A stretch of DNA of 64,000 nt, taken from a virus. The notes beneath the pieces are model-generated. The model ran no database searches. It saw nothing but the letters and a program-made list of their open reading frames with translations, and had not been told where the DNA came from. Position 1 is the first letter of the stretch, and the number at the start of each line of letters is the position of its first letter. The stretch lies in the IMG/VR virus record IMGVR_UViG_3300045988_111426. One strand, written 5' to 3'. This document shows positions 1 through 64,000 of the stretch, piece after piece. A program made the position numbers and the translations under genes.

Positions 1-1311
1 TGAATAACCACTGACGAAGACGTTTCCATCTTTGCTAACAGTTGGTAGTGTGACATTGTCCACTGAGAGATTCCACCAGATCATCTTCACACCCTTCTGA
101 TTGAGAGTATCAAGATGCGTCGCATTTCTATCATAGGAATCGTCGAACTGCATATCACTAAGAACAAGGACATATTCGGGCAGATCTTCCGTTATGTTGT
201 TCAGATTTCGAAGAACTGCTTCGAAATTCGTGCAAGTACAGTCACCGAACGATTCGAGGATCGCCATATCACGAACATAGGAGAAATCCTCATCTTTTGT
301 CAATTTCATGATCCGAGAATCGTCCGAGAAGACGATGAAGTGATTACGGAGATAATCAGAATGGTGTGAAACATAGTGACCAATTGAACGTGCCTTACCA
401 ATTGAATCGAATCTGTCGAACATTGATCCAGAGCCGTCAATGATTGGGATGATCTTCCCAAAGTTCATAGATCCCAGAGCCTTGAAAGCTTCTGTATAGA
501 ACGTGTCATGTTCCATCCCCTTCTCACTGGGATTTATCTTTCCGTCATATGCCGTGTAACGATAATCAAAGCCATTGAATGCAGTGTTTCGATATGACCT
601 TAGTAAGTCGTATGGCGTGGAAACGGACTGATTCATCTTGGTTTTCCCAGATTTTAGTTCCTCGAGATACTTCTTGAAGTTTTCATCCTTGAAGAATTCC
701 TTCTTATGTCGAAGCATAGAAAGTGAAGGAACATGTGAGTAATCATCTGGGAATTCTCCACGTGATCTCACAGATTCGACAGTCATAGGGGATGCGCACC
801 ATCCACGATAGATTGTCTTCGAAATCTTCTGTCTTCGAAGTTCGTTTCTGATGATCTTGAACTTCTTGGATCTCTCACGAGGAAGCCACTTTTTCAGAAG
901 TTCGTAATTACCACGGATAGAATCGTTGTCCATGGCTTCCTTGATGTACCCCACGACCTCCTTGGGGGTGTGAGTGTACAAGATATCATCAGCACGACCA
1001 ACCTCGATCACATCATCGATCGAAATGTTCTGAATTTTCAAGAGAACACGACCGATTTCTCTTTCACCAATCCCCATACGAGGATCTCTGATATACATTG
1101 AGAAGAAGCGGTTGAACTCACTCTTTTCAAGGAACTCGGGATAATCGACAATGATCAGTTTCTCTACTTCTGCAAGTCCCTTGTACTTTGCGATTTCACG
1201 GATCTTTTGAAGTCTGAACAAGAAATCGACATAAGGATTTCCGATGTATCTCTTATAGGCTCTGTCACCATTCGTCGTTCTCGTCTCGTTGAATGCATCG
1301 AAGATGTTCAT
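1..1311 (-). CDS. DUF2828/TROVE-like vWA-domain protein; C-terminal end cut by window edge
   Basis: Not in the ORF track because there is no stop in the window. My translation of the minus strand from ATG 1311..1309 gives MNIFDAFNETRTTNGDRAYKRYIGNPYVDFLF... and later IPIIDGSGSM (DxSxS MIDAS-like). It stays open for 437 codons down to nt 1. The N-terminal TxNGxxAYK signature is recalled for DUF2828. Confidence 0.6.
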   Translation of the reverse strand, partial: MNIFDAFNETRTTNGDRAYKRYIGNPYVDFLFRLQKIREIAKYKGLAEVEKLIIVDYPEFLEKSEFNRFFSMYIRDPRMGIGEREIGRVLLKIQNISIDDVIEVGRADDILYTHTPKEVVGYIKEAMDNDSIRGNYELLKKWLPRERSKKFKIIRNELRRQKISKTIYRGWCASPMTVESVRSRGEFPDDYSHVPSLSMLRHKKEFFKDENFKKYLEELKSGKTKMNQSVSTPYDLLRSYRNTAFNGFDYRYTAYDGKINPSEKGMEHDTFYTEAFKALGSMNFGKIIPIIDGSGSMFDRFDSIGKARSIGHYVSHHSDYLRNHFIVFSDDSRIMKLTKDEDFSYVRDMAILESFGDCTCTNFEAVLRNLNNITEDLPEYVLVLSDMQFDDSYDRNATHLDTLNQKGVKMIWWNLSVDNVTLPTVSKDGNVFVSGYS

Positions 1312-1385
1312 AATCGTTTGATTGAGATTGATCTTTATTTGTTGTTTGTGATTGTTTGTGATTGATTGCTTAGCGATTAATGTTT

Positions 1386-1416
1386 CGGTCATCTTATCTT
1401 TACGACAAGATGACCG
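1386..1416 (-). terminator. hairpin after ORF 1443..1775
   Basis: CGGTCATCTT / AAGATGACCG 10-bp stem. The T-run is on the plus side only. Confidence 0.4.
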
Positions 1417-1442
1417 TTTCTTCTTTTGTTTTCCCTTCTTCT

Positions 1443-1775
1443 TTAAGCTATGATCTGATCTTCCAAGGTGTCAATGAGTTGTAGCATTTCCCTGTAATGA
1501 TCGATGTTTTTAAGGTTCATTGGATCTTCTTCTACAATTTCCAAAAGATCTCCGAATCTGTCATCAATCGCAATGTCGACGTTTTCACCGTCTTCCATGT
1601 CGTTGTAGATGTAAGTTGGCAGTTCCTTTAGTCTGTTATAGATTTCGATTATCAGTTCGAATTCCTCATCGGTCTTCTTCTTTGAGAAGTAAGACATTGG
1701 AATCTTGTTTTGGATCTTGAACATTCTCTTGACGTAATCTTTCACAGAGAAGTAGTCATCCAGCAGTGTAGTCAT
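1443..1775 (-). CDS. hypothetical small acidic protein
   Basis: 110-aa ORF, co-oriented and tightly packed with neighbours, D/E-rich. No motif recognised. Confidence 0.5.
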   Translation of the reverse strand: MTTLLDDYFSVKDYVKRMFKIQNKIPMSYFSKKKTDEEFELIIEIYNRLKELPTYIYNDMEDGENVDIAIDDRFGDLLEIVEEDPMNLKNIDHYREMLQLIDTLEDQIIA

Positions 1776-1789
1776 ATTTTCACCGAGTT

Positions 1790-2413
1790 CTAAATTAAAA
1801 AATCCTTGCTTGAAAGAATAGTTGAAGTCGACACCTCAACCTCCTCTTTTATATTCCCATCGACAAGCATGTTTTTGATGCAAGCATAGTCAAGTTCAAT
1901 GACAATGTTTCTACCTTCGGAGACCATTTCCACATTCTTCCCATAGTGATAATGGAGCTTGGATGATGAACAACTGTCTGTTTCGTCCTTGTATTCCACC
2001 AAGAGGTAATGTTTTGAAGGAATGGCTTTGAGAATGACTGATTCTTGGAATTTCCAATAAGAATCGTCTATGATGTCCGTCTTCTTAATCATTTCAAGAG
2101 AAATGATCTCATCGATTATCATTTTTTCAAACACTTCCTCCGAAATGTCTACTCTGTCGAGGATCTTCTGTGATCTGAAGATGTCACGATTTTTATCATC
2201 GTAGACCACTCTTCCAAGTGTCCTTGAGAAGACGAAGTTCCCATCAAGATAATCTTCTAAAAGCAGACAGAACTTGCCGTCCAGAGAGTACCTTTTCTCG
2301 TTGAACTTTTTACCATCAAAGACAACAACGTAGTACTGACCATCTTTCAAAACAGCATAGGTTCTTATGGTCTTGTTATCGTGTCTAAGTTTTATAAGTA
2401 CTAGTTTGGGCAT
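1790..2413 (-). CDS. hypothetical protein, tandem paralog of 2425..3039
   Basis: 207 aa. Shares SEEVFEKMIIDEIISLEMI...DDSYWKFQESVIL with the neighbour's SEETFDELIDGSLFTLLEIYV...YSDLWKFEDEILV at similar positions and similar length. Confidence 0.55.
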   Translation of the reverse strand: MPKLVLIKLRHDNKTIRTYAVLKDGQYYVVVFDGKKFNEKRYSLDGKFCLLLEDYLDGNFVFSRTLGRVVYDDKNRDIFRSQKILDRVDISEEVFEKMIIDEIISLEMIKKTDIIDDSYWKFQESVILKAIPSKHYLLVEYKDETDSCSSSKLHYHYGKNVEMVSEGRNIVIELDYACIKNMLVDGNIKEEVEVSTSTILSSKDFLI

Positions 2414-2424
2414 GGTCGATTCGG

Positions 2425-3039
2425 TTACTTAAAGTTGAGGTATTCGTTATTGTAAATGCTGGAAACTGTCATCTTTGTACTTTCGACAAGAAGACCATTC
2501 ACGAGGATCTTCAAATCTTTGCCATGTCTGTCGATAACGATGATGTCGTCGGAATACTTGAAAATCTGTGGTGTTCTACAGTTTTCAAAGTTTACGAAAC
2601 CTTCGGAAATCCGCTTTCCATTTTCATCAAAACTGGTAACTGATAGATTCTCACCAATCCCCGAAGTGACAAGTATCTCATCTTCAAACTTCCAAAGGTC
2701 AGAATAAGGAATTGTCTCAGTGACGTAAATCTCCAGAAGTGTGAAGAGCGAGCCATCGATCAGCTCGTCAAATGTTTCTTCCGAAAAGCTCAATCTGTAA
2801 AGAAATCTATCAGATGTCTTTGTTCCGTCTCTCCTCTCTATGAGAAGTTTGATCATTGGAACGACAACTGCGCTTCCTCCGATATATTCGATAGTCCCAG
2901 CACATGAAAGGAACTTCTTCTTGTCGATCTGGGGCTGATAGTCGTTGAATCTGTCCATGTCGATACGGACTGTGAAGAATCTCTCTCCGATCTTCGCCAC
3001 GTATGACTTCAAACTTTGAAGGTAGACGATTTTTACCAT
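2425..3039 (-). CDS. hypothetical protein, tandem paralog of 1790..2413
   Basis: 204 aa. See the paralog blocks listed for 1790..2413. Confidence 0.55.
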   Translation of the reverse strand: MVKIVYLQSLKSYVAKIGERFFTVRIDMDRFNDYQPQIDKKKFLSCAGTIEYIGGSAVVVPMIKLLIERRDGTKTSDRFLYRLSFSEETFDELIDGSLFTLLEIYVTETIPYSDLWKFEDEILVTSGIGENLSVTSFDENGKRISEGFVNFENCRTPQIFKYSDDIIVIDRHGKDLKILVNGLLVESTKMTVSSIYNNEYLNFK

Positions 3040-3845
3040 AATGTTTCTTCTTTCTGAGATTTGTGGAAGAACCTTTCATACAGGTTCGGATTCTCCCAGT
3101 CTCTTATAACAGATGACATGCAGAGATTTTTGATGTTGTGATAAATTGATAGGTTCTCTTTGTCAAGTGTATCGTTGTCGATTATCGATTGCATCCACTC
3201 TTCACGAAAAACCCATGGAAATCTTTTCCCATTCTGATAGTAGATTTGGTCTTGACCAAGCGAGGAACATGAAATGTACTCAATTCCCGAGAAATCGGTC
3301 TTGTGGTGAAATCCGAGAAGTGGTTCAATTTCTAACCACAATCTTGTGTTGGGAGAAATCTTCAAAGATGCTCGCAGAAGATCCACTCTATGACGAAAGC
3401 CATCATTTTCCACAGATGTTCCAATTATGACGTTATCTGGGAGCGGTTTCTGATAATAGTCTCTGAGGAACTTGTAATAACGCCCAGCATTCTTCGATAA
3501 TAGAAAGAAAACGTGTTGTGGGAAATCTCCGAAAGTGTCAAACACACAAGCAATGTCCTTGTCTTCGATCGACGGACTTAAAAAGTCACCCATTATCGAA
3601 CCGATGTAGATTTCAGAGACTTCTGATGGACTTATGAAATCTCGGAGGTGCTTTGTGTTTATCTTTGGTTGTAGGAAAAACTGATCCGCATAACCTCTGG
3701 CAGGGAACATCTTATAACGAACATAGCAATATGGACAAGACGACTTTTCCGTGGGGACGATGATCGAATCGTCAAATGGGTCTCCACAAGTCCCTTCCTT
3801 CTTCCCAAAGACATCACATCCGTAGACAAAGTTCAAAGTTCTCAT
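3033..3845 (-). CDS. DUF5131 (phage Gp37/Gp68 family)-like protein
   Basis: Ordered blocks SSCPYCYVRY, IYIGSIMGDF, HVFFLLSKN, NVIIGTSVEN and WLEIEPLLG match my memory of the CxxCY / smsDlF / iLTKr / GvSvEn / EPLLg layout of DUF5131. Confidence 0.5.
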   Translation of the reverse strand: MRTLNFVYGCDVFGKKEGTCGDPFDDSIIVPTEKSSCPYCYVRYKMFPARGYADQFFLQPKINTKHLRDFISPSEVSEIYIGSIMGDFLSPSIEDKDIACVFDTFGDFPQHVFFLLSKNAGRYYKFLRDYYQKPLPDNVIIGTSVENDGFRHRVDLLRASLKISPNTRLWLEIEPLLGFHHKTDFSGIEYISCSSLGQDQIYYQNGKRFPWVFREEWMQSIIDNDTLDKENLSIYHNIKNLCMSSVIRDWENPNLYERFFHKSQKEETLW

Positions 3846-3851
3846 TCCTCT

Positions 3852-5054
3852 TTACCAAAGTGGATCGAAAGCGATCAATGAAACAGGCAATGCTTGTACA
3901 CCAATCGAAGTGATTATCTTGTTAAGTGGTGAAAGATAAAGCATTTCGAACTGCTTGGAATAATCGATTGGATAAAGGAACTCATAACAAGGGTCTCCGT
4001 TGACAAATGCGAAGACATCACTTCGGGGATCTGTTGAATAGTAGTATTGAATCTTCATCCCCGATCTGATCTGTTGATATTTGTGTTTATACTTCGACTT
4101 TGTAAGTTCGGCATTATAAACACTCGAAGCTCTGATCTGAATTGTTACCCCCTTGACGTATTCGAAGACACCATCTTTTGCAGTTATCACATATTTCTCA
4201 TAACCATTAACTCTCTGAGAGATTGCAACATCTTCCACGTTTGCACTTTCAAATTTTGATTTTTGCATTTTGACGTGGTCGATGAAATCTCGAAGATTCA
4301 GTTCTCGGTGTTGCAAGATATAGTGAACTGTCTCACGGAGAAGTTCTCGGACAAACTTTGGTGTCGATGACTTGTTAATATCGAGACCTTTGACTTCTAC
4401 GTTTTCAAGTGGCTTGAAATAAACGCCTTCTTCCCAAGAGATATTCTTGATGTACTTCTTCTTCGATGTCCACAAGACGTTGTGGCAGATCATCTCAAAA
4501 GCAAGCTTCATTGAACGTTGTCCATCAATCTTCTGCTGGAATCCGTTGAACTTGCGGATATAACCAACGAGCATATCTTTGACACAATCATTCAGATCGT
4601 TTTCACCAATATCAAAGACGAATTCTTCAAGAGTTCCCTTGTAATCGGTCTTGTCCATGATGTCCTTGTAACGGATAAACACGGAATCTGTGTCGGCATA
4701 GTTCACCGCATTGAAATCGATCGGATCACACTTTGTAATCCCCATCTTTGCATGCAGTTCCCGATGATTTGGGAATCTCTGTTGGAAATACCTATTGAAG
4801 AAGAGAATGGTGTAACGGATCACATGAGAAGATTGCTCAGACACGGATCTTGCAATTTCTCTATCGTAGAGGATAAATGAATGATAACCAAGAACACCAT
4901 AGATTGAGTTGAGAGCAACTTTCGAGACTTTGTTAATTGTTGACTGATAACTTGCTTCTCTCTCAAGTCTGGATATTTCCATCAGAATCTCCTCTTCTGT
5001 GACATTCTGTCCTTTCTTCAAGGATGAGTGGTTAAGTTCTATCTCAAGGATCAT
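3852..5054 (-). CDS. family-B DNA polymerase, C-terminal (fingers/palm/thumb) fragment as a separate gene
   Basis: Motif B KVALNSIYGVLG, motif C YADTDSVFI and a KKKY box (WTSKKKYIKN) are present. Exonuclease motifs and motif A (DxxSLYPS) are absent. An in-frame TAG lies 11 codons upstream of the ATG (5085..5087). Confidence 0.85.
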   Translation of the reverse strand: MILEIELNHSSLKKGQNVTEEEILMEISRLEREASYQSTINKVSKVALNSIYGVLGYHSFILYDREIARSVSEQSSHVIRYTILFFNRYFQQRFPNHRELHAKMGITKCDPIDFNAVNYADTDSVFIRYKDIMDKTDYKGTLEEFVFDIGENDLNDCVKDMLVGYIRKFNGFQQKIDGQRSMKLAFEMICHNVLWTSKKKYIKNISWEEGVYFKPLENVEVKGLDINKSSTPKFVRELLRETVHYILQHRELNLRDFIDHVKMQKSKFESANVEDVAISQRVNGYEKYVITAKDGVFEYVKGVTIQIRASSVYNAELTKSKYKHKYQQIRSGMKIQYYYSTDPRSDVFAFVNGDPCYEFLYPIDYSKQFEMLYLSPLNKIITSIGVQALPVSLIAFDPLW

Positions 5055-5246
5055 TGGGGATCTTGTTGTAGAGTTGTTGGCTGACTATTGATTGATCAGT
5101 AGATGTTGATCAGTTGATGATTGTTGATGTCGGATGTCTATTCACATTTCCTATAATCAAGAGAGGTCATGGGTTATGTTCGGGAGGATTTTGGAGGTGA
5201 TCTCTTTTTAAAGTTTCGTACGTATACGCAGGAATTCCAACAGTTT

Positions 5247-5444
5247 TATATGCGTGTCACCTAACACGCTAGCGGTACCATTGGTAGAAACTGGAGATTT
5301 TTAATCAGAGAAATAAAGATATTTCTGCGCTCAATGTATGGTTTGTAGAAACCTATGCACTAGCGTGCATAGTTTGTTCTCCAAACCAGTTGTTAATGCT
5401 TCGCATTAACGTTAAAAGTAATTAAAAATAATCGCACGCATATA
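5247..5444. other. ORF-free hairpin-rich segment; candidate structured RNA or origin-associated structure
   Basis: A 10-bp long-range complement TATATGCGTG (5247-5256) / CACGCATATA (5435-5444) encloses perfect hairpins CTATGCAC-tagc-GTGCATAG (5353-5372) and GTTAATGC-ttc-GCATTAAC (5392-5410), plus GGTTT-gtag-AAACC (5340-5353). Confidence 0.25.
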
Positions 5445-5645
5445 CGAGTATACACCCACGAATACACACCCACGAGTTACACGAATAAGCATGCGGTTTG
5501 TGACAACTGAGCCGATAATCAGCCAAGAATCCTCCAAAGTCATAGGTAGTCTTCAAAGAATCAGTCATAGTCTTTCAATGATCCTTTAATCTTTGGTCTT
5601 AGTCTTTGATGATTTCCAACAGTCGTCATAATCTTTCAATGATCA

Positions 5646-5681
5646 GTCTTTGTCTTTGTCTTTGTCTTTGTCTTTGTCTTT
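5646..5681 (+). repeat. (GTCTTT)6 microsatellite
   Basis: Six perfect tandem hexamers read directly. Confidence 0.95.
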
Positions 5682-5768
5682 CCATAACCCTTCATAGTCT
5701 TTGACAATAGTCCACAGTCTTCCAATGATCATCATTATCCTTCAAAGATACTCTTCTGATTAAAGAGA

Positions 5769-5844
5769 GGTACTTTCCTTGCACTCTGATACACTTTCCG
5801 CTATTTCTACCCCACTGAATATCTTCGAGGACAAGGAAGATACC
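5769..5844 (+). promoter_or_regulatory. cassette E1: IR-wrapped bipartite promoter-like element
   Basis: GGTACTTTCCTTGC (TTG 5779-5781), N20, TATTTCTA (5802-5809), N22, CAAGGAAGATACC (5832-5844). Confidence 0.55.
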
Positions 5845-6019
5845 AAGAAGACAATCGAAGATAATCAGTCATAGTCTTCCAATAGTCCTTTGATGATTGC
5901 CTTTGTCTTTCAATGATTGTCCATAATCAGTCATAGTCTTCCAATGATCCTTTGACAATCATTCATTATTGTCATTGTCTATTCATAGTCTTTCAAGAGT
6001 ACTCTTCTGATTACAGAAA

Positions 6020-6094
6020 GGCACTTTCCTTGCATTCTGACCCATTTGACGCTATTTTCACCCCACTTGATCAGTTTGAATCAAAGAAAGACAT
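6020..6094 (+). promoter_or_regulatory. cassette E2 (right arm degenerate)
   Basis: GGCACTTTCCTTGC (TTG 6030-6032), N20, TATTTTCA (6053-6060). Right arm decayed to TCAAAGAAAGACAT. Confidence 0.5.
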
Positions 6095-6230
6095 AAAGAA
6101 GACAATCGTCGATAATCAATAGTCTTTCGATAATCAGCCTTTGTCTTTAATTGTCTTTCATAGTCTTTGATGATGATCATTGTCTCCCGACGAGAGTCCA
6201 TAATCCCCAAGAATATGTCTTCTGATTACA

Positions 6231-6314
6231 GGAAGGTACTTTCCTTGCACTCTGACCCATTTTCCGCTATTTTCATATTCTTGAATCACTTCGAGGACAA
6301 GGAAAGTACCTTCC
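6231..6314 (+). promoter_or_regulatory. cassette E3 (perfect 17-bp inverted repeat)
   Basis: GGAAGGTACTTTCCTTG (6231-6247), N20, TATTTTCA (6268-6275), N22, CAAGGAAAGTACCTTCC (6298-6314). Confidence 0.6.
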
Positions 6315-6481
6315 TTTAAAGCATATCAATTGGATAACACGTCTTCGGATAATGATGAATAGTGAACGATTGTTTCTCATCTATCCATTTTTGTTGATCT
6401 TCCGATAAAAACAACCATTTCTCACCCATTATAAGACGTATGAAGTAGATTTGTTGATGTCATAAGAATACAAAGAAGACA

Positions 6482-7039
6482 ATGAAGTCATTAGAACAGT
6501 TTCGCAATATGGTCTTGAATCACGATATCTTCATATTGATCGAAGGTAGACAAGCATTGATCAAAAATGTCGATCTTGATTTATACTCTCGACGTGGTGA
6601 TTTAGTGGTTTCGTATCAAGACATAATAATCAACGACGAAGGTATAAAGACAGAGAACCACGAGGAAACTGTTCTATTCATTCGTGATGGTCTCTTTTGT
6701 GAAGACTACTACATCGTGGAATCCGATCCAGTGTTCTATAAGCAGTTTTCTATAAAGACACGCAACAAGATGAAGATTCTCGATATGCGAGATATTGCCG
6801 TTGTTCACGATCTCTCTTCAAAATCTCCAGAGGAAATAATGAACGTTTATAAGATGATTCGTGAAGAGATTCTTCTTTACACGTTCTTCAATCCTTCTAT
6901 CTTCCATAAAAATCCTTACCCATCTTTAGAATATAAGATGCCAAATGAAAAGATTATCGAAAAGTCAGATGAATCATTGAGAAATCTGGATGGTCTGATC
7001 GATTCTGCAAGATCAATTCATTGGTTCTTAAGTTTCTAA
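6482..7039 (+). CDS. hypothetical protein (first gene of the plus-strand early-looking operon)
   Basis: 185-aa ORF downstream of three tandem promoter-like cassettes. No motif recognised. Confidence 0.55.
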   Translation: MKSLEQFRNMVLNHDIFILIEGRQALIKNVDLDLYSRRGDLVVSYQDIIINDEGIKTENHEETVLFIRDGLFCEDYYIVESDPVFYKQFSIKTRNKMKILDMRDIAVVHDLSSKSPEEIMNVYKMIREEILLYTFFNPSIFHKNPYPSLEYKMPNEKIIEKSDESLRNLDGLIDSARSIHWFLSF

Positions 7040-7055
7040 CAGAGAGGAAAAAGTC

Positions 7056-7586
7056 ATGAAGAAGATAGCTTTCGTTGGTAAATCTGCAGTTGGTAAGAAT
7101 CACTTCTTAAACATCTTTACCGCTCTTGGATACAAACCAGCAATAGGTCATACTACAAGAGCACCAAGAGAGGGGGAACAAGAAGGTAAAGATTATCACT
7201 TTGTCTCTAAGGAAGAGTTTGCGGAGATGATCTTGAAGGACGAGTTCATCCAGTTCATGCAGTTCCAAGGAGAATATTACGGAACTACTTTCACAGAATT
7301 CAGAAATTGTGACTTCTTCATCACTTCACCAACTGGTCTTGAGTACATTCCCGACAATCTTCGCTCAAATATAACAATAGCTGAACTCATCTGTGAAAAG
7401 ACAGTCACAATCCTCAGAAGACAGATTCGTGATGCATCCCAAGATACCACTTCGAGAGATGAGAATGACGACAAGCTCTTTGAAAACTTTGATCAGAAAA
7501 TGAAAGATCTCGGTTATAATCACGTGAAGATCGACACTGCAACAGCAATCGAAAAGTTCTACGCTCACAGCTTTGATGTATGCTAA
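7056..7586 (+). CDS. guanylate kinase-like nucleoside monophosphate kinase
   Basis: P-loop GKSAVGKNH, GHTTRAPREGEQEGKDYHFVSKEEF and FMQFQGEYYGTT match the guanylate kinase signature (shTTRxpRxgExdGxdYhFvs...YGT). Confidence 0.75.
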   Translation: MKKIAFVGKSAVGKNHFLNIFTALGYKPAIGHTTRAPREGEQEGKDYHFVSKEEFAEMILKDEFIQFMQFQGEYYGTTFTEFRNCDFFITSPTGLEYIPDNLRSNITIAELICEKTVTILRRQIRDASQDTTSRDENDDKLFENFDQKMKDLGYNHVKIDTATAIEKFYAHSFDVC

Positions 7587-8284
7587 TACTTGATAACAGT
7601 AAAGACTACTACGACTACATCCAAGGCGTTTATGGCGTGGATAGAAAGATTGTGTTTGATAGGCATGCTTTCAACTTACAGCACGAAGATGTTCGTTTTT
7701 CTTGTCACGACAATCTTGCTTACTTTCTTGTAGAAGTTGCAACAACGTGGTATATGCTCAGAGTTGATGTTGATCCCGAGAGAGATTCTTTAAGGGGGGA
7801 GCACCCTTTCCAAAGATTGAGTTTTTATCACAAAGACATACGTTCTCTTTCTCTCATCTGTACAAAGGAAATCGATGAAAAGGAGAAACTTTCCGATAGT
7901 GTTTCGTTCTTACTCAACATTGACAACGCCCATACCGTTTTCTCGATGTTCATGTCTTATATGATCACCCACGGTAGAAAATACGGCTTTGGGGATGAGC
8001 GTATAGACTACGACGACATGTTCAGATCTCTGTTCGAAATGTCAGCGTCTGAGATAGTACCGAAGGTGGCCAGATTTGGATTTGAAAGCTACTTCCACTG
8101 TAAAAATCCACTCTTGAAGTGCATCAACTTCGGTGGGATTGTTCCTCCAGAGGAGATGTTCATCAAGATCCAAAACTTCCTCTCGGCACAAATCAAAGAT
8201 GGTGTCGAAGTGAAGATGACAGATGAACAGAAGATTGTCGGGTATGGATTCGACAAGAAGACATCTTTCAGGAAGAGAAAATAA
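7580..8284 (+). CDS. hypothetical protein
   Basis: 234-aa ORF overlapping the previous stop by 7 nt. Followed by hairpin 8314..8351. No motif recognised. Confidence 0.55.
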   Translation: MLILDNSKDYYDYIQGVYGVDRKIVFDRHAFNLQHEDVRFSCHDNLAYFLVEVATTWYMLRVDVDPERDSLRGEHPFQRLSFYHKDIRSLSLICTKEIDEKEKLSDSVSFLLNIDNAHTVFSMFMSYMITHGRKYGFGDERIDYDDMFRSLFEMSASEIVPKVARFGFESYFHCKNPLLKCINFGGIVPPEEMFIKIQNFLSAQIKDGVEVKMTDEQKIVGYGFDKKTSFRKRK

Positions 8285-8313
8285 GGATTCTATTCATACT
8301 TTCCATAGACAGC

Positions 8314-8351
8314 GAGAGGACTGTGGTCAATTTCGAGATCACAGCCCTCTC
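8314..8351. terminator. hairpin between convergent genes (likely bidirectional terminator)
   Basis: GAGAGGACTGTGGTC / GATCACAGCCCTCTC (15 bp, 2 mismatches) followed by CAATTTTT. Confidence 0.6.
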
Positions 8352-8373
8352 CAATTTTTCAAGAGTGAAAGTT

Positions 8374-11300
8374 TTAGTCTTCTTGATACTTCATCTTTAT
8401 CGTTATGTCAAATGAGAAGATGTCATCGATGAACTTTTGTATGAGGTCAAAGCCGATAACTTTCTCATAGACCACGTTCTTGACACCATCTTCACCATTT
8501 ACACGCCCTTCACCTTGAGATCCATCACCATAATAGTCCGTCATTCTACATTCGAAGATGATCGGTATTCTGATTTCTGAATTGTTGATGATTAACCCTT
8601 TGTTGTAGATGTTCGTGTTGGTGCTTATCGCTTTCGGATTCTGAGGTGAAAGATAAACATAAGCACCACAGGTGTCTTTCCCGACGAGATATCTGTCATC
8701 GTGGTGGAAACCAATCTTGGAAGATTCACCGATTATCGATTTCACCGAGTTCGACTTGAAAGATGCACTCTGAACACTCTTCGCAATGATGTCTTTGATC
8801 GTGGATTTGTGTTCACTTTCCACACCACTTATGTTCTTGAAGAGTGGGTGATCTTTATGGAAGCAGAAATCTGTGAGATAGCCGTTTCCATCCACGAGTT
8901 TTCCATCAACAATCTTTGCGATGAACTGAGTCTCTGGTTTCCCTGTGGTTGCGTAATCTCCAAAGTTCAGCTCTTTTCTTTCTTCATTAAGCTTCTTTTC
9001 TGATGCATTCATCCCAGTCGTCGATTTCTTCCATTTTTCTACGATGCTGTCTTGAAGTGCAAGATCACGTGATCTCTGATAAACGAACTGTCCCTTCATC
9101 TGTGGAGATCCAAATGGAAGTCGATGTTCACCTTCACCATCGGTTTTAAAGCCGATGCAAGGGAAGTCATAGCGACGATAGCCGTAAGTCTTCTCATCGT
9201 GAACGTATCCACTCATGTCCTCGGTGACTGGTGTGTTAAAACCTGGGACATAAGACAAGAGTTCGGCATCTATCGACTTTGGATTTCTTATGCTCAAGTA
9301 GTATGTCTTCTGAATAATCGATCCCTTTGAGTTCGATTCAGTTTCATTCTTGTAATAACCAGCGAAGATCTTCACATGGTCATTGTTCTCAATGTTCATG
9401 ATCTTTTCCTCATTGCTATCAAGAATGGATATTTGAAGAGGAGAGTTCTTGATCCCATATCTTGATTCGATAGAGTCAATCGTTCTCTTCATCTCATCAA
9501 GAACCTGCATCACAGATTTCTGTTTGTTTTCACCATCAGTGAAGTAGTCCGTCGATATGTTACGTGAAGAATGGTGGAACATCTTCTCTCCCGATGTGTG
9601 GGAATCTGAAAGGTGATCATAAACACCAATTGATGTGAGTTCCTTCTCTATCATCGTGAGCATGTTGTCATCACCAATCCCTTCGAAAATCTTGGAAGAT
9701 GTGTCGACGAGATGCTGTGGGAATTCAACAATGACAGGTGATGACCATTCCGACATGTTGATAACTGTAGGATAGCCAGCTTCAGAGATCGAACGTACTC
9801 GGATTTCTACGTACTCATTTTTGGATATTGGAATGTCTACTTGATTTGGATTAATGCTATCAGCATCGAGTTCGTTCTCAGATTTCCATTCATACGCCCC
9901 AGTTGCAAGATTGTAGATTTTCTCTCTCTGATTCATTGGGAGCGTATTCCAATTCGAGTAGTACGCTTTGAGTTTCTCACCACTTGGGAGAATGTAGTCG
10001 ATCGTTTCTACGTTTGATTCTGTATTATCAGTTCGAAGATATCGATACTGACATTCAAACTTGATAATGTCGTAAGACACACCGTTATAAACCGTAGGTT
10101 CTGGTATAGCAAAAAACCCTCTGATTCTGTACTTTGGCTTGAATTCCTCAGAATCCCGAGTATACGTAAGGATGTCATTAACCAGAGAATAGAAAGTACT
10201 TACGAGGTTCTTTCTTTGCTTGTAATTCTCATCTATCGACTTCTGAAGTTTCTCACGTAGATTTTTATCGACAGTAGAACCCATCTCGTCTTTGAGTTTC
10301 ACTATCGATTTGTCGATGATTTCGATTTGGCTCTTTACGTTTTCCTTCTCGGCATATTTCTCTCTTACCTTCGTCTCGAACTGGTTTATTCTATGTGAAT
10401 TGATCAGCTTCACTTGCAGGTTTTTGGCTTCAAGGGAGGGGGTGTTCGGCTTCACATAAACATCCTTCTTCGCCGAAGAACCTCGGAGATTGTTGATTTT
10501 CTCTTCGACTTGAACGTCGGGTTTCACATAGACATTACAAGATCCCCATTCATCTGAAGCTATCCACTTCTGATTTATCGGTTTGATGAAGAGAATGAAT
10601 GGTTCTGATGAATGAAGCTCTACTGGGACAATTGTTCCAAACTCGTCTTCAATATCGATCTTGATCGTATCACCAATGGATACTTGTTCAAGACCATAAA
10701 CCGTGTTAAATCGGACATAACCAGTGGACTTGTCAATTTCCGAAACTGACCAAAGAGTGTTCTTACCAACAGTAAACTTTGATCCAACGGAAACTGATCT
10801 CGTAATTGTCACATCACCATCGATCGATTCTGTATACGAGAGATTCTGTCCAGATCCATTATCAAGAAGATAACCATCCTCGGAAATGTCCGATATCTTG
10901 AAATCTCGGGTGATGTTTCGTGATCTTGGTTTGACACAAACGATCGATTCTTGTTCTTTATATTTCTTCGCCGTAGAATGAAGATGTTTGAGGATATTCT
11001 CGTATTTCGTACCTGCAGAGAAATCATAACCATCGACGAAAAGCTTCTTTATCTGTACATGGGTGAAATCGTACTTATACTCTTCGACCTGCTTCGAAAT
11101 GTCAATATCAATAAACGTTGATTTTTCACCTTTGAGGTTTTCACGTGTGTATAATGACTTCGAAATGATGTCGTCCGTGATCGTTATCTCATTTGGTGTA
11201 AATCTCTTGATGTTTATAAGTTGTCTTCGAACGCCATCTTGTGTAACAACGTACGCCTGCATCTCACCATCTGCCACTATGTTCCTTATGTTCTTGTCGA

Positions 11301-11493
11301 TTCTTTCAAGTCTTCGGATGATGTGGGACAGAGAAGGTACGTCGAACGATTCTTTGCCGTTCTCAAGGATGTATTCTATTCTAACAGTATCAGATTCATC
11401 GATCATCATCTTTTGGAGGGCGTTGATTATCTCCAAAGACGTGATGTCATGTCTCGCTACATTCTCTAAAAACTTGTCTATACTGTTTGACAT
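8374..11493 (-). CDS. large late (virion structural) protein, function unknown
   Basis: 1039-aa ORF with a late-type box at 11515..11529 just upstream. It contains an FN3-like stretch (EYVEIRVRSISEAGYPTV...SSPVIVEFP). Confidence 0.6.
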   Translation of the reverse strand: MSNSIDKFLENVARHDITSLEIINALQKMMIDESDTVRIEYILENGKESFDVPSLSHIIRRLERIDKNIRNIVADGEMQAYVVTQDGVRRQLINIKRFTPNEITITDDIISKSLYTRENLKGEKSTFIDIDISKQVEEYKYDFTHVQIKKLFVDGYDFSAGTKYENILKHLHSTAKKYKEQESIVCVKPRSRNITRDFKISDISEDGYLLDNGSGQNLSYTESIDGDVTITRSVSVGSKFTVGKNTLWSVSEIDKSTGYVRFNTVYGLEQVSIGDTIKIDIEDEFGTIVPVELHSSEPFILFIKPINQKWIASDEWGSCNVYVKPDVQVEEKINNLRGSSAKKDVYVKPNTPSLEAKNLQVKLINSHRINQFETKVREKYAEKENVKSQIEIIDKSIVKLKDEMGSTVDKNLREKLQKSIDENYKQRKNLVSTFYSLVNDILTYTRDSEEFKPKYRIRGFFAIPEPTVYNGVSYDIIKFECQYRYLRTDNTESNVETIDYILPSGEKLKAYYSNWNTLPMNQREKIYNLATGAYEWKSENELDADSINPNQVDIPISKNEYVEIRVRSISEAGYPTVINMSEWSSPVIVEFPQHLVDTSSKIFEGIGDDNMLTMIEKELTSIGVYDHLSDSHTSGEKMFHHSSRNISTDYFTDGENKQKSVMQVLDEMKRTIDSIESRYGIKNSPLQISILDSNEEKIMNIENNDHVKIFAGYYKNETESNSKGSIIQKTYYLSIRNPKSIDAELLSYVPGFNTPVTEDMSGYVHDEKTYGYRRYDFPCIGFKTDGEGEHRLPFGSPQMKGQFVYQRSRDLALQDSIVEKWKKSTTGMNASEKKLNEERKELNFGDYATTGKPETQFIAKIVDGKLVDGNGYLTDFCFHKDHPLFKNISGVESEHKSTIKDIIAKSVQSASFKSNSVKSIIGESSKIGFHHDDRYLVGKDTCGAYVYLSPQNPKAISTNTNIYNKGLIINNSEIRIPIIFECRMTDYYGDGSQGEGRVNGEDGVKNVVYEKVIGFDLIQKFIDDIFSFDITIKMKYQED

Positions 11494-11514
11494 AATGTCG
11501 AAGTCTTTTTTTAA

Positions 11515-11529
11515 TTTGTGTTATTTACC
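11515..11529 (-). promoter_or_regulatory. late-type box (coding strand GGTAAATAACACAAA)
   Basis: Upstream of ATG 11493. Confidence 0.5.
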
Positions 11530-11541
11530 TTTCCGAAAAAG

Positions 11542-11550
11542 TATATAAAC
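11542..11550 (+). promoter_or_regulatory. late-like box TATATAAAC, back-to-back with 11515..11529
   Basis: 18 nt upstream of ATG 11569. The same 9-mer occurs at 42004..42012. Confidence 0.4.
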
Positions 11551-11568
11551 TAATCAAAATCCGCTTTT

Positions 11569-11985
11569 ATGATACATTATAACAGTAAGTTAATACGATT
11601 TCTCCTGCCCAAGGGTTATAGTGCTATGATGTTGTTTGGTCATGTGTTTATCAGATCAACGAAGAATGATGCCGATAGCGTCATCGTGAACCACGAACTA
11701 ATACACGTAGAACAATGGAAAGAACTAACGTTTGCAGTATTCGCAATTCTTAATGTTCCTTTCATAGGTAGCATCAATATCAAGTACACGATCCTCACGA
11801 TGCTTCTTGCGTTCTGTGCGTTCTATGTGTGGTATTTCTTGGAATATCTCATCAGACTTGCGATAAAGAAGAACCACGACGAAGCTTACATGAACATATC
11901 CTTTGAAAAGGAAGCTTATCTGAATGAGGGGAAACCGAGATACTTAGAAAACCGAGACTACTTCTCATTTATCAAGTATCTCTAA
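11569..11985 (+). CDS. membrane protein with HExxH (HELIHVEQ) metallopeptidase-like motif
   Basis: 138 aa. NHELIHVEQW is followed by hydrophobic helices (FAVFAILNVPFIG, ILTMLLAFCAFYVWYFLEYLI). It has its own TATATAAAC box (11542..11550) and terminator (12018..12052). Confidence 0.4.
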   Translation: MIHYNSKLIRFLLPKGYSAMMLFGHVFIRSTKNDADSVIVNHELIHVEQWKELTFAVFAILNVPFIGSINIKYTILTMLLAFCAFYVWYFLEYLIRLAIKKNHDEAYMNISFEKEAYLNEGKPRYLENRDYFSFIKYL

Positions 11986-12017
11986 GGGAGAAAAAGAAAA
12001 TTGTAAAAAGAAGAAAA

Positions 12018-12052
12018 GGTGGCTATCGGAGATGATCTCTCTGATAGCCACC
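12018..12052 (+). terminator. rho-independent terminator of 11569..11985
   Basis: GGTGGCTATC...GATAGCCACC stem followed by TTCTTTAT. Confidence 0.65.
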
Positions 12053-12085
12053 TTCTTTATAAACATACTCTTCTGATTAAAGAGA

Positions 12086-12160
12086 GGTACTTTCCTTGCA
12101 CTCTGACAGATTCTCTCGTGTTTTCATATTCTTGAATAGTTTCGAATGCAAGGGAAGTGT
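12086..12160 (+). promoter_or_regulatory. cassette E4a
   Basis: TTG 12096-12098, N20, TGTTTTCA 12119-12126, then GCAAGGGAAGTG. Shares the left flank TACTCTTCTGATTAAAGAGA with E1. Confidence 0.55.
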
Positions 12161-12184
12161 GTTCGAAAGCTTAAATCAAAGAGA

Positions 12185-12258
12185 GGTACTTTCCTTGCGC
12201 TCGAAGATGTTCCATCGTGTTTTCATAATCTTGAAAGAAAAGAGCGCAAGGGAAATAC
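12185..12258 (+). promoter_or_regulatory. cassette E4b
   Basis: TTG 12195-12197, N20, TGTTTTCA 12218-12225, then GAGCGCAAGGGAAATAC. The arms extend to GCGCTC/GAGCGC. Confidence 0.55.
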
Positions 12259-12341
12259 ACTCGAGAGCCTTGTATGAGTAGTTTTTGTTACTAGTCCACA
12301 CAAGGCTCTCTCTTTATATTGATGTTAAAAATCGTGGGTCT

Positions 12342-13937
12342 TTATATTCCGAGTTTTGCTTTTGTTCTTTCGATCACAGCGTTGAATCTCTTCACGTCTT
12401 GGGATGCGACATTTACAAGATAAGGCAAGGTGTCAGACTTGTTTTCATAATCCCCATCATCGACCACGTTCTTGATATACTTCTTGTAGTCCGATGTTGA
12501 TCGATAACCGTCGATCTTGTAGGCAATGTTCACCAGAGAGTTGTAGAATGAATCGACAAGCTTTCTATCATCTTTGATAACGTTTATTATGGAGAAAGCA
12601 TCACTAATGTTTGCGACATCTTCGGCTTCATTTACCTTGAAGATTTTCTTGAGGACATCTCTTGATCCGTTTGTGATATCATATCTCTTACGTTCTCCAC
12701 AACTTTCCACGATGAGGGTCTTTGTTTTATGATTTCGGAAACCAGTGACCACAGGTCGGATCTTCATTCCTTCGTGTTCAAACACTCTCCCTTCATTGAC
12801 CTGTATCTCGTTGCGATCATCATCAAGGAAGACCTGATCGATTTCTCCTATGTTCTCCTCGATTTCGTTAATGATGTTATCTACGATTTCCTTAGACTTG
12901 TCATCATCGCTCTTCTTCTGGATGTACTCACGCTTCCCAAGCAGAATGTAGTAGATTTCCATGATTCTCTCGTTCTCACGGATATCTTCTGGGAGACTTT
13001 CGATTTTTTCAATCTGTTCATTCAGAACTGAGATTTCCTTCTGAAGATCCGCATCGACATCTTCTACAATGTCTTCGACATCATCATCTTCTCCGTCTTC
13101 GTCCTTATTCATCTGTCTACCTGCTGGTTTATCATCTTCACCACTTGCTCTGCCTTCAAGTGCTTCCATGACGGAAACTGGGGATTGAAGAAGAGGTGTG
13201 ATATCAACACCATAGTACTCAAAGATCGTGTCGATAACATCTTGAGTTACTCTAAAAGTGTTCTCTGTTCCTGCGACATAGTCAATAACAATTGCATAGT
13301 CACCCGAATCAGAGTTCATAATACAAATCCACGTGTCACTTTCATCGGTGGCAGTCATTATAACATAACCGATGTAATCTCTGAATGAGAGATCTTCATA
13401 GACCTTCGCATCAACAGTTGGTGGGATTGAATCAACAGAGTAAATCGGTTCTACTAAAGTCACTCTATCGAGAGTGTTGAGAACATCAGTAGCAATTTTG
13501 TCTCCATAGTACTCTTTGAGAAGTCTCAGAAGTCGTAAAGACGTTCCATCACCATATAGTACGTCATTTCTGAAATCTTCTGTAAGGATTCCGTTCTCGT
13601 CGATTATTGTCAGATATTCGATAGAAGGCACGCTATACGATCTGAACAATTCAAGGACATGTTGGAAGTCGTATTCTGTTTCAAGATTGTCACCGAGTTC
13701 AATCACTCTATCACAGAGTTCTCTCGCTTTATCGACGTTTTTCTCATCTTCGGATTCCAGTTTTTTGTCGACAATATCTACAACATGTTCGAGGTCTTCA
13801 TAGTTGTATGCAATCTGTTCAATGGTGTCACCACTTTCGAAGAGGAAATATTCATCATCTTCAAAGATTCTCACTGGTTTAGATTTGTGTTCGAGGATTC
13901 GCTTTCCTTGTTTGTATGATTTGTTCCAATTGTTCAT
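12342..13937 (-). CDS. acidic late protein, function unknown (scaffold or internal protein possible)
   Basis: 531 aa, with long D/E tracts (GEDDKPAGRQMNKDEDGEDDDVEDIVEDVDAD) and coiled-coil-like segments. Late-type box at 13949..13964. Confidence 0.55.
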   Translation of the reverse strand: MNNWNKSYKQGKRILEHKSKPVRIFEDDEYFLFESGDTIEQIAYNYEDLEHVVDIVDKKLESEDEKNVDKARELCDRVIELGDNLETEYDFQHVLELFRSYSVPSIEYLTIIDENGILTEDFRNDVLYGDGTSLRLLRLLKEYYGDKIATDVLNTLDRVTLVEPIYSVDSIPPTVDAKVYEDLSFRDYIGYVIMTATDESDTWICIMNSDSGDYAIVIDYVAGTENTFRVTQDVIDTIFEYYGVDITPLLQSPVSVMEALEGRASGEDDKPAGRQMNKDEDGEDDDVEDIVEDVDADLQKEISVLNEQIEKIESLPEDIRENERIMEIYYILLGKREYIQKKSDDDKSKEIVDNIINEIEENIGEIDQVFLDDDRNEIQVNEGRVFEHEGMKIRPVVTGFRNHKTKTLIVESCGERKRYDITNGSRDVLKKIFKVNEAEDVANISDAFSIINVIKDDRKLVDSFYNSLVNIAYKIDGYRSTSDYKKYIKNVVDDGDYENKSDTLPYLVNVASQDVKRFNAVIERTKAKLGI

Positions 13938-13948
13938 ATCGATCAGAA

Positions 13949-13964
13949 ACGTTTGCTTATTTAG
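13949..13964 (-). promoter_or_regulatory. late-type box (CTAAATAAGCAAACGT)
   Basis: 11 nt upstream of ATG 13937. Overlaps the stop region of the upstream gene. Confidence 0.5.
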
Positions 13965-14806
13965 ATTTCTTCACCTGCCCAGAAATCTTCTGTTTGTTCG
14001 TGTGTCTTTATCTCGGAAGATGAGGGGACAATATTAATTGGATATTTCCGAGTTCCATTTCCACCGATCACCACCTTCGTGTTGATGAAAGTTACCTTTG
14101 CTTGGTTCTTCTTCATCATTATCGTGGTCTCATCAATGATAGGTCTGACAGTGTCGAGCTTCAAGGCAAGCTTCATCATTGGTAGTTTATCATTCGCATT
14201 AGACTTGAAAGACAAATTCTTCTCCATCTGTGCGTTCTCGGGGAAAGTCACTGTACAAGGCAGTCCTTGGAAACCTTTGTATCTGAAATAGAACATGTTC
14301 GCTTTCCAGAGCTTTTCAATAAAAGCGTCATAGATCTTCATTCGTTCTATTTCAGAAGATGCTTTGATTTCAATGCTGACGTTGAATTGTTCGGGGACAA
14401 AGTTTGTACGTGCCGAGAATGTTTCCGTAGAAACACCCATTTCGTTTTCGACATCCATCACAAACTCTGCACGTTCATAACCGCCCGACATCTGGTTTGG
14501 TTGAAGTCCAGCACTTTCAAAAGTGAAGACACCGTATGGAACTTTACGATACTGTCCTTCTACTATCTTTTTGTAGTCATCTTCTGTCAAGTCGTCTTGT
14601 AACCATTCATATTGATGAGGATCAAGGAACATATCGGAAAGATACTGCTGATCGACAGAACCATAGAAGATCTTGACGGTTTTGAGGATTTCTTCACCAT
14701 CTTTCACCTCGACGATCTTTATCACATCATACAAGAACTTTGATAAGGCAACGATGATGTTTCGCATGAAAACATCATCGTTGTTCTTCTTCACTATAAA
14801 GTCCAT
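13961..14806 (-). CDS. possible gp15-like tail completion/sheath stabiliser protein
   Basis: 281 aa directly after the portal gene. There is loose positional similarity to remembered T4 gp15 (FMRNIIVALSKFLYDVIKI vs FRRYATLMGDLFSNIQIK; FNVSIEIKASSEIERMKIYDAFIEKLW vs MIYELSIFTRYEDDMFQIVEQILPYF). Weak. Confidence 0.3.
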   Translation of the reverse strand: MDFIVKKNNDDVFMRNIIVALSKFLYDVIKIVEVKDGEEILKTVKIFYGSVDQQYLSDMFLDPHQYEWLQDDLTEDDYKKIVEGQYRKVPYGVFTFESAGLQPNQMSGGYERAEFVMDVENEMGVSTETFSARTNFVPEQFNVSIEIKASSEIERMKIYDAFIEKLWKANMFYFRYKGFQGLPCTVTFPENAQMEKNLSFKSNANDKLPMMKLALKLDTVRPIIDETTIMMKKNQAKVTFINTKVVIGGNGTRKYPINIVPSSSEIKTHEQTEDFWAGEEI

Positions 14807-14812
14807 TAGTTT

Positions 14813-16483
14813 TTAACCTTCTTGTTTTTCTTTGTTTTTCTCTGCTTCCTTGATTCTTTCGTTCTCTTCCCATTCTTCCTCGGTGAAGACCTTGAACTTC
14901 GTCACGTAAAGGAACTTCTGTGAGAACAGCATTCCACCATCTTCGCCCTTTATGTTTTCATAGTTTTTGACGAGTTCATATCTTGCACGCATGATCTCTG
15001 CCTGTCGAGATTCTTCAAAGAGGAAGTTCGTGTTGAAAGTGAAACCGATGCTCGACTTCAATGATTGGAAAGCTACGAGATCCTTACAATCAAGAAGAGA
15101 CTGTATGTAAATCGGCTTCTTGAGGACTTCTGCGAACGATGCTCTTATTCTGTTTATGAAGTTTGCATAGGACATGTCCTCATAAGTGACACTATCCGCC
15201 TTGAAGATTATCGCTCTCGAGTTCGATTGATCTCTGTCGTATCTGTTCAGTGGAATACGAGAATCTTTTCGAAGTGCTCGGTTGAAATAGTCCACGACCT
15301 TCATCGATGAAAGATCTGGCCCACTGCTCTGCAGAACATCAACTTGAGGAGATTGACCGTTTCGATTTGGGAAGACAATGTTACGTGAGTAGTTAATTCT
15401 TGGTTCTCCGTTAATAGTGACTTCCCCAGTCATAGCATTTACAAACAGATCTTCTTGGTAGTTGTTTGTTACCTTTCGAAGTGCTTCCTTTGCCTTATCT
15501 CTCGTCTTGTTGGCGATCGGTATTACCATCTTGAGCTTGTATTGCGAGTTCATGATAAACCATCCAACAGTAGAATCTTCAAGTTTTCTCTTGAGGTTGA
15601 AGTTTCTTATAAGTCTTTCAACATAGGAAACGTTTCCAGACGTTGATTCATCATAATAAGAGATTCTGATGACTTGGTTGTCAGAAAGGTAGCTTCCGTT
15701 TTCTGCATAGAACCAATAAACCTTTCCAGATTCGTTATCTATTATCTTCTCCAGTTTTGCAGGGTCTAACTCAACAAAACCGATGATTTTCATTGGTACA
15801 ACATCTTCACCATCTTCACCGTTCTGCATAGACATTGAAGACGATAGGTTGTAGATTTCTTCATACTTTCTTAAAGCTCTTTCCTCTCTCTTTCTCTCTG
15901 CAACGAGTGTTGATCTTTTTACATCGTTCTTCATATGAGATATCGATTCATTCACTGATCGAATTTTCCCCTTTATGGATTCGATCTTTGATATGATCTC
16001 TGATTTCTTCTCATATTCATACACGATTTCATAGGCAATAGCACCATCGACGAGATAAGATCTGAACTTCTTCCAAAGGTTGTTAGATTGGTCGAACTTG
16101 AGCATGCTGTAAATCTCGTCGAAGTTCTTCTTGATAACAGAAACGTGATAGGCGAGTAGCTTCTCTTCTCTTATGTTTATCGAACAAGCCATCCCGAACT
16201 CATCGGGGATTATTGAATCGTCACATACGCTATCAAGAATGTACTCTATTTCGTTATATGATGCGAACTTACGATAAACATCTCTCTTACTTTCGTAGGA
16301 CATATCCTCGTAAGGATCATGACTTTCTCTTTGTTTGTCGTCATAGATGTCATCGTCATCACCATCTTTTGCGATTGACTTCGTTCTCGCTATTATAGAA
16401 TAATCAATTCCGATATCTGATATCGATTTCGCATACTTTGAAATGAGACCAGCAACGAATCCATTGCTTTTTCTTCTTTGCAT
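14813..16483 (-). CDS. portal vertex protein (T4 gp20-like)
   Basis: YRKFASYNEIEYILDSVCDDSII...WKKFRSYLVDGAIAYEIV aligns with remembered T4 gp20 [23 protein letters not shown]...FRRWYVDSRIFFHKI. The C-terminal block YFNRALRKDSRIPLNRY aligns with WFRQALYMALRVPLSRI. Confidence 0.88.
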   Translation of the reverse strand: MQRRKSNGFVAGLISKYAKSISDIGIDYSIIARTKSIAKDGDDDDIYDDKQRESHDPYEDMSYESKRDVYRKFASYNEIEYILDSVCDDSIIPDEFGMACSINIREEKLLAYHVSVIKKNFDEIYSMLKFDQSNNLWKKFRSYLVDGAIAYEIVYEYEKKSEIISKIESIKGKIRSVNESISHMKNDVKRSTLVAERKREERALRKYEEIYNLSSSMSMQNGEDGEDVVPMKIIGFVELDPAKLEKIIDNESGKVYWFYAENGSYLSDNQVIRISYYDESTSGNVSYVERLIRNFNLKRKLEDSTVGWFIMNSQYKLKMVIPIANKTRDKAKEALRKVTNNYQEDLFVNAMTGEVTINGEPRINYSRNIVFPNRNGQSPQVDVLQSSGPDLSSMKVVDYFNRALRKDSRIPLNRYDRDQSNSRAIIFKADSVTYEDMSYANFINRIRASFAEVLKKPIYIQSLLDCKDLVAFQSLKSSIGFTFNTNFLFEESRQAEIMRARYELVKNYENIKGEDGGMLFSQKFLYVTKFKVFTEEEWEENERIKEAEKNKEKQEG

Positions 16484-16489
16484 AAGAGA

Positions 16490-16505
16490 ATATTTCGTTA
16501 TTTAA
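16490..16505 (-). promoter_or_regulatory. late-type box (TTAAATAACGAAATAT)
   Basis: 6 nt upstream of the portal ATG 16483. Confidence 0.55.
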
Positions 16506-16536
16506 AAAACCTATCTGACCGTCGTTAGGGAAAATC

Positions 16537-16570
16537 GTGATGGCTACCGTCTCCCGACGACAGCCATCAC
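16537..16570 (-). terminator. hairpin H1 (loop carries TCTCCCGACGA)
   Basis: GTGATGGCT / AGCCATCAC 9-bp stem. Confidence 0.45.
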
Positions 16571-16667
16571 ATCCATTTTAAGCTAATTCCTTCTTGTTAC
16601 TAAAATCAGATCAACGATCTTATATTCTTGTGAATGTGACTGTTTTCTCAATGTTTCAAAAAACTCA

Positions 16668-16701
16668 GTCGGGGCTATCATCTCCCGACGATAACCCCGA
16701 C
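16668..16701 (-). terminator. hairpin H2, likely sheath-gene terminator (loop carries TCTCCCGAC)
   Basis: GTCGGGGCTATC / GATAACCCCGAC. An A6 run on the plus side gives a U-tract on the minus transcript. Confidence 0.6.
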
Positions 16702-16778
16702 ATAACAACTTAACAACAGCTATGTTTACATTTTCCGAAGTTCTTATAAATCACGGAAATAGAGTGGTTTATGAAGAG

Positions 16779-16812
16779 ATTGGGCTGTCGAGATTTCTCC
16801 CAACAGCCCAAT
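16779..16812 (-). terminator. hairpin H3 (loop carries TTCTCCCAA)
   Basis: ATTGGGCTG / CAGCCCAAT 9-bp stem. Confidence 0.4.
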
Positions 16813-16856
16813 CCACAAAGTTTAATAACAACTATGGTCTTCAGTTCCCAAAGTTC

Positions 16857-19800
16857 TTATATTATGGTAAAGCCTGTTTGATTCACCGATCTTCCTTTAA
16901 GGGTGATTCTGTTGATGAACTTCTTGGAAACACCAGTGATAGTGACTTCAACGTCAATAAGAACACCATCGTTGTCGACCAGCCACCCAGGGTTGTTGGT
17001 TCTATCAATGGTTATCTTAAAGCTTTCGATTGCACGATAAGCATCACGAAGAGAACCATAGTAACCATTGAGGATAGTTCTAATCGTTGCTCTCATCGTG
17101 TCATCGTTATAATCATAAACATAAGGATCGATGAGTCGTTTCGTTTCCTCAGTTATGGTTATAAGAAGGTCACGAGCGTGAATGTTGTTGAGTGCAGACG
17201 TAAATCTCTGATAACCAGTTTCGTTACCGTAGATTATCGGAGAGCCGTTCTTGATGATGATTGGGTTGATACCAAACTCGATAAGAGAACGGAAATCGTC
17301 AGATCCAAGACGGAAGTCAACACCCGAAACACCTTCACCAGTTATTGCACCACGGATGATACCTGCAGAAGGCTTGTATTCGTCCGTTGTCCCAAACTTG
17401 CGCATGAAGCAAGATGCAACATAGCTTGCAGGTGGGATAGACGACGTAGAACCATCACTCTCCGTAACTGAAACGTTTGGGAAGAAGAATGCTGAGTGTG
17501 ATGCACCCTGTTCCTCTTCGGGGAGAGAGAACAGCCATTCAGGAGATTCTGCCTTGTTCCCACCTTCGACGATATATCTGACTTCTACCGAAGGAGAAGG
17601 GTTAGTCGAAGTTGGTGATGCCGTGAATCTTGGGTTCTTGTGCTTCTTGAACTCATCGACACGAGGAATGTTGATGATCGCCATGCAGATATCACGCTTC
17701 TTGGCAATTTCTGAAATGTAGCTCTTGCACTTTGGTTCAATACCACCATTGAAAGTATCAACGATATATCGGAACGAGATCGCTTCTGGATCAGAAAGTG
17801 CCTTGCCAATGTTGGTTTCAGAGATCACTGAATAAATCTCACGAATGGACTTGTTTGATCCATCTGGGATAGACTTCGGATTGATCTGGAACCCATCAAG
17901 AGAGAACACCTTGTAGAACTTCGTGAGTTCGTGAACAGAAACCTCTCTGTAGAAGCGACCCTCACCGATTGCACCATCAAGTTCAACAATGAAGAACTTC
18001 TTGCCATTAACGAGTTCCTGCTTGATCGATACCACGTTCTGCACGCTTTCAGAAGTCTTGATCTTGTCCCCGATTTCGATAGGGTTCTTTTCGAACACCT
18101 TCTGCTCGACGACAAACGTCTTCTGGGACTTGATAGACGATAGATCAAGCGAGATCTTCTGAATGTTCTCCATATTGAACGTTGCATCCTTGTAGAATGT
18201 CTTGATCAGTTCAACATCTTGATAGGAGAGCTTGTTTGACTTGTCGGTGACTACATCAAGGACATTCTCGATCTTGTTACCATAGTCGAACTCACCAATC
18301 GTTATCTTCGGTGCAGAATTGAGGAAGAGTGATTCTTCGCTTCCAACAGCGGTGACATAGAACTCATAACAACCAACGCTAACACTATCCGAAATCTCAC
18401 GTGACTTCTGATCGTAATTGATAGCCACCACGTCATCGTTTATGCTTGAACCTTCTGCCCATACACGAGCAGTACCGTTCTCGATAGAACCAATATGAAT
18501 GTCTTCAAGGAACAGCCATTTGTTCTTATCGGTGTCATCTTCAACGTAAATGTTGCCGTCACCATAGACCGAAATCGTTGCACGAAGGTCAGTATCCTTC
18601 ACGTCAGACTGTTCTCTCGTGAGAGTAGCAACATTCGTGTTACCTGTGGCGTTCTTGATAACATCACCAGTCGTCTTGTCATAGGTGTCGAACACGTCGT
18701 GGCGTGCCGTCGTCAGAACTGCGGTGTTTATTTCTGCGAGATTCTTGGTGGTGGGGATGATTTCAACTTTACCACCATCTGCCTTCACTGCATTGAAACC
18801 GATCTTCTTGGCATATGCCACGACATCATCTGCGTTCTTTGCAGGAGATCCATCGATGAAGACCGCATTCTCGTTCTCTACAACCTTGAAAGTTGCCTTC
18901 CCGAGAGGGAACGAGACGATTTCATCGAACACAAGACGAACATCACCTGCTTCAGTGATTTCGAGCTTTGATTCAACTGCGGTGTCGTTAGTGTACTTGT
19001 GGAGAATACCGTCAACACGCTTACGATCTTCAGAATGTGATGAATCGTGCTCTGGTGCGGTGTACTTCCGCTTCACCTTCACATGTGGACGAGTACCCAT
19101 CTTGACAATCTTGAGAAGTTTTGCGTACATTTCGTCTTCCTTGTCGGTGAAGAGGAAAGTCTTATCATCGATCTTTTCAAACTTGGACAGTGAAATCTCG
19201 TCGATGACCATCTCTTCCGAGAACACACGTGGCTCGATTACTGTTCTCTGACCAAACGACTTCGACACGTGAGAAAGCATCTCCAGAGAATCGGCAGGAT
19301 TCTGGATAATTGAAGAACAAACAACATCAATCTGTCGTTCGTGCATGTTGTACTGCTTGTCTTCGATCTGCTCTCTGTCAATTGCACAAACAACACCGTG
19401 AGAAATCGTCGACGAGTTGATCATCTGCTCAATGTAGAGATTTTCACCATTCTTCGTTCTGAAGTCTGGGATCAGTGACCCAACGGTTCTGAACTTGATG
19501 GCGATATCTTGACGACGCAGGAAATCTTCAAGCTTGTCTGCCTGCAGAAGACCTCCTTCAAACAGTCCCTTGAATCTAACATCAAAATCAGAAATCTGAG
19601 AATAATCACCAACAATGGCGATAACTTCGATGATGTAGTCGTTGACTGATGTCTCGGGGTCAAGGTACGCTGGAACATTACCATCATACCATTCCTTGAG
19701 CTTCATATCATAACCTCGAAGTTCTGCCTTCTTGATAATGAATGAGAGTTTTTGCTGTGAAAGGTTTACAAGATTAAAAATTGACTTATCACGTCTATTT

Positions 19801-20282
19801 GCGAGAACATTCTCTGCAGAAGGAATAAACCAGTCATCCTTCTTGAAGAATGAAGAATACAACTTCGTCGTCTTGCCGATGTTCTTGATCTGTGGTTCAG
19901 TGGATAGCGAGAGGAAATCGACCTTGTCTGCATCTTCTGCAGGAGTACCATCTTCCTTCAGCGTATCATTGAACTTCACGAGATTAAGCGCAATGACTGG
20001 TGTATTCTTGAGAAGTACTTCTATTGATTTGTGGAAGAATGATCCTTTCCTTTCAAGCGACTTATCACGTGCGCCATACAGATTTCTCAAAGTCTCCACA
20101 TCACCTGCTTCGATAAGGAATGGTCTATTGAACCATCCAACTTTTGAAAAACCTGGTACAAGGACAGAGATTCTACCAGGTGCGTTGTATGACGTTACCG
20201 ATTCATCAGAAATCATGGTAAAGACACCAGCACCTTTGAACTTTGTCTTCAAATCAGAAAGACTAACAGTTGCTCTTGCCAT
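16857..20282 (-). CDS. tail sheath protein (T4 gp18-like), expanded to 1141 aa
   Basis: The C-terminal region IPPASYVASCFMRKFGTTDEYKPSAGIIRGAI...FGINPIIIKNGSPIIYGNETGYQRFTSALNNIHARDLLITI aligns with remembered gp18 VPLAADIAGLCARTD...SPAGYNRGQI...EAINPVTGTGGDGYVLYGDKTATSVPSPFDRINVRRLFNML. Confidence 0.85.
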   Translation of the reverse strand: MARATVSLSDLKTKFKGAGVFTMISDESVTSYNAPGRISVLVPGFSKVGWFNRPFLIEAGDVETLRNLYGARDKSLERKGSFFHKSIEVLLKNTPVIALNLVKFNDTLKEDGTPAEDADKVDFLSLSTEPQIKNIGKTTKLYSSFFKKDDWFIPSAENVLANRRDKSIFNLVNLSQQKLSFIIKKAELRGYDMKLKEWYDGNVPAYLDPETSVNDYIIEVIAIVGDYSQISDFDVRFKGLFEGGLLQADKLEDFLRRQDIAIKFRTVGSLIPDFRTKNGENLYIEQMINSSTISHGVVCAIDREQIEDKQYNMHERQIDVVCSSIIQNPADSLEMLSHVSKSFGQRTVIEPRVFSEEMVIDEISLSKFEKIDDKTFLFTDKEDEMYAKLLKIVKMGTRPHVKVKRKYTAPEHDSSHSEDRKRVDGILHKYTNDTAVESKLEITEAGDVRLVFDEIVSFPLGKATFKVVENENAVFIDGSPAKNADDVVAYAKKIGFNAVKADGGKVEIIPTTKNLAEINTAVLTTARHDVFDTYDKTTGDVIKNATGNTNVATLTREQSDVKDTDLRATISVYGDGNIYVEDDTDKNKWLFLEDIHIGSIENGTARVWAEGSSINDDVVAINYDQKSREISDSVSVGCYEFYVTAVGSEESLFLNSAPKITIGEFDYGNKIENVLDVVTDKSNKLSYQDVELIKTFYKDATFNMENIQKISLDLSSIKSQKTFVVEQKVFEKNPIEIGDKIKTSESVQNVVSIKQELVNGKKFFIVELDGAIGEGRFYREVSVHELTKFYKVFSLDGFQINPKSIPDGSNKSIREIYSVISETNIGKALSDPEAISFRYIVDTFNGGIEPKCKSYISEIAKKRDICMAIINIPRVDEFKKHKNPRFTASPTSTNPSPSVEVRYIVEGGNKAESPEWLFSLPEEEQGASHSAFFFPNVSVTESDGSTSSIPPASYVASCFMRKFGTTDEYKPSAGIIRGAITGEGVSGVDFRLGSDDFRSLIEFGINPIIIKNGSPIIYGNETGYQRFTSALNNIHARDLLITITEETKRLIDPYVYDYNDDTMRATIRTILNGYYGSLRDAYRAIESFKITIDRTNNPGWLVDNDGVLIDVEVTITGVSKKFINRITLKGRSVNQTGFTII

Positions 20283-20306
20283 ATGTTTTTAATTATCGTT
20301 TCTATT

Positions 20307-20325
20307 TATATTTCGTTATTTAACC
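20307..20325 (-). promoter_or_regulatory. late-type box (GGTTAAATAACGAAATATA)
   Basis: 24 nt upstream of the sheath ATG 20282. An exact TATAAATA follows it. Confidence 0.55.
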
Positions 20326-20347
20326 ACTTTGTAGGCGGAAAAACGGA

Positions 20348-20387
20348 AGAGCCGATGATCTTTCTATCAATCAAGATCATCGGCTCT
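20348..20387 (-). terminator. terminator upstream of the sheath late box
   Basis: AGAGCCGATGATCT / AGATCATCGGCTCT 14-bp stem. An A5 run lies nearby on the plus side. Confidence 0.6.
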
Positions 20388-20411
20388 CACCTGCTTTGTG
20401 TTTCCAATTTT

Positions 20412-20672
20412 TCAATCGTTTACAACATTGTCATTGTTTATTTCCATGTTCCTCACAACAGTGTCCATCGCCACTGTCGAATCTGTATTCTGAACGTATA
20501 TCGTATCAACCAGAGTTATCGTGTCTTGTCCGCTTCTACTATCGTAAAAAGTTATGGATTTGGAAGATAAGAATGACATCACTGAAACTATCATAAACGT
20601 TATAAAGCAACTACACATGACGAACATTGTTGCATTGATAACTATCTGTCTAAACCAACGATTCCCTATCAT
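20412..20672 (-). CDS. small membrane protein (hypothetical)
   Basis: 86-aa ORF with a hydrophobic helix (MFVMCSCFITFMIVSVMSFL). It ends 25 nt before hairpin 20348..20387, between the tape-measure and sheath genes. Confidence 0.4.
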   Translation of the reverse strand: MIGNRWFRQIVINATMFVMCSCFITFMIVSVMSFLSSKSITFYDSRSGQDTITLVDTIYVQNTDSTVAMDTVVRNMEINNDNVVND

Positions 20673-20718
20673 TATTATTCTCGTGTTTTTGATTTATGTA
20701 CTTTTCGAGTTTTTCCGT

Positions 20719-20793
20719 GGTACTTTCCTTGCACTCGAAGACATCTTCTGTTGTTTTCATACCTTTGAGCATCTTCGACTGCAAGGAAAGTAC
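20719..20793 (+). promoter_or_regulatory. cassette E5
   Basis: TTG 20729-20731, N20, TGTTTTCA 20752-20759, N21, GCAAGGAAAGTAC. The arms extend through CTCGAAG/CTTCGA. Confidence 0.55.
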
Positions 20794-20816
20794 TCTTCTT
20801 GTATCAAGAGGGCACT

Positions 20817-23800
20817 TTAGCCAATCTTGCCATTCACTCTCACCTTAGCATTACCATCCATAAACAGATCCTTAAGGTCAGAAAGTATCGATGCGACTGC
20901 GTTCTGTTGGACAGCACCATCCGAGTTTCTATAACCAAGAGCATCAAGGATCATACCCATCGACTGGATGATCTTATCAATCTGTCGAGTTCGGAGCTGT
21001 TCTGGAGTTTCCCCTGCTTTTCTATCGACCTTCATTGTTTCCTTGTTCGATTTCTCGATCTTGAAACCAGTGGATGATTGGTAACTTGCGAAAGATCCTC
21101 CCGAAGGCTTTGAAAGTGAAGGGAATGAGTATGCGGATCTCGATCTGTTCTGTTCGAACGAGTTCGCCTTGTCAATCACAGATTCTATCGACTTCCAATC
21201 TGCAGAGACATCCTTCATATCTTTACCGAACTTCGTGAGTATCTTCGTGAACTCAGAGAATGGCTTGATGAACTTCGAGAATGTGTCAACTTTGTGGGGC
21301 GTGAGGAACGAGAATCCTTCGTTGATCATCTGTAGTGTCTTCTTGAGTGTAGCACCCATTCTGAGTGACGAGATATCGGCATCTTTAATCGATGAGTAGT
21401 TTTTAATCGTGTTTACAAGCATATTCAACGGTTCATTGAACATCTTCACTGCATCAACACCCTTTTGAAGATCACTATCTGCTATCCCAAAGATTCCAGT
21501 TCCCTTATCGGCATCTTCTGCAAGAGACATGAACACTTGAGGTATCGTGGTAAGTATCCCTTCGATATTCTTCTGTATTGCCGTCCTCTCTTCATCCGAG
21601 ATCTTCGTTGTCTTCCACTTCACGACACCATCATAAAGAGGGATGAGTGCTTCGCCTATCCCCTTGACGTAGTCGATCCCTCTCTGGACTGTGGTCTTAA
21701 GGATCATCCCCATGAAACCAGTAGGAATCACATCCTTGTCCTGCTCACCGAATTGTGAGACAAGAGCAGGAAGAACACCCATGATTGTTTGGAGATTTGA
21801 AGTTATTCTTTCAACATCTGCCGACGTGAGTTTTGCGTCTCTCCATTTTCGGACACCATCTGCGAGACTGTTTATTGCATTGCCGAGGTCGCCTGTATAT
21901 TCAAGTCCTCGTTCAACTGATGACTTTTGGAACAATCCAAGGAAACCTGCGTTTATAACCTCATCCTTGTCAATCGCACCGAAGTCCGCAATCTTTCGGG
22001 GGAGAACACCAAGGATTGTTCTTATGTTCGTGTCGATCTGTTCCACATCAGAAGAAGAGAGCTTCATCTCTGCCCATTTCTTCACACCATCTGCAAGATC
22101 TCCAAGAGAATCCCCGAGTTTGGCGGTAAATCTTAGACCATTACGAACTTCACGAAGTGAGAAAGTCTGGCCATTGAGATATTCGAACTTTCTCTTCTCT
22201 TCTACATCTTTCTCTGACTTTCTGAGAATCCCCCAAAGATTCCACATGTCGTCGTCATCATCAAAAAATCTCCCCATTGGAGCGATCGATGCAGGGATGA
22301 TCCCAAGAATCGACTTGATATTATCCGCAATCTTCTGCCCATCCCCCTCGTCGATCTTCATCTCTGTCCACTTTCGGACACCATCTGCAAGATCGATCAT
22401 TGCCGAAGACATTCTACTTGCAGAGGTGATCGAACCTTGGATCTTGAACCAGTTCGTGTCGATGTCGTACATCTTCTTGATTGCATCGGGAGAAGTTGCA
22501 ATGATCACCGAGTGCATGATGTTCTTGAACATCTCCCCAATGTTGCGAGAAATGTCGATGAGCTTCGAAGTGTCTCCAAGCGAGGAGAACTTGACCATTG
22601 ATGTGGAGAATGTGTCGACGATACTTGCAACATCTCTCAAAGATCCAAGTCGGAAAGTGTCAAGGAAAGAAAGTTCAGAAAGTGCGTCGGAAGCTCCCTT
22701 CGCAAGAATCGTCATCGACTTTGAGAAGTTGGAGACATCATCGACTTGAACTTTGGATTTGCTTATACCTTCGAAGACCTTCGTAAATGGAAGAAGTGAT
22801 GCACCAACTGCACCAAGAGCGACAGATCCAAGAAGAATAAGAGGTGAAGCAATTCCGAACATGCTCATAGGAACAACAAGTTCCTTGATAAACTCTGGGA
22901 GGTGCTTTATCAGTGCATCACCGCTCTTTTCCATTGCTTCTCCGACCATCTTCAACGGAAGGGCAAAGGTGAGCAATGAAAGTCCAACGAGTGCCATAGC
23001 ACCTGCACCAAGAGCGATATAACCGAAGAACATACCTGCAACACCCCAAATTGTGGCAAGACCAGACGCAAGTCCCATGAAGATCAGTGCACCCTTCCAA
23101 CTCTTCATTGCAACCATAGATGAGAAAGCAATCGATGCACTGACAAGATAAACTGACAAGGACATCAGTGACATTGCAAGAGCACCTTTCGATATTGTCA
23201 CCCAAGATTTACCGATGAAGTGATAAACGACGGCAAGTGCCGAAAGTGATAAGGCAAGAATACCAACATTTACAAAGTCAATCCCTACCTGTGACACACC
23301 ATAAAGAGAAAGTGCACCAAGGACAAGGGAAGCGGACATGAAAGCGATTGCCTTTGCGCCAGAGACTATTCGTCTCGAGTTTCGAGAATTACCAAAGTAC
23401 ATGAACAATCTCGACATTCCGTACATTGTAGCACTGGTGATTGCCAGACCCCATACGAGCTGTCGAACATCGATCTGTCGCATTATGAGCGTCGTAAGTG
23501 CCATTGAACCTGCAAATGCGAGAACGGAAAGTCCCATCTTTGCAATCCCGACTGCACCTCGATTTAGTCCTTCTGCATTGTTCGCTATGAATTGTAGCTC
23601 TTTCCTCAAGAACTTGACGACAAACTTAAAGATCGTCATACCTGGTACAGCAAGAACAAGAAGCGGTGATGCAATGAAGATTCTCCACGCAAACTTACGG
23701 ATCCCAGTACCAATGCTCGAGAGCATGTCCCCAGTTGCCTTCATTTTCGAAGCATCACCATTCTTCATCACCTCCGAGAAGCTCTTGACAAATTCTCCAA

Positions 23801-24659
23801 GCGAGTTCATTATTCTTTGGATTCTTCTCTGTGAAGGCATCTTCGACTTTGACAGAGAATCCATGAAAGGTTTGAGGTGAACAGAGAAGACGGACATCGA
23901 TTCAGCAATCGCTTTTGTGTTTTCAATAGAAACATCCTTAAGGTCTTGCATGTTGAAGATCGATATCGCTTTCTTGATTGCTCTTATCTTTCTATCGGTA
24001 ATATTTCTCGAATCTATCTCCGCAACGCCACGAGTATAATCGACAACAAACATTGATGCTTTCGAGAAAGTGTCCAAAGACTGCTTGTCGAGTTTTTCAA
24101 CGGCATCTTTGATACCCTTCATCAGAACACTTATCGACTTATTGAATGTCGCTATATTCTTGACGTATCTCTTGTTTACACTTGTGTTGATAGAAGATAC
24201 GAAAAGGTTGATTGATTGGCTTATCTGATCAAGCGTTCTCATATCTGCACCAAGCTGTGCACCACCAACTGGGGGTGTTGCCGATATCTCTGCTTTCTGC
24301 TTTGCGATCAGTTGTATTCCCTTGTCTATGGAGAACATCGTATCCATGAACAAATGACCATTCAGTCCGAACACTTTGTCCATGAGAATAGCTTGTTGTT
24401 CAATATAGAACGAAATGGTCGCCATATCGGACATTGACGTAGGAGAAGTGATGGAAGCCATCTGAGGTACAGATTCCGAAAGCTTCTTCTCTTCTTCGAG
24501 TTTTTCCTTGTAAAGTTTTGCGACCTCTTCAAGATTCGTTGATATGCTTTGGACACCATCGAAGATACCGTTAATTTTCGAAGATGAGTTTCTCTGCAAA
24601 TCTAACGATTCACCGAAGATGTCGTAGAGTATGTTAAATTGTTCAATGTCCATATACAA
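20817..24659 (-). CDS. tail tape-measure protein with central multi-pass membrane region and four C-terminal repeats
   Basis: 1280 aa. The ends are helical. A run of hydrophobic helices lies at about aa 320-625. A ~50-aa unit occurs four times: LADGV(R/K)KW(T/A/R)(E/D)(M/A)K(I/L)...(I/L)LG(I/V)(I/L)P. Confidence 0.7.
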   Translation of the reverse strand: MYMDIEQFNILYDIFGESLDLQRNSSSKINGIFDGVQSISTNLEEVAKLYKEKLEEEKKLSESVPQMASITSPTSMSDMATISFYIEQQAILMDKVFGLNGHLFMDTMFSIDKGIQLIAKQKAEISATPPVGGAQLGADMRTLDQISQSINLFVSSINTSVNKRYVKNIATFNKSISVLMKGIKDAVEKLDKQSLDTFSKASMFVVDYTRGVAEIDSRNITDRKIRAIKKAISIFNMQDLKDVSIENTKAIAESMSVFSVHLKPFMDSLSKSKMPSQRRIQRIMNSLGEFVKSFSEVMKNGDASKMKATGDMLSSIGTGIRKFAWRIFIASPLLVLAVPGMTIFKFVVKFLRKELQFIANNAEGLNRGAVGIAKMGLSVLAFAGSMALTTLIMRQIDVRQLVWGLAITSATMYGMSRLFMYFGNSRNSRRIVSGAKAIAFMSASLVLGALSLYGVSQVGIDFVNVGILALSLSALAVVYHFIGKSWVTISKGALAMSLMSLSVYLVSASIAFSSMVAMKSWKGALIFMGLASGLATIWGVAGMFFGYIALGAGAMALVGLSLLTFALPLKMVGEAMEKSGDALIKHLPEFIKELVVPMSMFGIASPLILLGSVALGAVGASLLPFTKVFEGISKSKVQVDDVSNFSKSMTILAKGASDALSELSFLDTFRLGSLRDVASIVDTFSTSMVKFSSLGDTSKLIDISRNIGEMFKNIMHSVIIATSPDAIKKMYDIDTNWFKIQGSITSASRMSSAMIDLADGVRKWTEMKIDEGDGQKIADNIKSILGIIPASIAPMGRFFDDDDDMWNLWGILRKSEKDVEEKRKFEYLNGQTFSLREVRNGLRFTAKLGDSLGDLADGVKKWAEMKLSSSDVEQIDTNIRTILGVLPRKIADFGAIDKDEVINAGFLGLFQKSSVERGLEYTGDLGNAINSLADGVRKWRDAKLTSADVERITSNLQTIMGVLPALVSQFGEQDKDVIPTGFMGMILKTTVQRGIDYVKGIGEALIPLYDGVVKWKTTKISDEERTAIQKNIEGILTTIPQVFMSLAEDADKGTGIFGIADSDLQKGVDAVKMFNEPLNMLVNTIKNYSSIKDADISSLRMGATLKKTLQMINEGFSFLTPHKVDTFSKFIKPFSEFTKILTKFGKDMKDVSADWKSIESVIDKANSFEQNRSRSAYSFPSLSKPSGGSFASYQSSTGFKIEKSNKETMKVDRKAGETPEQLRTRQIDKIIQSMGMILDALGYRNSDGAVQQNAVASILSDLKDLFMDGNAKVRVNGKIG

Positions 24660-24660
24660 A

Positions 24661-24717
24661 ATAGCCCCCTTGCGAGTCGGTAGAGATTCGACTTATTTAC
24701 CGATTCGAGGGGGCTAT
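24661..24717 (-). terminator. GC-rich hairpin whose 39-nt loop contains a late-type box
   Basis: ATAGCCCCC (24661-24669) / GGGGGCTAT (24709-24717). Confidence 0.45.
24687..24701 (-). promoter_or_regulatory. late-type box (GGTAAATAAGTCGA) inside the loop of hairpin 24661..24717
   Basis: Upstream of the tape-measure ATG 24659. Confidence 0.45.
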
Positions 24718-24728
24718 TCGAGGGATTT

Positions 24729-25136
24729 TTACATGTTCCTCTCGTACACTTTCAACTCATCATTTAGAGCATCGGGGAACATTTTGAATAGCATATCGAA
24801 GTCACGTCTGTCAAGTTCGTTATGCTTCATATAAAAATTGATAACTTCCGCATCGACTGTGATCTTCTTCTCTTTTTCTTTCTCGAGTTTCTTAGTCTTT
24901 GTGAAGAGGAATTGTGGCTTTGATTTGTACCTCCTTTTCATCACTTCTCTCCAAAAGTCTACCACACGAGCATAGTTGATCTGCTCAAGGTTCATTCTGG
25001 AAGTTTCATCAATGTACATGATCGACATGAATCTCTGAATCATAAAGTAGTGCGACCTTTTATCAGATTCAGAAATCTTCTCCCATTTTCCATCATCCCA
25101 CATCGAATCGATGAGATCAAACAGCTTTATTGCCAT
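24729..25136 (-). CDS. hypothetical protein; faint resemblance to T4 gp62 clamp-loader small subunit
   Basis: 135 aa. KRSHYFMIQRFMS recalls the sKFMvnraLS block of gp62, and the gene sits in a replication/repair context. Weak. Confidence 0.25.
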   Translation of the reverse strand: MAIKLFDLIDSMWDDGKWEKISESDKRSHYFMIQRFMSIMYIDETSRMNLEQINYARVVDFWREVMKRRYKSKPQFLFTKTKKLEKEKEKKITVDAEVINFYMKHNELDRRDFDMLFKMFPDALNDELKVYERNM

Positions 25137-26179
25137 ATGTCTTGAGAATCTATAAACTGATCAAACGTTCTATTGTTCTGTGTCTTCGTTAGCTCTCCTA
25201 TAACGTACAACTCGAGTGCATCATAGTAAGCGTCGTTATAACTCTTATATGAGAGTTCGACATATCTGCGATTGATGCCGATATTCTCGGAGATCTTCTC
25301 GGAATCAGCATAATCTGGGGACTTCTGCACCTCGTCGATTATGTGCTTTGGGAGATCTGCATCTTCGAAAACATCTTCAACGGTCATCTCACCATTTACC
25401 ACCTTCTCTTCATAATACTTCTCGAAGACTTTCGATGCACGGAGGTCAGTGAACGATACTTCAGATTTTCCCTTGAGATATTTGTAAACGGAAGGGATGT
25501 TGTCGGATTTATCCCCAGACAAGACCTTTACGAACAGTGCCTTCTCGGGGATGATCTTCTCGGATCTCTGTTCAATGATCGTTCTGTTACTATCTTCGAT
25601 CACGTTTTCAGAAATCCCTAAGAAGTCATCAAGCGTGGAGATTTCCTTCTTCTTTGTCCTCTGATCAATGTAGTGCATCATCTTCGACGAATCCATGTTG
25701 AACATTGCAATGAAGCTCGTTCCATTGAACTTCACGAGTTGTTTCATATCGGAATCCGCTGTACAGATGATCACTGATTCATCAGACTTGTAGATCAGAT
25801 TCGATGAAACATAGATGAGATCATCACCTTCTGCATGAGGATAGGAGAGAACACAATAGCCGTTATCTACGAGGAATCGTTTGAACTCTGAGATGAACTT
25901 GGAGAATCCTTGACGATCGAATCTTGGTGTTGATGTCTTTCGATTTGCCTTGTAATCATCGCCACGATCAAGCTCGTATCGCCACGACTTCTCCGTAGAA
26001 TCAAAGCAGAATACAAAGTTTGTCACCCTGCTGTACTTCTTGATGACGAAGTTTATCGATTGTAAGACAGCTTGACGGAGATCATCTCTGTCCTCTTGTG
26101 TAGACAAGAAAATCTCTGATGGGGATATTGCGAACGCTGTCCTATTCGCAATATAGTTCATATCAAAAACTATCTGCAT
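25127..26179 (-). CDS. 5'-3' exonuclease / flap endonuclease (T4 RNase H-like)
   Basis: DYKANRK, AEGDDLI, TADSDMKQL and LSGDKSDNIPSV match the FEN/PIN plus H3TH signatures (YKanR, GDxSDNIPgV). Confidence 0.8.
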   Translation of the reverse strand: MQIVFDMNYIANRTAFAISPSEIFLSTQEDRDDLRQAVLQSINFVIKKYSRVTNFVFCFDSTEKSWRYELDRGDDYKANRKTSTPRFDRQGFSKFISEFKRFLVDNGYCVLSYPHAEGDDLIYVSSNLIYKSDESVIICTADSDMKQLVKFNGTSFIAMFNMDSSKMMHYIDQRTKKKEISTLDDFLGISENVIEDSNRTIIEQRSEKIIPEKALFVKVLSGDKSDNIPSVYKYLKGKSEVSFTDLRASKVFEKYYEEKVVNGEMTVEDVFEDADLPKHIIDEVQKSPDYADSEKISENIGINRRYVELSYKSYNDAYYDALELYVIGELTKTQNNRTFDQFIDSQDIWQ

Positions 26180-27375
26180 TATTCCGCTATTTTGTAGTTA
26201 TAAACTGGCTTTAAGACACCTTCCACATCAACAGTTTCTGCGAGCCATGGAAGAATATCTTCAAGTTTCTTATAAGCAGAAGGTGATTCATCTATCACAT
26301 CTTCGGAAAGTGACCATGTCTGTACGCCTTCCATAGATTCCCGAAGTTCCTCAAGCGTGAGCTTTTTCTTTGCTTCTGTCCTTGACATCACACGACCTGC
26401 TCCATGAGGTGCAGAATAGTTCCAATCTGGATTTCCAATCCCACGACCGATGATTATTCCGTCACGCATGTTGATAGGGATCACAACACGTTGATCTTTA
26501 TAAGCAGAACATGCACCCTTTCGAATAATTCCGTGGTTATCGATGTAGTTATGAACACAATGCTCGATTTGAGAACTCTCTATCTTTATACCGAGATGTT
26601 CACCTATGGACATTGCGATATACATGCGACTGAGGATAGCGAATTCGACAGCAACACCAATGTCGTGGAGATAGTCGTAAAGCAATGATTCATCGAGAAT
26701 ATCGGTTGACTGCCCGATTGCTCGCATTTCCTTTACACGTTCCTCGATCTTTGTATGAAGACCGTTCTTTTTCATTTCCACAATCATCTCCTTAATCTTT
26801 TCTGACTTCGCCTTCTTGATCATTTCGACGTTCTTGGACACATAGTACTTGTAGACATGGTTGCCAAGACGACGAGATCCACTATGAATGACGAGATAAA
26901 GATCACCTACCTCTGATTTGCCGATCTCTATGAAGTGATTACCACCTCCAAGAGTGCCCAGAGTATTGGTTATCTTCTGAAACTCGTCTTGATCCACACC
27001 GCATCGCAACGAAGATATCGTCATATTGCTCATCTTCATGAAATCGTATAGAAATCCACCAAATGGTGTGTTAGACTGTGTACCCTTCTTTGCGACTAAA
27101 TCAACAAAGTCGTTCAGATCCTTGTAGTTGATATCGATCTTCCCAAGCTTTACCAAGGTCATCCCACAGCCTATGTCATTTCCCACAAGATGAGGGTTGA
27201 CCTTTCCTTGGGATGTTGTAGATGTGAAGCCAATAACACATCCTTTCCCTGCATGGACATCTGGCATAATCCTCACACTTTCTGCGGAATATGGCTCTGT
27301 GGAAACTATTGAATCGATCTGCACCTTAGTCTTCGAATCTATAACAGATGCGAAAATCTTAATGTTTGCTTCCAT
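26179..27375 (-). CDS. rtcB: RNA 3'-phosphate/2',3'-cyclic-phosphate to 5'-OH ligase RtcB
   Basis: MPDVHAGKG, NDIGCGM, GGGNHFIEIG, HSGSRRLGN, CVHNY and APHGAGRVMSR all align with remembered E. coli RtcB metal and GMP-His motifs. 398 aa, with no intein-sized insert. Confidence 0.9.
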   Translation of the reverse strand: MEANIKIFASVIDSKTKVQIDSIVSTEPYSAESVRIMPDVHAGKGCVIGFTSTTSQGKVNPHLVGNDIGCGMTLVKLGKIDINYKDLNDFVDLVAKKGTQSNTPFGGFLYDFMKMSNMTISSLRCGVDQDEFQKITNTLGTLGGGNHFIEIGKSEVGDLYLVIHSGSRRLGNHVYKYYVSKNVEMIKKAKSEKIKEMIVEMKKNGLHTKIEERVKEMRAIGQSTDILDESLLYDYLHDIGVAVEFAILSRMYIAMSIGEHLGIKIESSQIEHCVHNYIDNHGIIRKGACSAYKDQRVVIPINMRDGIIIGRGIGNPDWNYSAPHGAGRVMSRTEAKKKLTLEELRESMEGVQTWSLSEDVIDESPSAYKKLEDILPWLAETVDVEGVLKPVYNYKIAE

Positions 27376-27400
27376 ATGTCGAATTCTTGTTAATGATTGA

Positions 27401-27439
27401 GGGGGTTATCCGTCTTTCTTATTCGTTCAGATAACCCCC
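27401..27439 (-). terminator. terminator after the sigma4-MORN gene
   Basis: GGGGGTTATC / GATAACCCCC 10-bp stem. The loop reads (minus strand) TGAACGAATAAGAAAGACG, which is late-box-like. Confidence 0.55.
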
Positions 27440-27467
27440 AAATGATGATTTATGTTATGAATGACTA

Positions 27468-29258
27468 CTACTTGCGGTCTTCACATTCGTGGGAGTTACC
27501 TTCTGATGATTCGATATGATAAGTTCTCGATCTCAGTAGATCGCCATCGTTGTTATATTCAGAAGTCTTGCGTTCCATGTTTTCATAGTCGTATTCTGAG
27601 AGTTCTACAACGTTACCATTCTTATCGTGCTTCTTTGACTTGATAACACGACCTTCTTCGTCGTACATTTCCCAGATGCCGATAGGATTGTTCTTCTTGT
27701 CAGTGTTGCCACGTACCTTGAGCTTTCCGCTCATGTAGCGTTCTGTGTGAACGTTATCGATGAAGAATTCCACTGCCACACCATTCACGATATGACCGTA
27801 TTGTTCGAGCTTGCCTTGTTCGTTATAGACCTCGAAGATCTTCTCGGTGTCGCTGAGATAGTTCACCATCTCATCCTTCTTGCCATTTTCGTGGTAAGTG
27901 ATCCATTCTCCCGATTTCTTTCCGTTCGTGTAAGATCCGCTCTTGTAGACCTTACCATTTTCATAGTATTCGGTGTATTCACCACAGAGAGAACCATCGA
28001 CGTAGTTCGAGACACGCTTTACCTTGCCACTTTCGAAGTATTCGATTCTCTTCACCATCTGGTAGTTTTCGAAGAATGATTCCGACTTGATTGTGTCGAG
28101 TTCACCATTTTCGTAGTATCTCGTGACGACCCCCGAGGGAATCTGACGTTCAAGGATTGCTTCTGATTCGAGTTCACGCTTGATGATCTCCTTTACTCTG
28201 TTTCGCATTCTGAAGACACGAGACTTGACTGCACCGCTGGTTTCGAATCCGTATTTGTCACGGATCTGCTCGTGGGTGAGATCATTGAAGATAAAGTCGA
28301 TAAGGACTTCAGAGTTGGGACACTTTTCGAAGAGTTCACGGCAACGTTGAATCATTCGCTTGTTCTTTGCATCTTCTGGATCTTCATCGGGGTTGAAGAT
28401 GTCTTCTGCGCTGACGATTTCGATTTCTTCGTCGTCTTCCTTGACGGTGTTGCGCTTGTGGGCGATGTCGATCATTTCCTCGTTGTCGGTATCAGAGTTT
28501 GACGTGAGCTTTGACATAGGAATAACGATGTTGGTCTGCATTCTGTTGAATCTCATAAGTGAGAGATTCTTGGCAGAGACTGCAATATAACCACTGATGG
28601 GCTTGTCATCGGAGAACCATTCGTTGTCTTCTGACTTCGAAAAGTCACGGCTTTCGAGTTCATAGATCTCTTGATAGGTCAGACCGTCGTATGATTCCAT
28701 CTTGCGAGCATATGCTTCAGCATCTTTGGATTCGAGTTCTCGGATTCTTGCTTCAAGAACTTCGATTTCTGCCTTGAATTCCTCGATTTCTGCGAGTTCC
28801 TTCGAGAATGACTTCGTTGCCTTGAAGTCCGACATTGTCACCTTCTGCTCACGGTTTTCAATCAGTCTTTCGATCTCACGGATCTTCTTTTGGATATCTG
28901 CGACCTCCTTGTTTCGTACGTACTTCCGACGAGTTCTGAACATCTCGAACATGTCGATGACGACGTTGTGAGATTCATCCTCATCGTGGAGGATCAGCAA
29001 GGATTGCTCCATTGCCTGTGGATAGAAGATTGAGAAGAACTCAGAGAAGATGCAGTTGTCCTTGTCCCCAGTCATGAACAGTCTTCCCACAGATTGTTCA
29101 CGTACCCACTTCTGCATGGTGAACTTCTTGCGGTATGCAGGGGAGAGGGCGTTGTAGAGCTTGCGTTCCATGTCCTCTACGATGTGACGACGAACTTTGA
29201 TAATGAAAGCTCTGTTGATTTCCTTGCGAAGTCCTTCGGGTGTGATGTAAGTTGCCAT
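27468..29258 (-). CDS. sigma-70 region-4-like HTH protein fused to YwqK/MORN-type repeats
   Basis: aa ~300-365, RCRELFEKCPNSEVLIDFIFNDLTHEQIRDKYGFETSGAVKSRVFRMRNRVKEII, fits the ECF sigma region 4 pattern (Lp..e..v..l....s..eIa...g.s.gtVKSRl.RaR..Lk). aa ~378-596 holds repeated YYENG(K/E)... G(E/K)W..Y(H/D)ENG units. No region 2 recognised. Confidence 0.55.
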   Translation of the reverse strand: MATYITPEGLRKEINRAFIIKVRRHIVEDMERKLYNALSPAYRKKFTMQKWVREQSVGRLFMTGDKDNCIFSEFFSIFYPQAMEQSLLILHDEDESHNVVIDMFEMFRTRRKYVRNKEVADIQKKIREIERLIENREQKVTMSDFKATKSFSKELAEIEEFKAEIEVLEARIRELESKDAEAYARKMESYDGLTYQEIYELESRDFSKSEDNEWFSDDKPISGYIAVSAKNLSLMRFNRMQTNIVIPMSKLTSNSDTDNEEMIDIAHKRNTVKEDDEEIEIVSAEDIFNPDEDPEDAKNKRMIQRCRELFEKCPNSEVLIDFIFNDLTHEQIRDKYGFETSGAVKSRVFRMRNRVKEIIKRELESEAILERQIPSGVVTRYYENGELDTIKSESFFENYQMVKRIEYFESGKVKRVSNYVDGSLCGEYTEYYENGKVYKSGSYTNGKKSGEWITYHENGKKDEMVNYLSDTEKIFEVYNEQGKLEQYGHIVNGVAVEFFIDNVHTERYMSGKLKVRGNTDKKNNPIGIWEMYDEEGRVIKSKKHDKNGNVVELSEYDYENMERKTSEYNNDGDLLRSRTYHIESSEGNSHECEDRK

Positions 29259-29305
29259 GATTCGTTGATCTTTTGATTAGGGGTTAATTATGCGTTGTCT
29301 ATTGA

Positions 29306-29626
29306 TTACTTGTTGTTGTTGTTGTTCTTGCCGTTTGCAGGATCTGTTGCTTCCACTACGATGTAGCACGTGGCGAGGAAGCCGATGATGAAGATCACTA
29401 CGCCAGATGCTCCACCGACGAAGTTGCCTACGAGACCCTTCACGATTTTGCCGAGTGGGAAGAATGATTCGAGGATGAGCATGGAGATGAACGTGATTGA
29501 CATCCACTTTCTGATGGTCTTCTTTGTCTTGAAGAATTCGTTCGTTGTGGAAGCTACCTTCTTGACTGACTTGATGATGATTTCCATTGCGATGTTGATG
29601 AAATCATTGAACTTGCGATTAGTCAT
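29306..29626 (-). CDS. small C-terminally membrane-anchored protein (start re-assigned)
   Basis: The track ORF 29306..29785 would run through a conserved promoter/leader block. The internal ATG at 29626 (MTNRKFNDF..., 106 aa) sits just downstream of a CAATCA-type leader, as in other genes. Hydrophobic helices VIFIIGFLATCYIVV and ITFISMLILESFF. Confidence 0.5.
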   Translation of the reverse strand: MTNRKFNDFINIAMEIIIKSVKKVASTTNEFFKTKKTIRKWMSITFISMLILESFFPLGKIVKGLVGNFVGGASGVVIFIIGFLATCYIVVEATDPANGKNNNNNK

Positions 29627-29680
29627 GATCTTTGGATCTGATTGATTTGTTGAACTGATTTTTAGCTGTTGTGTGAAAAT

Positions 29681-29713
29681 CTTCACATAATAACTATAAC
29701 AAAGATCGTGCCA
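29681..29713 (-). promoter_or_regulatory. conserved TGGCA/TGTTATAGT promoter-like block A
   Basis: Minus-strand read: TGGCACGATCTTTGTTATAGTTATTATGTGAAG. Aligns over ~35 nt with blocks B and C. Confidence 0.55.
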
Positions 29714-29722
29714 GAGTTTCAA

Positions 29723-29900
29723 AGACATGACAGATTTGTCAGTTGTCATATATTCTGTCATGTCTTCTTTAACACTTTGTAACATCTTGTATTACCTCGT
29801 GTCATATACCATAACATTTTTTAACATCTCATGGCACAAATGTCATATGGCACATGTCATATTCTGTCATGTCATAGTTGTCATGTGTTATGTTTGTCAT
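29723..29900 (+). repeat. TGTCAT array A (9 same-strand copies)
   Basis: TGTCAT starts at 29744, 29756, 29800, 29841, 29855, 29865, 29870, 29879 and 29895. A proximal half-palindrome GACATGACAG lies at 29724-29733. Confidence 0.8.
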
Positions 29901-29923
29901 ATCTCGTGTTATATGAAAACAAA

Positions 29924-29957
29924 AGCCCACCTCGGCATATGAGCGTCGAGGTGGGCT
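29924..29957. terminator. bidirectional terminator
   Basis: AAAAGCCCACCTCG...CGAGGTGGGCTTTT: an 11-bp GC-rich stem flanked by A4 and T4. Confidence 0.75.
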
Positions 29958-29981
29958 TTTGTTTTCATCTTCCTTCAGTTG

Positions 29982-30473
29982 TTATTCGAGATCGACAGCT
30001 TCGATTATCAACATCTCGTTGAGTTCACTTCTGCTTAGTGCGATTCCCTTGAGGTTGTTACTTGCTTCAAGGTAGATGCTGACTTCTTCATTTTCTGGCC
30101 AATATGACACGGAATAGTCAACAAAAGAGCCGTCAGCATAGGTCTCATTGATGACAGCAGAGTATTCTCTGACGTTGTTGAAGGATGGAGTGGTTTTCAC
30201 GAGTTCCACAAGCATCCCCTGCACAAGGTCGACGAGGTATTTGTGTGCTTCCTGCCAGTTGCTTACACCCTCAACATAGTGACCTTCGATATTCTCGAGG
30301 TACTCGTTTAAGGATTTCGGATTCTCGATTTCAAGGCGAGCTTCTGCCATATCGTAGTCACCGTAGAAGGTGTCCGATACTGCCTTGTCGTAGTCGTACT
30401 TGATGTTGTGATTAGCTGGTGTAACGCCTTCTTGTGAATTGAAGTAGTACGTGTTGTGACCTGTCATTTCCAT
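29982..30473 (-). CDS. hypothetical acidic protein
   Basis: 163-aa ORF with its own TGTCAT-array/TGGCA promoter block upstream and a bidirectional terminator (29924..29957) downstream. Confidence 0.55.
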   Translation of the reverse strand: MEMTGHNTYYFNSQEGVTPANHNIKYDYDKAVSDTFYGDYDMAEARLEIENPKSLNEYLENIEGHYVEGVSNWQEAHKYLVDLVQGMLVELVKTTPSFNNVREYSAVINETYADGSFVDYSVSYWPENEEVSIYLEASNNLKGIALSRSELNEMLIIEAVDLE

Positions 30474-30535
30474 GAGTTCTGTTCTTTTGCTTTTACCTTT
30501 CGGTGGTGGATGATGATAACTGATTGATCAGAAGA

Positions 30536-30568
30536 TCTTTCACGATAATTATAACAAAGATTATGCCA
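30536..30568 (-). promoter_or_regulatory. conserved TGGCA/TGTTATAAT promoter-like block B
   Basis: Minus-strand read: TGGCATAATCTTTGTTATAATTATCGTGAAAGATC. It contains TGnTATAAT. Confidence 0.55.
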
Positions 30569-30577
30569 AGTTATCTT

Positions 30578-30641
30578 TGTCATGACAAGGTTGTTATATG
30601 CGCTGTCATACGTGTCATACTCATTCTGTCATCTTTGTCAT
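30578..30641 (+). repeat. TGTCAT array B (5 copies)
   Basis: TGTCAT starts at 30578 (within the palindrome TGTCATGACA), 30604, 30613, 30627 and 30636. Confidence 0.8.
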
Positions 30642-30654
30642 ATACTGATTTACA

Positions 30655-30724
30655 GGAAGGTACTTTCCTTGGCTTCTCTTCCTTTTTCTAATATGAAAAC
30701 AGCGAGAGGTATCTCCGAGTTCAA
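30655..30724 (-). promoter_or_regulatory. cassette E6 (minus orientation; upstream arm replaced by terminator hairpin)
   Basis: Minus-strand read: TTG (30724-30722), N20, TGTTTTCA (30701-30694), N21, CCAAGGAAAGTACCTTCC (30672-30655). Confidence 0.5.
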
Positions 30725-30738
30725 CGAAGATACCTCTC
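30704..30738 (-). terminator. terminator after 30773..31555
   Basis: GAGAGGTATCT / AGATACCTCTC 11-bp stem. Confidence 0.55.
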
Positions 30739-30772
30739 TGTGCTTTCGAAGGTATTTTTATATTTTTGATGT

Positions 30773-31555
30773 TTATGCGTTGTTTCTAAACGTTACGCCA
30801 CTATGTCTGTAAACCACAAGACCTTGATAGTTCTTTTCATCAACATAGACGAGTTCGACGAATTGTGGTTCATCAGATCTTTGTCCTTTGAATACAATCG
30901 ACACGTCCGTTGATTTCCCATTCATAAGTCGTATTGGTCTCAAGGGGTCAGATGAAGCTATCTGGCAAATATCCGATTCACCACATTGGAAAAGGTGCAT
31001 CGTGAAGTGCATACCCTTTTTCAGAGTTGCTGGGTTGATCAGAAGCTTCTTTTCCCCCGAAGATATCATCGAATTGTAATTCAGAAGAAGTACGGACTTT
31101 TTATTGTGAATGTCAGTACCACTATTCTGTGTGACATTCAGTACCTCGTATTGAGTGACCAGTGTTTGTTCAATATCAAAAGATGCCGAGGAGAATGATC
31201 TCGTCTTGAATGAATCACAAAACAGTCTATCAATATAAGATTCACCATCTGCAACGCTTGTAGTTCCCTTCCCTGCAACGAGCTTTGCAAATCTTGCATT
31301 ACCAAGATTGTCAATGCTGGCGATCTGTGAATTGCTCTTATCCAGTATAGAAAGTACGTCATCAATATCGGCATTGAGAACTACCTTCTTCAGTGACATT
31401 GTGCTATTCCCTGTGAGGTTAATTATACCTCGAGCAGTGTCGATGATAGAGTCATATGAGTTAAACTTTGATTCTATAATCGACAGGAAGTTGTTTATGA
31501 ACTGTGGAAGTTCTGATACGAATTCGCTTTTACTTAGTTTCTTAAAGCTATCCAT
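30773..31555 (-). CDS. hypothetical protein (probably virion-associated)
   Basis: 260-aa ORF at the end of the giant-fibre operon, followed by hairpin 30704..30738. No motif recognised. Confidence 0.5.
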   Translation of the reverse strand: MDSFKKLSKSEFVSELPQFINNFLSIIESKFNSYDSIIDTARGIINLTGNSTMSLKKVVLNADIDDVLSILDKSNSQIASIDNLGNARFAKLVAGKGTTSVADGESYIDRLFCDSFKTRSFSSASFDIEQTLVTQYEVLNVTQNSGTDIHNKKSVLLLNYNSMISSGEKKLLINPATLKKGMHFTMHLFQCGESDICQIASSDPLRPIRLMNGKSTDVSIVFKGQRSDEPQFVELVYVDEKNYQGLVVYRHSGVTFRNNA

Positions 31556-31563
31556 CTTTTGAT

Positions 31564-31956
31564 TTATTCGTTTTTGTTGTTTATTTCTTTGTATGTGAAT
31601 CTACGACCAGCGAAAGCCCTTACTGCGATGTAGTAAATGTAAGAGAGAATGAAAAACCACATCTGAGAACCAACGCTTCTATCTCTGAAATAAGAGGTTG
31701 ATCTTCGCACCATTGATTGGAAAAGTTCGATATCGGCTTTCAATCTGTCTTCTCGAGTTCCTCCTATTTCGTAAAGCATATCGTGGACTTCACACTCTCC
31801 ACGGAAAAACTCGTGGTGTGGTGGCTTTAGGAACTTGAATATTCCTCCCATAGCACCACAACCATTCGTCTTTGTCTTGTCTATGTCTACCTCGTTAATC
31901 TTCTCCATCTCCATCTTCCCATTCTTCGTCATCAAGAGTGTATTTCGAAAGATCAA
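31564..31956 (-). CDS. phospholipase A2-motif protein (GxG ... HDxxY) with C-terminal hydrophobic helix
   Basis: NGCGAMGG ... ECEVHDMLYEIGGTREDRLKADIELF resembles the Ca-loop plus HDxxY...D catalytic pattern of PLA2-like domains (a DUF1353-like reading is also possible). The start is ambiguous (Met 1, 9, 15 or 17) because of overlap with the upstream ORF. Confidence 0.35.
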   Translation of the reverse strand: MIFRNTLLMTKNGKMEMEKINEVDIDKTKTNGCGAMGGIFKFLKPPHHEFFRGECEVHDMLYEIGGTREDRLKADIELFQSMVRRSTSYFRDRSVGSQMWFFILSYIYYIAVRAFAGRRFTYKEINNKNE

Positions 31957-32464
31957 TGTTCGCTTTCTTCTGCCAACACTTGTTCAAACAGGTTTTTATG
32001 TGTGTGAGAACATGTAAAACAAAGTGCTTATATTGATCAAGCGTTTCTATCTTGTAGATGTAGAAATCATCATCATCGCCTATCTTGATGAACTCTGGGA
32101 GATTTGCACCACCGAGAGCGTTCGTAAGTAGGAAGCCAGTTGACCAGTTGAACTGATTCTCTTGAGATAGGTACAAAGGTTTTGTAACTGGTTCATCTTC
32201 AAGTGTCGTGTAAGAAGACCCAGTGAGAATTTCCTCGTCACATTCCTCGTTGAAGACCGATGATAACAAATCCACTATTTCCTTCGTCGTTGGGCGATGA
32301 TCATACTCTTGTACGCTATAAGTCATATCATCACCTTGACCTTTAATGTCGTAGGCGACTGTGTATTTCTCGTGAAGTGGATCTACGAGGTGGATGAGCT
32401 TGCCATCCACCTCGGGGTTACCACTTTGTCTGTTAGTTATCATCTGGTACGAATCGTTCATCAT
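31895..32464 (-). CDS. hypothetical protein
   Basis: 189-aa ORF overlapping both neighbours by a few codons, in an operon with the giant fibre gene. Confidence 0.5.
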   Translation of the reverse strand: MMNDSYQMITNRQSGNPEVDGKLIHLVDPLHEKYTVAYDIKGQGDDMTYSVQEYDHRPTTKEIVDLLSSVFNEECDEEILTGSSYTTLEDEPVTKPLYLSQENQFNWSTGFLLTNALGGANLPEFIKIGDDDDFYIYKIETLDQYKHFVLHVLTHIKTCLNKCWQKKANIDLSKYTLDDEEWEDGDGED

Positions 32465-35400
32465 ATAGGAATTTGTAATGTTTCAGAGATTTAAATTCTT
32501 CTAAGTTATTTGATATCACGACATTCCCAAGGAAGATTGGAACGTACGTCTCCCAACCAAACGTTTTCCATTTCACGTAGTTGTATTCATCATTACCGAA
32601 ACGGTCGTAACTGTTATTGTGGTCGTAATACAGACAGCAACCATTGAAATCAGTTGCACCAGTGTATGACCTTGGAACAATAGACAATTTCTTACCACTA
32701 TTTACAGTTCTCACTGGAGCGTTACGACCATTGTTGGAAGATTCCCAATCAATCACATAAACGTCCTTTGATCCAACTGGTGAGTATGTCGTTGATTTCT
32801 GAACAGCGATAATACCGTACCACTGTGAATATCTGTTGCCGTTCCAATATTTGAAGTGGTTCATATTGCTACCACCAGAATAATCAACCCCATCTTTGTT
32901 TCTTGCTTGTGTCATAAACACTACAGACTGCATCCATCCATAGCACAGGATCTGTGATTGACTGTATGGATTGAAATGTTTCTGTCCATATTCGTCGTCA
33001 TACACAAACTGCAATCTTGATCTGTTGTACACGCCATCAGTTCCGATACATCTTGAATCGTTTACACCGATTCTTGGATCTGTGAAGAATTTCTCACGAC
33101 CGCTGTCTATATTCGATGAAGAACAACCAGTTATGTTAGCATAGTCAAATCTACCATATGCCGATATCACAAGATGCCAGAAGTAACCAGCTTCTATTCT
33201 GTCGATCGACCTGTACGACGCATGTCTTCTCATGAAGTTCGCCACAGTGTTGGGGTTGTTATGATAACACAACGACGTTCCCTGTTTGAACACCCATTGG
33301 TTTTTGTTGTATCTTGTATCCAAGTGATTGTCGTGATCTTTAGCGTTCACTATGCCTGGGTATGATTGCTTTCTCTTATCGTTTGTACTGTACACGAGAG
33401 GATTGTGTGCTACCCACATCGATTCTTGTTTCGTCCAATCAGGTTCCCAGTCTGCAACCGAATCGCTATTTGTTAGCCATACTTCATAAACTTCGTGCGG
33501 TAGGAAGTCAGTGAGTATCGACGTGTAGAGATATTTTGCATCAGCAGGTACAGCACATCCGAAATCGGGGTTCATGATAGAAAAATCCGAATTGTTCAGA
33601 AGTATGAACTTTATGATCTTCCCATCTGCATCTGTGAAACAAGCACCAACATTCCAAGCTTTCTCGTAGTAGTATTCACCACCAGGTTGTCTCCGAGACC
33701 CAGGACTTGTAAGACCTATTGCTGGATTGTCCTCGTTGTGATATCCTCTGTGCATCATTGGGAACTTCACTCTCTTGAATCCACCAACGTCTATCTTGAC
33801 GTGACCTATGTAGTCTGCTCCTTCGCTTCCATCAGATATTGATCGTCTGTATTTGTAGAGATATTGACTTATGTTCTTTCCGACACAACCATTTCTTGGT
33901 TGTACGTAGATCTGTTTTACAGCATTCTGTCTAAACCATACGAAGTCGAACTTCTTGCCCTCTGGTCTCCGTGGTTCTTCGAGGTTTGATGACCAGATGA
34001 AGTAGTCAGTGTCTGTTTCATAATCATAAACGCCCTTTCTCCAAGATTGTGGTTCATGTACCCAAATACCGCCAGATTCTGCAACGTCGATATCTGCAAC
34101 TTCACAGAGGTCTGGATTTTCATTTGTGTCATATTTCCCAGAATGTCTGTCATGCAGAGGGAACACGACCATCTTTCCTCTCTCTTGTTCCTTTCCTCTG
34201 TACTTTCTACGATTCTCGACGATCTTCTTTACGTGACCACTCATCACATAAGGCTTGTTATAAAGATAACCAGTTTCGTTGTCAAGATTGCTCAGTCTCT
34301 GTGGATCAAGCACGTTCTGTTTCAGACCACGATTATCTACTATCGATTCCGTGACTGCAATTACTGAGTATTCTGGTTGCAGGATAGAAAGTTCGGGGTA
34401 CTGACGTTGCCACTTTTCCAGTTCGGATTCCTCGAGGAAGTTCTCAAGTTCATACTTACCAACAAATCCAGATTCACGACGAAGTGACCCATCAATCGTG
34501 ATCCCTCCCATCAGTTTGTACTTTTCAAAGAAGTCCGTACGACCCTTCTTGGAAACACCATAGATTCTGATGTTCTGAAGATTTGGGAATTCTTGGATGA
34601 TGTCTTCCCAACGAATGTTGTCACAGTTTTCTATCCACAGCTTCGTGATCTTTGATTTATCTTCGAAGTGGATGTTTTCCCAACGGAGATTTCTTAATCC
34701 ACGAAGTTGCAGGAATGTGAACGTTCTGGGAAGCCAAAGTTCCTCGATAAGTGATCCCGATGCAAACGAGATACTCTGCAGTTTCGTACGACGACCATCA
34801 AACTTGCGGAGACGAATATTGCCCGACAAATCAAGTGATGTGAAATTGTCGGATTGGAGACCTTGTACGTTGAGTTCTTCAAGATTTTGACATCCAGTAA
34901 GCGTGAGAGATTGAAGTGTTGTATTCGTATCGGCACATGAAAGGTCAAGCTTCTTCAAGGTCTTACAACTTGAGAAGTCGATATTGTTGAGGATGTACTT
35001 CGAAACCTCACGGAAGTCTATCTCTTGCATTCTCGACGCACCGTATATGAACTGAGGGTCATTGACGATAAGATCCATAAAGAACCTCAGAGAAACCTTG
35101 TAACCATTCTTCTCGTTTGCAAGAATACCGCTCTGTTTTGGAGCACCACTCGTGAACCCATAACCAAAGTTGTATTGCTCTGATGCTTTTATGTGGATCT
35201 CCTTGTTATCTTGAGAGAAGTTGTGAGAGAAGTAGATTCTTATGTTATCTGATCTGTAAGTACCTGCGAGATACTTCGCATCGAGAAGGTCGAATCGGTT
35301 ATTGATGATATACTGACGATGAGATTCTCTGTTCCCTTGAAGTGAATAAAGGTAGTCAAGATTGTTCTCCAGAAGAGGTTTTATGTACTTATGTTCAGAG

Positions 35401-38400
35401 TCCTTGTTATAGATTCTCTTCGACCAGTTGTTCATGAACTCTTCGTTCAAGACGTTCAAGACGTATTCTTTCGACATCACAGATCTGATCTTCTGTGCTG
35501 TTTCTTGAAGTTCGTTCTGAAGTGCCTGTCTTACGAGTTTCCAAAGTTCGGAATCATGACCTGCGTAAGCAAAGTTCTGAATCGATGCGTCGTATGTGTC
35601 TTGGTCGATATCATAATCGTAGATGAGCTTACCATCATTACGAACACCAAGTATAGTATCGTTGTCGTAAGGGATAAAGTACCAAATGTTACCATCCCAC
35701 GTGGCGAACATCATGTTCTTCACTCTCTGGTCGACCATCATGAAGTATTCAGTCATCACGTACCAACCACAGAGGAAGTTGATATCGAAGTAATCTCTCA
35801 CTTCACGCTTGAACTTATCGGGGCGACCCACACAAGACTTGATCCAGCTCCACAATCTTCGAACGTGTCTTTGTCTATCGCCTGCCTGCTCCCAAGTCAT
35901 ATCTTCGGGATATCGGAACTCGAGACCATTCTTGAAGTGTGTGTTCATGTCGTCAGTTTGGAACAGCCCCACAGCATTCGAGTTGTTGAGGAATTCCAAA
36001 CACGTACAACTATCGCCACTGAATCCATAGACGTGGTCAGATTTCGCCTTGTCGTTGTTGAAGTTATACTTGCCGATGTATTTGACATTTCCATCGAGAT
36101 TATCAACGAACATATCGCAAGGCTGACCGTCAACACCTATGCGAACATTGATATCCTGCTTCTGAGGTGGAACGAGGAATCCACACTGCTTGAAGACATC
36201 GTTGACGATGATTGCAACACCAGAGTTGTGGGTAGATGATGATTCAGCAAAGTCGGCTTTCATTGTGAATAGACCTACCTCTGGAGAATTTGGCTTGAAG
36301 GCATACTTTCGCTTTTCCTTGAGGACACCACCCACAGTAAGCGTGTTCTCGGCATCCTTCTTCTTGACATCAAAGTAGAGACGGTAGTTTTTACGTGGAT
36401 AAGTCGTCGATGATGTCCCCTGTATTCTCACTCTACCATGTCTGAGTTCAAATGAGAACTCTTTCCCAAACTTTGAGAAGAAGTCGACATCAAGCGGAAC
36501 TTCGAACTTCTTGTTATTGGTCTTGTCTACAAGAGCGATATCTGCCTTCATCTTCATCACAGATTTTCCCTTTGCGAGAAGTTTCTGCATAGAGACCGCA
36601 CCAGAATCATCAAGAACGTCGTTATCTCTGTAAAGTCTGACAATGTCACTGGGGTTCGGTCTGTCAATGATGTAGTTCATCAAGATTTCATCATCTTGAA
36701 GAGCACGATCATAGATTCTGACAGTTCGAAGATCGACATTTGCAGACGATGAATCCACGACAATGTTTCTGGGTGTTTGATGGAGGATTGAATCGGTGGA
36801 AGGGTACTGTACTGCACCACAACGAACACCATCGACGTAGATTTCAAGGATTCTCGTCTCTGTCTTCTTGGAAAGTACAAAAGTGATCTTGTAGAATCTA
36901 CCAGTGGAGAACTTCGTTTCGACATAAACACCGCTTGATGTCTGGATTCTGGCGGAGATTGGCGTGATAGAAATCCCAACGCCATTGTCAAGAGAATGGA
37001 TGATTGATGATGTTTTATCAGAGATCGTGTTGGTAGAGAATTCGAATTCGAAAGTCTTCCCAGTGATCGTCGGGTCAGTTTCAAATGGTTTATGGTTTAT
37101 TTCTATTCTTGCACCATTTACAAGAGAAAGTGAACCGTTCTTCCAACCCGACGATGAGAAGTTGACGTTATGGAATTCGGTCGAGATCCCCTTATAAGTC
37201 CAAACTGCAGGGTTCGATTCAGTGTTAGAACGACCTCCAGACATAAGTTCCAAGGACATGCTGTCGACAACCTTGTCGATGTCCATTGATGATCTTTCAA
37301 TGACGACTGGGAGGGAGAAAGTGTCGGAAGACGTTTTAATAGAGATCGTCTTTGGAGAGCGGTCGATGAATCTGTTCGTATAAGTTTGATCTATACGGTC
37401 AACGATGATTGAAGATTCTTGATCACCAACCGAAAGATGAATGTTTGCTTTTGCTTTTGAAGGATCGTAGACGTAATAGTTGAACGAGAATTCCTCAAAC
37501 TGGGAGACGACCATCTTGATCTGTTCGCCTGCGTCATAAGTTCTGCCGACCTTGTCATCAAACATAAACAGCGCAAACGGCTTATAAAGATCAACACCTC
37601 TGCGAAGGTGGAAGATTATCGAGTTTGAATGGATCGTCGTACCTGGGACTGACACATCAGTGGTCAAGGTCATCGTATGGATACCAGGTACAATAGAACC
37701 TGCAGGAATCGAGAATGACCCATTTGTGACACCACTCTTCGTGACTGATTGTGATTGAAGCTGTGTGCCATCCATGAGAAGTTTCACATTTTTATCACCT
37801 GCACCAGTTACACGGAAAGGAATGATTATCGTGTCTGCGGATTCATATCCTTGTCCATTTGTGGAGAGCTTGTACGAAGTTTCAAGACGAATGTCGTAAA
37901 CTCTCAATGACTGATACGTTTGCTTCGTCTTTGTTTCTCCTTCTTCGTCTCTGATTGTACACTTTACGTAAATGTCTATCGTACCTTCTCGGAGATAGTC
38001 GTTAATGTCGACACCATAAGTGCCTGCAGAGACATCTTCGTAAGTCTTTGTGAACAGCGTAAGTGCACCATTTTTGATCGTGACTTCAATCTTTGCACGT
38101 ATACCGACCGATTCACCATCGGCATTTTTGTAGTCGTAGGTGTAAGAGAATGTGGAAGTATCACCAAGGCGAATGTGCTTCTTGGTGAGTTCGGACTGTA
38201 ATATAAGCTTTGACTTCTGTATCTGGCCACCGCCACCTCCTCCACCTCCTGCAGGGATAGTCACAGATCCGAACTTCTCACCACGAACTTCGTCATAAAG
38301 AGAAAGAACAACGGATTGACCGTCTTCGGAGAGTTCTGCATCGAGTGAGGAGACCGAGTGTCTCTTCAGTTTCCCGATTTCTTGCGCAACTATAGCATTG

Positions 38401-39455
38401 GAAATTGGAGATTGTGAATTCTCGTCAAGTTCAACATCGACTGGGATTTTCACCACACCATCCTCGTTTGGTAGGATTTCGGGATCAGTACCGATTTGTA
38501 CCGATTTGACGCTACCTTTACCTGCGTCAATTCTTACAGTACCATCTTCCGAAGGTGTAAGTTCGTTTCCATTCACAACGATCTTTTGAATAGGTGCAGA
38601 CGGAACGATGATTCTTCTGTATGATCCGTTTGCACTGAGGAACATATCAGGTTCACCATCGTTCTTGATGATAGAAACCTTAAGTTTTTCCTCATCAGTG
38701 AATCTGTTCCCAAGCGTCTGTGAAAGTTTCCCAACCTCGATCCATCTGTCATCAGAATCTGTGGCTGTGGGATTATAGGAGAAGAGCTTTCCGTTATGTT
38801 CGTACCCAGAATTCGCCTTGTTGTAGATAGCGACAAGGTTTCCATCTTCGAGAGGTTCTCCCTTGTCACTGACAGGGTTCGTGGTCGATCGCATATCTTC
38901 AAGGGTGGAGAATGTTCTGAGAATCCCCATCTTGTAAGACTTGAGCTTTCCTTCAAAGTCCTTTACCAGCTTTGCGAATTCGTTATTTTTCTCTGTGAAG
39001 AAGTTCTGTATGTCTTGAATGATCCCTTCCTTCGTGAAGTTAGTAAGGTTTCTATCACAGATTATGACATCTCGAGTCTCCTTGACGTAAATGATCGAGG
39101 TACGACGAACTTCAACATCAAGGTCTTCATATTCCGAGATGTTGTTGAGTATCATAAACGTCACGTTCTTGCCTTGTTCACCAGACCATTGTTGAACAAT
39201 GTCAAGAATACCAGTAGATCCGACGACAGAATCTGGCTCAACGACGTATCTTCCGTTTTGAACGTCATATCTCAAAACGTACTTTACGTTTCCGAGTGGA
39301 TCTTGTGGCAGTTTCAGATTTTCAAGAAATAAACCAGTGTATTGGTTTATCTTCTGAATCATAATATCTACTACACCAAAATTCTCGTTTATTATCTTTC
39401 TTGATTCCTCAAGAGAGTTGTCTACAGATACTTTCTTTATGGATTGAGTTGCCAT
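32433..39455 (-). CDS. giant (2340 aa) tail fibre/adhesin-like protein with LamG-like, CotH-like and leucine-rich-repeat regions
   Basis: N-terminus SLEESRKIINENFGVVD (fibre-type xINxNF). Gly8 at aa 403-410. The LamG/ConA-like block ends VDLRTVRIYDRALQDDEILMNYI (aa ~770-930). CotH-like VRIQGTSSTTYPRKNYRLYFD ... DQRVKNMMFATWDGNIWYFIPYDNDTILG (aa ~990-1400). LRRs LKKLDLSCADTNTTLQSLTLTGCQNLEELNVQGL... (aa ~1480-1640). Late box at 39464..39480. Confidence 0.65.
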   Translation of the reverse strand: MATQSIKKVSVDNSLEESRKIINENFGVVDIMIQKINQYTGLFLENLKLPQDPLGNVKYVLRYDVQNGRYVVEPDSVVGSTGILDIVQQWSGEQGKNVTFMILNNISEYEDLDVEVRRTSIIYVKETRDVIICDRNLTNFTKEGIIQDIQNFFTEKNNEFAKLVKDFEGKLKSYKMGILRTFSTLEDMRSTTNPVSDKGEPLEDGNLVAIYNKANSGYEHNGKLFSYNPTATDSDDRWIEVGKLSQTLGNRFTDEEKLKVSIIKNDGEPDMFLSANGSYRRIIVPSAPIQKIVVNGNELTPSEDGTVRIDAGKGSVKSVQIGTDPEILPNEDGVVKIPVDVELDENSQSPISNAIVAQEIGKLKRHSVSSLDAELSEDGQSVVLSLYDEVRGEKFGSVTIPAGGGGGGGGQIQKSKLILQSELTKKHIRLGDTSTFSYTYDYKNADGESVGIRAKIEVTIKNGALTLFTKTYEDVSAGTYGVDINDYLREGTIDIYVKCTIRDEEGETKTKQTYQSLRVYDIRLETSYKLSTNGQGYESADTIIIPFRVTGAGDKNVKLLMDGTQLQSQSVTKSGVTNGSFSIPAGSIVPGIHTMTLTTDVSVPGTTIHSNSIIFHLRRGVDLYKPFALFMFDDKVGRTYDAGEQIKMVVSQFEEFSFNYYVYDPSKAKANIHLSVGDQESSIIVDRIDQTYTNRFIDRSPKTISIKTSSDTFSLPVVIERSSMDIDKVVDSMSLELMSGGRSNTESNPAVWTYKGISTEFHNVNFSSSGWKNGSLSLVNGARIEINHKPFETDPTITGKTFEFEFSTNTISDKTSSIIHSLDNGVGISITPISARIQTSSGVYVETKFSTGRFYKITFVLSKKTETRILEIYVDGVRCGAVQYPSTDSILHQTPRNIVVDSSSANVDLRTVRIYDRALQDDEILMNYIIDRPNPSDIVRLYRDNDVLDDSGAVSMQKLLAKGKSVMKMKADIALVDKTNNKKFEVPLDVDFFSKFGKEFSFELRHGRVRIQGTSSTTYPRKNYRLYFDVKKKDAENTLTVGGVLKEKRKYAFKPNSPEVGLFTMKADFAESSSTHNSGVAIIVNDVFKQCGFLVPPQKQDINVRIGVDGQPCDMFVDNLDGNVKYIGKYNFNNDKAKSDHVYGFSGDSCTCLEFLNNSNAVGLFQTDDMNTHFKNGLEFRYPEDMTWEQAGDRQRHVRRLWSWIKSCVGRPDKFKREVRDYFDINFLCGWYVMTEYFMMVDQRVKNMMFATWDGNIWYFIPYDNDTILGVRNDGKLIYDYDIDQDTYDASIQNFAYAGHDSELWKLVRQALQNELQETAQKIRSVMSKEYVLNVLNEEFMNNWSKRIYNKDSEHKYIKPLLENNLDYLYSLQGNRESHRQYIINNRFDLLDAKYLAGTYRSDNIRIYFSHNFSQDNKEIHIKASEQYNFGYGFTSGAPKQSGILANEKNGYKVSLRFFMDLIVNDPQFIYGASRMQEIDFREVSKYILNNIDFSSCKTLKKLDLSCADTNTTLQSLTLTGCQNLEELNVQGLQSDNFTSLDLSGNIRLRKFDGRRTKLQSISFASGSLIEELWLPRTFTFLQLRGLRNLRWENIHFEDKSKITKLWIENCDNIRWEDIIQEFPNLQNIRIYGVSKKGRTDFFEKYKLMGGITIDGSLRRESGFVGKYELENFLEESELEKWQRQYPELSILQPEYSVIAVTESIVDNRGLKQNVLDPQRLSNLDNETGYLYNKPYVMSGHVKKIVENRRKYRGKEQERGKMVVFPLHDRHSGKYDTNENPDLCEVADIDVAESGGIWVHEPQSWRKGVYDYETDTDYFIWSSNLEEPRRPEGKKFDFVWFRQNAVKQIYVQPRNGCVGKNISQYLYKYRRSISDGSEGADYIGHVKIDVGGFKRVKFPMMHRGYHNEDNPAIGLTSPGSRRQPGGEYYYEKAWNVGACFTDADGKIIKFILLNNSDFSIMNPDFGCAVPADAKYLYTSILTDFLPHEVYEVWLTNSDSVADWEPDWTKQESMWVAHNPLVYSTNDKRKQSYPGIVNAKDHDNHLDTRYNKNQWVFKQGTSLCYHNNPNTVANFMRRHASYRSIDRIEAGYFWHLVISAYGRFDYANITGCSSSNIDSGREKFFTDPRIGVNDSRCIGTDGVYNRSRLQFVYDDEYGQKHFNPYSQSQILCYGWMQSVVFMTQARNKDGVDYSGGSNMNHFKYWNGNRYSQWYGIIAVQKSTTYSPVGSKDVYVIDWESSNNGRNAPVRTVNSGKKLSIVPRSYTGATDFNGCCLYYDHNNSYDRFGNDEYNYVKWKTFGWETYVPIFLGNVVISNNLEEFKSLKHYKFLYDERFVPDDN

Positions 39456-39463
39456 TCTTCAAC

Positions 39464-39480
39464 ATATTTCGTTATTTACC
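39464..39480 (-). promoter_or_regulatory. late-type box (GGTAAATAACGAAATAT)
   Basis: 8 nt upstream of ATG 39455. Confidence 0.55.
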
Positions 39481-39498
39481 GATATGGGCGGATACGGA

Positions 39499-39534
39499 AA
39501 GTCCCACCAGAGGACTTTACCAATGGTGGGACTT
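39499..39534 (-). terminator. terminator after 39540..41972
   Basis: AAGTCCCACC / GGTGGGACTT 10-bp stem. Confidence 0.55.
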
Positions 39535-39539
39535 ACTTT

Positions 39540-41972
39540 TTATTGTACGTGTTTTACGTATCTGTCATAATCATCACCTGATATCACATTCACAAAGTTG
39601 TGTTTCACACAAAGAGAACTATTGCCCGCATTGTCGAATATCTCACATTCTACTGTGTAGTTTCCTACCTTTTGGAATGTGTAACACATAACGAGAGAGT
39701 TAGTGAGCGTGAGAACTTCGATATCTCCTTGTTTTATCTTCCAGTTTGCGTTCACTATCCCATCAATGTAAGATTCATCAACACTGAAGAAGATCGGGTG
39801 GAATGGTGCAACGAAGAATGATTGTTCGTATATGTTCGTGTTGTTCCACTTGAAAGGATAATCAACACTTGCTTTATATTCTGCACGAAGACCTTCTACA
39901 CGAAGATTAATGTCCTCGTAAACCATTCTATGGGAGACGATCTCAATAAACGAGGTGTCCCACTCTCGGTAGATCACGTTGAACTCTCGGAGATCTATCT
40001 GATGACGAATGTCTTCATATAAATCACGCATCGTTTGTCTTTCACGCATTTCACCACTGAGAGTGAAAAGTTTTGATTGCAAGGAATATCTTCCTTGTGT
40101 GAATGAATGAATAATGATCGAAGGGTATCTTATACCAGACAGATTCAAATCATCCCAAGAGCGAATACCAAAGTCAGATATCTTGAACTCTGATTTTCGA
40201 TAGTTCATTCTTCGGAATCCAAGCGAGGGATCTTTGAGCATGTGAAGTCTTTCATATTCGTGAATCTTTGAAGACAAGAATCTCAGACGAGCATCACTCA
40301 TCCTCTGATGCTTTTGTATTACCTTGCTTGGATGAGACTTGAAGAAAGCGAGGAAGTTGGGGATCTTCTGTCTCACTTCGAACATCTTCTTCTTTTTGAA
40401 GATTTCTTCACCACCATAGTACTCGTAGACGATCTTCACATCGTAGACACCTTTTCGATTAACGAGAATCTTGATTTCGCTCGTGGAAGGTGAAAACTCA
40501 CCAGTTATTCGAAAATCACCATCTTTCAGTTCATATGTTGCTCTGTAATATTGATAATAGTCAACATCTCCCCATGTTGCACCTACATCTTTGAAGTTTT
40601 CCCAGTTCGTGGGAACATCTTCATACCTGCGATTGAAACTATCGTTTTGAAGTGTCACTTCGACACCTATCTTTGATTTCCTGCTCCCAGTTACAAAAGT
40701 GTCGTGGAATCCCTTATAGCCAATCGATGCACCGATGATAGAAGTCGCTATCGACGAAAGCTTTCTCGTTCCAATTGATGATAGTTTTGGATTTCCTTGA
40801 AGGTCTGTATCTGCAACGTACAGAGAATCGTTACGTGTATCTTGGAGATAGTAAACACGTCGATCTGTGGTTATTATATGAGATCTTGATTTTACATTTT
40901 GCGTATGTTCATGTTCTGACCAAGAAGTGGTGATCTTGTATTTTCCAAAGAATACGAATTCTCCTATGATGTCGACGATATCTGAAATACCACCAATTTC
41001 TCTGTCTTCGATCCACTTCTTGATACCAAACAGCTTTATAACAATCTCATCGACTGTAAACAAGAAGTTGTCTTTAACTACTGGAAGTCCTTGATCATCA
41101 TAAAGATCATCCACGACCGAGTTATACTCAAAGAATAGACCAAACTTTGAAGTTTTCTGAAGTCGAGAGTAGTCCATCGATTTCTCTGAGAGATCTTCAT
41201 AGACGAACTTCCCAGTTTTTGGATTTAGCCAATATTCCTTAATCTTGAGGTCTTGGAAATCGAACAGGTTCAAGACACCTCTCACACCTTTATGAGCGGA
41301 GAAATATGGCTTGATGTTGTGCATTTCTATCAAGAATTCCTTACGCTTCCGATTAAGAATAGAAACGTCCGCCACGTCACCGTCCGTGGGATGCGTTCTG
41401 AATAGAAATGCGTCATCTTTAGAAAGATACTCTCCAAAATCGGCAAGTCTGTCGATGAATCTTTCATCTTCCTCTTCAACGAAGATTTGTGCGGTCAGTT
41501 CAATCGCTATTTCTCCGTCAAGTTCAATAACAAGAATATCCTCGATAAAACCACCTTCGGAAGATGTCGCCATTACCTGCAAGCACTTCGGTGTTGCAAA
41601 AATGTCACGAATCTCAACGATATCTTCTCCGAAAGTTGCTGTTTTATCTTCCTTAAAATCTGCTTCAAAAGTGTCGAAAAGTCTTATCTCTGGCTCCGAT
41701 TCATAAGGTGATCCAACATCGAAGAACTTGAATTTCCCTTCGTGCATTTTACACTTCACATGTCTGAACGAACGAACATCATCATATTCGATCTCGTCAT
41801 AGATCTTGACTTTCTCCATGAAGTACAAAGATTGTGTTTCAACCAGTCCTGCACTTGTCTTTGAAAATACAAGATCACCTTGAAGAAGGTCAAGTTCTTC
41901 ATTGTACTCAAGATCTATGATTTCTCCATTTTTTTGGAATAGCGTTATGTTCTTTAATCGATTCAGAGACAT
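39540..41972 (-). CDS. late structural protein with C-terminal PKD-like domain(s)
   Basis: 810 aa. The C-terminus NWKIKQGDIEVLTLTNSLVMCYTFQKVGNYTVECEIFDNAGNSSLCVKHNFVNV fits the PKD pattern (f.F.k.G.YtV.l.v.D..G). Late box at 41983..41999. Confidence 0.55.
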   Translation of the reverse strand: MSLNRLKNITLFQKNGEIIDLEYNEELDLLQGDLVFSKTSAGLVETQSLYFMEKVKIYDEIEYDDVRSFRHVKCKMHEGKFKFFDVGSPYESEPEIRLFDTFEADFKEDKTATFGEDIVEIRDIFATPKCLQVMATSSEGGFIEDILVIELDGEIAIELTAQIFVEEEDERFIDRLADFGEYLSKDDAFLFRTHPTDGDVADVSILNRKRKEFLIEMHNIKPYFSAHKGVRGVLNLFDFQDLKIKEYWLNPKTGKFVYEDLSEKSMDYSRLQKTSKFGLFFEYNSVVDDLYDDQGLPVVKDNFLFTVDEIVIKLFGIKKWIEDREIGGISDIVDIIGEFVFFGKYKITTSWSEHEHTQNVKSRSHIITTDRRVYYLQDTRNDSLYVADTDLQGNPKLSSIGTRKLSSIATSIIGASIGYKGFHDTFVTGSRKSKIGVEVTLQNDSFNRRYEDVPTNWENFKDVGATWGDVDYYQYYRATYELKDGDFRITGEFSPSTSEIKILVNRKGVYDVKIVYEYYGGEEIFKKKKMFEVRQKIPNFLAFFKSHPSKVIQKHQRMSDARLRFLSSKIHEYERLHMLKDPSLGFRRMNYRKSEFKISDFGIRSWDDLNLSGIRYPSIIIHSFTQGRYSLQSKLFTLSGEMRERQTMRDLYEDIRHQIDLREFNVIYREWDTSFIEIVSHRMVYEDINLRVEGLRAEYKASVDYPFKWNNTNIYEQSFFVAPFHPIFFSVDESYIDGIVNANWKIKQGDIEVLTLTNSLVMCYTFQKVGNYTVECEIFDNAGNSSLCVKHNFVNVISGDDYDRYVKHVQ

Positions 41973-41982
41973 ATTTTGGAGG

Positions 41983-41999
41983 ATATTTGCTTATTTACC
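41983..41999 (-). promoter_or_regulatory. late-type box (GGTAAATAAGCAAATAT)
   Basis: 10 nt upstream of ATG 41972. Confidence 0.55.
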
Positions 42000-42003
42000 G
42001 ACC

Positions 42004-42012
42004 TATATAAAC
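42004..42012 (+). promoter_or_regulatory. late-like box TATATAAAC, back-to-back with 41983..41999
   Basis: 31 nt upstream of ATG 42044. Confidence 0.4.
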
Positions 42013-42043
42013 GGAAACAAGAAGAAAAAACAAAAGAACCGCT

Positions 42044-42652
42044 ATGAAGTACGATATGATGAAGATAATCAGTGCTGTCGAGAAAGTAGGTGGTGAAATC
42101 GATAGAACACCCGTCTTTCTCAACATTGTCGGCATCCGTGATTTATCGAATCCAAACACATGGAACGATACCTGTGTTTATTTCAGATTTAACGAGAAGG
42201 GTGAAATAGAAATCCGTGAGATTCTCGAGTTCACGACAGACCCAGGTATTGACAATCTCCAAAAGCCACTTAACCCACAAGGATGCGCTATTCTTAAGCG
42301 TGGATATCATAAAGACCTATGGCAGATCGGTCTGCACCAAGGGAAATATGAAGCACTCAGACAGGTATCTCCCACTCACGTCCATAGAGATAACAACAAA
42401 GATTCCAAGCATGATCTCGTAGGGGATGACTTTGGGGTGTTTGGTATAAACTTCCATCGAGCATCCTCTCAGAAGCTTGTACCAGTTGTTGGTCTCTATT
42501 CTGCAGGTTGTCAAGTGGTGAGAAACATTAACGATTTCTCCAAGTTCATGCAGTGGGCAAATCAAGCCAAGAAAGCAGGACAGAAGGCATTCTCCTACAC
42601 GCTTCTGACCGTGGAAGATCTGAACTCTATGGAAGATATCAAACCAGAATAA
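42044..42652 (+). CDS. putative peptidoglycan-active enzyme (YkuD/L,D-peptidase-like catalytic motif); candidate endolysin
   Basis: FGINFHRASSQKLVPVVGLYSAGCQVVRNINDF resembles the H-x(~17)-S-x-G-C-(I/V)-R motif of the YkuD fold. An upstream TTDPG block is present. It is an isolated plus-strand gene with a TATATAAAC box (42004..42012) and a strong terminator (42678..42716). Confidence 0.4.
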   Translation: MKYDMMKIISAVEKVGGEIDRTPVFLNIVGIRDLSNPNTWNDTCVYFRFNEKGEIEIREILEFTTDPGIDNLQKPLNPQGCAILKRGYHKDLWQIGLHQGKYEALRQVSPTHVHRDNNKDSKHDLVGDDFGVFGINFHRASSQKLVPVVGLYSAGCQVVRNINDFSKFMQWANQAKKAGQKAFSYTLLTVEDLNSMEDIKPE

Positions 42653-42677
42653 CAAAGGTTGTCTAAAATAGACATTA

Positions 42678-42716
42678 AGCCCCGATCATCAACCGTATGG
42701 AAGATGATCGGGGCTT
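42678..42716 (+). terminator. rho-independent terminator of 42044..42652
   Basis: AGCCCCGATCATC / GATGATCGGGGCT 13-bp stem followed by TTCTTTTATT. Confidence 0.75.
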
Positions 42717-42741
42717 TCTTTTATTCTCCGAACTCAAGGAA

Positions 42742-42816
42742 GGTACTTTCCTTGCACTCTCTTTTTCCTTGAATACTTTCACACCCAAGAACTTCATAGA
42801 GCGCAAGGAAAGTACC
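42742..42816 (+). promoter_or_regulatory. cassette E7
   Basis: TTG 42752-42754, N19, TACTTTCA 42774-42781, N21, GCAAGGAAAGTACC 42803-42816. Perfect 14-bp arms. Confidence 0.5.
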
Positions 42817-42928
42817 TCGTCTTCATTTTAGTTTTAAAGACAACTTTCTCATGAAAACAATCGGGTGAATGATGAAAAAGAGAACGATAAATCTTAAAAT
42901 TGTTATCATACTTTTAGGTGGAAGTTAA

Positions 42929-43495
42929 CTATTCCTTAGGATTTATAACTTCTTCGTCTTCTGTCTTTTCATCTACCACAACTGACATCTTCTCTATGAA
43001 TTCGAGAGCTATCAATTCTGCAACTTGCCAATCAGTCTTCCAAGGATGCTTTACAAATCCAGTAAAGAAGACATAAACGTAGTCATCTTTATCTGACGGT
43101 TTTACTTTTTCGACATAGTTCTTCAAGATAAAAGACGCAAGTTCACGACATTTGTCCTCTTCCACAAACTCTTGTATCTCCTTGAAGAAGTCAAGATGGA
43201 ACATAACGTCTTCGGGTTCGAGTTCTTTATCACGTGAATAGAAAACCACAGATTTCCGTGTTTCTCTGTACAACTCAAACACGTATCTTTCTTCAATATC
43301 TCCGTTTATGAGTGTGGATTTATCAATTTGTCGGTAATACTTGTTAATGTATGAGCAGATGATATCAACACCTCTATCTGAGGGGTTAAACTTCGCCATT
43401 AAGAAATCTTCAAGTCTCACACCTTTGCTTTGTATGATAGAGTTGCAACTTTTAACAACTCTATCCACGAATTTTTCTACCTTGTTCATAAGCAA
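42929..43495 (-). CDS. hypothetical small acidic protein
   Basis: 188-aa ORF. No motif recognised. Confidence 0.5.
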   Translation of the reverse strand: MLMNKVEKFVDRVVKSCNSIIQSKGVRLEDFLMAKFNPSDRGVDIICSYINKYYRQIDKSTLINGDIEERYVFELYRETRKSVVFYSRDKELEPEDVMFHLDFFKEIQEFVEEDKCRELASFILKNYVEKVKPSDKDDYVYVFFTGFVKHPWKTDWQVAELIALEFIEKMSVVVDEKTEDEEVINPKE

Positions 43496-43518
43496 CGTTA
43501 ATAATGGTTAAAATACAT

Positions 43519-43561
43519 CGAGGGCTTTGCACGTACTTTTGTTATCCGTACAAAGCCCTCG
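43519..43561 (-). terminator. hairpin between 43573..44094 and 42929..43495
   Basis: CGAGGGCTTTG / CAAAGCCCTCG 11-bp stem (extendable with one mismatch). Confidence 0.5.
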
Positions 43562-43572
43562 AAGAGTTGTTG

Positions 43573-44094
43573 TTATCGATATCTATAAGAACCCTTCTGG
43601 CTCTGTTGAGGATACTTGCCTTCCATTGCGGAGGTTATCTCATCAAACAGTTCCTTCATGTTCTTTGAGAAATCTATCTTACAGAAAATCCAGATCATTC
43701 CTTCTTCAGACTTATCTTCTACAAAGTCAAAGAGGTTCTTGTAGAAGTATTCTCCTATGTCTTCACGAGAGTAGTTTGATTCATCCACCATCATTCTGAA
43801 GATCGGCATCTTTTCAAGTATACGATAGAAGATTTCATCGGGATTTTTCATATCCATCTCGGTACTTCCAGCAACACCCATGAATGACTGGTTGAACTTC
43901 TCCATGAGTTCTCTCACATCATAACCATCAATCTTGTCATCTACAACTTCAGACCCTTCTCCGACTTCGAGACCATATCTCACGGAAACCCACGTGTAGA
44001 ATGCACTTCTTCTGAATTTGGTGAAGTCACCACGCATTGACAAGAACTCTTCAAGAAGTTCCGTTGCTGATTCGAAAATTCTCAGTTTTTTCAT
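43573..44094 (-). CDS. hypothetical small acidic protein
   Basis: 173 aa. The N-terminus MKKLRIFE resembles the next ORF's MNKLKIFE. Confidence 0.5.
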   Translation of the reverse strand: MKKLRIFESATELLEEFLSMRGDFTKFRRSAFYTWVSVRYGLEVGEGSEVVDDKIDGYDVRELMEKFNQSFMGVAGSTEMDMKNPDEIFYRILEKMPIFRMMVDESNYSREDIGEYFYKNLFDFVEDKSEEGMIWIFCKIDFSKNMKELFDEITSAMEGKYPQQSQKGSYRYR

Positions 44095-44579
44095 TATCCT
44101 TTGTAGTATTCTTTAATGATTTCACGACAGATGTCCTTGATACCGAGATTGGGGTACTTTCTGTAGACATTAACGAAGATGTCCTTCGTTTCACGACCAT
44201 TTTCATGAGTGTAACTGAGGATATCAACGTAGTGATTGATGAAGTAGTTCACCATCTGTTGCTTGTCGATAGAAGGGTCTATTTCCAAGATGTAACTGAT
44301 ATAGCGACCAGATGAGATGACATAGACGAGATCATCATAGCTGTTGTATGTCCATTCATAAGCTTGGTTGACCTCATCGATGAGATTTCTGAAGTACTCT
44401 GTGCTTTTTTCTATTCCATCTACGATAGTGCCATCTTCCACAAAGTTCTCTTCATAGAAGAGGAGGTACTCATAAACGAGTGGTCTTGTCTCTTTACCCA
44501 TGCCGAACTTCTGTTCAAGAAGATCACCGACGTACATCCAGTCATCTTCTTGGTGTTCGAATATCTTCAGTTTATTCAT
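44094..44579 (-). CDS. hypothetical small acidic protein
   Basis: 161 aa. Its stop overlaps the next gene's start by 1 nt. It lies immediately downstream of the tRNA on the same strand. Confidence 0.5.
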   Translation of the reverse strand: MNKLKIFEHQEDDWMYVGDLLEQKFGMGKETRPLVYEYLLFYEENFVEDGTIVDGIEKSTEYFRNLIDEVNQAYEWTYNSYDDLVYVISSGRYISYILEIDPSIDKQQMVNYFINHYVDILSYTHENGRETKDIFVNVYRKYPNLGIKDICREIIKEYYKG

Positions 44580-44689
44580 TATTCCGTGGTTATTATTTCT
44601 TTATGTAACTGACCGATACGAATTGGGCTACAAACCTCGAGAGAGAGATCCGTAGACCAACAACCCTTATAAAAGTAATCAACAAATCG

Positions 44690-44761
44690 TACCCCAGCCA
44701 AGAATCGAACTTGGATTGTCGGTTTAGAAGACCGATGTTCTATCCATTGAACTACTAGGGC
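44690..44761 (-). tRNA. tRNA-Arg (anticodon UCU)
   Basis: Minus-strand read: GCCCTAG TA GTTC AATGGATA GAAC A TCGGT CTTCTAA ACCGA CAAT CCAAG TTCGATT CTTGG CTGGGGT A. It has a 7-bp acceptor stem (two G-U pairs), a 4-bp D stem, a 5-bp anticodon stem, anticodon loop CU-UCU-AA and a canonical T-loop. No CCA is encoded. Confidence 0.85.
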
Positions 44762-44767
44762 GTTCGG

Positions 44768-44808
44768 GGAGGTGAGGAAAACTCTCGGGAAGAATCTCCC
44801 TCACCTCC
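44768..44808 (-). terminator. hairpin between 44938..46680 and the tRNA
   Basis: GGAGGTGAGG / CCTCACCTCC 10-bp stem. Confidence 0.45.
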
Positions 44809-44937
44809 TTTGAGAATCAGTTTTATCTGACACTTCGTTTATCCATCGTTTTTATAATGGTGGAGAAGATGTCAGTTTCTGATGTTCCATTTCCCATTTC
44901 TCTCGTAAATCTTATGGATCTCGGAGATTCGTGGTTT

Positions 44938-46680
44938 TTATCTGTACATTGAGATATCGTAACCTCTCTCTTCAAGGAACGATATCACGAAGTTGATGTA
45001 GTTATCAACATCCTGCTCAATGAACCATTCCGATGTGGTAAATGAACAGAACGCATCAACATCCTCGTCGGTGAGATTCACGGAAAGCTGGTCATAAACG
45101 TCGGGGATTATCTGACAGATGTTGTAGATAACACTCGTTCGAAGCTGGTTTCTATCAACCCCTTCTTCTTCTTTGTTTGCATCAAGAGAAATTGAAGAAT
45201 CGACAAGGAGCTGGTTTATACCATAGCAGAACGAGAGATCTATCAGATTTTCCTGCAGATAAACTTCCGAGTTCGGTGCAATTCTGGCTTCTCTATAAAT
45301 TCTGTCGAGATCTGCAAGGAAATCTGTGTAAAGCTGAGGATCAAGATGCTCGGAAGCAAGTCTACGGAACTCTTCGGAATCAATGATTATACTTTCGTTG
45401 TACTTGAAATCACGGATTTCAGAAATTCCATAAGGATTCTTATCATCCGATGCGCACGTCGAAAGTGATCTGAAGTAGAGAATTGTGATCAGTATCACGA
45501 AATCACGATCTTTCTCCTGCTTGACAGTGTCTCCAAGTTCGTCGATGTACTCAAGGATGAACTTTCCATCTTCCCACTTCAAGATTGATCCGTTTGCAAG
45601 AGTATATTCTTTCCCGAGTTGGATCATGTCTTGAATATGTGCTTCGATGAACTCGTGGTCGTATTCAGAAGAAAGAATATCAGTGACGAGATCATTTTCC
45701 TTTGCACAATTCACGATGTCGTTACATTCGAAGACTTCCTCGAGATCCTCATCATTGATAACAAGAACCTTACGTGCTTCATCAATATGGAGCTTGATCG
45801 ACTTCTGATTTTCAAGTTTACAGAGAACGTGGTCTTCGGTGACTTCATAAACGACGATTTCGTCAAACTCTGAGAGGTACTTTGAATCAGAATCAACAAC
45901 GATGAATTTCCCAGGTTTCACGTCACTCAGACGAACGTCTCCGATGAGCTCATCATCTTCACCTTCTTCTTCCATGATTAACACGTCAGTGAACGTTTCG
46001 TGATACGTCTTGATGAGTTCTTCAACTTCTGCCTTGTTTTCAAGGGTGGATTCATTCTCATGGATGTCTACGTGAACCTCAAAGCCAGTTTCAGTATCTC
46101 CCGAGGATACAACGAAAGTGATGAAGTTGTCACCACTCGAGAGGAAATCTACGACAGGTTCGAATGCGCTTTTGTTTCGTTCGACGTACTCGTAGGTGAA
46201 GTAGAACTCGAAATCGATGTAATCAGAAAAAACATAAGTACCTTCTTCAATGTTAACAGATGAGTTTTCAAGTGATTCATTGATCTTTGCTTTATATGAT
46301 TCTTCAATGAAGGCAATACCTTGGTTTATCTTGCCCATCGAGGTTTTATCGAAAAGTCTTGTATTACCAACGACGAGGGTGTTATCTTCAACGATCTGTC
46401 GGAACGATTCATAGATCTTTGAAGAAATCTTTCTGTATCTGCGAAGATAGGTCTTGATGTCTTCGGGTTTGCTGATGTACTTCTTCTCGTTGATGATTTG
46501 GAGGGCATTCGACATGATGCCGTTTTTATCGAGTATATCTTGAACACGACGAGCGATCACAGATTCATTAACAGCGCCTGTGAGCATATCTCCTACCACT
46601 TCGTTGAGTTCTCGTTCAACATTGGGGAGATTCTCTTTTCTACAATGTTCGAAGATCTTTTGTATTTTTTCTTTAAACAT
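44938..46680 (-). CDS. acidic late protein, function unknown
   Basis: 580-aa ORF. Late-type box at 46710..46728 upstream and hairpin 44768..44808 downstream. Confidence 0.55.
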   Translation of the reverse strand: MFKEKIQKIFEHCRKENLPNVERELNEVVGDMLTGAVNESVIARRVQDILDKNGIMSNALQIINEKKYISKPEDIKTYLRRYRKISSKIYESFRQIVEDNTLVVGNTRLFDKTSMGKINQGIAFIEESYKAKINESLENSSVNIEEGTYVFSDYIDFEFYFTYEYVERNKSAFEPVVDFLSSGDNFITFVVSSGDTETGFEVHVDIHENESTLENKAEVEELIKTYHETFTDVLIMEEEGEDDELIGDVRLSDVKPGKFIVVDSDSKYLSEFDEIVVYEVTEDHVLCKLENQKSIKLHIDEARKVLVINDEDLEEVFECNDIVNCAKENDLVTDILSSEYDHEFIEAHIQDMIQLGKEYTLANGSILKWEDGKFILEYIDELGDTVKQEKDRDFVILITILYFRSLSTCASDDKNPYGISEIRDFKYNESIIIDSEEFRRLASEHLDPQLYTDFLADLDRIYREARIAPNSEVYLQENLIDLSFCYGINQLLVDSSISLDANKEEEGVDRNQLRTSVIYNICQIIPDVYDQLSVNLTDEDVDAFCSFTTSEWFIEQDVDNYINFVISFLEERGYDISMYR

Positions 46681-46709
46681 TTTCTTAATCCAGATTAATA
46701 TTTATTAAA

Positions 46710-46728
46710 ACGTTTTCTTATTTACAAG
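46710..46728 (-). promoter_or_regulatory. late-type box (CTTGTAAATAAGAAAACGT)
   Basis: Upstream of ATG 46680, just after terminator 46743..46776. Confidence 0.5.
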
Positions 46729-46742
46729 ACGGTGAAAACGTT

Positions 46743-46776
46743 GTGGGGAACGATCCCGAAATTGATCGTTCCCCAC
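46743..46776 (-). terminator. terminator after 46813..47697
   Basis: GTGGGGAACGATC / GATCGTTCCCCAC 13-bp stem. Confidence 0.6.
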
Positions 46777-46812
46777 TCGTCAACAACAAAAATGTTCAAC
46801 AACAAATCCGAA

Positions 46813-47697
46813 TTACAGTCTTTCGTAATTCTCACAAATAGACCCCCAAACCTTGTAGCGAGAGCCGTCAATGCCTTCGACTATCATAACTGGGGATGTT
46901 GAATAGACAAGATTTCGAAAATCTTCGATCTTCACAACTGATCGAAGATTCTCGAGTGATTCGTTTATGCTTTTTATGCTAAACTCTTTCTCTGATGAAT
47001 AAGTGTCCTTGAAAATTGAGCAAACTTCGCCATCTGGGTTTTCACAAACGTCTCTGAGTATTATCTCACGAGAGTTTCTTGGAGGTTCTGATCCATAAAG
47101 CGTTCTATAAATGTGATCGGCTTCATCTTTGGTGAGAGATTTTGCCCAATAGATGATTTCTTCTCTTGAGAGCGTTCCATTTTCATAGATCGATCTTTTA
47201 TATGATGCAAATGCAGCTTCATTGATCGATTTGTTATAAACACCGACTTCTTGAAGAACATCAATAATCACCGATGCAACAAAACCTGGGTTTTCGTATT
47301 CTACTTCAAGAAGATCTTGATAACTTACAGTTCCAAAGGTCGAGAACAGTGCTTCTGATATCTTCGTAAGGATGTGTTCATCGATGATGTAATAATTAAT
47401 CGATGAAATCTCAATAGGTTGAAGCACGGAATCCGTGAGAGCGAGGAATTCATCTTCAGTGATGATATCGGCTTCTTCAATATCTCCCACAACGCTGTCG
47501 AGAAGAGTGATGTCCTTTTCAGATAAATGGCTAATGTAGCTTGGATTTTCTGAGAGAAGATTAGACATGAAAGCCATCTTCTCATATTCTCCAGTTGTAA
47601 AGTGAGATGCGTATTCATCAATGCGACGACGAATACGTTCAGAATCTATGTTCTCGAAAATCGATCTTAATCTCTCAGATTTCTCGACCTTGTTCAT
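46813..47697 (-). CDS. late protein, function unknown
   Basis: 294-aa ORF. Late-type box at 47709..47726 upstream and terminator 46743..46776 downstream. Confidence 0.55.
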   Translation of the reverse strand: MNKVEKSERLRSIFENIDSERIRRRIDEYASHFTTGEYEKMAFMSNLLSENPSYISHLSEKDITLLDSVVGDIEEADIITEDEFLALTDSVLQPIEISSINYYIIDEHILTKISEALFSTFGTVSYQDLLEVEYENPGFVASVIIDVLQEVGVYNKSINEAAFASYKRSIYENGTLSREEIIYWAKSLTKDEADHIYRTLYGSEPPRNSREIILRDVCENPDGEVCSIFKDTYSSEKEFSIKSINESLENLRSVVKIEDFRNLVYSTSPVMIVEGIDGSRYKVWGSICENYERL

Positions 47698-47708
47698 GGG
47701 TTTAAAAA

Positions 47709-47726
47709 TGCTTTGTCTTATTTAAG
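47709..47726 (-). promoter_or_regulatory. late-type box (CTTAAATAAGACAAAGCA)
   Basis: 11 nt upstream of ATG 47697. Confidence 0.5.
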
Positions 47727-47731
47727 AAATA

Positions 47732-47805
47732 TGTCTTCCTTGCGCTCGAAGATATCTGAAGGTAGTTTTACCCCATCGAAACGATCTGAATACAAGGAAA
47801 GTACC
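47732..47805 (+). promoter_or_regulatory. cassette E8
   Basis: Degenerate left arm GTCTTCCTTGC (TTG 47740-47742), N20, TAGTTTTA 47763-47770, N22, CAAGGAAAGTACC 47793-47805. Confidence 0.5.
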
Positions 47806-47817
47806 TCTCTTTAAACA

Positions 47818-47853
47818 GAAAGAGGGTGACATCTTTCAATATCACCCTCTTTC
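47818..47853 (-). terminator. terminator after 47859..48020
   Basis: GAAAGAGGGTGA / TCACCCTCTTTC 12-bp stem. Confidence 0.6.
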
Positions 47854-47858
47854 TTTTG

Positions 47859-48020
47859 TTATTGTTCACCGAGAGACTTTGGTGTGAATGATTCGAACTT
47901 CGGCATCTGTTGCTCATACTCTTGTTGTTGTTGAGCTTCTCGCCTTAGTCTTTCTTCCTCTTCTTCCTCAAGTCTCTTTTTGTAAGCCAGTATCAGAGAT
48001 TGCAGTTCAACATATGGCAT
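47859..48020 (-). CDS. small Glu/Gln-rich protein (start uncertain)
   Basis: The track ORF 47859..48161 overlaps the upstream gene by 110 nt out of frame. The internal ATG at 48020 (MPYVELQSLILAYKKRLEEEEEERLRREAQQQQ...) removes the overlap. Terminator 47818..47853 follows. Confidence 0.35.
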   Translation of the reverse strand: MPYVELQSLILAYKKRLEEEEEERLRREAQQQQEYEQQMPKFESFTPKSLGEQ

Positions 48021-48051
48021 CTGATGAATCTCTGACCACGACAGTATCTTA

Positions 48052-49035
48052 TCAAAGATCAACCTGTGAACTATCTCCGAAAAGTTCTCCAATGATACTT
48101 TCATCAGAGAGTAGAGTTGACCACTCTGGAAATCGGACTGGTACCTTGTTCTCCTTTCCACACTTTGAGCAGTGTACTTCCATCATAGGATCAACACCAA
48201 CCTTGAGTGTCTTAGTGACATGAGTAGCGACCTTGTACTTGTCGACTGACCAACGCTTGATTTCTTCGAGTTTACGCTTGATGTACTTACCACTGTCGTC
48301 GATATCTCTCCAATCCTTGGTAATGTACATGATGATCGTAAGATCAGCAAGGTCGTAATAACCACCTTCACCTCTCTGCTTCTTGATTTCTGCTTCCTTG
48401 ATGTATTGGAAGATCTTCTCCGTCACACCAACAGTAGGCACGTAGATTTCAAGAGGAGATTCAAATTTCTCGTGATTAATAACGAATGATCTCTTTTCAT
48501 CATCATAGAACTTCATTATAGAATCGGGGATGCTGTAATAACCAAGATTCCCCTTTTCGATTTCTACCGAGATTTCCTCACCACAGCTGGGGCATGGAGA
48601 CTTGTGAGAAATCGTGGATTGGCGACCATCGGCAAGGAAAGTTCTCTCACGAACAGCAAAGAAGACAAAGATCTTGTCGAATTCGGAAAGATCTCTGTAA
48701 CTTACAGGATTTCCGTTCTTTGAGATTTTCACACAAACGTTGAAGAGCGTGGACATCTTGTCTTGAATGTCAAAGAAATCTTCATCGTTGATTGATGAGA
48801 AATGCTTGACTTCTTGAACATTTGCAGATTTTACAAGAACTTGAGTGCCCTTGTCATAGAAGAAAGACCTTGATGGTAATTCATCGGCAGGAATAGGCAC
48901 GAAGTTATGCTTCGTCACAAACTCTGATTCAAGCTGTTCTCTATCCATAGGTTTGAATCCACCAAAAGGTGTTCCTTCTGTCTCTCGGAGGAGGTTTTCT
49001 TTTGCTTTTTCTTCTAATTCGTCGTAGCTACTCAT
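48052..49035 (-). CDS. possible baseplate hub protein (gp26-like) with two zinc-ribbon CxxC pairs
   Basis: LPSRSFFYDKGTQVLVKSANVQEVKHFSSI recalls the LPSxGxxY...v.vr..t..ee block annotated as gp26 in T4-like phages. CPSCGEE and CSKCGKE pairs are present. Weak. Confidence 0.3.
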   Translation of the reverse strand: MSSYDELEEKAKENLLRETEGTPFGGFKPMDREQLESEFVTKHNFVPIPADELPSRSFFYDKGTQVLVKSANVQEVKHFSSINDEDFFDIQDKMSTLFNVCVKISKNGNPVSYRDLSEFDKIFVFFAVRERTFLADGRQSTISHKSPCPSCGEEISVEIEKGNLGYYSIPDSIMKFYDDEKRSFVINHEKFESPLEIYVPTVGVTEKIFQYIKEAEIKKQRGEGGYYDLADLTIIMYITKDWRDIDDSGKYIKRKLEEIKRWSVDKYKVATHVTKTLKVGVDPMMEVHCSKCGKENKVPVRFPEWSTLLSDESIIGELFGDSSQVDL

Positions 49036-49071
49036 TATACAAAAATGTTATATTCCACCTTTCTTATATCT

Positions 49072-52000
49072 TTACTCATTATCGAGATACTTCTCCATCT
49101 GCTTGTACATCTCTTCACCGTAGATCTTCTGGGCTTCAACCGAGATTTCGTTATCAAGAGAGAATCCGCCAGTTCTTGTTCTATCGGACATTTGCATTCT
49201 TTCGAGCATCTCTGAGATACCAGGTTTTACCCACGTCAAAGATATCTTCTTGAACTTCACACCGCTCTGTGGATCTACGAGATTTGATTCACGAGAGTAT
49301 TTGTCGATATAGTTAGGATTTTCGAATTCTACAACTATCGAGGTGTAAGATTGCTTGTTTGGAGCATATCCACAATCTGCGGAATACCCTTGTGTATAAC
49401 CAACACCTTTCTTGTAAAGTGATGTATAACCACTGAACTCAAGAAGTCTATCGTCAAATCGTACATTCCTAAATATGCGATTTGAATCAATATTCGCTTT
49501 TCTGTTCTGAATGACATCTTTGAGCATTGAACCATGAATAGATTCTCTTCCATCTCTGAACGGTGTCATGGACACTTTGCACATACCATCGGTGTAGAGA
49601 GTTGTATTATCAGAGAACATGATATCGGTCACTGGCATGAATATGGAAGGAATCAACATAGACATCGAGAACCCATATGATTCTTGTAGAGGAGTTTGAT
49701 CTGACAGTTTTACATTATGCACATGTGACTTCTTGTACACTGCATTATGACCTTTATTGCCACCCAGAACACGACCTGCCCATCCAATCATACTGTCCAA
49801 CATTATCCACTCGTCTAAGCATTCTGTAAGCTTTGAATTGAAGAGAATGGTTTTCAATGCCATGGATGAATCCGTACCTGGTTCATATGCATCGGTGTAA
49901 TAAACATGTCTTTGATATGCATAGAAATCACTCACAGACGGTTTCTTTACCTGCAATAATGAACATTCAACATAAATGTCCATGTGAACAACATCACCAA
50001 CAACTTTGAGGGAGAACATGTCGTTCGACAAGAGTTCCTGTGATTCATCAGTTACACTATGATCATTGATGAATGTCGTCATCACACAAGGTACGTGATT
50101 GAGAGATCTATCAGAGAATGGTGACAGTTTTACAATCGATCTCGTCTTGATAGGAGAGAACACAAACGCTGTCTTCCTCGACCGTCTATTCTGTTTTGAT
50201 TCGATATATGAATCGAACGTTTCACACTTAGTACCACCATTCACCAGAACTCTCTGGAATTTATCGGGGGTTATACGTTGCGAACCCGAATTCATACCTT
50301 CTGCTATCAAGTCCATGGCGTTCATATAATAGAAGTTTCTCTGAACTTCGTGAACAAAATCTTGATAAACTGCTGGTTTTATGTCTTCATATTCCAGAAG
50401 TCCACGACTACCATTTTGTGCATCATAGTGACCAATGAACGCCATAAATGATGTCGCATTGAGCATGAAGTTGTTCATAGAATTCCCACCAGGTTTTCTC
50501 TTTATTGGTCTACCTTCTGCATCATAGTTGATAATTGTCGAGAAAATGTTGCCTTCACCATAAGGAACCCCAGCACCTCTACGATTACCTGCGATATGAT
50601 TCTTTGTTTGATCACTAACATCTACTCTTACCTTGTCGAATATCGTCTTCTGATAAGTTGATACATCATTGATATCGTACTCGAAACATGACCAACCGTC
50701 TTGAATCTTGAAACCTACTGGTTTGAACTTGTCTCGTGTGTCATCATAGATCTCGTTGTGCAACTTCACGTAGTACGTCTTCACCTTCTTCTCAGATTCG
50801 AAAACGTACTTCTCAGATTGACTGATGAGGTTCGTCGATGGCTTCATCACGATAACGTTACCTGCTTTCTTCCAACCTTCGTCTTTGTTTTGAGAAGGGA
50901 AAGTTATCGTAGAATAGTCAATGTTACCACCACTAAGATTAAAAGCAGGGATTTTCACGTATTCTTCATAATCTGCGATCTTCCGAGATTTTACAGATTC
51001 AAGACTTATGGATTGACTGGAAAGTTTGCCATGTCCCCAAGCACCAATACCAATCAAAGTGTTCTTATCCGTTTCATGGGTATCGTAATGAGTATCTGCA
51101 AACGTATCAGTATCACCTATCGCAAATACACCGAACAATCTGTGCAGGGGAGAGTACTTGTTATGGAACACACCAGCATCACCCTTGATGAATGTTGAAA
51201 CGTAGACATTCGACGAAGACCCTTCACCAGTTTTTGAAAGAGTGTTAGTGGAAATCGTCATGTTCTTACCATCAGAAGGAGAGAACAGACCAAACCCAAG
51301 AGTACGAAGATCTAACTTCTGCTCTCGGACATCAACGAAGATATCTGAGAAGAGGGTGTTCGATTTTATACTCTTTCTATCAAGTTCACCAACTTTTGAA
51401 TTGGTATCAGAAATCCACTGACGAATGTAAGTGTCACCGATGCGGATATCACTTCCTGCATCAACAGTCAGAACAGTGTTGTCAGAAAGTGACATTGCAC
51501 CACTGACACCTTGTAACTTCTTCGTTTTGAGGATATCTGCCGAGAGTCCATTCCCAGATCCAATGGAAACCATAGTTCCACTGTTGGGAGAGATCGTGTT
51601 GGTCTTGATAGATGGGGCAGAGAACGTTTCATACTCAGTTGCCAAGACATCATTTCTCTCATTCGTATAAAGGATCGACTTTGAGAAATCGGCAATCATA
51701 GACTTTATGACAAACCGCTGACGATTGTCAATAACCACTGCTCTCTTGTTATGACGATCAATTACTGATAAGGTATGCGTGGAAATCGTAGAATGAGAAT
51801 CGTTGGTTCTTTTGTTTGTGAGAAGTTCTATGAATGGTTGATTTGTATCTTCACCATCGCTATTCTCAAGAGAGAATCTCAAGCGTTGACCAGTTACCAG
51901 TCCTTTCGATTTGTCATTCTCATAAAGATCAACGTATCTGGCCGATGCCCAATGACGTGGACTTACAAAGTCGAACGATTGCTGAGAATTCTTACGGAAG

Positions 52001-52848
52001 TACAGCCTTACTTGATCCTTTATATCGGAATCGACAGCATTGGCATCTGCAGTTAAAGTCTGAGGTATGTTTGCAATGGCCAGAGTTGGATCTCCATAAG
52101 CATGCTTCCCAATACCAAGACCAAATCTGTAATATCTCGTGCTGTTATTCGATTCCCCAGATGAAGGAATGAACTGACCAAGAAGTATACGATCGGCAGT
52201 TTGTAAAATATGGTCACGGACTGTAGAGTTTTCAATATCGGTGTTTATATGGAAAGCAGATCCACCTCCGCCAGTTGATCCACCTCCGCCTCCTCCAGTG
52301 CCTGGTGATGTTCCTCCACCACCACCTCCGCTCAGTGCTGAGTAGTTTATCTTTCTTGTAACAAATATCTCAGAATCAGTCACCGATTCGACAGTAAGCA
52401 GGTCACCATTTTTCGTGAATATAACATCACCCACACGATACTTCAGAAGTTCGATTCTTTCATTTTCCTTTTCTGGTGTATTGGGAATAGAAATCGAATA
52501 TGAGTTGTACTGTATTTCACGAAGGTCACTGGTGTTCATCTGTAGGAACTTGACGGACTGTGATGCTTGTACCACAGTGTTCCCATCACGCCCATCGCTA
52601 CCATCACGCCCAGGTTTACCGATCATCTTTATTCGTGATCCTTCAGCACCGAGAATTTCGGAATATTTCCCATCTGCTATGTTTCTAAGGATCAGAGTAG
52701 TCATGAAGTCCACAAGATCAGTTCTTTCATGCCTGAGTATCTGATCAAAGTTGTGGTTCAGTTTTTCTACAAGATTCAGTACAGAATCGTCTTGTTCTAT
52801 GCTGAACAGTGTCATATCTTGGATGTCAGTTCCGCTATATTTTCCCAT
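49072..52848 (-). CDS. large tail-fibre-like protein with collagen-like and Gly-rich tracts
   Basis: 1258 aa. N-terminus LNLVEKLNHNFDQI (fibre-type xLNxNF). GKPGRDGSDGRDGN Gly-X-Y triplets. GGGGGTSPGTGGGGGSTGGGGS linker. Late box at 52861..52878. Confidence 0.6.
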   Translation of the reverse strand: MGKYSGTDIQDMTLFSIEQDDSVLNLVEKLNHNFDQILRHERTDLVDFMTTLILRNIADGKYSEILGAEGSRIKMIGKPGRDGSDGRDGNTVVQASQSVKFLQMNTSDLREIQYNSYSISIPNTPEKENERIELLKYRVGDVIFTKNGDLLTVESVTDSEIFVTRKINYSALSGGGGGGTSPGTGGGGGGSTGGGGSAFHINTDIENSTVRDHILQTADRILLGQFIPSSGESNNSTRYYRFGLGIGKHAYGDPTLAIANIPQTLTADANAVDSDIKDQVRLYFRKNSQQSFDFVSPRHWASARYVDLYENDKSKGLVTGQRLRFSLENSDGEDTNQPFIELLTNKRTNDSHSTISTHTLSVIDRHNKRAVVIDNRQRFVIKSMIADFSKSILYTNERNDVLATEYETFSAPSIKTNTISPNSGTMVSIGSGNGLSADILKTKKLQGVSGAMSLSDNTVLTVDAGSDIRIGDTYIRQWISDTNSKVGELDRKSIKSNTLFSDIFVDVREQKLDLRTLGFGLFSPSDGKNMTISTNTLSKTGEGSSSNVYVSTFIKGDAGVFHNKYSPLHRLFGVFAIGDTDTFADTHYDTHETDKNTLIGIGAWGHGKLSSQSISLESVKSRKIADYEEYVKIPAFNLSGGNIDYSTITFPSQNKDEGWKKAGNVIVMKPSTNLISQSEKYVFESEKKVKTYYVKLHNEIYDDTRDKFKPVGFKIQDGWSCFEYDINDVSTYQKTIFDKVRVDVSDQTKNHIAGNRRGAGVPYGEGNIFSTIINYDAEGRPIKRKPGGNSMNNFMLNATSFMAFIGHYDAQNGSRGLLEYEDIKPAVYQDFVHEVQRNFYYMNAMDLIAEGMNSGSQRITPDKFQRVLVNGGTKCETFDSYIESKQNRRSRKTAFVFSPIKTRSIVKLSPFSDRSLNHVPCVMTTFINDHSVTDESQELLSNDMFSLKVVGDVVHMDIYVECSLLQVKKPSVSDFYAYQRHVYYTDAYEPGTDSSMALKTILFNSKLTECLDEWIMLDSMIGWAGRVLGGNKGHNAVYKKSHVHNVKLSDQTPLQESYGFSMSMLIPSIFMPVTDIMFSDNTTLYTDGMCKVSMTPFRDGRESIHGSMLKDVIQNRKANIDSNRIFRNVRFDDRLLEFSGYTSLYKKGVGYTQGYSADCGYAPNKQSYTSIVVEFENPNYIDKYSRESNLVDPQSGVKFKKISLTWVKPGISEMLERMQMSDRTRTGGFSLDNEISVEAQKIYGEEMYKQMEKYLDNE

Positions 52849-52860
52849 GCTTTTTCGGAG

Positions 52861-52878
52861 GATATTTGCTTATTTACC
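52861..52878 (-). promoter_or_regulatory. late-type box (GGTAAATAAGCAAATATC)
   Basis: 12 nt upstream of ATG 52848. Confidence 0.55.
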
Positions 52879-52890
52879 TTCCGAGAGCGG

Positions 52891-55800
52891 TTACACAAGA
52901 CCCACGGAAATGGTCATCTCAAGGTGAACATTTTCTATCGTATGGTGATGAATCTTTATGACGTTCTGATCGAGAGAAATTGAGAAATCTTTGACGACTT
53001 CACCATTTGAGAGCATCTTCGAATCCGAGATCTTGTAGAGCATTCCGATATTCTTTGCGCAATATTCTTCCACATAGACACGAGGATCGTCGATTGTGCC
53101 AAGACGATCAACGGCATCGATCATGTCCTGCTTGAACTTTTCCAAGAAAGAATCGATGAGGTTAATCTCGGAAGAATAGTTCCCTTGATCATCGACATTC
53201 CAATTCTCGACAGTGATCTCGAACGAATTGGGGAGGTTGAGGATCTTCGATGAGAACATACTCGTGAAATCTGCAAAGTGCTTAGATTTGTCATAAGGGA
53301 TAGATGTGTCGCCAAAAAGTGGGAGACTTGTGACCTTTAATGACTTATGGTCGTTGTATACGAACTCTGGGATTCGGATATCTCCGAGCACAAATGCAGT
53401 ATTCTCCTTGCGGATGTCGTAGTTGATCGTCTTGTCGAATGTGTCCTTAGAGTCATTGTAAGACATTCGATAATGGTCGATCATAGAAGAGACTTTCGGA
53501 TTGATAGCAGTCGATAGCTTACTGATCTTTGGATCATACTTTCCGCCATATCTCTTCATAGAGCCGAGATCAATAGGTCGGTGGAACTTGAACTGGAGGT
53601 CATCTTGTCTTCTATCTTCTGTATATGAGAAGTTGTTATTTTCTACTATCTCACGAAGAAGAGAGAAGTTGACAAACTCGTGCTGGAAATTGTGGAAGTT
53701 TTTACCACCACCAACGAGATACCACTTCAAGGACTTCTTCTTAGGATCTAACGATTGGATATGCTGTACAAGAGACTTTGGCGTAAGTGTGGTGATGGCT
53801 TCCATCGATGGCTTGTTTGCTTCAATATAAACAACACCATCATCAATCGTGAAGAACTCATGCGAGTTGTCCCATTTCTTGACTGATTTGCCGATAACGA
53901 TCGAATTGTGGTTATAGTCTTTGATTGTCAGAGATCCGTGCTTAAGATAAATCCCAAGAGAATCACACTTCAAGGATCTGAACATTACGAGATTCTTTCT
54001 ATTAGTTTCCAGATCTTCTTCCACACCGATTATCTCCATGAACGTTTTATCATCTTTCAGAGAGTACCATTCGTGAAGTTTACGTGGACTACCATTGATC
54101 ATAGCATCGATTTCAATAGAACTGTCGGTATAAGACACGAACCGCATATCGAGTTCTATACCAAACATCTGGTCATATTCCTGCATCTTGATAGTGTCAT
54201 TGTTCTGAGAATCGACACCAATCTTCAGAAGACCACTGACACCTTCAAAGTCGATTCTATCACCATCGATTATCTTCCCATCTTTAGACTTGGTGGATTG
54301 AGACCCCATTGTGTAAAGATTAAGGAAGGAGAGGTTGTTTTTCGATATCTTGTAGTCATTGTAAGAAATCGTACAGATCATGACGATATTCTTGAATCGA
54401 CGATTTCTTACAATGCGTATGGAAGATTGACCATTTGGATTTACGTTGAGGATCGAGGAGAATCTGTAACCGTCGATGTCGTTCTTGGAAGTGATACTAA
54501 TAAGCACACCTCTGAAGAAAGTGACATAGTCACCGACATTGTTCTTCGAGATTATCGACCAATTTTCGGAAGGATCAGTCTTTGAATATGCCCCATTTCT
54601 AAAGCTATAACCGAAGACAGTGAAGTATTCTTGGAAGTAGTCATAACTCGAGAAACAATACTTCAGTTCGTTGAATGGTTCAGAGAAGTATGATGACATT
54701 TTCCCATCTTCCTCCACGAGTGGATGTCTCGAAATTGGGAAGAACTCATGGGTGTAATACTTCGGATTAGGATAGGAGATGTTGAATGACGGAGAGAAGT
54801 TGTCAGTACCGAACTCTTCCGATACGTTCAGACGATACTCATCCAGACGTACATCTTTAAACTCAGAAACCCACTTACAGACGGACTGTAGAGAAACAAG
54901 AGGTCTCTTCTCATCAATCGATACGACATCATAACCGAGGAACTTTGACAAATCGGGATCTGTCTTCTGCTCTTCTGGTGTATATTGTCCAAGTTCAATG
55001 AGTATGTCGTTTCTCTTGGTCTTCGTCTTGAGCATGAAGTCGAAGTCACAAATGTCGATAAAGTTCACTACAGACAAGGTGAACTCGGTCTGATCATAAA
55101 CCTGTATGACGTTCTTTGTCTGATAGATTGGTGTGTCCGAGATTATGTCGAACATGTCAACATGTCGTCTCTTCTTGACGTGCTTGATTCGTTCGAAGTG
55201 ATTCCCATTCTTCACGTATTTGCCTACACAGTTGAGAGCATTAGAATGGGACATCATGAAGTTGTTATCACTTCTTGAGAATTTCTCATACAAGAGCGAA
55301 AGTGTTCCATCGGCAGAGGTTATCTCGAACTCAATAGAAGGTCTTGTTGAGTTTTCGACGATTATTCTATCGTGGTCATTATCCACGAAGACTTTCACAC
55401 CATACAGACGGAGAGCATCAACGACCCATTCAAGACACGAAGCAATTCTCTGAAGGACTTCTTCTTTAGATCCGAATGGGTTGTAATATGTCAAGAACCA
55501 TCCATCTCGAGACCATTTCTCATAACCATAGTCACCCCTTTCAAGATTCGAGAGTGTGTTGGAGAGTATCGTTTCTGATTCCTTACCATCAATGAAGATC
55601 TTTATAGACGTGTTGATCATCGGCTTTCGTGAAGCGTCGTAGATGATCTCGTTGTAAGCAGGTTCTTGCTCTTGATCTCCCTGCAAACGTATGTTGAAGA
55701 TATTCGTTGTTGTGTATTGTGGGAAATCTTTCTTTCGAAAGTTCTTGATATCAACAACTGCGTCATCAGTCTTCATAAGACAAAGATCGACATCTTTGAA

Positions 55801-56637
55801 GTTGTCTTGTATCTTCTGTATTACGACATCATTCAGATCGGAATAAAGATAAGTCGTGAGGTTTATGTCATCAGCATAAAGACCGAAGTAATTCTCATAC
55901 TTAAGTTCCGTTGAAGGATCATCAAACAAGAACTCGAAGTTGAAGAGCTTGTGGGATACAAGCGAATGTCTCTTGTAACCTTCAGTGATCCATTTGTCAA
56001 ACTCATAGACACTTTGAGCACCACCGACGAAGTCTTCGATTGATTCTGATACTTGAACAATTGATGATTTTTCCACCGATATACCAGTGTAAGTGACGTG
56101 TTTTTGTATGAAGTCGCATTGCACATGGGAATTTTGGAAAAGTGGGAAATCGGTGAGTTTCTCGAAGTACTTGCCTATTGGGGACTTATGAAGATCGATT
56201 ATCTTCAAGATTTGGCAGTCACGAAGTCTGTCCTTCTTCCCATCTGACTTGTAGATGATGAAGTACTTCGGAAGTTTTTCACCAATGTAAAGTGGGGCAA
56301 AAATCGAAAATTCCTCATCATAAAGCATCGACGTACATCTCTGAACTTTGTAAAGATAGGTCTGATCAACCATGTCCGCATATTTCTCATAGACATAACC
56401 ATCGGGTTTCGTGGGGGATTCGTAGAATATGTTCCGAGGAACATCAGCGAAAACTTTTGAGATATCATCAAAAGGTGCTGATGATACACTAAGTGGTTTC
56501 GTATAAGCTATGCTCGACAAGGTATCATTAACTGGTATTGTGGAAATCTGGAAATCTCCATCTGACTTCACTACAAACTTGATATTGCCAGTTAATAATG
56601 GGTTTGTTCTAACAATTGCTGATGATCTTTTAGACAT
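52891..56637 (-). CDS. large late structural protein (baseplate or fibre), function unknown
   Basis: 1248-aa ORF. Late box at 56648..56665, preceded by terminator 56673..56708. Confidence 0.6.
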   Translation of the reverse strand: MSKRSSAIVRTNPLLTGNIKFVVKSDGDFQISTIPVNDTLSSIAYTKPLSVSSAPFDDISKVFADVPRNIFYESPTKPDGYVYEKYADMVDQTYLYKVQRCTSMLYDEEFSIFAPLYIGEKLPKYFIIYKSDGKKDRLRDCQILKIIDLHKSPIGKYFEKLTDFPLFQNSHVQCDFIQKHVTYTGISVEKSSIVQVSESIEDFVGGAQSVYEFDKWITEGYKRHSLVSHKLFNFEFLFDDPSTELKYENYFGLYADDINLTTYLYSDLNDVVIQKIQDNFKDVDLCLMKTDDAVVDIKNFRKKDFPQYTTTNIFNIRLQGDQEQEPAYNEIIYDASRKPMINTSIKIFIDGKESETILSNTLSNLERGDYGYEKWSRDGWFLTYYNPFGSKEEVLQRIASCLEWVVDALRLYGVKVFVDNDHDRIIVENSTRPSIEFEITSADGTLSLLYEKFSRSDNNFMMSHSNALNCVGKYVKNGNHFERIKHVKKRRHVDMFDIISDTPIYQTKNVIQVYDQTEFTLSVVNFIDICDFDFMLKTKTKRNDILIELGQYTPEEQKTDPDLSKFLGYDVVSIDEKRPLVSLQSVCKWVSEFKDVRLDEYRLNVSEEFGTDNFSPSFNISYPNPKYYTHEFFPISRHPLVEEDGKMSSYFSEPFNELKYCFSSYDYFQEYFTVFGYSFRNGAYSKTDPSENWSIISKNNVGDYVTFFRGVLISITSKNDIDGYRFSSILNVNPNGQSSIRIVRNRRFKNIVMICTISYNDYKISKNNLSFLNLYTMGSQSTKSKDGKIIDGDRIDFEGVSGLLKIGVDSQNNDTIKMQEYDQMFGIELDMRFVSYTDSSIEIDAMINGSPRKLHEWYSLKDDKTFMEIIGVEEDLETNRKNLVMFRSLKCDSLGIYLKHGSLTIKDYNHNSIVIGKSVKKWDNSHEFFTIDDGVVYIEANKPSMEAITTLTPKSLVQHIQSLDPKKKSLKWYLVGGGKNFHNFQHEFVNFSLLREIVENNNFSYTEDRRQDDLQFKFHRPIDLGSMKRYGGKYDPKISKLSTAINPKVSSMIDHYRMSYNDSKDTFDKTINYDIRKENTAFVLGDIRIPEFVYNDHKSLKVTSLPLFGDTSIPYDKSKHFADFTSMFSSKILNLPNSFEITVENWNVDDQGNYSSEINLIDSFLEKFKQDMIDAVDRLGTIDDPRVYVEEYCAKNIGMLYKISDSKMLSNGEVVKDFSISLDQNVIKIHHHTIENVHLEMTISVGLV

Positions 56638-56647
56638 ATTTCGGACA

Positions 56648-56665
56648 AAGTTTCGTTATTTACAA
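56648..56665 (-). promoter_or_regulatory. late-type box (TTGTAAATAACGAAACTT)
   Basis: 10 nt upstream of ATG 56637. Confidence 0.55.
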
Positions 56666-56672
56666 ATATGTC

Positions 56673-56708
56673 GAGAGAGCCGATAGAAAAAGATCTGTCG
56701 GCTCTCTC
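56673..56708 (-). terminator. terminator after ligA
   Basis: GAGAGAGCCGA / TCGGCTCTCTC 11-bp stem. Confidence 0.6.
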
Positions 56709-56730
56709 ATTAATGTTCTGGGGAGGATGA

Positions 56731-58692
56731 TTAGAAGAGTGCTTTTGAAGGATCTATCAACGACTTTTGCTGTTCCTCAATGATCGTCTCCATTCCCAAC
56801 AGTTCTCTAAACTCTGATTCGCTATAAATCCTAATCCCTGCACTCATCGCCTTTTGTTCCTTCGATGATCCACTTCCCTTCTCCTTAATGACAAGATCAG
56901 TAACTACCTTCGTGTATGTTGCAGACACTTTCCCACCATTTTTAACAATAGTGTCTTCCATCGCCTTGTTTCTGAAACCAGTGAAACAGAAAACTCTCCC
57001 TTGATAAATGTCGGATTCTGTGGTTTCTACCTTTGTCTTGAAAGTGAGTACCGAGGACAAGGACTTATAGAAATCGATAAACTTCTTATAGTTTTCCACA
57101 AAGATACCTGCTTGGATATCCCCGAATCCGTTGATTTTGAGAATGTCTGTGGATGAGGGGTAGAAATCTTCTAAGTTTTCCCACGTGAGAGAATACTCAT
57201 CGACGATCCATTGAAGTTTGACTGATCCAAGACTTTGGAACATGTTTGATGCGTGCATAAGACGAGAAATGGTGATGTCGGATATACACTTTTCAAGCGA
57301 ACGGACAATGTTGGAAGAACGCTTGTCTCCAAACTCTGAGAACACACTCGCACGATCTCTGATGACTCTTACTATTTCGTCAGTGTATAAAGAATTCTTG
57401 TCGAAGATCTTCTCATATGTCACATCTGACATTCCTTCAACACCGAGCACTTTGAAGAAGAATATGAACTCTTGTAGATTTCTACCAGAGCATCTCTCAT
57501 TTGGACAATAGACATCAACGAGAGAATCATCAAGAACAATAGGAGATGAACAGTAGGGACATTCTCGGAAGAGATGACCTTCTGTGACCATTTCTCCATA
57601 AGACTTCCATCTTTCTTTCTTTGGAATAGAGTGAATTCTTGGAATCACCTTTCCAGATCTCTTGATGATAATCTCTTCACCGCATCTTAGTCCATTGTCA
57701 CGGACATAACTCGCATTGTCGACGTAGATGTTGTTGCCACACATAGCACCATCAATGAGGACTTTATCGGTGGTGATAGTTGGGTTGAAAGTCCCATCTT
57801 TCCCGATGAACCAATTCAAGGATCTAATAATCACTTTCTTTGTATCACCAAACGATCCCTTATAAGCAATAGCGAACTTTGGATTTCCGATAGAGTTGCG
57901 ACCAAGAGAATCTGCAACAGAGAGGTCATTGATATCAATCACAAGACCATCGATTTCAAACTCAAGGATAAACTCTTGATAAGTTGTTGATAGGAATTCT
58001 TCGGTTATGTCTTCAAAGTCGACAAGAATGTACCGAACAGGTATCTTGTTGAGAGTGTTCAACCTGTCGATCATCTCCTGCTTTGTCTTATAAGAACCAG
58101 CATAACTGGTGTACTTCATAAAGACAAAGTCTCGAAGCTCCTCCGAAGACCTTGATCGTGGATTGAGCTTTCCTGCGACCATGTTTCTCACATTCTTGTA
58201 TTCTGATGAGTACTTCTCTGAGAATACGCTCTGTGGGATGATAAGCTCACCGACTATTTCTTCATCATCTTTAAAAAGTGGTTCTATAAGTGAGAAATGG
58301 TGAGAAATAGAAAAGCTCATATTCTCACGACCTTTCACGAGTGCTGTCACACTTCCATCTTCTGATATTTTCACCCCACAAGACACACCATCATACTTTG
58401 GTGTGACGATGAACTTCTGAGACTGGAGGTTATTTTTAGAGACCCACTCACGGAATTCCTCGATTGTCTTGATTTTCTCGAGACCATACATCGGGATCGA
58501 GTTTTCTACACGAGCGTGAGAAACACGACCATCGAAAAGTCTCGTACACGTGACCAGAGAATAGTGATTATACGCCTTATCATAGTCTTCATCAGAGGCA
58601 GTTGGAAATCCAGAGCGATATTCATCGTTTCTCTCACGTAACCATTCTCTCAAAAGATCGAGGTCTAAGGAACAGATGTCGTCAATATTCAT
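56731..58692 (-). CDS. ligA: NAD-dependent DNA ligase
   Basis: Adenylation motif TPKYDGVS (KxDG), OB region, Cys4 zinc finger CPYCSSPIV...CPNERC, HhH region and C-terminal BRCT (GRVFCFTGF...). The 653-aa length is typical of LigA. Confidence 0.88.
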   Translation of the reverse strand: MNIDDICSLDLDLLREWLRERNDEYRSGFPTASDEDYDKAYNHYSLVTCTRLFDGRVSHARVENSIPMYGLEKIKTIEEFREWVSKNNLQSQKFIVTPKYDGVSCGVKISEDGSVTALVKGRENMSFSISHHFSLIEPLFKDDEEIVGELIIPQSVFSEKYSSEYKNVRNMVAGKLNPRSRSSEELRDFVFMKYTSYAGSYKTKQEMIDRLNTLNKIPVRYILVDFEDITEEFLSTTYQEFILEFEIDGLVIDINDLSVADSLGRNSIGNPKFAIAYKGSFGDTKKVIIRSLNWFIGKDGTFNPTITTDKVLIDGAMCGNNIYVDNASYVRDNGLRCGEEIIIKRSGKVIPRIHSIPKKERWKSYGEMVTEGHLFRECPYCSSPIVLDDSLVDVYCPNERCSGRNLQEFIFFFKVLGVEGMSDVTYEKIFDKNSLYTDEIVRVIRDRASVFSEFGDKRSSNIVRSLEKCISDITISRLMHASNMFQSLGSVKLQWIVDEYSLTWENLEDFYPSSTDILKINGFGDIQAGIFVENYKKFIDFYKSLSSVLTFKTKVETTESDIYQGRVFCFTGFRNKAMEDTIVKNGGKVSATYTKVVTDLVIKEKGSGSSKEQKAMSAGIRIYSESEFRELLGMETIIEEQQKSLIDPSKALF

Positions 58693-58762
58693 ATCTTAAG
58701 AGATCTTTTTTAGTGTTTTGTACGATTCTTATCATAAGAACATACTTTCCTTATCACAGAGA

Positions 58763-58828
58763 GGTACTTTCCTTGCGCTCTGATAGGTCTTGTGGGGTGA
58801 AAATAGCACAAATAAGCGATGACCTCAA
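58763..58828 (-). promoter_or_regulatory. cassette E9 (minus orientation; upstream arm replaced by terminator hairpin)
   Basis: Minus-strand read: TTG (58828-58826), N20, TATTTTCA (58805-58798), N21, GCAAGGAAAGTACC (58776-58763). It lies upstream of ligA. Confidence 0.5.
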
Positions 58829-58850
58829 GAGAGAGGTTCTCTTGAGGTCA
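58820..58850 (-). terminator. terminator after 58883..59278
   Basis: TGACCTCAAGAGA / TCTCTTGAGGTCA 13-bp stem with a 5-nt loop. Confidence 0.6.
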
Positions 58851-58882
58851 TTATAGATTAAAGATTGTGTTATTGGAATCTG

Positions 58883-59278
58883 TTAGTACTTGAACAATAA
58901 TTTCACTGCTTCTACGTGAGATTTCTGTCTTTCCCAAGACTTCTTATTCTTCTTGATAGATTCGATAACTTCCACAGATTGTTCCGTTTCGAGCATTGTA
59001 TCGAGATCTGAAATGTGGTTATCACAGACCTTGATAAGCTCGTTTACCTTATCCTCATTTGAGAATTGTGACATGACCTGCGAAAGATTCCACAGAAGTC
59101 GGTGAGATTTTTCGAGTTGTTCAAACTCATATGCGTCGACAGATAACTCATCATCCTCGCCATTGTTACTCATGTCTTGAATGTAAGAGTAGATCTTTTG
59201 CAAGGTGACATTTAGAATCTTTGCATCGAACGAGGCATATTCTACTGGTACTGGACTAATCATTGATTTTTCTTCCAT
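58883..59278 (-). CDS. hypothetical protein
   Basis: 131-aa ORF overlapping the end of 59256..60704 by 23 nt, followed by terminator 58820..58850. Confidence 0.5.
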   Translation of the reverse strand: MEEKSMISPVPVEYASFDAKILNVTLQKIYSYIQDMSNNGEDDELSVDAYEFEQLEKSHRLLWNLSQVMSQFSNEDKVNELIKVCDNHISDLDTMLETEQSVEVIESIKKNKKSWERQKSHVEAVKLLFKY

Positions 59279-60704
59279 CTTCGAGTTTTCTATCGTTTTT
59301 CTTAATATGTTCTATGAGCTTCTTGTTCAACACGACCATTTCATCAAACTTGGACGAGAGTGCGTTATATCTGTCGATGATTTGCATCATTGTCGCCATT
59401 ATTCTTGAAGAATCATCATTTACAGAGTGATGAGAAACGGCATCACCATAGTGGAAATCGGTCTTAAAGTTCAGTTTATATGACAGCGAATTACCCTGCT
59501 GATATGTGACGTTATCATGTCTTATTTTTCTTACTGTCGAGAGAACAGCAGATTCCGTGTTATATGGGACTACATCACCAAGGAACAGAACACCATAAAG
59601 ATTGGTCACTGTTTCCCCAGAAGAATCTTCAACATCGTAATAGACGAGGATACAGTTGAAATCAAAGCTTCGTGCACCAGACTTCGTATTAAAATCACCG
59701 AGCGTGGATATTCTATCAGAATGTGTCTTGTTATATTCTTCGATCTGCTTGTAAGATGACACCTCAAAGTCGATCGAGATACCATCAAGTGATGATCTTT
59801 TGAAAGTGACTGGATCAGAACCATCTGCGTATGATCTCGTGATTTCTACATTCGTGGCATTTCCGAACTCTTTATCGGTATAGTAACCATTTGGATACAA
59901 CGTCGATTTCTCTTGCATCCACTGTTGAGAATAGGTCAGTGTGCCTGGTTGTGTGTCACAGTCATAAACCGCTTCCACAGAAAGTCCCATGTCGGTGATG
60001 TCTCTCGAACTTCTACCGTTTATAAGTTCAGATTGCGCACGATGTCTTACCACAGTCTGTTCGTTATAGTTCTTATCGGATATTGATCTGAACATCACTT
60101 CTGGAGTAGAACCGTGATCAGAGGGAATGTTGATATAAGCTTCTGAATAAGAATCACCGTCGACGATATTCTCTCTTACAGAAATGTCGATATCACCGAT
60201 GTATTGAACAACTTTGTCGTATATTTCAGATTTTTCCTCGGTGAAGCGTTTGTCTTTGTCCGCTTTGAACTGTGACACCTCGGGCTGTTCTTCAAATCGG
60301 ATCGCCCCAGTTTCCTTGAGCCACTTGAAGAAGATTCTCTCGGATGCATTTCGAAGAGTGGCACGGTCATAAGTGTCGGATTCAAGGAGAATGCTTTCCA
60401 TGTTGAGGATGTAGTTTTGGAAAGATTCCGAGAGAATCTTCCTTGCACGGTCATGGATAAGGAGCGTCTTCTGACTATAGTCCGAGGTGTAGAAGCCTTC
60501 TATTCTTCGTGCATCAAGCGTATTTCTCTGAGAGGTATTTGTTTTAGATGCAACGATAGGTGGAAGATTGAGAAGTGCAAACTTTGAAAACTTAAATCCG
60601 TTCGCATCATTCCCAGATGAAATCGTCTTTACATCTTCACCAGACGATTTAAAAGTTATAAATGTTCCCCTTTTCAGAAGTGGAAGAAGAGGTGTATAAG
60701 ACAT
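59256..60704 (-). CDS. late structural protein, function unknown
   Basis: 482-aa ORF. Canonical late box at 60715..60732, 10 nt upstream of the ATG. Confidence 0.55.
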   Translation of the reverse strand: MSYTPLLPLLKRGTFITFKSSGEDVKTISSGNDANGFKFSKFALLNLPPIVASKTNTSQRNTLDARRIEGFYTSDYSQKTLLIHDRARKILSESFQNYILNMESILLESDTYDRATLRNASERIFFKWLKETGAIRFEEQPEVSQFKADKDKRFTEEKSEIYDKVVQYIGDIDISVRENIVDGDSYSEAYINIPSDHGSTPEVMFRSISDKNYNEQTVVRHRAQSELINGRSSRDITDMGLSVEAVYDCDTQPGTLTYSQQWMQEKSTLYPNGYYTDKEFGNATNVEITRSYADGSDPVTFKRSSLDGISIDFEVSSYKQIEEYNKTHSDRISTLGDFNTKSGARSFDFNCILVYYDVEDSSGETVTNLYGVLFLGDVVPYNTESAVLSTVRKIRHDNVTYQQGNSLSYKLNFKTDFHYGDAVSHHSVNDDSSRIMATMMQIIDRYNALSSKFDEMVVLNKKLIEHIKKNDRKLEDGRKIND

Positions 60705-60714
60705 GTTCTCGAGA

Positions 60715-60732
60715 ATATTTCGTTATTTAAAC
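60715..60732 (-). promoter_or_regulatory. late-type box (GTTTAAATAACGAAATAT)
   Basis: 10 nt upstream of ATG 60704. Overlaps the stop of the Hint-like ORF. Confidence 0.55.
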
Positions 60733-61403
60733 TTCTGTTTCTGACGGAACAGAAAGTATATCAAACGATCGAGAAATGTCTTCGTCCTTTTATTCCTATA
60801 GAAAAGTTCGAAGATTGACACTGATCCATGGCTTTCTTCATCTTTGATCTTTACTTCCACCTTTGTGTCAGAAGTTACACAATTGTGATTCAGAAGTCCA
60901 TCGGAGAAGTAAAGCCTGTCACACGACACCGAGACATCATAAGTCATATGTGGGAAGTAGGAACGTTCCACACTTATGAGCTTTGAAACACCACCTTCTA
61001 AGTTTATGATGTAAATGTGTCTGTGAGAAACATCAATCTTCCTTCTGAAGAAAGACAAACAAGAAGATATCCCAAACTTCTCAAGAGTGAAGATTCCGTA
61101 AGTTTCCGTGATTAGTGGATGATCTTTGGATATCACGGTCTTTTTACCATCTTCAAACCAGAGTTCATAAAGATGCTCCATTTGGCATCTATGAACTTTC
61201 TGAAGTTGTCTTGTGTTATGGGGATGAAGTCTGCTGTTTATGCATCCCGATTTGTCATTTTTACATTCGTGTGAGAGAACACGGAAGTTGGAAGATACGA
61301 GAAATGTCTCCAAAGTTTCATCTTTGGAGACATTTCTGAACTTCAGCAATCTTTCTGAAGATTCTATGATGTAGAGAAGTAGAGATGCTAAAAATTTCCT
61401 CAT
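60723..61403 (-). CDS. Hint/intein-like domain protein
   Basis: VISKDHPLIT (block-B-like TxxH). MTYDVSVSCDRLYFSDGLLNHN (block F/G-like, ending HN) is followed immediately by CVTSDTKVEVKIKD...SVSIFELF (block-A-like C..DT.V). Confidence 0.35.
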   Translation of the reverse strand: MRKFLASLLLYIIESSERLLKFRNVSKDETLETFLVSSNFRVLSHECKNDKSGCINSRLHPHNTRQLQKVHRCQMEHLYELWFEDGKKTVISKDHPLITETYGIFTLEKFGISSCLSFFRRKIDVSHRHIYIINLEGGVSKLISVERSYFPHMTYDVSVSCDRLYFSDGLLNHNCVTSDTKVEVKIKDEESHGSVSIFELFYRNKRTKTFLDRLIYFLFRQKQKFK

Positions 61404-62239
61404 CGATTAAGACTAAAATCGTTATAGTTCTTCGTTGTCACTGCAGAGATGAATCCACCCTTACCGCCGACACGACAGCGAACGAACCCCTTCATATTTA
61501 GGGTGGAAATAGTCCCAGCGATAGCGTGATCACCGTCCACAACGTCGGATGCACGGATGACATCACGCATTTGTTGTTCCATTGATCGTACTATTGCCTT
61601 GTAAACGATCCATTCATTCTCGGTGAGGAACTGGAGACAAGGTTCGTTGGATTGGGCGAGTTCTTCTACGAATTCATAGCTTGCAAGACCATACTTGATG
61701 CTGTTGGTCTTGAGCATCTTCTGACGACGACTACGAGACACCTTCTCGCCTGTGAGAGTTATCTTTTCTTGCTCTTCGTCTTGCTGTTGTTCTTGAGCAT
61801 CTTCGTCGATGATATCTTCGTTGTTATCCACACTGGTGAAATTAAGCTCGTGTTTTTCGCCATCAAGAAGATAAAGGACATGTCCCTTCATGTTGGAAGC
61901 ATCGTCGAAGTTGATCGATATCTCAACGACATCTGTGCATTCTATGCCTTCATCATCGATGGAGTTGAGGATCTTGCAGATGAATTCCATCTGTTCTACC
62001 GTCATTACGGATTGATGACCGTTGTAGATATCGTTCGTCTGACGTGGCTTGAACGAGATGAAGTCGTCTGACCAAGCTATGAACTGTTCGTATGCGTCTT
62101 TGTCGGTGCAGTTTGCGTTCTCATCTACGAGGAATTTGACCCCATTGTGGTAGATTGAGCGGGTTTGTCCACGCTTAGTGCATGAGTTATAGACGTTAAG
62201 CAAAGAGCTGTACTTGAGGTTGAGGATCTGAGTTGCCAT
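61400..62239 (-). CDS. hypothetical protein, possible C-terminal winged-helix
   Basis: 279-aa ORF, first gene behind TGTCAT array C and the TGGCA promoter block. Acidic central linker. No firm motif. Confidence 0.5.
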   Translation of the reverse strand: MATQILNLKYSSLLNVYNSCTKRGQTRSIYHNGVKFLVDENANCTDKDAYEQFIAWSDDFISFKPRQTNDIYNGHQSVMTVEQMEFICKILNSIDDEGIECTDVVEISINFDDASNMKGHVLYLLDGEKHELNFTSVDNNEDIIDEDAQEQQQDEEQEKITLTGEKVSRSRRQKMLKTNSIKYGLASYEFVEELAQSNEPCLQFLTENEWIVYKAIVRSMEQQMRDVIRASDVVDGDHAIAGTISTLNMKGFVRCRVGGKGGFISAVTTKNYNDFSLNR

Positions 62240-62282
62240 GATCGGAATTGTTGTTTAGTTGAATTGATTGATTGATCCGAGT

Positions 62283-62317
62283 GATCTTTCATAACAGTTA
62301 TAACAAAAATCGTGCCA
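62283..62317 (-). promoter_or_regulatory. conserved TGGCA/TGTTATAAC promoter-like block C
   Basis: Minus-strand read: TGGCACGATTTTTGTTATAACTGTTATGAAAGATC. Confidence 0.55.
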
Positions 62318-62326
62318 AATCATCAC

Positions 62327-62412
62327 TGTCATGACAAAGTTGTCATATTCTGTCATCTTTGTCATACTTCGTGTCATGTGTCTGTCATGTCATTCGTGTC
62401 ATATTTTGTCAT
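62327..62412 (+). repeat. TGTCAT array C (9 copies)
   Basis: TGTCAT starts at 62327 (palindrome TGTCATGACA), 62341, 62351, 62360, 62372, 62383, 62388, 62397 and 62407. Spacing is mostly 9-14 bp. Confidence 0.8.
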
Positions 62413-62422
62413 ATGTTCGGAA

Positions 62423-62440
62423 GGTACATAAACGAAAAAG
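62423..62440 (+). promoter_or_regulatory. late-like box (GGTACATAAACGAAAAAG)
   Basis: 2 nt upstream of ATG 62443. Confidence 0.4.
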
Positions 62441-62442
62441 CG

Positions 62443-63177
62443 ATGACAAGAGAAGCATTCATAAAGCATGTAACTGATGAACTCACAGAGGGTGGTGTTA
62501 TTCCAGCAAGTCCAAGCATAACGAGAATAAACCAGATCATAGACAAATCACTCGCTTATTTCTATGATCACGATGATGATTCTCACGAATATCAGTACTT
62601 GGTGGTTTCACCAAGCGCATTCAACACTGATTTGTTCAGATTAAAGAGACAGATTGCTTTCCCAAAGAATGTTCATGCCGTGATGAGATTCCGTCAAACC
62701 CGTCAGAACAGCTTTATGGGGAATTCTTATCTGATGGGAGGAGATTTCAGAGGAACGAATTATAACTTAAGAATGGCGATAAATGGCGATTCTGAAGCAT
62801 ATCTCACGGCAATCGCATCATCTTACTTTTATCAACAGATCGAAAAGTTCTGCATAAGTGACGTTCAATACGACTATTCATCAATATCAAACATGCTCAC
62901 TGTCATTGGTGTAGATCCAAAAGCAAGTTGTGTAGCTCATGTCTCAGTGAAAGTCCCCGATGAAGCAATGTTTGAACACGAACTTTTCTTCAGATACGTT
63001 TGTGGTCAATGTAAGGTATCGATTGCATCGATCTTTGGATTTACAGATCAGAAACTGATCGCTGGTTATAAGATCGACCACGCATCAATAAAAAGTGAAG
63101 GAAAGGAACTGGTAAAGGATGTCCTACAAGAACTACAAGAAAAGAGAACTGGTGACTTTATGGACTTCTTTGATTAA
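62443..63177 (+). CDS. late protein, function unknown (start re-assigned)
   Basis: The track ORF starts at 62359 inside the TGTCAT array. ATG 62443 (MTREAFIKHV...) follows a late-like GGTACATAAACGAAAAAG box (62423..62440). Terminator 63205..63255 follows. Confidence 0.5.
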   Translation: MTREAFIKHVTDELTEGGVIPASPSITRINQIIDKSLAYFYDHDDDSHEYQYLVVSPSAFNTDLFRLKRQIAFPKNVHAVMRFRQTRQNSFMGNSYLMGGDFRGTNYNLRMAINGDSEAYLTAIASSYFYQQIEKFCISDVQYDYSSISNMLTVIGVDPKASCVAHVSVKVPDEAMFEHELFFRYVCGQCKVSIASIFGFTDQKLIAGYKIDHASIKSEGKELVKDVLQELQEKRTGDFMDFFD

Positions 63178-63204
63178 CTCGTTGATAGACGAATAACACT
63201 AATA

Positions 63205-63255
63205 CTTATTGGGCGATATCTTCCTAAAAATCCGAGGTCGATATCGCCCAATAAG
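63205..63255. terminator. bidirectional terminator between convergent genes
   Basis: CTTATTGGGCGATATC / GATATCGCCCAATAAG perfect 16-bp stem. Confidence 0.7.
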
Positions 63256-63273
63256 TGTCGATCAGCTATTTCT

Positions 63274-63480
63274 TCAGCCGATCTTTTGTATTTCTTCTAT
63301 TTCTTTCTTTGATTGTTCCGCAACATCATAGAGATCAGAGACCTTTGCATCTTTGTTCTCGTTTATAAGCTTTACAATGTTCGAAATGAGAACAGCATCC
63401 TCTTGTGTCACCTGCAAACCGATAGTTCTAAGTGCTATGGCCAGATTTCTGTAATAGGCGATCTTTTCCTTGTTGTTCAT
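63274..63480 (-). CDS. hypothetical small protein
   Basis: 68-aa ORF, 4 nt downstream of the previous gene. No motif recognised. Confidence 0.4.
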   Translation of the reverse strand: MNNKEKIAYYRNLAIALRTIGLQVTQEDAVLISNIVKLINENKDAKVSDLYDVAEQSKKEIEEIQKIG

Positions 63481-63484
63481 TGAT

Positions 63485-64000
63485 TTATTCGTTTAGTTTC
63501 TTAGAATCTTCAATTTCGAGAAGTGATGAGATCTTATAGGAGAGTGCTTCAAGTTCATCCATAAGATCAAACTCGCTCTCTTCACTCATCTCCTCCTTTA
63601 CAAAGTCAACACCAATAAAGCCAATAGGATAATCTTTAGAGTTCTTTATAAGCTTAATGTATAGCGACTTCGTATCATACTTGGTGATATTCAAGAGAGA
63701 TTGGTCTTGATTGTCACGACGGAAATCTGCAACGGATCTCACACAAACCTGCTCATTTATCAGAACTTCTTGATTGAGATTGATCATCATCCCAGTTGGA
63801 ATACCTTGCATTGCAGTCTTGTGAGATGTGAACCCAGGCTTTGAAGTTTCATAAGTCTCAGACATTTTTGCGAAAGCAAGACCATTTAAGTTTGATTCAC
63901 CATTGTGATATTCGAAGATGTAAACACGATCGGCTTCATGATCCCTGCGGAAATCATCAATCAGTCTTGATATTCTTTTGTTAATCTCAAGTCTTAGATT
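63485..64000 (-). CDS. hypothetical protein, N-terminus beyond window end
   Basis: The track gives 63485..63865. The same frame stays open upstream to nt 64000 (my translation: NLRLEINKRISRLIDDFRRDHEADRVYIFEYHNGESNLNGLAFAK-MSETYE...), so the true start is probably outside the window. Confidence 0.5.
   Translation of the reverse strand, partial: NLRLEINKRISRLIDDFRRDHEADRVYIFEYHNGESNLNGLAFAKMSETYETSKPGFTSHKTAMQGIPTGMMINLNQEVLINEQVCVRSVADFRRDNQDQSLLNITKYDTKSLYIKLIKNSKDYPIGFIGVDFVKEEMSEESEFDLMDELEALSYKISSLLEIEDSKKLNE

Follow-up and report, generated by a model that had tools for sequence, protein, structure and literature searches.

Several families of short intergenic repeats are known from phages and bacteria. 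In cluster A mycobacteriophages, elongation is stopped by L5-type repressors, which occupy more than 20 asymmetric 13-mers located in short intergenic spaces (PMC9283540). These stoperators (L5 gp71 type) are near-invariant, number more than 20 per genome, occur only in promoter regions and in short gaps between genes, and mark the ends of transcription units; they are single sites oriented with transcription, in temperate phages with a known repressor. T4-type phages carry PeSL/PmSL cassettes (Arbiol 2010; Comeau 2014, PMC4122927), in which a sigma70-type -35/-10 promoter has a stem-loop upstream of it and, downstream, a Shine-Dalgarno sequence and the start codon of a gene in the same orientation. 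REP, BIME and REPIN repeats are bacterial extragenic palindromes (PMC3116915). They form hairpin-capable inverted doublets at a preferred distance, occur as singles and tandem clusters, and often lie at gene 3' ends and between convergent genes. The sigma-A promoters of Bacteroidota have TTTG at -33 and TAnnTTTG at -7.

The cassette described here was analysed in a 64,000-nucleotide stretch of viral DNA (the window; IMG/VR record IMGVR_UViG_3300045988_111426). It resembles REPIN/BIME repeats and PeSL cassettes, and the L5-type stoperators are its closest precedent. It differs from stoperators in that its sites are mostly inverted pairs 63 bp apart, follow no orientation rule, have a putative rather than a known binder, and belong to a T4-like, presumably lytic phage.

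The intergenic inverted-repeat cassette is a real repeat. The arm GCAAGGAAAGTACC has 15 matches with at most two mismatches in the window, against 0.24 expected, and none of 100 shuffles attained this number. All 13 arms with at most one mismatch fall in non-coding DNA, which makes up 8.4% of the window. The preliminary description had reported ten copies of fixed spacing at operon boundaries, and this holds: the order TTG-N19/20-box-N20/21-arm is seen at 10 of 10 loci (nine scored by script, E9 by hand; Table 1), and the copies sit at transcription-unit boundaries. The TTG-to-box spacer is N20 at every locus but E7 (N19), and the box is N20-21 from the downstream arm. The box TRTTTTCA is matched perfectly in E2, E3, E4a, E4b, E5, E6 and E9, with one mismatch in E7 (TACTTTCA) and two each in E1 and E8 (TAGTTTTA). 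Mismatches in the downstream arm number at most one in E3, E5, E6, E7, E8 and E9 and three to six in E1, E2, E4a and E4b; in the upstream arm they number at most one in E1-E5 and E7 and five in E8. The perfect 17-bp arms ascribed to E3 are present, in an inverted repeat from 6231 to 6314. Left arms had been called missing from E6 and E9. That of E9 is indeed absent on inspection; at E6, GGTATCTTCGTTG fits the arm at 10 of 13 positions and doubles as the left stem of a terminator, so that its TTG at N20 is an arm vestige and not independently supplied.

Table 1. Copies of the cassette in the window, with one related relic.
Feature	Position	Strand	Arms and box	Setting
E1	5769..5844	+	Left arm without mismatch; right arm ACAAGGAAGATACC, a recurrent variant with 3 mismatches; box TATTTCTA	First unit of non-coding array 5055-6481
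E2	6020..6095	+	1 mismatch in left arm (GGCACTTTCCTTGC), 6 in the decayed right arm; box exact	
E3	6235..6310	+	Complete pair; box TATTTTCA	171 nt upstream of + strand operon 6482-8432
E4a	12086..12161	+	Left arm perfect; right arm 4 mismatches	Between convergent genes 11569-11985(+) and 12342-13937(-), directly past terminator hairpin of + gene
E4b	12185..12260	+	Left arm perfect; right arm 3 mismatches	Tandem copy, 99 bp from E4a
E5	20719..20794	+	Complete pair	22 nt past stop of gene 20817-24659(-); ~20 nt upstream of late-type ACATAAAT promoter of 20412-20672(-)
E6	30659..30734	-	Arm CCAAGGAAAGTACC (minus-strand reading); box TGTTTTCA	Box also U-tract of terminator 30738-30704; terminator left stem a degenerate arm
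E7	42742..42816	+	Complete pair; 49-nt interior	Between convergent genes 42044-42652(+) and 42929-43495(-)
E8	47731..47805	+	Right arm kept (1 mismatch in window, invariant in relatives); left arm decayed, TTGCG retained	Between bidirectional terminator (~47815-47855) and late promoter TTAAATAAG (47724) of gene 46813-47697(-)
E9	58763..58838	-	Single arm (58763-76); box TATTTTCA	Downstream of terminator 58851-58819; 71 nt upstream of NAD-ligase gene 56731-58692(-)
Relic	29905..29945	-	Terminator hairpin, then TGTTTTCATA; no arm	Before second ATGACA-iteron block

The window belongs to a clade of T4-like phages known from metagenomes only, with about 20 copies per genome at gene boundaries. The same cassette occupies the same sites in at least five related T4-like phage genomes of about 150 kb. 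In a more distant relative, L078, the 13-mer arm is identical at three sites, although the tail sheath shares only 53% protein identity.

Comparison of orthologues at 88-92% DNA identity indicates which part of the cassette is under selection. Invariant columns make up 78 of 84 in the arms (93%), against 27 of 40 in the box (68%), 107 of 243 in the interior (44%) and 377 of 721 in other intergenic DNA (52%). As judged from these alignments, the arms are the selected part. Over 149 unique contexts, each arm position carries about 1.6-2 bits, and of 114 arm pairs, 98 are spaced by 50 nt and 13 by 49 nt. At 69 of 126 unique sites both arms stand at the fixed distance, and about 45% have one good arm. 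Conservation extends to single arms, whichever way they point relative to genes: the E9 arm is invariant in 14 of 14 columns across seven genomes, the remaining E8 arm is kept, and all copies seen of site classes a and d have a perfect arm. Selection on the arms is not universal, since at the E4 site of the relative L079 they have decayed (three mismatches) with the box intact. Arm plus flank forms a partial dyad about GTAC (AAGGAArGTACyTTCCTT), but the outer half of this putative dyad (0.4-1.4 bits) is far less conserved than the arm (about 2 bits). The arms pair in the palindromic register in 84.7% of cells, against 35-50% in slid registers. Covariation between them is nevertheless no higher than in shuffles (190/500), no arm pair has changed on both sides, positions that are not Watson-Crick show no G-U strand bias (59 vs 55 per strand), and fold energies are equal on both strands. 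The maintained feature of the arms is thus their sequence, not a structure.

The location of the cassettes is consistent, and their orientation is not. Site classes lie 5-25 nt past stop codons, after terminators or between convergent genes, with about half between convergent genes or a few nucleotides past stop codons. Canonical terminators adjoin E4, E6, E7, E8 and E9, and in three lineages E5 and E8 precede late-type promoters by 5-20 nt. Exactly midway between the arms stands the quasi-palindrome TAT-NNNN-ATA, and the "orientation" of a cassette therefore rests on about four central bases and weak flanks only. In the reading direction of the preliminary description, a gene lies ahead of E6, E9 and E3 only, E1 and E2 being stacked behind E3; E4a, E4b, E5, E7 and E8 are aimed at a terminator or at the 3' end of a gene that converges on them. 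In the same orientation, the commonest setting family-wide is one with a convergent gene downstream and, 5-100 nt upstream, the end of a co-directional gene. The interior of the orthologous E5 site is inverted in L079 and the arrangement at the E8 site is reversed in L078. The cassette thus has no orientation rule. Stoperators, by comparison, are orientation-locked to transcription; that the cassette arms are not counts against likening them to stoperators.

Our preferred reading, held tentatively (probability about 0.4), is that a sequence-specific factor recognises the cassettes as paired sites at the edges of transcription units, by analogy with stoperators. The element is a clade-specific, dyad-symmetric intergenic cassette of two inverted, putative recognition sequences of about 13-18 nt (GGTACTTTCCTTG, two variable bases and CTC), exactly 50 nt apart (rarely 49) about the AT-rich centre. 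The unit under selection is the single arm, as sequence rather than structure, and for this reason the arms are proposed as binding sites in duplex DNA. The putative arm-binding protein may be phage-encoded, or possibly host-encoded. The centres of the paired sites are 63 bp, or about six helical turns, apart, which would place two bound protomers on the same face, and these could bridge a bendable AT-rich centre. The cassettes stand where transcription units end: past stops or intrinsic terminators, between convergent genes and before late promoters. The most plausible role is that of a boundary or silencing element, which would block read-through from both sides and/or silence the weak promoter-like centre, as with mycobacteriophage stoperators. 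When transcribed, the paired form can fold a hairpin of at least 13 bp, which might also terminate transcription or shield RNA ends; ectopic recombination among the copies would be a side effect. None of the roughly 45 open reading frames of the window was recognised as a candidate DNA-binding protein. The unrelated phages L005 and L014/L050 have one copy each and no common protein in the flanking 5-10 kb; a phage-encoded reader is thus not obviously co-inherited.

The conserved palindrome may also be explained by a hairpin in RNA or single-stranded DNA, in which the paired arms form a long stem in transcripts from both sides and serve as a bidirectional terminator, 3'-end protection or, between transcription units, a site of RNase III-type processing. 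Predicted RNA energies of the 76-nt core are -14 to -47 kcal/mol (mean -28 to -29). The interior is fixed at 50 nt and keeps an inner CTC/GAG, and its centre carries a separate 3-bp stem with a tetraloop, 77-93% paired; together with the 69 of 126 sites with both arms at the fixed distance, this centre fits a fold-back structure too. Many site classes begin 5-25 nt past the stop codon of a gene otherwise without a terminator (classes a, b, c, E5 and L014), convergent-gene placement is frequent, and a terminator scan flags a local hairpin of arm plus flank at E7. We nevertheless regard this explanation as unlikely: structure alone would not demand arms that are invariant at 53% protein identity, compensatory changes and G-U bias on either strand are lacking in the arms, single arms are conserved, no proper U-tract follows the stem, and canonical terminators are already in place beside E4, E6, E7, E8 and E9. 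Somewhat more doubtful still is the model of the preliminary description, a host RNA polymerase promoter of a Bacteroidota-type PeSL with TTG at -33, TRTTTTCA at -7 and the downstream arm as leader or operator. Its spacing is present at all ten loci. A TTG with a TA-initiated T-rich octamer 19-20 nt behind it is shared with the Bacteroidota promoters, and the lack of Shine-Dalgarno sequences in the genes, as in Bacteroidota, is consistent with a host of that type. The TTG survives decay of the upstream arm in E8 orthologues and its replacement by a terminator at E9 and in site class d. E9, E6 and E3 face genes or come after terminators, E9 being the sole promoter candidate of the ligase gene and E3 that of the operon 6482-8432, and the E5 and E8 copies of L078 and L079 are sense-oriented. 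However, the box fits only four of the six fixed -7 positions and lacks the terminal TG, the canonical Bacteroidota -33/-7 consensus has no match in the intergenic regions of the window, and the box by itself is not enriched there (22 matches with at most one mismatch vs 16.1 expected). Transcription from five of the ten copies in the window, and from most site classes, would run into a convergent gene 3' end or a terminator, whereas the bona fide promoter classes of the phage are sense-oriented in 12 of 12 and 3 of 3 cases. The box is reversed relative to its terminator and arm in site class d, destroyed in E4b of two relatives (TGATCGCA instead), poorly kept at E7 (two of eight columns invariant) and missing from L005, L014 and L050; its conservation is highest at E9, which faces a gene (seven of eight columns), and just as high at E4a, which faces none. 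The model also leaves unexplained why the arms are much more conserved than the box. In view of orientation, the inverted interior and the lost boxes, an early host promoter is not supported as the general function; what stands of that idea is that the box is somewhat better conserved than the rest of the interior and that E9 and E3 are the sole promoter candidates of the ligase gene and the + strand operon. The cassette looks nearer to a boundary or protein-binding element than to an ordinary promoter.

The fallback ideas of the same description (insulator hairpin, recombination module and PeSL likeness) fit the data better than the promoter and are largely adopted here. Like PeSLs, the cassettes are short conserved intergenic elements of T4-like myoviruses with a stem-loop and a promoter-like motif; PeSLs likewise have many copies per genome, clustered in plastic regions and recombining with one another, and E6, E8 and E9 share their order of terminator and then promoter-like box. 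Unlike in PeSLs, the inverted repeat encloses the box, the arms and not promoter hexamers are invariant, about half of the copies face no gene, many lie in the conserved structural core, and gene swaps of the PeSL type were not seen at the arms. A non-autonomous, REPIN- or MITE-like mobile doublet or PeSL-like recombination module, kept by copying and gene conversion and not for any phage function, would account for an extragenic inverted doublet of fixed distance with singles that resemble decayed doublets, which is the REPIN description (PMC3116915). Gene conversion is evident where an E3-type interior replaces that of E4a (L034, L011) and where the class-a interior is swapped (L003). Array copy number varies, L078 has an extra new site between the sheath and portal genes, and the lone copies lie in unrelated phages of differing G+C content and share homology that takes in about 20 nt of flank. 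This origin is improbable to us all the same. REPINs are chromosomal and number hundreds of copies rather than tens; the cassette has a longer spacer (50 nt) with a conserved centre, and its singles are no less conserved than its doublets, the reverse of the REPIN pattern. E4-E9 show no presence/absence polymorphism among five to seven close genomes, the arms are invariant over deep divergence, and the element does not occur in any of 185,579 representative genomes of bacteria and archaea. It has no known RAYT transposase, and no transposase was recognised among the window open reading frames. The arms are not involved in the sole gene-cassette indel of the window region, which ATGACA iterons mediate. 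The relic listed in Table 1 duplicates part of the E6 region.

The repeated unit is an inverted pair of arms of about 13 nt, set around an interior of about 50 nt that holds the TRTTTTCA box. The 14-mer arm occurs 15 times in the window with up to two mismatches (0.24 expected), and all 13 arms with at most one mismatch fall in non-coding DNA, which makes up 8.4% of the window. The box by itself is not enriched in the window. The ten loci E1-E9 (E4 being the tandem E4a and E4b) share the geometry that the preliminary description had read from the sequence: a TTG, 20 nt (19 nt at E7), the box, 20-21 nt and an arm. The same description had E6 lacking a left arm and borrowing its TTG from an unrelated terminator hairpin, which proved incorrect. 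A degenerate left arm (10 of 13 positions) is present at E6 and doubles as the left stem of the terminator, so the TTG is a remnant of that arm. The arm has an information content of about 1.6-2 bits per position over 149 unique contexts; 114 of these include a partner arm, at an interior length of 50 nt in 98 cases and 49 nt in 13 cases. The distance between arm centers is strictly 63 bp, about six helical turns, and the palindrome is weakly continued both outward, as TCTTCTGATTAAAGrrAG, and inward, where CTC/GAG follows two variable bases. A quasi-palindrome, TAT-NNNN-ATA, occupies the cassette center, exactly equidistant from both arms. Orientation thus rests on very few bases, and orientation calls for the divergent interiors of classes a, c and d, which are further site classes seen in related genomes, are ambiguous for this reason. 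Coordinates of the features are collected in the table.

Features of the window and of related or unrelated contigs that bear on the cassette
Feature	Contig	Position (nt)	Strand	Remarks
Cassette arm as a duplex (putative recognition sequence)				GGTACTTTCCTTGCACTC
TAAATAA[GC] motif	window	11527, 13963, 16504, 20322, 24699, 39478, 41997, 46724, 47724, 52876, 56662, 60729	minus	
Sigma54-like -24/-12 elements	window	29713, 30568, 62317	minus	TGGCACGATTTTTGT, TGGCATAATCTTTGT; ahead of three genes
Regions upstream of the sigma54-like elements	window	29786-29981, 30474-30658, 62240-62412		6-11 ATGACA iterons each
Gene with sigma54-like promoter, missing from L056	window	29982-30473		163 aa
Segment around the gene indel	L056 (IMGVR 3300006251_000001)	9399-9426		compared with window 29884-30625
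Non-coding stretch with the E1-E3 array	window	5055-6481		1.4 kb
(GACAAA)n microsatellite	window	~5650-5690		
Genes beside E4a/b and E7	window	11569-11985, 42044-42652	plus	PHROG matches
ORF through a cassette (example)	window	12096-12281		
Family-B DNA polymerase ORF	window	3852-5054	minus	400 aa; profile positions 484-841 of 856
ORF with CotH-kinase-like and Laminin_G_3 domains	window	32433-39455	minus	2340 aa
Cassette	L014 (Ga0326512_10000214)	7729-7804		between DNA polymerase III alpha-like gene and gene with strong Shine-Dalgarno
Cassette	L005 (IMGVR_UViG_3300033074_001067)	4443-4518		upstream of 210-aa ORF, then 520-aa ORF
Inverted interior	L079	9440-9620		compared with window E5
Swapped orientation of intact arm and box	L078	6060-6260		compared with window E8

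The genome around the window is that of a myovirus of about 150 kb, kin of T4-like phages. Its recognized genes encode a portal (PHROG 213; Portal_T4 in relatives), a 1141-aa tail sheath and a baseplate-hub-like protein, as well as the C-terminal half of a family-B DNA polymerase, RtcB, a 5'-3' exonuclease, an NAD-dependent ligase, guanylate kinase and one tRNA; nearly all genes of the window are on the minus strand. Megablast of 20 kb against INPHARED gave no match to a deposited phage, and the best portal matches (33% identity) are to Prevotella Lak phages and other T4-like phages. A host of the Bacteroidota type is plausible, because genes of this phage lack Shine-Dalgarno sequences and because two contigs carry 7000000286 in their names, from which numbering we infer Human Microbiome Project samples.

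Three classes of signal are separable in the window: late promoters of the T4 type, sigma54-like promoters with iterons, and the cassette. Similar to the T4 late promoter TATAAATA, the motif TAAATAA[GC] lies, in the copies read directly, about 20-35 nt ahead of a minus-strand ATG; it probably represents the late promoters of this phage. The plus-strand genes beside E4a/b and E7 carry TATATAAAC in its place. The ATGACA iterons upstream of the sigma54-like elements look like putative enhancer-binding sites. Contig L056 is without one iteron-flanked gene and its sigma54-like promoter, and the junction falls inside the iteron arrays, indicating that this gene-cassette indel, beside E6, was mediated by the ATGACA repeats.

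In pattern scans of IMG/VR and metagenomes, at least five related contigs (145-152 kb) and some fragments proved to carry the cassette. They are collinear with the window, at 88-92% identity; these related genomes are non-independent samples, and genes in related loci were called simply as the longest ORFs. The ~69 kb examined of contig 118132 (IMGVR_UViG_3300045988_118132) were chosen for containing cassettes and have roughly 17 of them. Three contigs from unrelated phages, L005 (54% G+C) and L014/L050 (46% G+C), have one copy each, with the same arms and 50-nt spacing, different interiors and no TRTTTTCA box. The homology of these copies spans about 20 nt of flank and even takes in the upstream stop codon. 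Horizontal transfer of the cassette between phage lineages, possibly between host phyla, is suggested. Near their cassettes, no protein common to the family and L005, L014 or L050 was found; the two ORFs that follow the L005 cassette are, at a guess, terminase genes. A scan of 185,579 representative genomes of bacteria and archaea did not find the cassette, its five matches being at chance level and without the GGTAC extension; an origin in host chromosomes was rejected on these grounds. A wider metagenome scan returned nothing beyond the same family and the L014 contig, and a literature search found the arm sequence in no paper. The arms provide an easy marker for spotting this phage clade in metagenomes.

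Cassettes sit at the borders of transcription units, as had been proposed: in convergent gaps, after stop codons or terminators, and ahead of late promoters. E4a/b and E7 lie between convergent genes, of which the plus-strand members are real and are each followed by their own terminator. E5 starts 22 nt past a stop codon and precedes a late-type promoter by about 20 nt. E8 is flanked by a bidirectional terminator on one side and the late promoter TTAAATAAG on the other, and E6 and E9 come after terminators; E4-E9 are all in collinear conserved regions. Outside the window, the site classes of the family start 5, 14-17, 18 or 25 nt past stop codons, mostly in convergent intergenic regions. With the T-rich strand of the box taken to set the orientation, 43 of 126 unique sequences have a co-directional gene that ends shortly before them and a convergent gene after them, which is the most frequent arrangement; an opposing gene lies downstream in 72 of the 126. 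E1-E3 form an array in a long non-coding stretch that adjoins the DNA polymerase gene, with AAGACWAT iterons as spacers. The copy number of this array, and of a second one in relatives, differs between relatives; the E1-E3 array could be a replication origin or else a hyperplastic region. By eye, its iterons are spaced roughly 10-11 bp apart, and a microsatellite is also present. Cassettes of larger arrays are directed outward from the array center.

Conservation is concentrated in the arms. Orthologous alignments of E4, E7, E8 and E9 (5-7 genomes each) have 78 of 84 invariant columns in the arms, against 107 of 243 in the interiors, 27 of 40 in the box and 377 of 721 at other intergenic positions. 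Three cassettes of the deeper-branching relative L078, whose sheath is 53% identical in protein, still have GGTACTTTCCTTG / CAAGGAAAGTACC or the recurrent variant GGTATCTTCCTTG, and one of the three stands where the window has none, between the genes for sheath and portal. Single arms are kept as well as paired ones: the E9 arm is invariant at 14 of 14 positions in seven genomes, and E8 orthologues retain one arm, the partner having decayed to GCAACGAATGCGCA. A formal count over 27 dereplicated cassettes found 84.7% paired cells in the palindromic register versus 35-50% in slid registers. The same cassettes gave no compensatory covariation above shuffles (190/500), and two-sided change was seen in no arm pair. 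Decayed arms have no G-U bias for either strand, and fold energies do not differ, both strands folding equally well. The absence of covariation and of strand bias, together with the conservation of single arms, indicates that the palindrome is upheld by sequence conservation of each arm and not by compensatory pairing. An exception is the E4 site of L079, another deeper-branching relative, where the arms have drifted (3 mismatches) and the box is intact. Copies also exchange sequence: the E4a interior has become an E3-type interior in two genomes, and a class-a interior has been swapped in contig L003.

A mini-ORF starts at an ATG within the box and runs through the arm (..CKEST..) at E3, E4a, E4b and E5 (minus strand) and in classes c and d; it usually ends at a TAA in the flank (MK..SECKESTFL*) and is longer at E5 and in class c. 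A protein-coding reading of this mini-ORF and of other ORFs through cassettes was rejected on three counts: synonymous variation is absent from the arms, the reading frame is lost in the 49-nt variants, and the DNA forms a palindrome. The mini-ORF is probably a by-product of conserved DNA.

Four readings of the cassette, which are not fully mutually exclusive, can be compared on this evidence. The preliminary description took it for a Bacteroidota-type promoter, and part of that layout stands: the TTG and the N19/20 spacing are present at ten of ten loci, the box is better conserved than the sequence around it, and the ligase gene and the plus-strand operon have no promoter candidates other than E9 and E3, respectively. 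The -7 match, however, covers only 3-5 of 6 fixed positions, with the final G of the consensus never present. The sense orientation of a Bacteroidota sigma-A promoter is confined to E1-E3, E6 and E9, the only copies that face a gene; E4a, E4b, E5, E7 and E8 face either a terminator or a convergent gene from its 3' side. The genuine promoter classes are, in contrast, strictly sense (TAAATAA[GC] in 12/12 cases on the minus strand just upstream of ORFs, and the sigma54-like TGGCAYR-N4-TTGT in 3/3). Orientation moreover flips at the same site in relatives. The interior at the orthologous E5 site of L079 is inverted (identity 0.50 direct versus 0.72 inverted) between unchanged flanks, and the E8 cassette of L078 is arranged the opposite way, with the orientation of intact arm and box swapped. 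Class d has terminator, TTG, N20, box and arm in order, yet its box is reversed (TATGAAAC), and the box is substituted in E4b of two genomes and poorly kept at E7. The intergenic DNA of the window contains no full-consensus Bacteroidota promoter (-33 TTTG, 19-21 nt, -7 TAnnTTTG), and its matches to sigma70-type promoters are at chance level. Some cassettes may have promoter activity, but as the general function of an element of which about half the copies face no gene, a promoter is improbable. Outward promoters from each arm (arm at -33, TAnnYTTG 18-19 nt outside) were also considered; the pattern is present at E1-E4a, and the reading was rejected because the E9 instance is just a duplicated piece of arm and because orientation is inconsistent here too. 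Recombination or template switching between arms could lie behind the E5 and E8 swaps. A 50-bp segment is very short for recombinase-mediated inversion. An active invertible switch was rejected, as inversion occurs only between deeper lineages and none was seen among 79 paired elements at orthologous sites of close relatives.

A fold-back RNA element, acting as a bidirectional terminator, RNA-end protector or processing site, is unlikely. Arms in the palindromic register could form a stem, but this stem encloses 50 nt and is followed by TYYCTTTAAT with no T-run, which is not the form of an intrinsic terminator, and a terminator scan placed the canonical terminators adjoining E6 and E9, not within the cassette. 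RNA-level selection on one strand was rejected in view of the missing G-U asymmetry and the equal fold energies. A known RNA family was rejected too: with Rfam 15, only the tRNA reached the gathering score, and E-value scans gave generic miRNA-hairpin noise well under the gathering thresholds. Least probable, in our judgment, is a selfish, recombinogenic repeat of the REPIN/MITE or PeSL kind. Like a REPIN or BIME, the cassette is an extragenic inverted doublet at a preferred distance and capable of forming a hairpin; unlike in those families, its singlets (E8, E9) are invariant among orthologues and not less conserved than doublets. There is no presence/absence polymorphism among close genomes, and the window ORFs scanned have no Pfam or PHROG match to a RAYT (IS200/IS605-like). 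PeSLs are the closest named family in T4-like phages (PMC4122927). A stem-loop terminator upstream of the box at E6, E8 and E9 is PeSL-like, whereas in other copies the inverted repeat encloses the box. The PeSL series of sigma70-type promoter, Shine-Dalgarno sequence and same-orientation start codon is missing, with E4a, E4b, E5, E7 and E8 facing convergent 3' ends or terminators. As for the hyperplastic regions associated with PeSLs, the arrays do vary in copy number; E4-E9 are collinear, and the sole gene indel came about via ATGACA iterons. Were the cassette REPIN-like after all, it would be a rare case of such elements in phage genomes, moving among phage lineages.

The reading we favor, with a probability of about 40%, is a boundary or silencing element read by a sequence-specific factor of duplex DNA. 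The selected unit is the 13-18-nt sequence, and its use singly or as an inverted pair, in either orientation, in intergenic DNA only and at transcription-unit borders is what argues for such a reader. The 63-bp spacing and the AT-rich center suggest that two protomers bind and communicate over a bent spacer. The role is proposed by analogy with stoperators, at which initiation as well as elongation is blocked by a repressor that occupies >20 intergenic 13-mers (PMC9283540). The cassette likewise has a nearly invariant asymmetric site of about 13 bp in more than 20 intergenic-only copies per genome. It differs from stoperators in that orientation is independent of transcription (the single arms of E8 and E9 are opposite between same-strand genes) and most sites are inverted pairs, and the inverse pairing would imply bidirectional action. 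The cassette was therefore filed in none of the PeSL, stoperator and REPIN/BIME families and is placed among the dispersed intergenic palindromic or regulatory repeats of phages. Among the window ORFs scanned, no DNA-binding regulator, helix-turn-helix protein, repressor family or transposase was matched in Pfam or PHROG.

A more specific version of the boundary reading is tentative and, taken as a whole, rather doubtful: one factor would partition the ~150-kb genome of this T4-like clade, probably infecting Bacteroidota, by insulating or silencing in both directions from ~30 invariant 13-mers, mostly inverted pairs six helical turns apart around a bendable center, with the cassette occasionally passed to unrelated phages. 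Such a system would give a lytic myovirus its own symmetric version of stoperators, free of any orientation rule. The information in the cassette (13-18 invariant bases and a fixed 50-nt spacing, kept to 53% protein identity) is far above the needs of a promoter or terminator. To our knowledge, almost nothing has been established about regulation in uncultivated phages of Bacteroidota-like hosts. Recognition of the cassette by a dedicated factor would mean that a large lytic phage marks off its transcription units in a new manner, and would also provide a compact, portable 76-bp insulator part.

Two further genes of the window are of note. The family-B DNA polymerase ORF covers only the C-terminal half of the profile, and the N-terminal half does not adjoin it; this points to a polymerase gene in two pieces, an arrangement known from some T4-like phages. 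The ORF with CotH-kinase-like and Laminin_G_3 domains has a strong match to an uncharacterized PHROG, and its product is taken to be a giant virion or tail-associated protein.

Follow-up and report, generated by a model that had tools for sequence, protein, structure and literature searches.

What kind of promoter drives three repeat-bearing gene modules of a large phage, and which protein reads the repeats? The window analyzed here, which is the whole stretch of 64,000 nucleotides of viral DNA, contains three dense arrays of the hexamer TGTCAT, each beside a nearly identical block. A sequence-only reading had assigned the arrays to a phage transcription factor and had likened the blocks to the MotA-dependent middle promoters of T4. 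We consider it probable that each locus is a sigma-54 promoter insulated by a terminator, with an enhancer copied from that of the host heat-shock genes and expanded to 6-11 units, and that a host enhancer-binding protein drives these promoters. Judging from its genes, the phage, which is large and uncultured, is of Bacteroidota type: Flavobacterium and Prevotella phages have the tail sheaths closest to its own, its genes have no Shine-Dalgarno sequences, and the bacterial homologues of its MORN protein all belong to Bacteroidota.

Structure of the TGTCAT arrays

We recounted TGTCAT on the plus strand and found nine, five, and nine copies at 29744-29900, 30578-30641, and 62327-62412 (arrays A, B, and C), which confirmed the counts and coordinates given earlier. 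The arrays and their units were as follows.

29723..29900, minus strand: predicted enhancer array A, nine ATGACA units in promoter orientation
29744, 29756, 29800, 29841, 29855, 29865, 29870, 29879, 29895, plus strand: the nine TGTCAT copies of array A
29727-29732: one inverted TGTCAT copy of array A
30578..30641, minus strand: predicted enhancer array B, five ATGACA units
30578, 30604, 30613, 30627, 30636, plus strand: the five TGTCAT copies of array B
30582: one inverted TGTCAT copy of array B
62327..62412, minus strand: predicted enhancer array C, nine ATGACA units
62327, 62341, 62351, 62360, 62372, 62383, 62388, 62397, 62407, plus strand: the nine TGTCAT copies of array C
62331: one inverted TGTCAT copy of array C

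Across the whole window, TGTCAT occurred 79 times against 75 ± 8 expected by chance. This total is unremarkable, and therefore the signal is the clustering. In the density check run on the window, the biggest same-strand cluster held 8-9 copies in 90 bp, far above the maximum of 2-3 reached in 100 first-order Markov simulations.

Read from the sequence, each TGTCAT/ATGACA unit is one half-site of the palindrome ATGACA-N3/4-TGTCAT. The promoter-adjacent palindromes, TGTCATGACA in arrays B and C and GACATGACAG in array A, were found as previously described. In array B, TGTCATGACA (30578-30587) lies 10 nt from the -24 box of the promoter, and in array C it is overlapped by the promoter-proximal full site ATGACA-ACTT-TGTCAT (62327-62346). 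Array A has a promoter-proximal inverted pair, CTGACA-AATC-TGTCAT (29727-29742), and an inner block of (A/G)TGTTA repeats at approximately 29775-29830. The focal units are mainly half-site direct repeats (9, 10, 12, or 14 bp) and not palindromes; the spacing counts were 32 for 9 bp, 24 for 10 bp, 7 for 11 bp, 26 for 12 bp, and 36 for 14 bp. Phage modules carry 6-11 units each. Relative to the -24 box, the units of the focal modules cover approximately -14 to -186 nt, and the nearest full site is centred 16-22 nt from its GG.

Among relatives, array C was 44, 71, 79, 93, 102, 103, or 106 nt long. Because these differences are not multiples of three, the plus-strand ORFs across the arrays, already suspected to be spurious, are considered non-coding. 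The copy number of the units differs among close relatives, the motif itself is conserved, and the arrays are flanked by terminators.

Promoter blocks and downstream genes

The proposal that a putative promoter, directed at minus-strand genes, stands beside each array was supported. Only three minus-strand positions in the window carry the 19-nt block TGGCAYRATYTTTGTTATA, and a check that allowed up to three mismatches revealed no more copies (0.2 expected). These positions are as follows.

29695..29713, minus strand: predicted sigma-54-type promoter A, TGGCACGATCTTTGTTATA; -24 box TGGCAC at 29713-29708, -12 box TTGT at 29702-29699
30550..30568, minus strand: predicted sigma-54-type promoter B, TGGCATAATCTTTGTTATA; -24 box at 30568-30563, -12 box TTGT at 30557-30554
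62299..62317, minus strand: predicted sigma-54-type promoter C, TGGCACGATTTTTGTTATA; -24 box at 62317-62312, -12 box TTGT at 62306-62303

The block reads TGGCAC-N5-TTGT, and the sigma-54 -24/-12 consensus reads TGGCACG-N4-TTGCW; in A, B, and C, GG and G(C/T) are 10 nt apart in this context. Promoters A and C each showed one mismatch to TGGCACGNNNNTTGCW (C to T at -12), and they are the only pair of one-mismatch matches that is intergenic and array-bearing. In the consensus comparison promoter B reads TGGCATAATCTTTGT; its orthologues read TGGTACGATCTTTG(C/T)TATA, and the -12 box is TTGC in the L024 orthologue. As a predicted promoter, the block fits the sigma-54 -24/-12 class and not an extended -10 or MotA type.

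Bacterial sigma-54 promoters with enhancers are textbook material. Transcription from them starts approximately 12 nt past the -12 box and requires RpoN and an ATP-hydrolysing activator; the start of promoter A would lie near 29686-29688. A search of ~566 kb of family sequence yielded neither a GAFTGA motif nor an RpoN box, so that both factors would come from the host or from genome regions outside that sample. Conservation of the block extends over 22 nt, more than sigma-54 alone requires (ATY spacer, TATAA); here, a second factor may act or another promoter may overlap. Another repeat of the phage, with arm GGTACTTTCCTTGCA, likewise resembles GG-N10-GC; therefore, such likeness can have other origins. 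An element at ~5141-5175, previously regarded as a degenerate relative of the blocks, does not belong to the same promoter class. It has no GG at the -24 position and no array, and resembles the blocks only in the downstream half (TTATAG..ATGTGAA) and in its leader.

The genes and boundaries of the modules are listed below.

25127..29629, minus strand: genes downstream of promoter A (predicted operon extent)
25127-26179, minus strand: 5'-3' exonuclease, downstream of promoter A
26179-27375, minus strand: RNA ligase RtcB, downstream of promoter A
27468-29258, minus strand: 596-aa MORN-repeat protein, downstream of promoter A
29306-29629, minus strand: 107-aa membrane protein, downstream of promoter A
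29914..29966, minus strand: intrinsic terminator with stem GCCCACCTCG / CGAGGTGGGC and flanking A and T runs (sequence and terminator scan)
29982..30473, minus strand: gene B, 163 aa, no assigned function, predicted to be driven by promoter B
30694..30738, minus strand: intrinsic terminator preceding module B, a 14-bp stem with a T run after it (terminator scan)
56731-58692: NAD-dependent DNA ligase gene, next after the promoter C genes
58883..62239, minus strand: genes downstream of promoter C, with products of 279 aa (61400-62239), 226 aa, 482 aa, and 131 aa, no assigned functions
62419-62434, plus strand: late-type promoter variant GGAAGGTACATAAACG, outside module C and its boundary
62443-63177, plus strand: divergent neck-protein gene, T4 gp13-like (Pfam Phage_T4_gp13 on the L162 orthologue)

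The terminator at 29914..29966 would close the upstream unit, gene B, and insulate module A. Between promoters and genes lies an A/C-rich leader of 55-85 nt.

Conservation in relatives

GG-N10-G(C/T) was retained in relatives whose neighbouring genes range from 91% to 32% protein identity; as the relatives diverge, the flanks change but the boxes and the distance between them persist. The promoters read TGGCACAATCTTTGT in L162 and L164, TGGCACGATTTTTGTA in L166, CGGCACAGCTTTTGT and TGGCACGACCTTTGT in L167, and TGGAACGCTTTTTGCT, in three copies, in L168. The TATAAT-like part drifts (TTATAAT, TAATAGT, TAACATT). In L168, a 190-kb relative with the promoter form TGGAAC-N5-TTGCT, the conserved TGGAAC-N5-TTGC and the TATAAT-like run are 11 nt further apart.

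TGACA/TGTCA units were found upstream of every listed relative promoter apart from the third L168 copy, where a single palindrome stands instead. In L167 and L168 the units are 50-140 nt from the -24 box, the classical enhancer position, and full sites of the N3 form are present; the palindromes stand at 88 and 131 nt in L168 and at 76, 98, and 120 nt in L167. Unit orientation and distance vary by lineage, and the coupling to the promoter is retained. The B module of L166 has neither an array nor a good promoter match (TGGTACGGTTTTCCA), and this joint loss suggests that the two work as one unit.

The modules were compared with bacterial RpoN promoters that depend on AAA+ enhancer-binding proteins (NtrC at glnAp2, PspF at pspA). 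They share GG at -24 and G(C/T) at -12, 10 nt apart, as well as palindromic upstream sites, multiple sites favouring oligomer assembly, and, in L167 and L168, sites at approximately -80 to -170 with an AT-rich spacer. The Escherichia coli pspA promoter reads TGGCACG-N4-TTGT. In contrast, the phage modules sit in a virulent-type phage genome, and the focal sites abut the -24 box and are mostly half-site direct repeats, 6-11 per promoter. Enhancer-binding proteins normally loop from at least 70 nt, with usual sites 70-200 nt upstream. The abutting position of the focal arrays is unusual for the sigma-54 class.

Host heat-shock promoters with the same half-site

A pattern derived from the phage (ATGACA-N3/4-TGTCAT, N55-85, TGGHAC-N5-TTGY) was then scanned against 185,579 bacterial and archaeal species genomes. 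It was found at 118 loci, approximately 25 of which would be chance matches by rough estimate. The support for this host result is the coherence of the genes found rather than a measured false-positive rate. At least 56 of the 118 loci belong to Bacteroidota or the related Ignavibacteriota and Chlorobi, and 40 are Bacteroidota-group heat-shock promoters, namely those of dnaK (30), hsp20 (6), htrA (3), and groES (1). An in silico study reported that sigma-54 promoters are enriched at GroEL/ES, IbpA, GrpE, DnaJ, and DnaK in Bacteroidota (PMC12316311).

In the 40 host promoters, the distance from the palindrome to GG peaked at 73-74, 84-85, and 93-94 nt, with one helical turn between each peak and the next. 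The -12 box was TTGT in 31 of the 40, as in the phage, and was followed by a T/A-rich run; therefore, TGTTATAAT is part of the sigma-54 heat-shock promoter class. A matrix built from these promoters ranked the phage blocks first to third among 128,000 window positions, with scores of 18.6 for C, 16.7 for A, and 12.1 for B. The phage half-site is identical in all 6 bp to that of the host palindrome ATGACA-N3-TGTCAT, and TTGGCAC..TTGT is likewise shared. The arrangement differs: hosts have one palindrome per promoter with 0-1 extra units and the N3 spacer in 39 of the 40, whereas the phage has arrays whose focal full sites are of the N4 form and stand 16-22 nt from GG rather than 73-94 nt in helical phase. 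The genes also differ. No chaperone or protease genes were found downstream of the phage promoters; a membrane protein, the MORN protein, RtcB, the exonuclease, and unassigned genes stand there instead.

Proposed mechanism

The arrays had been read as multimeric binding sites. This part of the claim was retained and can be narrowed to a predicted enhancer, as the arrays are non-coding, conserved in motif, and always coupled to the block. A phage factor as their putative binder is less likely than a host enhancer-binding protein; the same palindrome precedes the Bacteroidota sigma-54 promoters of dnaK, groES, hsp20, and htrA. The sequences show the motifs with their clustering and conservation, the agreement with the sigma-54 consensus, and the half-site shared with the host heat-shock upstream site, whereas we infer the start site, sigma-54 dependence, the array-binding protein, timing, and the physiological role.

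Each locus would be a self-contained minus-strand unit consisting of terminator, array, TGGCAC-N5-TTGT promoter, leader, and genes. The phage may have copied, or converged on, the control region of the host sigma-54 heat-shock regulon, and the activator site would then have multiplied to the present number per promoter. Host RNA polymerase with sigma-54 would sit on the block as a closed complex, until the host heat-shock enhancer-binding ATPase loads on the array and remodels the complex, and transcription starts. Operons of RNA- and DNA-repair and unassigned genes would thereby be triggered by the proteotoxic stress of infection and keep time with it. With so many extra half-sites, the activator would become more concentrated locally, and some of it may be pulled off host promoters. 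We put forward only tentatively the wider scenario that a jumbo-type virulent phage of gut or oral Bacteroidota, without a middle activator of its own, plugs a set of operons into the host sigma-54 heat-shock circuit by copying both enhancer and promoter from the host, with amplified arrays that both time expression and soak up the activator, weakening the host chaperone response. If this were true, such a tug-of-war would leave its evolutionary mark as fast gain and loss of units and as whole cassettes won or lost when arrays recombine.

Alternative explanations

It is unlikely that a phage-encoded activator or repressor binds the arrays and that the block is read by the host primary sigma, as an extended -10, or by a phage-modified polymerase, as in a MotA/AsiA-like middle system. 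Amplification to arrays is specific to this phage lineage, the 22-nt conservation includes TTATAA, and promoter B is a perfect TGTTATAAT. The 279-aa product of the first module C gene has a C-terminal helix-helix-hairpin compatible with a winged helix (low-confidence model, pLDDT 43), and approximately 40% of the roughly 150-kb genome lies outside the searched sequence. However, the Bacteroidota primary sigma recognizes -33 TTTG and -7 TAnnTTTG and not TATAAT, and no such canonical promoter was intergenic in the window. The 9-nt distance of TGGCAC from the hexamer is wrong for a -35 box and also for a MotA box at -30. Furthermore, the TATAAT-like run of L168 is shifted with GG-N10-GC kept, the half-site is that of the host sigma-54 heat-shock upstream site, and no MotA, AsiA, or helix-turn-helix family was found among the scanned window proteins (Pfam, PHROGs, NCBIfam).

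We regard as quite improbable that the arrays are chiefly a decoy, in which dozens of half-sites per genome copy would titrate the host heat-shock activator and blunt the stress response, with activation being secondary. The excess of units over the single host palindrome, their rapid copy-number change among close relatives, and the many lone half-sites too near the promoter for looping are consistent with a decoy. Against it, each array stands in a fixed arrangement with a leader and a sigma-54-type promoter that is strongly conserved, one of the L168 modules carries just a single palindrome, and the L166 B module lost array and promoter match together.

Iterons or other replication-initiation, partition, or packaging sites (origin, centromere-like, pac) are very improbable: the short direct repeats approximately one helical turn apart at 3-4 places per genome, the recombination hot spots in the arrays, and the known tie of T4 origins to middle promoters would suit them, but the arrays always lie upstream of one promoter type, keep that coupling while orientation and distance vary, carry a host transcriptional upstream motif, and have no adjacent AT-rich unwinding element, initiator gene, or initiator or Par family nearby, whereas known iterons and centromere-like repeats usually occupy one locus, beside an AT-rich unwinding region and a gene for initiation or partition.

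Comparison with T4 middle promoters and Pho boxes

In T4, the MotA box, (a/t)(a/t)(a/t)TGCTT(t/c)A, lies at -30, 12 ± 1 bp from a sigma-70 -10 element, and both MotA and AsiA are phage-encoded. Like T4 middle promoters, the modules form a non-late phage class, have an A/T-rich hexamer preceded by a conserved box, and drive nucleic-acid-metabolism genes. They differ in that TGCTT is absent at -30, box and hexamer are 9 nt apart, the scanned window proteins include no MotA or AsiA homologue, and T4 has no upstream arrays. The assignment as an extended -10 (TGnTATAAT) with an activator box at -30 was therefore replaced, given a conserved core of GG-N10-G(C/T), TGGCAC centred at approximately -24.5, and the 11-nt shift in L168.

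The phage repeat unit, (C)TGTCATA, is nearly that of PhoB-bound Pho boxes (CTGTCATAWAWCTGTCAY), and both occur as tandem direct repeats ahead of a promoter. Pho boxes have a period of 11 bp, replace the -35 element, and run in the direction of transcription, in contrast to the phage units, which are spaced 9, 10, 12, or 14 bp with 11 bp rare (7), read ATGACA along transcription, and precede a -24/-12 type promoter. The phage arrays thus do not fit the PhoB/OmpR type.

Implications

In the literature, we found no lytic-type phage reported to base gene cassettes of its own on sigma-54 promoters with enhancers, and none reported to mimic a host stress regulon. If the proposed reading is true, a phage would time a gene class through the proteotoxic-stress sensor of its host, without an activator of its own, which would be new. 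It would also provide a concrete binding site to test, ATGACA-N3-TGTCAT, for whichever protein activates the Bacteroidota heat-shock regulon, a regulon that matters for major gut and oral bacteria, and compact, insulated, stress-inducible promoter parts for Bacteroidota genetics. Moreover, it would show that such arrays can evolve fast and serve as recombination points that move gene cassettes. The cassette 29885-30624 is missing in the close relatives L015, L019, L021, L154, L155, and L157, with the junction within arrays A and B.

TGTCAT arrays and promoter-like blocks

The sequence-only reading had described three plus-strand arrays containing 9, 5 and 9 copies of TGTCAT, and direct reading of 29200-30900 and 62100-62800, together with a full listing of TGTCAT, reproduced these numbers and positions. 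The arrays belong to three minus-strand loci, modules A, B and C, and in the promoter direction the repeated unit reads ATGACA.

Features of the three modules
29723-29900, plus, array A, 9 copies of TGTCAT
30578-30641, plus, array B, 5 copies of TGTCAT
62327-62412, plus, array C, 9 copies of TGTCAT
29695-29713, 30550-30568 and 62299-62317, minus, promoter-like blocks A, B and C
29672-29687, minus, palindrome TGTGAA-gat-TTCACA, module A
about 30521-30540 (B) and about 62270-62290 (C), minus, palindrome GATC-N4/5-GATC

One inverted TGTCAT copy was also observed at the promoter-proximal end of each array. The total of TGTCAT across the window was at the chance level (79 versus 75 +/- 8), and its clustering was non-random, with 8-9 same-strand copies per 90 bp, whereas 100 Markov simulations gave no more than 2-3. 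The block, TGGCAYRATYTTTGTTATA, occurred only three times in the window, always on the minus strand and adjoining an array, and there were still three sites when three mismatches were allowed (0.2 matches expected). Each array is flanked on one side by an intrinsic terminator of the minus strand and on the other by the block, and downstream of each block, an A/C-rich leader of 55-85 nt precedes the minus-strand genes. On its opposite side, array C is bounded by a different, late-type promoter, that of the divergent neck-protein gene.

The small palindromes coincide with the predicted transcription start immediately past each block, and they may form a 5' hairpin or bind a dimer; in two of the loci compared (L007 and L022), the start-site palindrome showed a two-sided change to GACC-TTCT-GGTC. 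Inside array A, at about 29775-29830, a second repeat, (A/G)TGTTA, was observed at ~10-bp spacing (GATGTTACAAAGTGTTAAAGAA, ATGTTAAAAAATGTTA). This repeat is embedded in A-type arrays and kept in relatives (about 9400-9480 in L166), and its copies could be degenerate forms of the unit or sites bound by a different protein.

Array turnover in close relatives

IMG/VR contigs of 145-152 kb contained three copies of the block apiece, with ATGACA units upstream of every copy, and a fourth module type was present outside the window. Among close relatives (DNA identity 85-93%), the number of units varied from 4 to 15, with the consensus A-Y-ATGACA-R and spacings of 9, 10, 12 and 14 bp, 11 bp being rare. 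The array C region measured 44-106 nt in relatives, and its length differences were not multiples of three, indicating that the arrays are not coding; the plus-strand ORFs over them, already suspected to be spurious, are so, and coding repeats were ruled out.

Furthermore, the segment 29885-30624, comprising gene B (29982-30473, 163 aa) with its promoter, its terminator and part of the arrays, was absent in six relatives (L015, L019, L021, L154, L155 and L157). The gene B cassette is gained or lost by recombination between arrays; the junction falls inside arrays A and B, which argues that the arrays also serve as recombination points. In L166, the B module was retained and its array and good promoter match were lost.

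Promoter type in distant relatives

Distant contigs were retrieved by homology to the MORN protein gene (27468-29258) and to the gene that opens module C (61400-62239). Homologues of the 189-aa neighbour gene numbered only two, and the distant contig stops 84 nt short of the region. No module was found in 5.9 kb beyond the window's left end.

Promoter cores in distant relatives (contig; protein identity of the fetching gene; core)
L162 and L164; 55-60%; TGGCACAATCTTTGTTATAA
L166; 85%; TGGCACGATTTTTGTAATAG
L167; 54%; CGGCACAGCTTTTGTAATAA and TGGCACGACCTTTGTAACAT
L168 (190-kb contig); 32%; TGGAACGCTTTTTGCTTTTTTAATAGTATAAT, three copies

As observed, GG-N10-G(C/T) within TGGMAC-N5-TTGY was retained in every relative compared. 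The sigma-54 -24/-12 consensus is TGGCACG-N4-TTGCW, from which blocks A and C differ by one mismatch. The blocks had initially been likened to extended -10 promoters of the T4 MotA type. However, the TATAAT-like run differs among relatives and lies 11 nt further away in L168, whereas GG-N10-G(C/T) survives throughout, and the extended -10 reading was abandoned; the middle-promoter reading was likewise rejected, as the blocks lack the MotA features.

The conservation of the block covers more positions than sigma-54 requires, and the block may therefore be bound by a phage factor or overlap with another promoter; also against the sigma-54 reading, a resemblance to GG-N10-GC occurs in another repeat of the same genome. 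A promoter of the Bacteroidota primary sigma factor, which has TTTG at -33 and TAnnTTTG at -7, was considered as well; RATYTTTG differs from the -7 box at one of 8 positions, but a correctly spaced -33 box is missing, and the window contained no intergenic example of the canonical form. A Pho box bound by PhoB, considered for the unit CTGTCATA, disagrees in spacing, orientation and promoter type, and an iteron set is unlikely.

TGACA/TGTCA units accompany the promoters of all relatives compared. In L167, their orientation relative to the promoter is reversed; many units in relatives form inverted pairs; and in the smallest L168 module the only site is one perfect palindrome, ATATGACAATTTGTCATAT. 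For these reasons, the functional unit is predicted to be the palindrome ATGACA-N3/4-TGTCAT. In L167 and L168, the units are located 50-140 nt upstream, beyond an AT-rich spacer, which is the classical enhancer position. The arrays of the window are composed of one full site beside the promoter and many additional half-sites. That most of these units are isolated half-sites repeated in one direction counts against the sigma-54 reading.

Similarity to Bacteroidota heat-shock promoters

A pattern derived from the phage (ATGACA-N3/4-TGTCAT, N55-85, TGGHAC-N5-TTGY) was searched for in 185,579 species genomes. This yielded 118 loci versus ~25 expected by chance, the latter being a rough estimate and not a measured false-positive rate. 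At least 56 of them belonged to Bacteroidota or to the related Ignavibacteriota and Chlorobi, and in 40 of this group a heat-shock gene was first downstream (dnaK 30, hsp20 6, htrA 3 and groES 1), where hsp20 at one locus and htrA at one were Pfam-verified and the remaining assignments were sequence signatures read by eye. The dnaK loci include those of Parapedobacter, Mucilaginibacter, Pedobacter, Alistipes, Alloprevotella, Muribaculaceae and Saprospiraceae. Sigma-54 promoters have been found in silico to be enriched at GroEL/ES, IbpA, GrpE, DnaJ and DnaK in Bacteroidota (PMC12316311).

In the host promoters, the distance from the palindrome centre to GG was 73-74, 84-85 or 93-94 nt, corresponding to steps of one helical turn. 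The -12 box was TTGT in 31 of the 40 and was followed by a T/A-rich run, indicating that the phage TGTTATAAT is the normal look of this promoter class. When a weight matrix was built from the 40 host promoters, no other position in the window scored as high as the three phage blocks (18.6, 16.7 and 12.1; background, -34 +/- 10). Host promoters carry at most one or two further units, and the activator site is apparently amplified in the phage relative to the host.

We favour a reading of the three loci as sigma-54-dependent promoters, the enhancers of which would be copied from, or convergent with, those of the host heat-shock regulon. By mechanism the modules would resemble a sigma-54 promoter with an enhancer, and by sequence the Bacteroidota heat-shock control regions. 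The spacer of the phage full site is N4, whereas that of the host is N3, and the modules also depart from the host regions in how far the site lies from the promoter and in the kind of gene controlled; because of the latter two differences, they are probably mimics or derivatives of this class and not members of it. Moreover, looping activators do not usually work from sites abutting the promoter, in contrast to the arrays of the window, which abut it.

Neither the GAFTGA activator signature nor an RpoN box was found in ~566 kb of phage-family sequence, a search that took in ~60% of the genome; the activator and sigma-54 would then be host-encoded. In the proposed mechanism, infection would disturb proteostasis, upon which the host heat-shock activator would turn active, be recruited by the arrays and fire the phage operons. 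As a side effect or a second function, the arrays could plausibly titrate the activator away from host promoters.

Host and genes under the promoters

The window derives from a large myovirus with a T4-type portal. Its tail sheath has its closest matches in Flavobacterium phage MaF61 and the Prevotella Lak phages (28-39% identity), its genes are without Shine-Dalgarno sequences, and one of its proteins has bacterial homologues exclusively from Bacteroidota; therefore, a Bacteroidota host is likely. Among the genes under the putative promoters are those for the RNA ligase RtcB and a 5'-3' exonuclease, as well as genes of unknown function, and DNA ligase is encoded further downstream; this set fits a pre-late class. 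The rtcB gene (26179-27375) lies in the module A operon downstream of the sigma-54-type promoter. Enterobacterial rtcBA is sigma-54 dependent via the activator RtcR (PMC9879122), and this parallel may be a coincidence.

The 279-aa product of 61400-62239 had been named in the sequence-only reading as a candidate DNA binder, and its C-terminal 80 residues are invariant across relatives. A helix-helix-hairpin is predicted there, compatible with a winged helix at a confidence too low to use; the AlphaFold2 model was unusable (mean pLDDT 43), and PDB profile and NCBIfam searches were empty. Separately, a 400-aa ORF (3852-5054) carries an incomplete family-B DNA polymerase domain, and a 226-aa ORF (60723-61403) gave a weak, sub-threshold intein-splicing match; together, these hint that the polymerase may be split or interrupted by an intein.

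Occurrence in other genomes

No module was found in the whole genome of MaF61, the closest cultured relative, or by blastn against GenBank phages. In an IMG/VR scan for three ATGACA units 3-6 nt apart, the matches listed were mostly in-frame tandem repeats and microsatellites. We found no published sigma-54 promoters or enhancer cassettes in phage genomes, and no published Bacteroidota heat-shock enhancer site ATGACA-N3-TGTCAT, in literature outside subscription journals, and prior work is possible in both cases.

ATGACA-N4-TGTCAT before TGGCAC-N5-TTGC was observed in three unrelated GC-rich viral contigs of IMG/VR, as arrays of at least 5 in 3300015360_000081 (L290) and 3300048899_000022 (L291) and as a single site in 3300025889_003561 (L289). 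The strategy of an enhancer with a sigma-54 cassette may be wider among phages. Arrays of TGTCATGACA palindromes, two to four in number, were also observed ahead of canonical sigma-54 promoters in the genomes of beta- and other proteobacteria (L173, L174, L196, L211, L240 and L281) and in a Methylococcaceae genome (L212). The downstream gene at the proteobacterial loci encodes a conserved 67-70-aa protein (MTEKKNW...FVW) that matched no Pfam family. These loci suggest that an enhancer-binding protein recognizing TGTCA-type sites is widespread.

Late-type motif and hairpin element

A promoter-like motif, GGTAAATAA(C/G)nAAATAT, was observed ahead of the large structural genes, 10-25 nt before their start codons.

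11521-11529, 20316-20324, 24693-24701 and 39472-39480, minus, motif
41991-41999, 46718-46726, 52870-52878 and 56656-56664, minus, motif
62423-62431, plus, motif variant

This motif is reminiscent of the T4 late promoter TATAAATA. Its short core alone was not enriched in the window, and the signal is the fixed position ahead of genes. A 248-aa protein of L025, considered as a T4 gp55-like late sigma factor, was unsupported by PHROGs and PDB searches and was withdrawn.

A hairpin element of ~95 nt also recurs in intergenic regions, with arms GGTACTTTCCTTGCA ... TGCAAGGAAAGTACC and a conserved interior (..GCTATTTTCATATTCTTGAA..).

5769, 6020, 6235, 12086, 12185, 20719, 30659, 42742 and 58763, plus, hairpin arms
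6310, 42816 and 47805, minus, hairpin arms

GGTACTTTCCTTGCA resembles GG-N10-GC and was rejected as a promoter, being one arm of this hairpin and not obviously oriented. The element had no Rfam match, and RNA folding of 6215-6335 gave a dG of -36.5 and a z of -5.4. One lone hairpin arm is located immediately right of array B.
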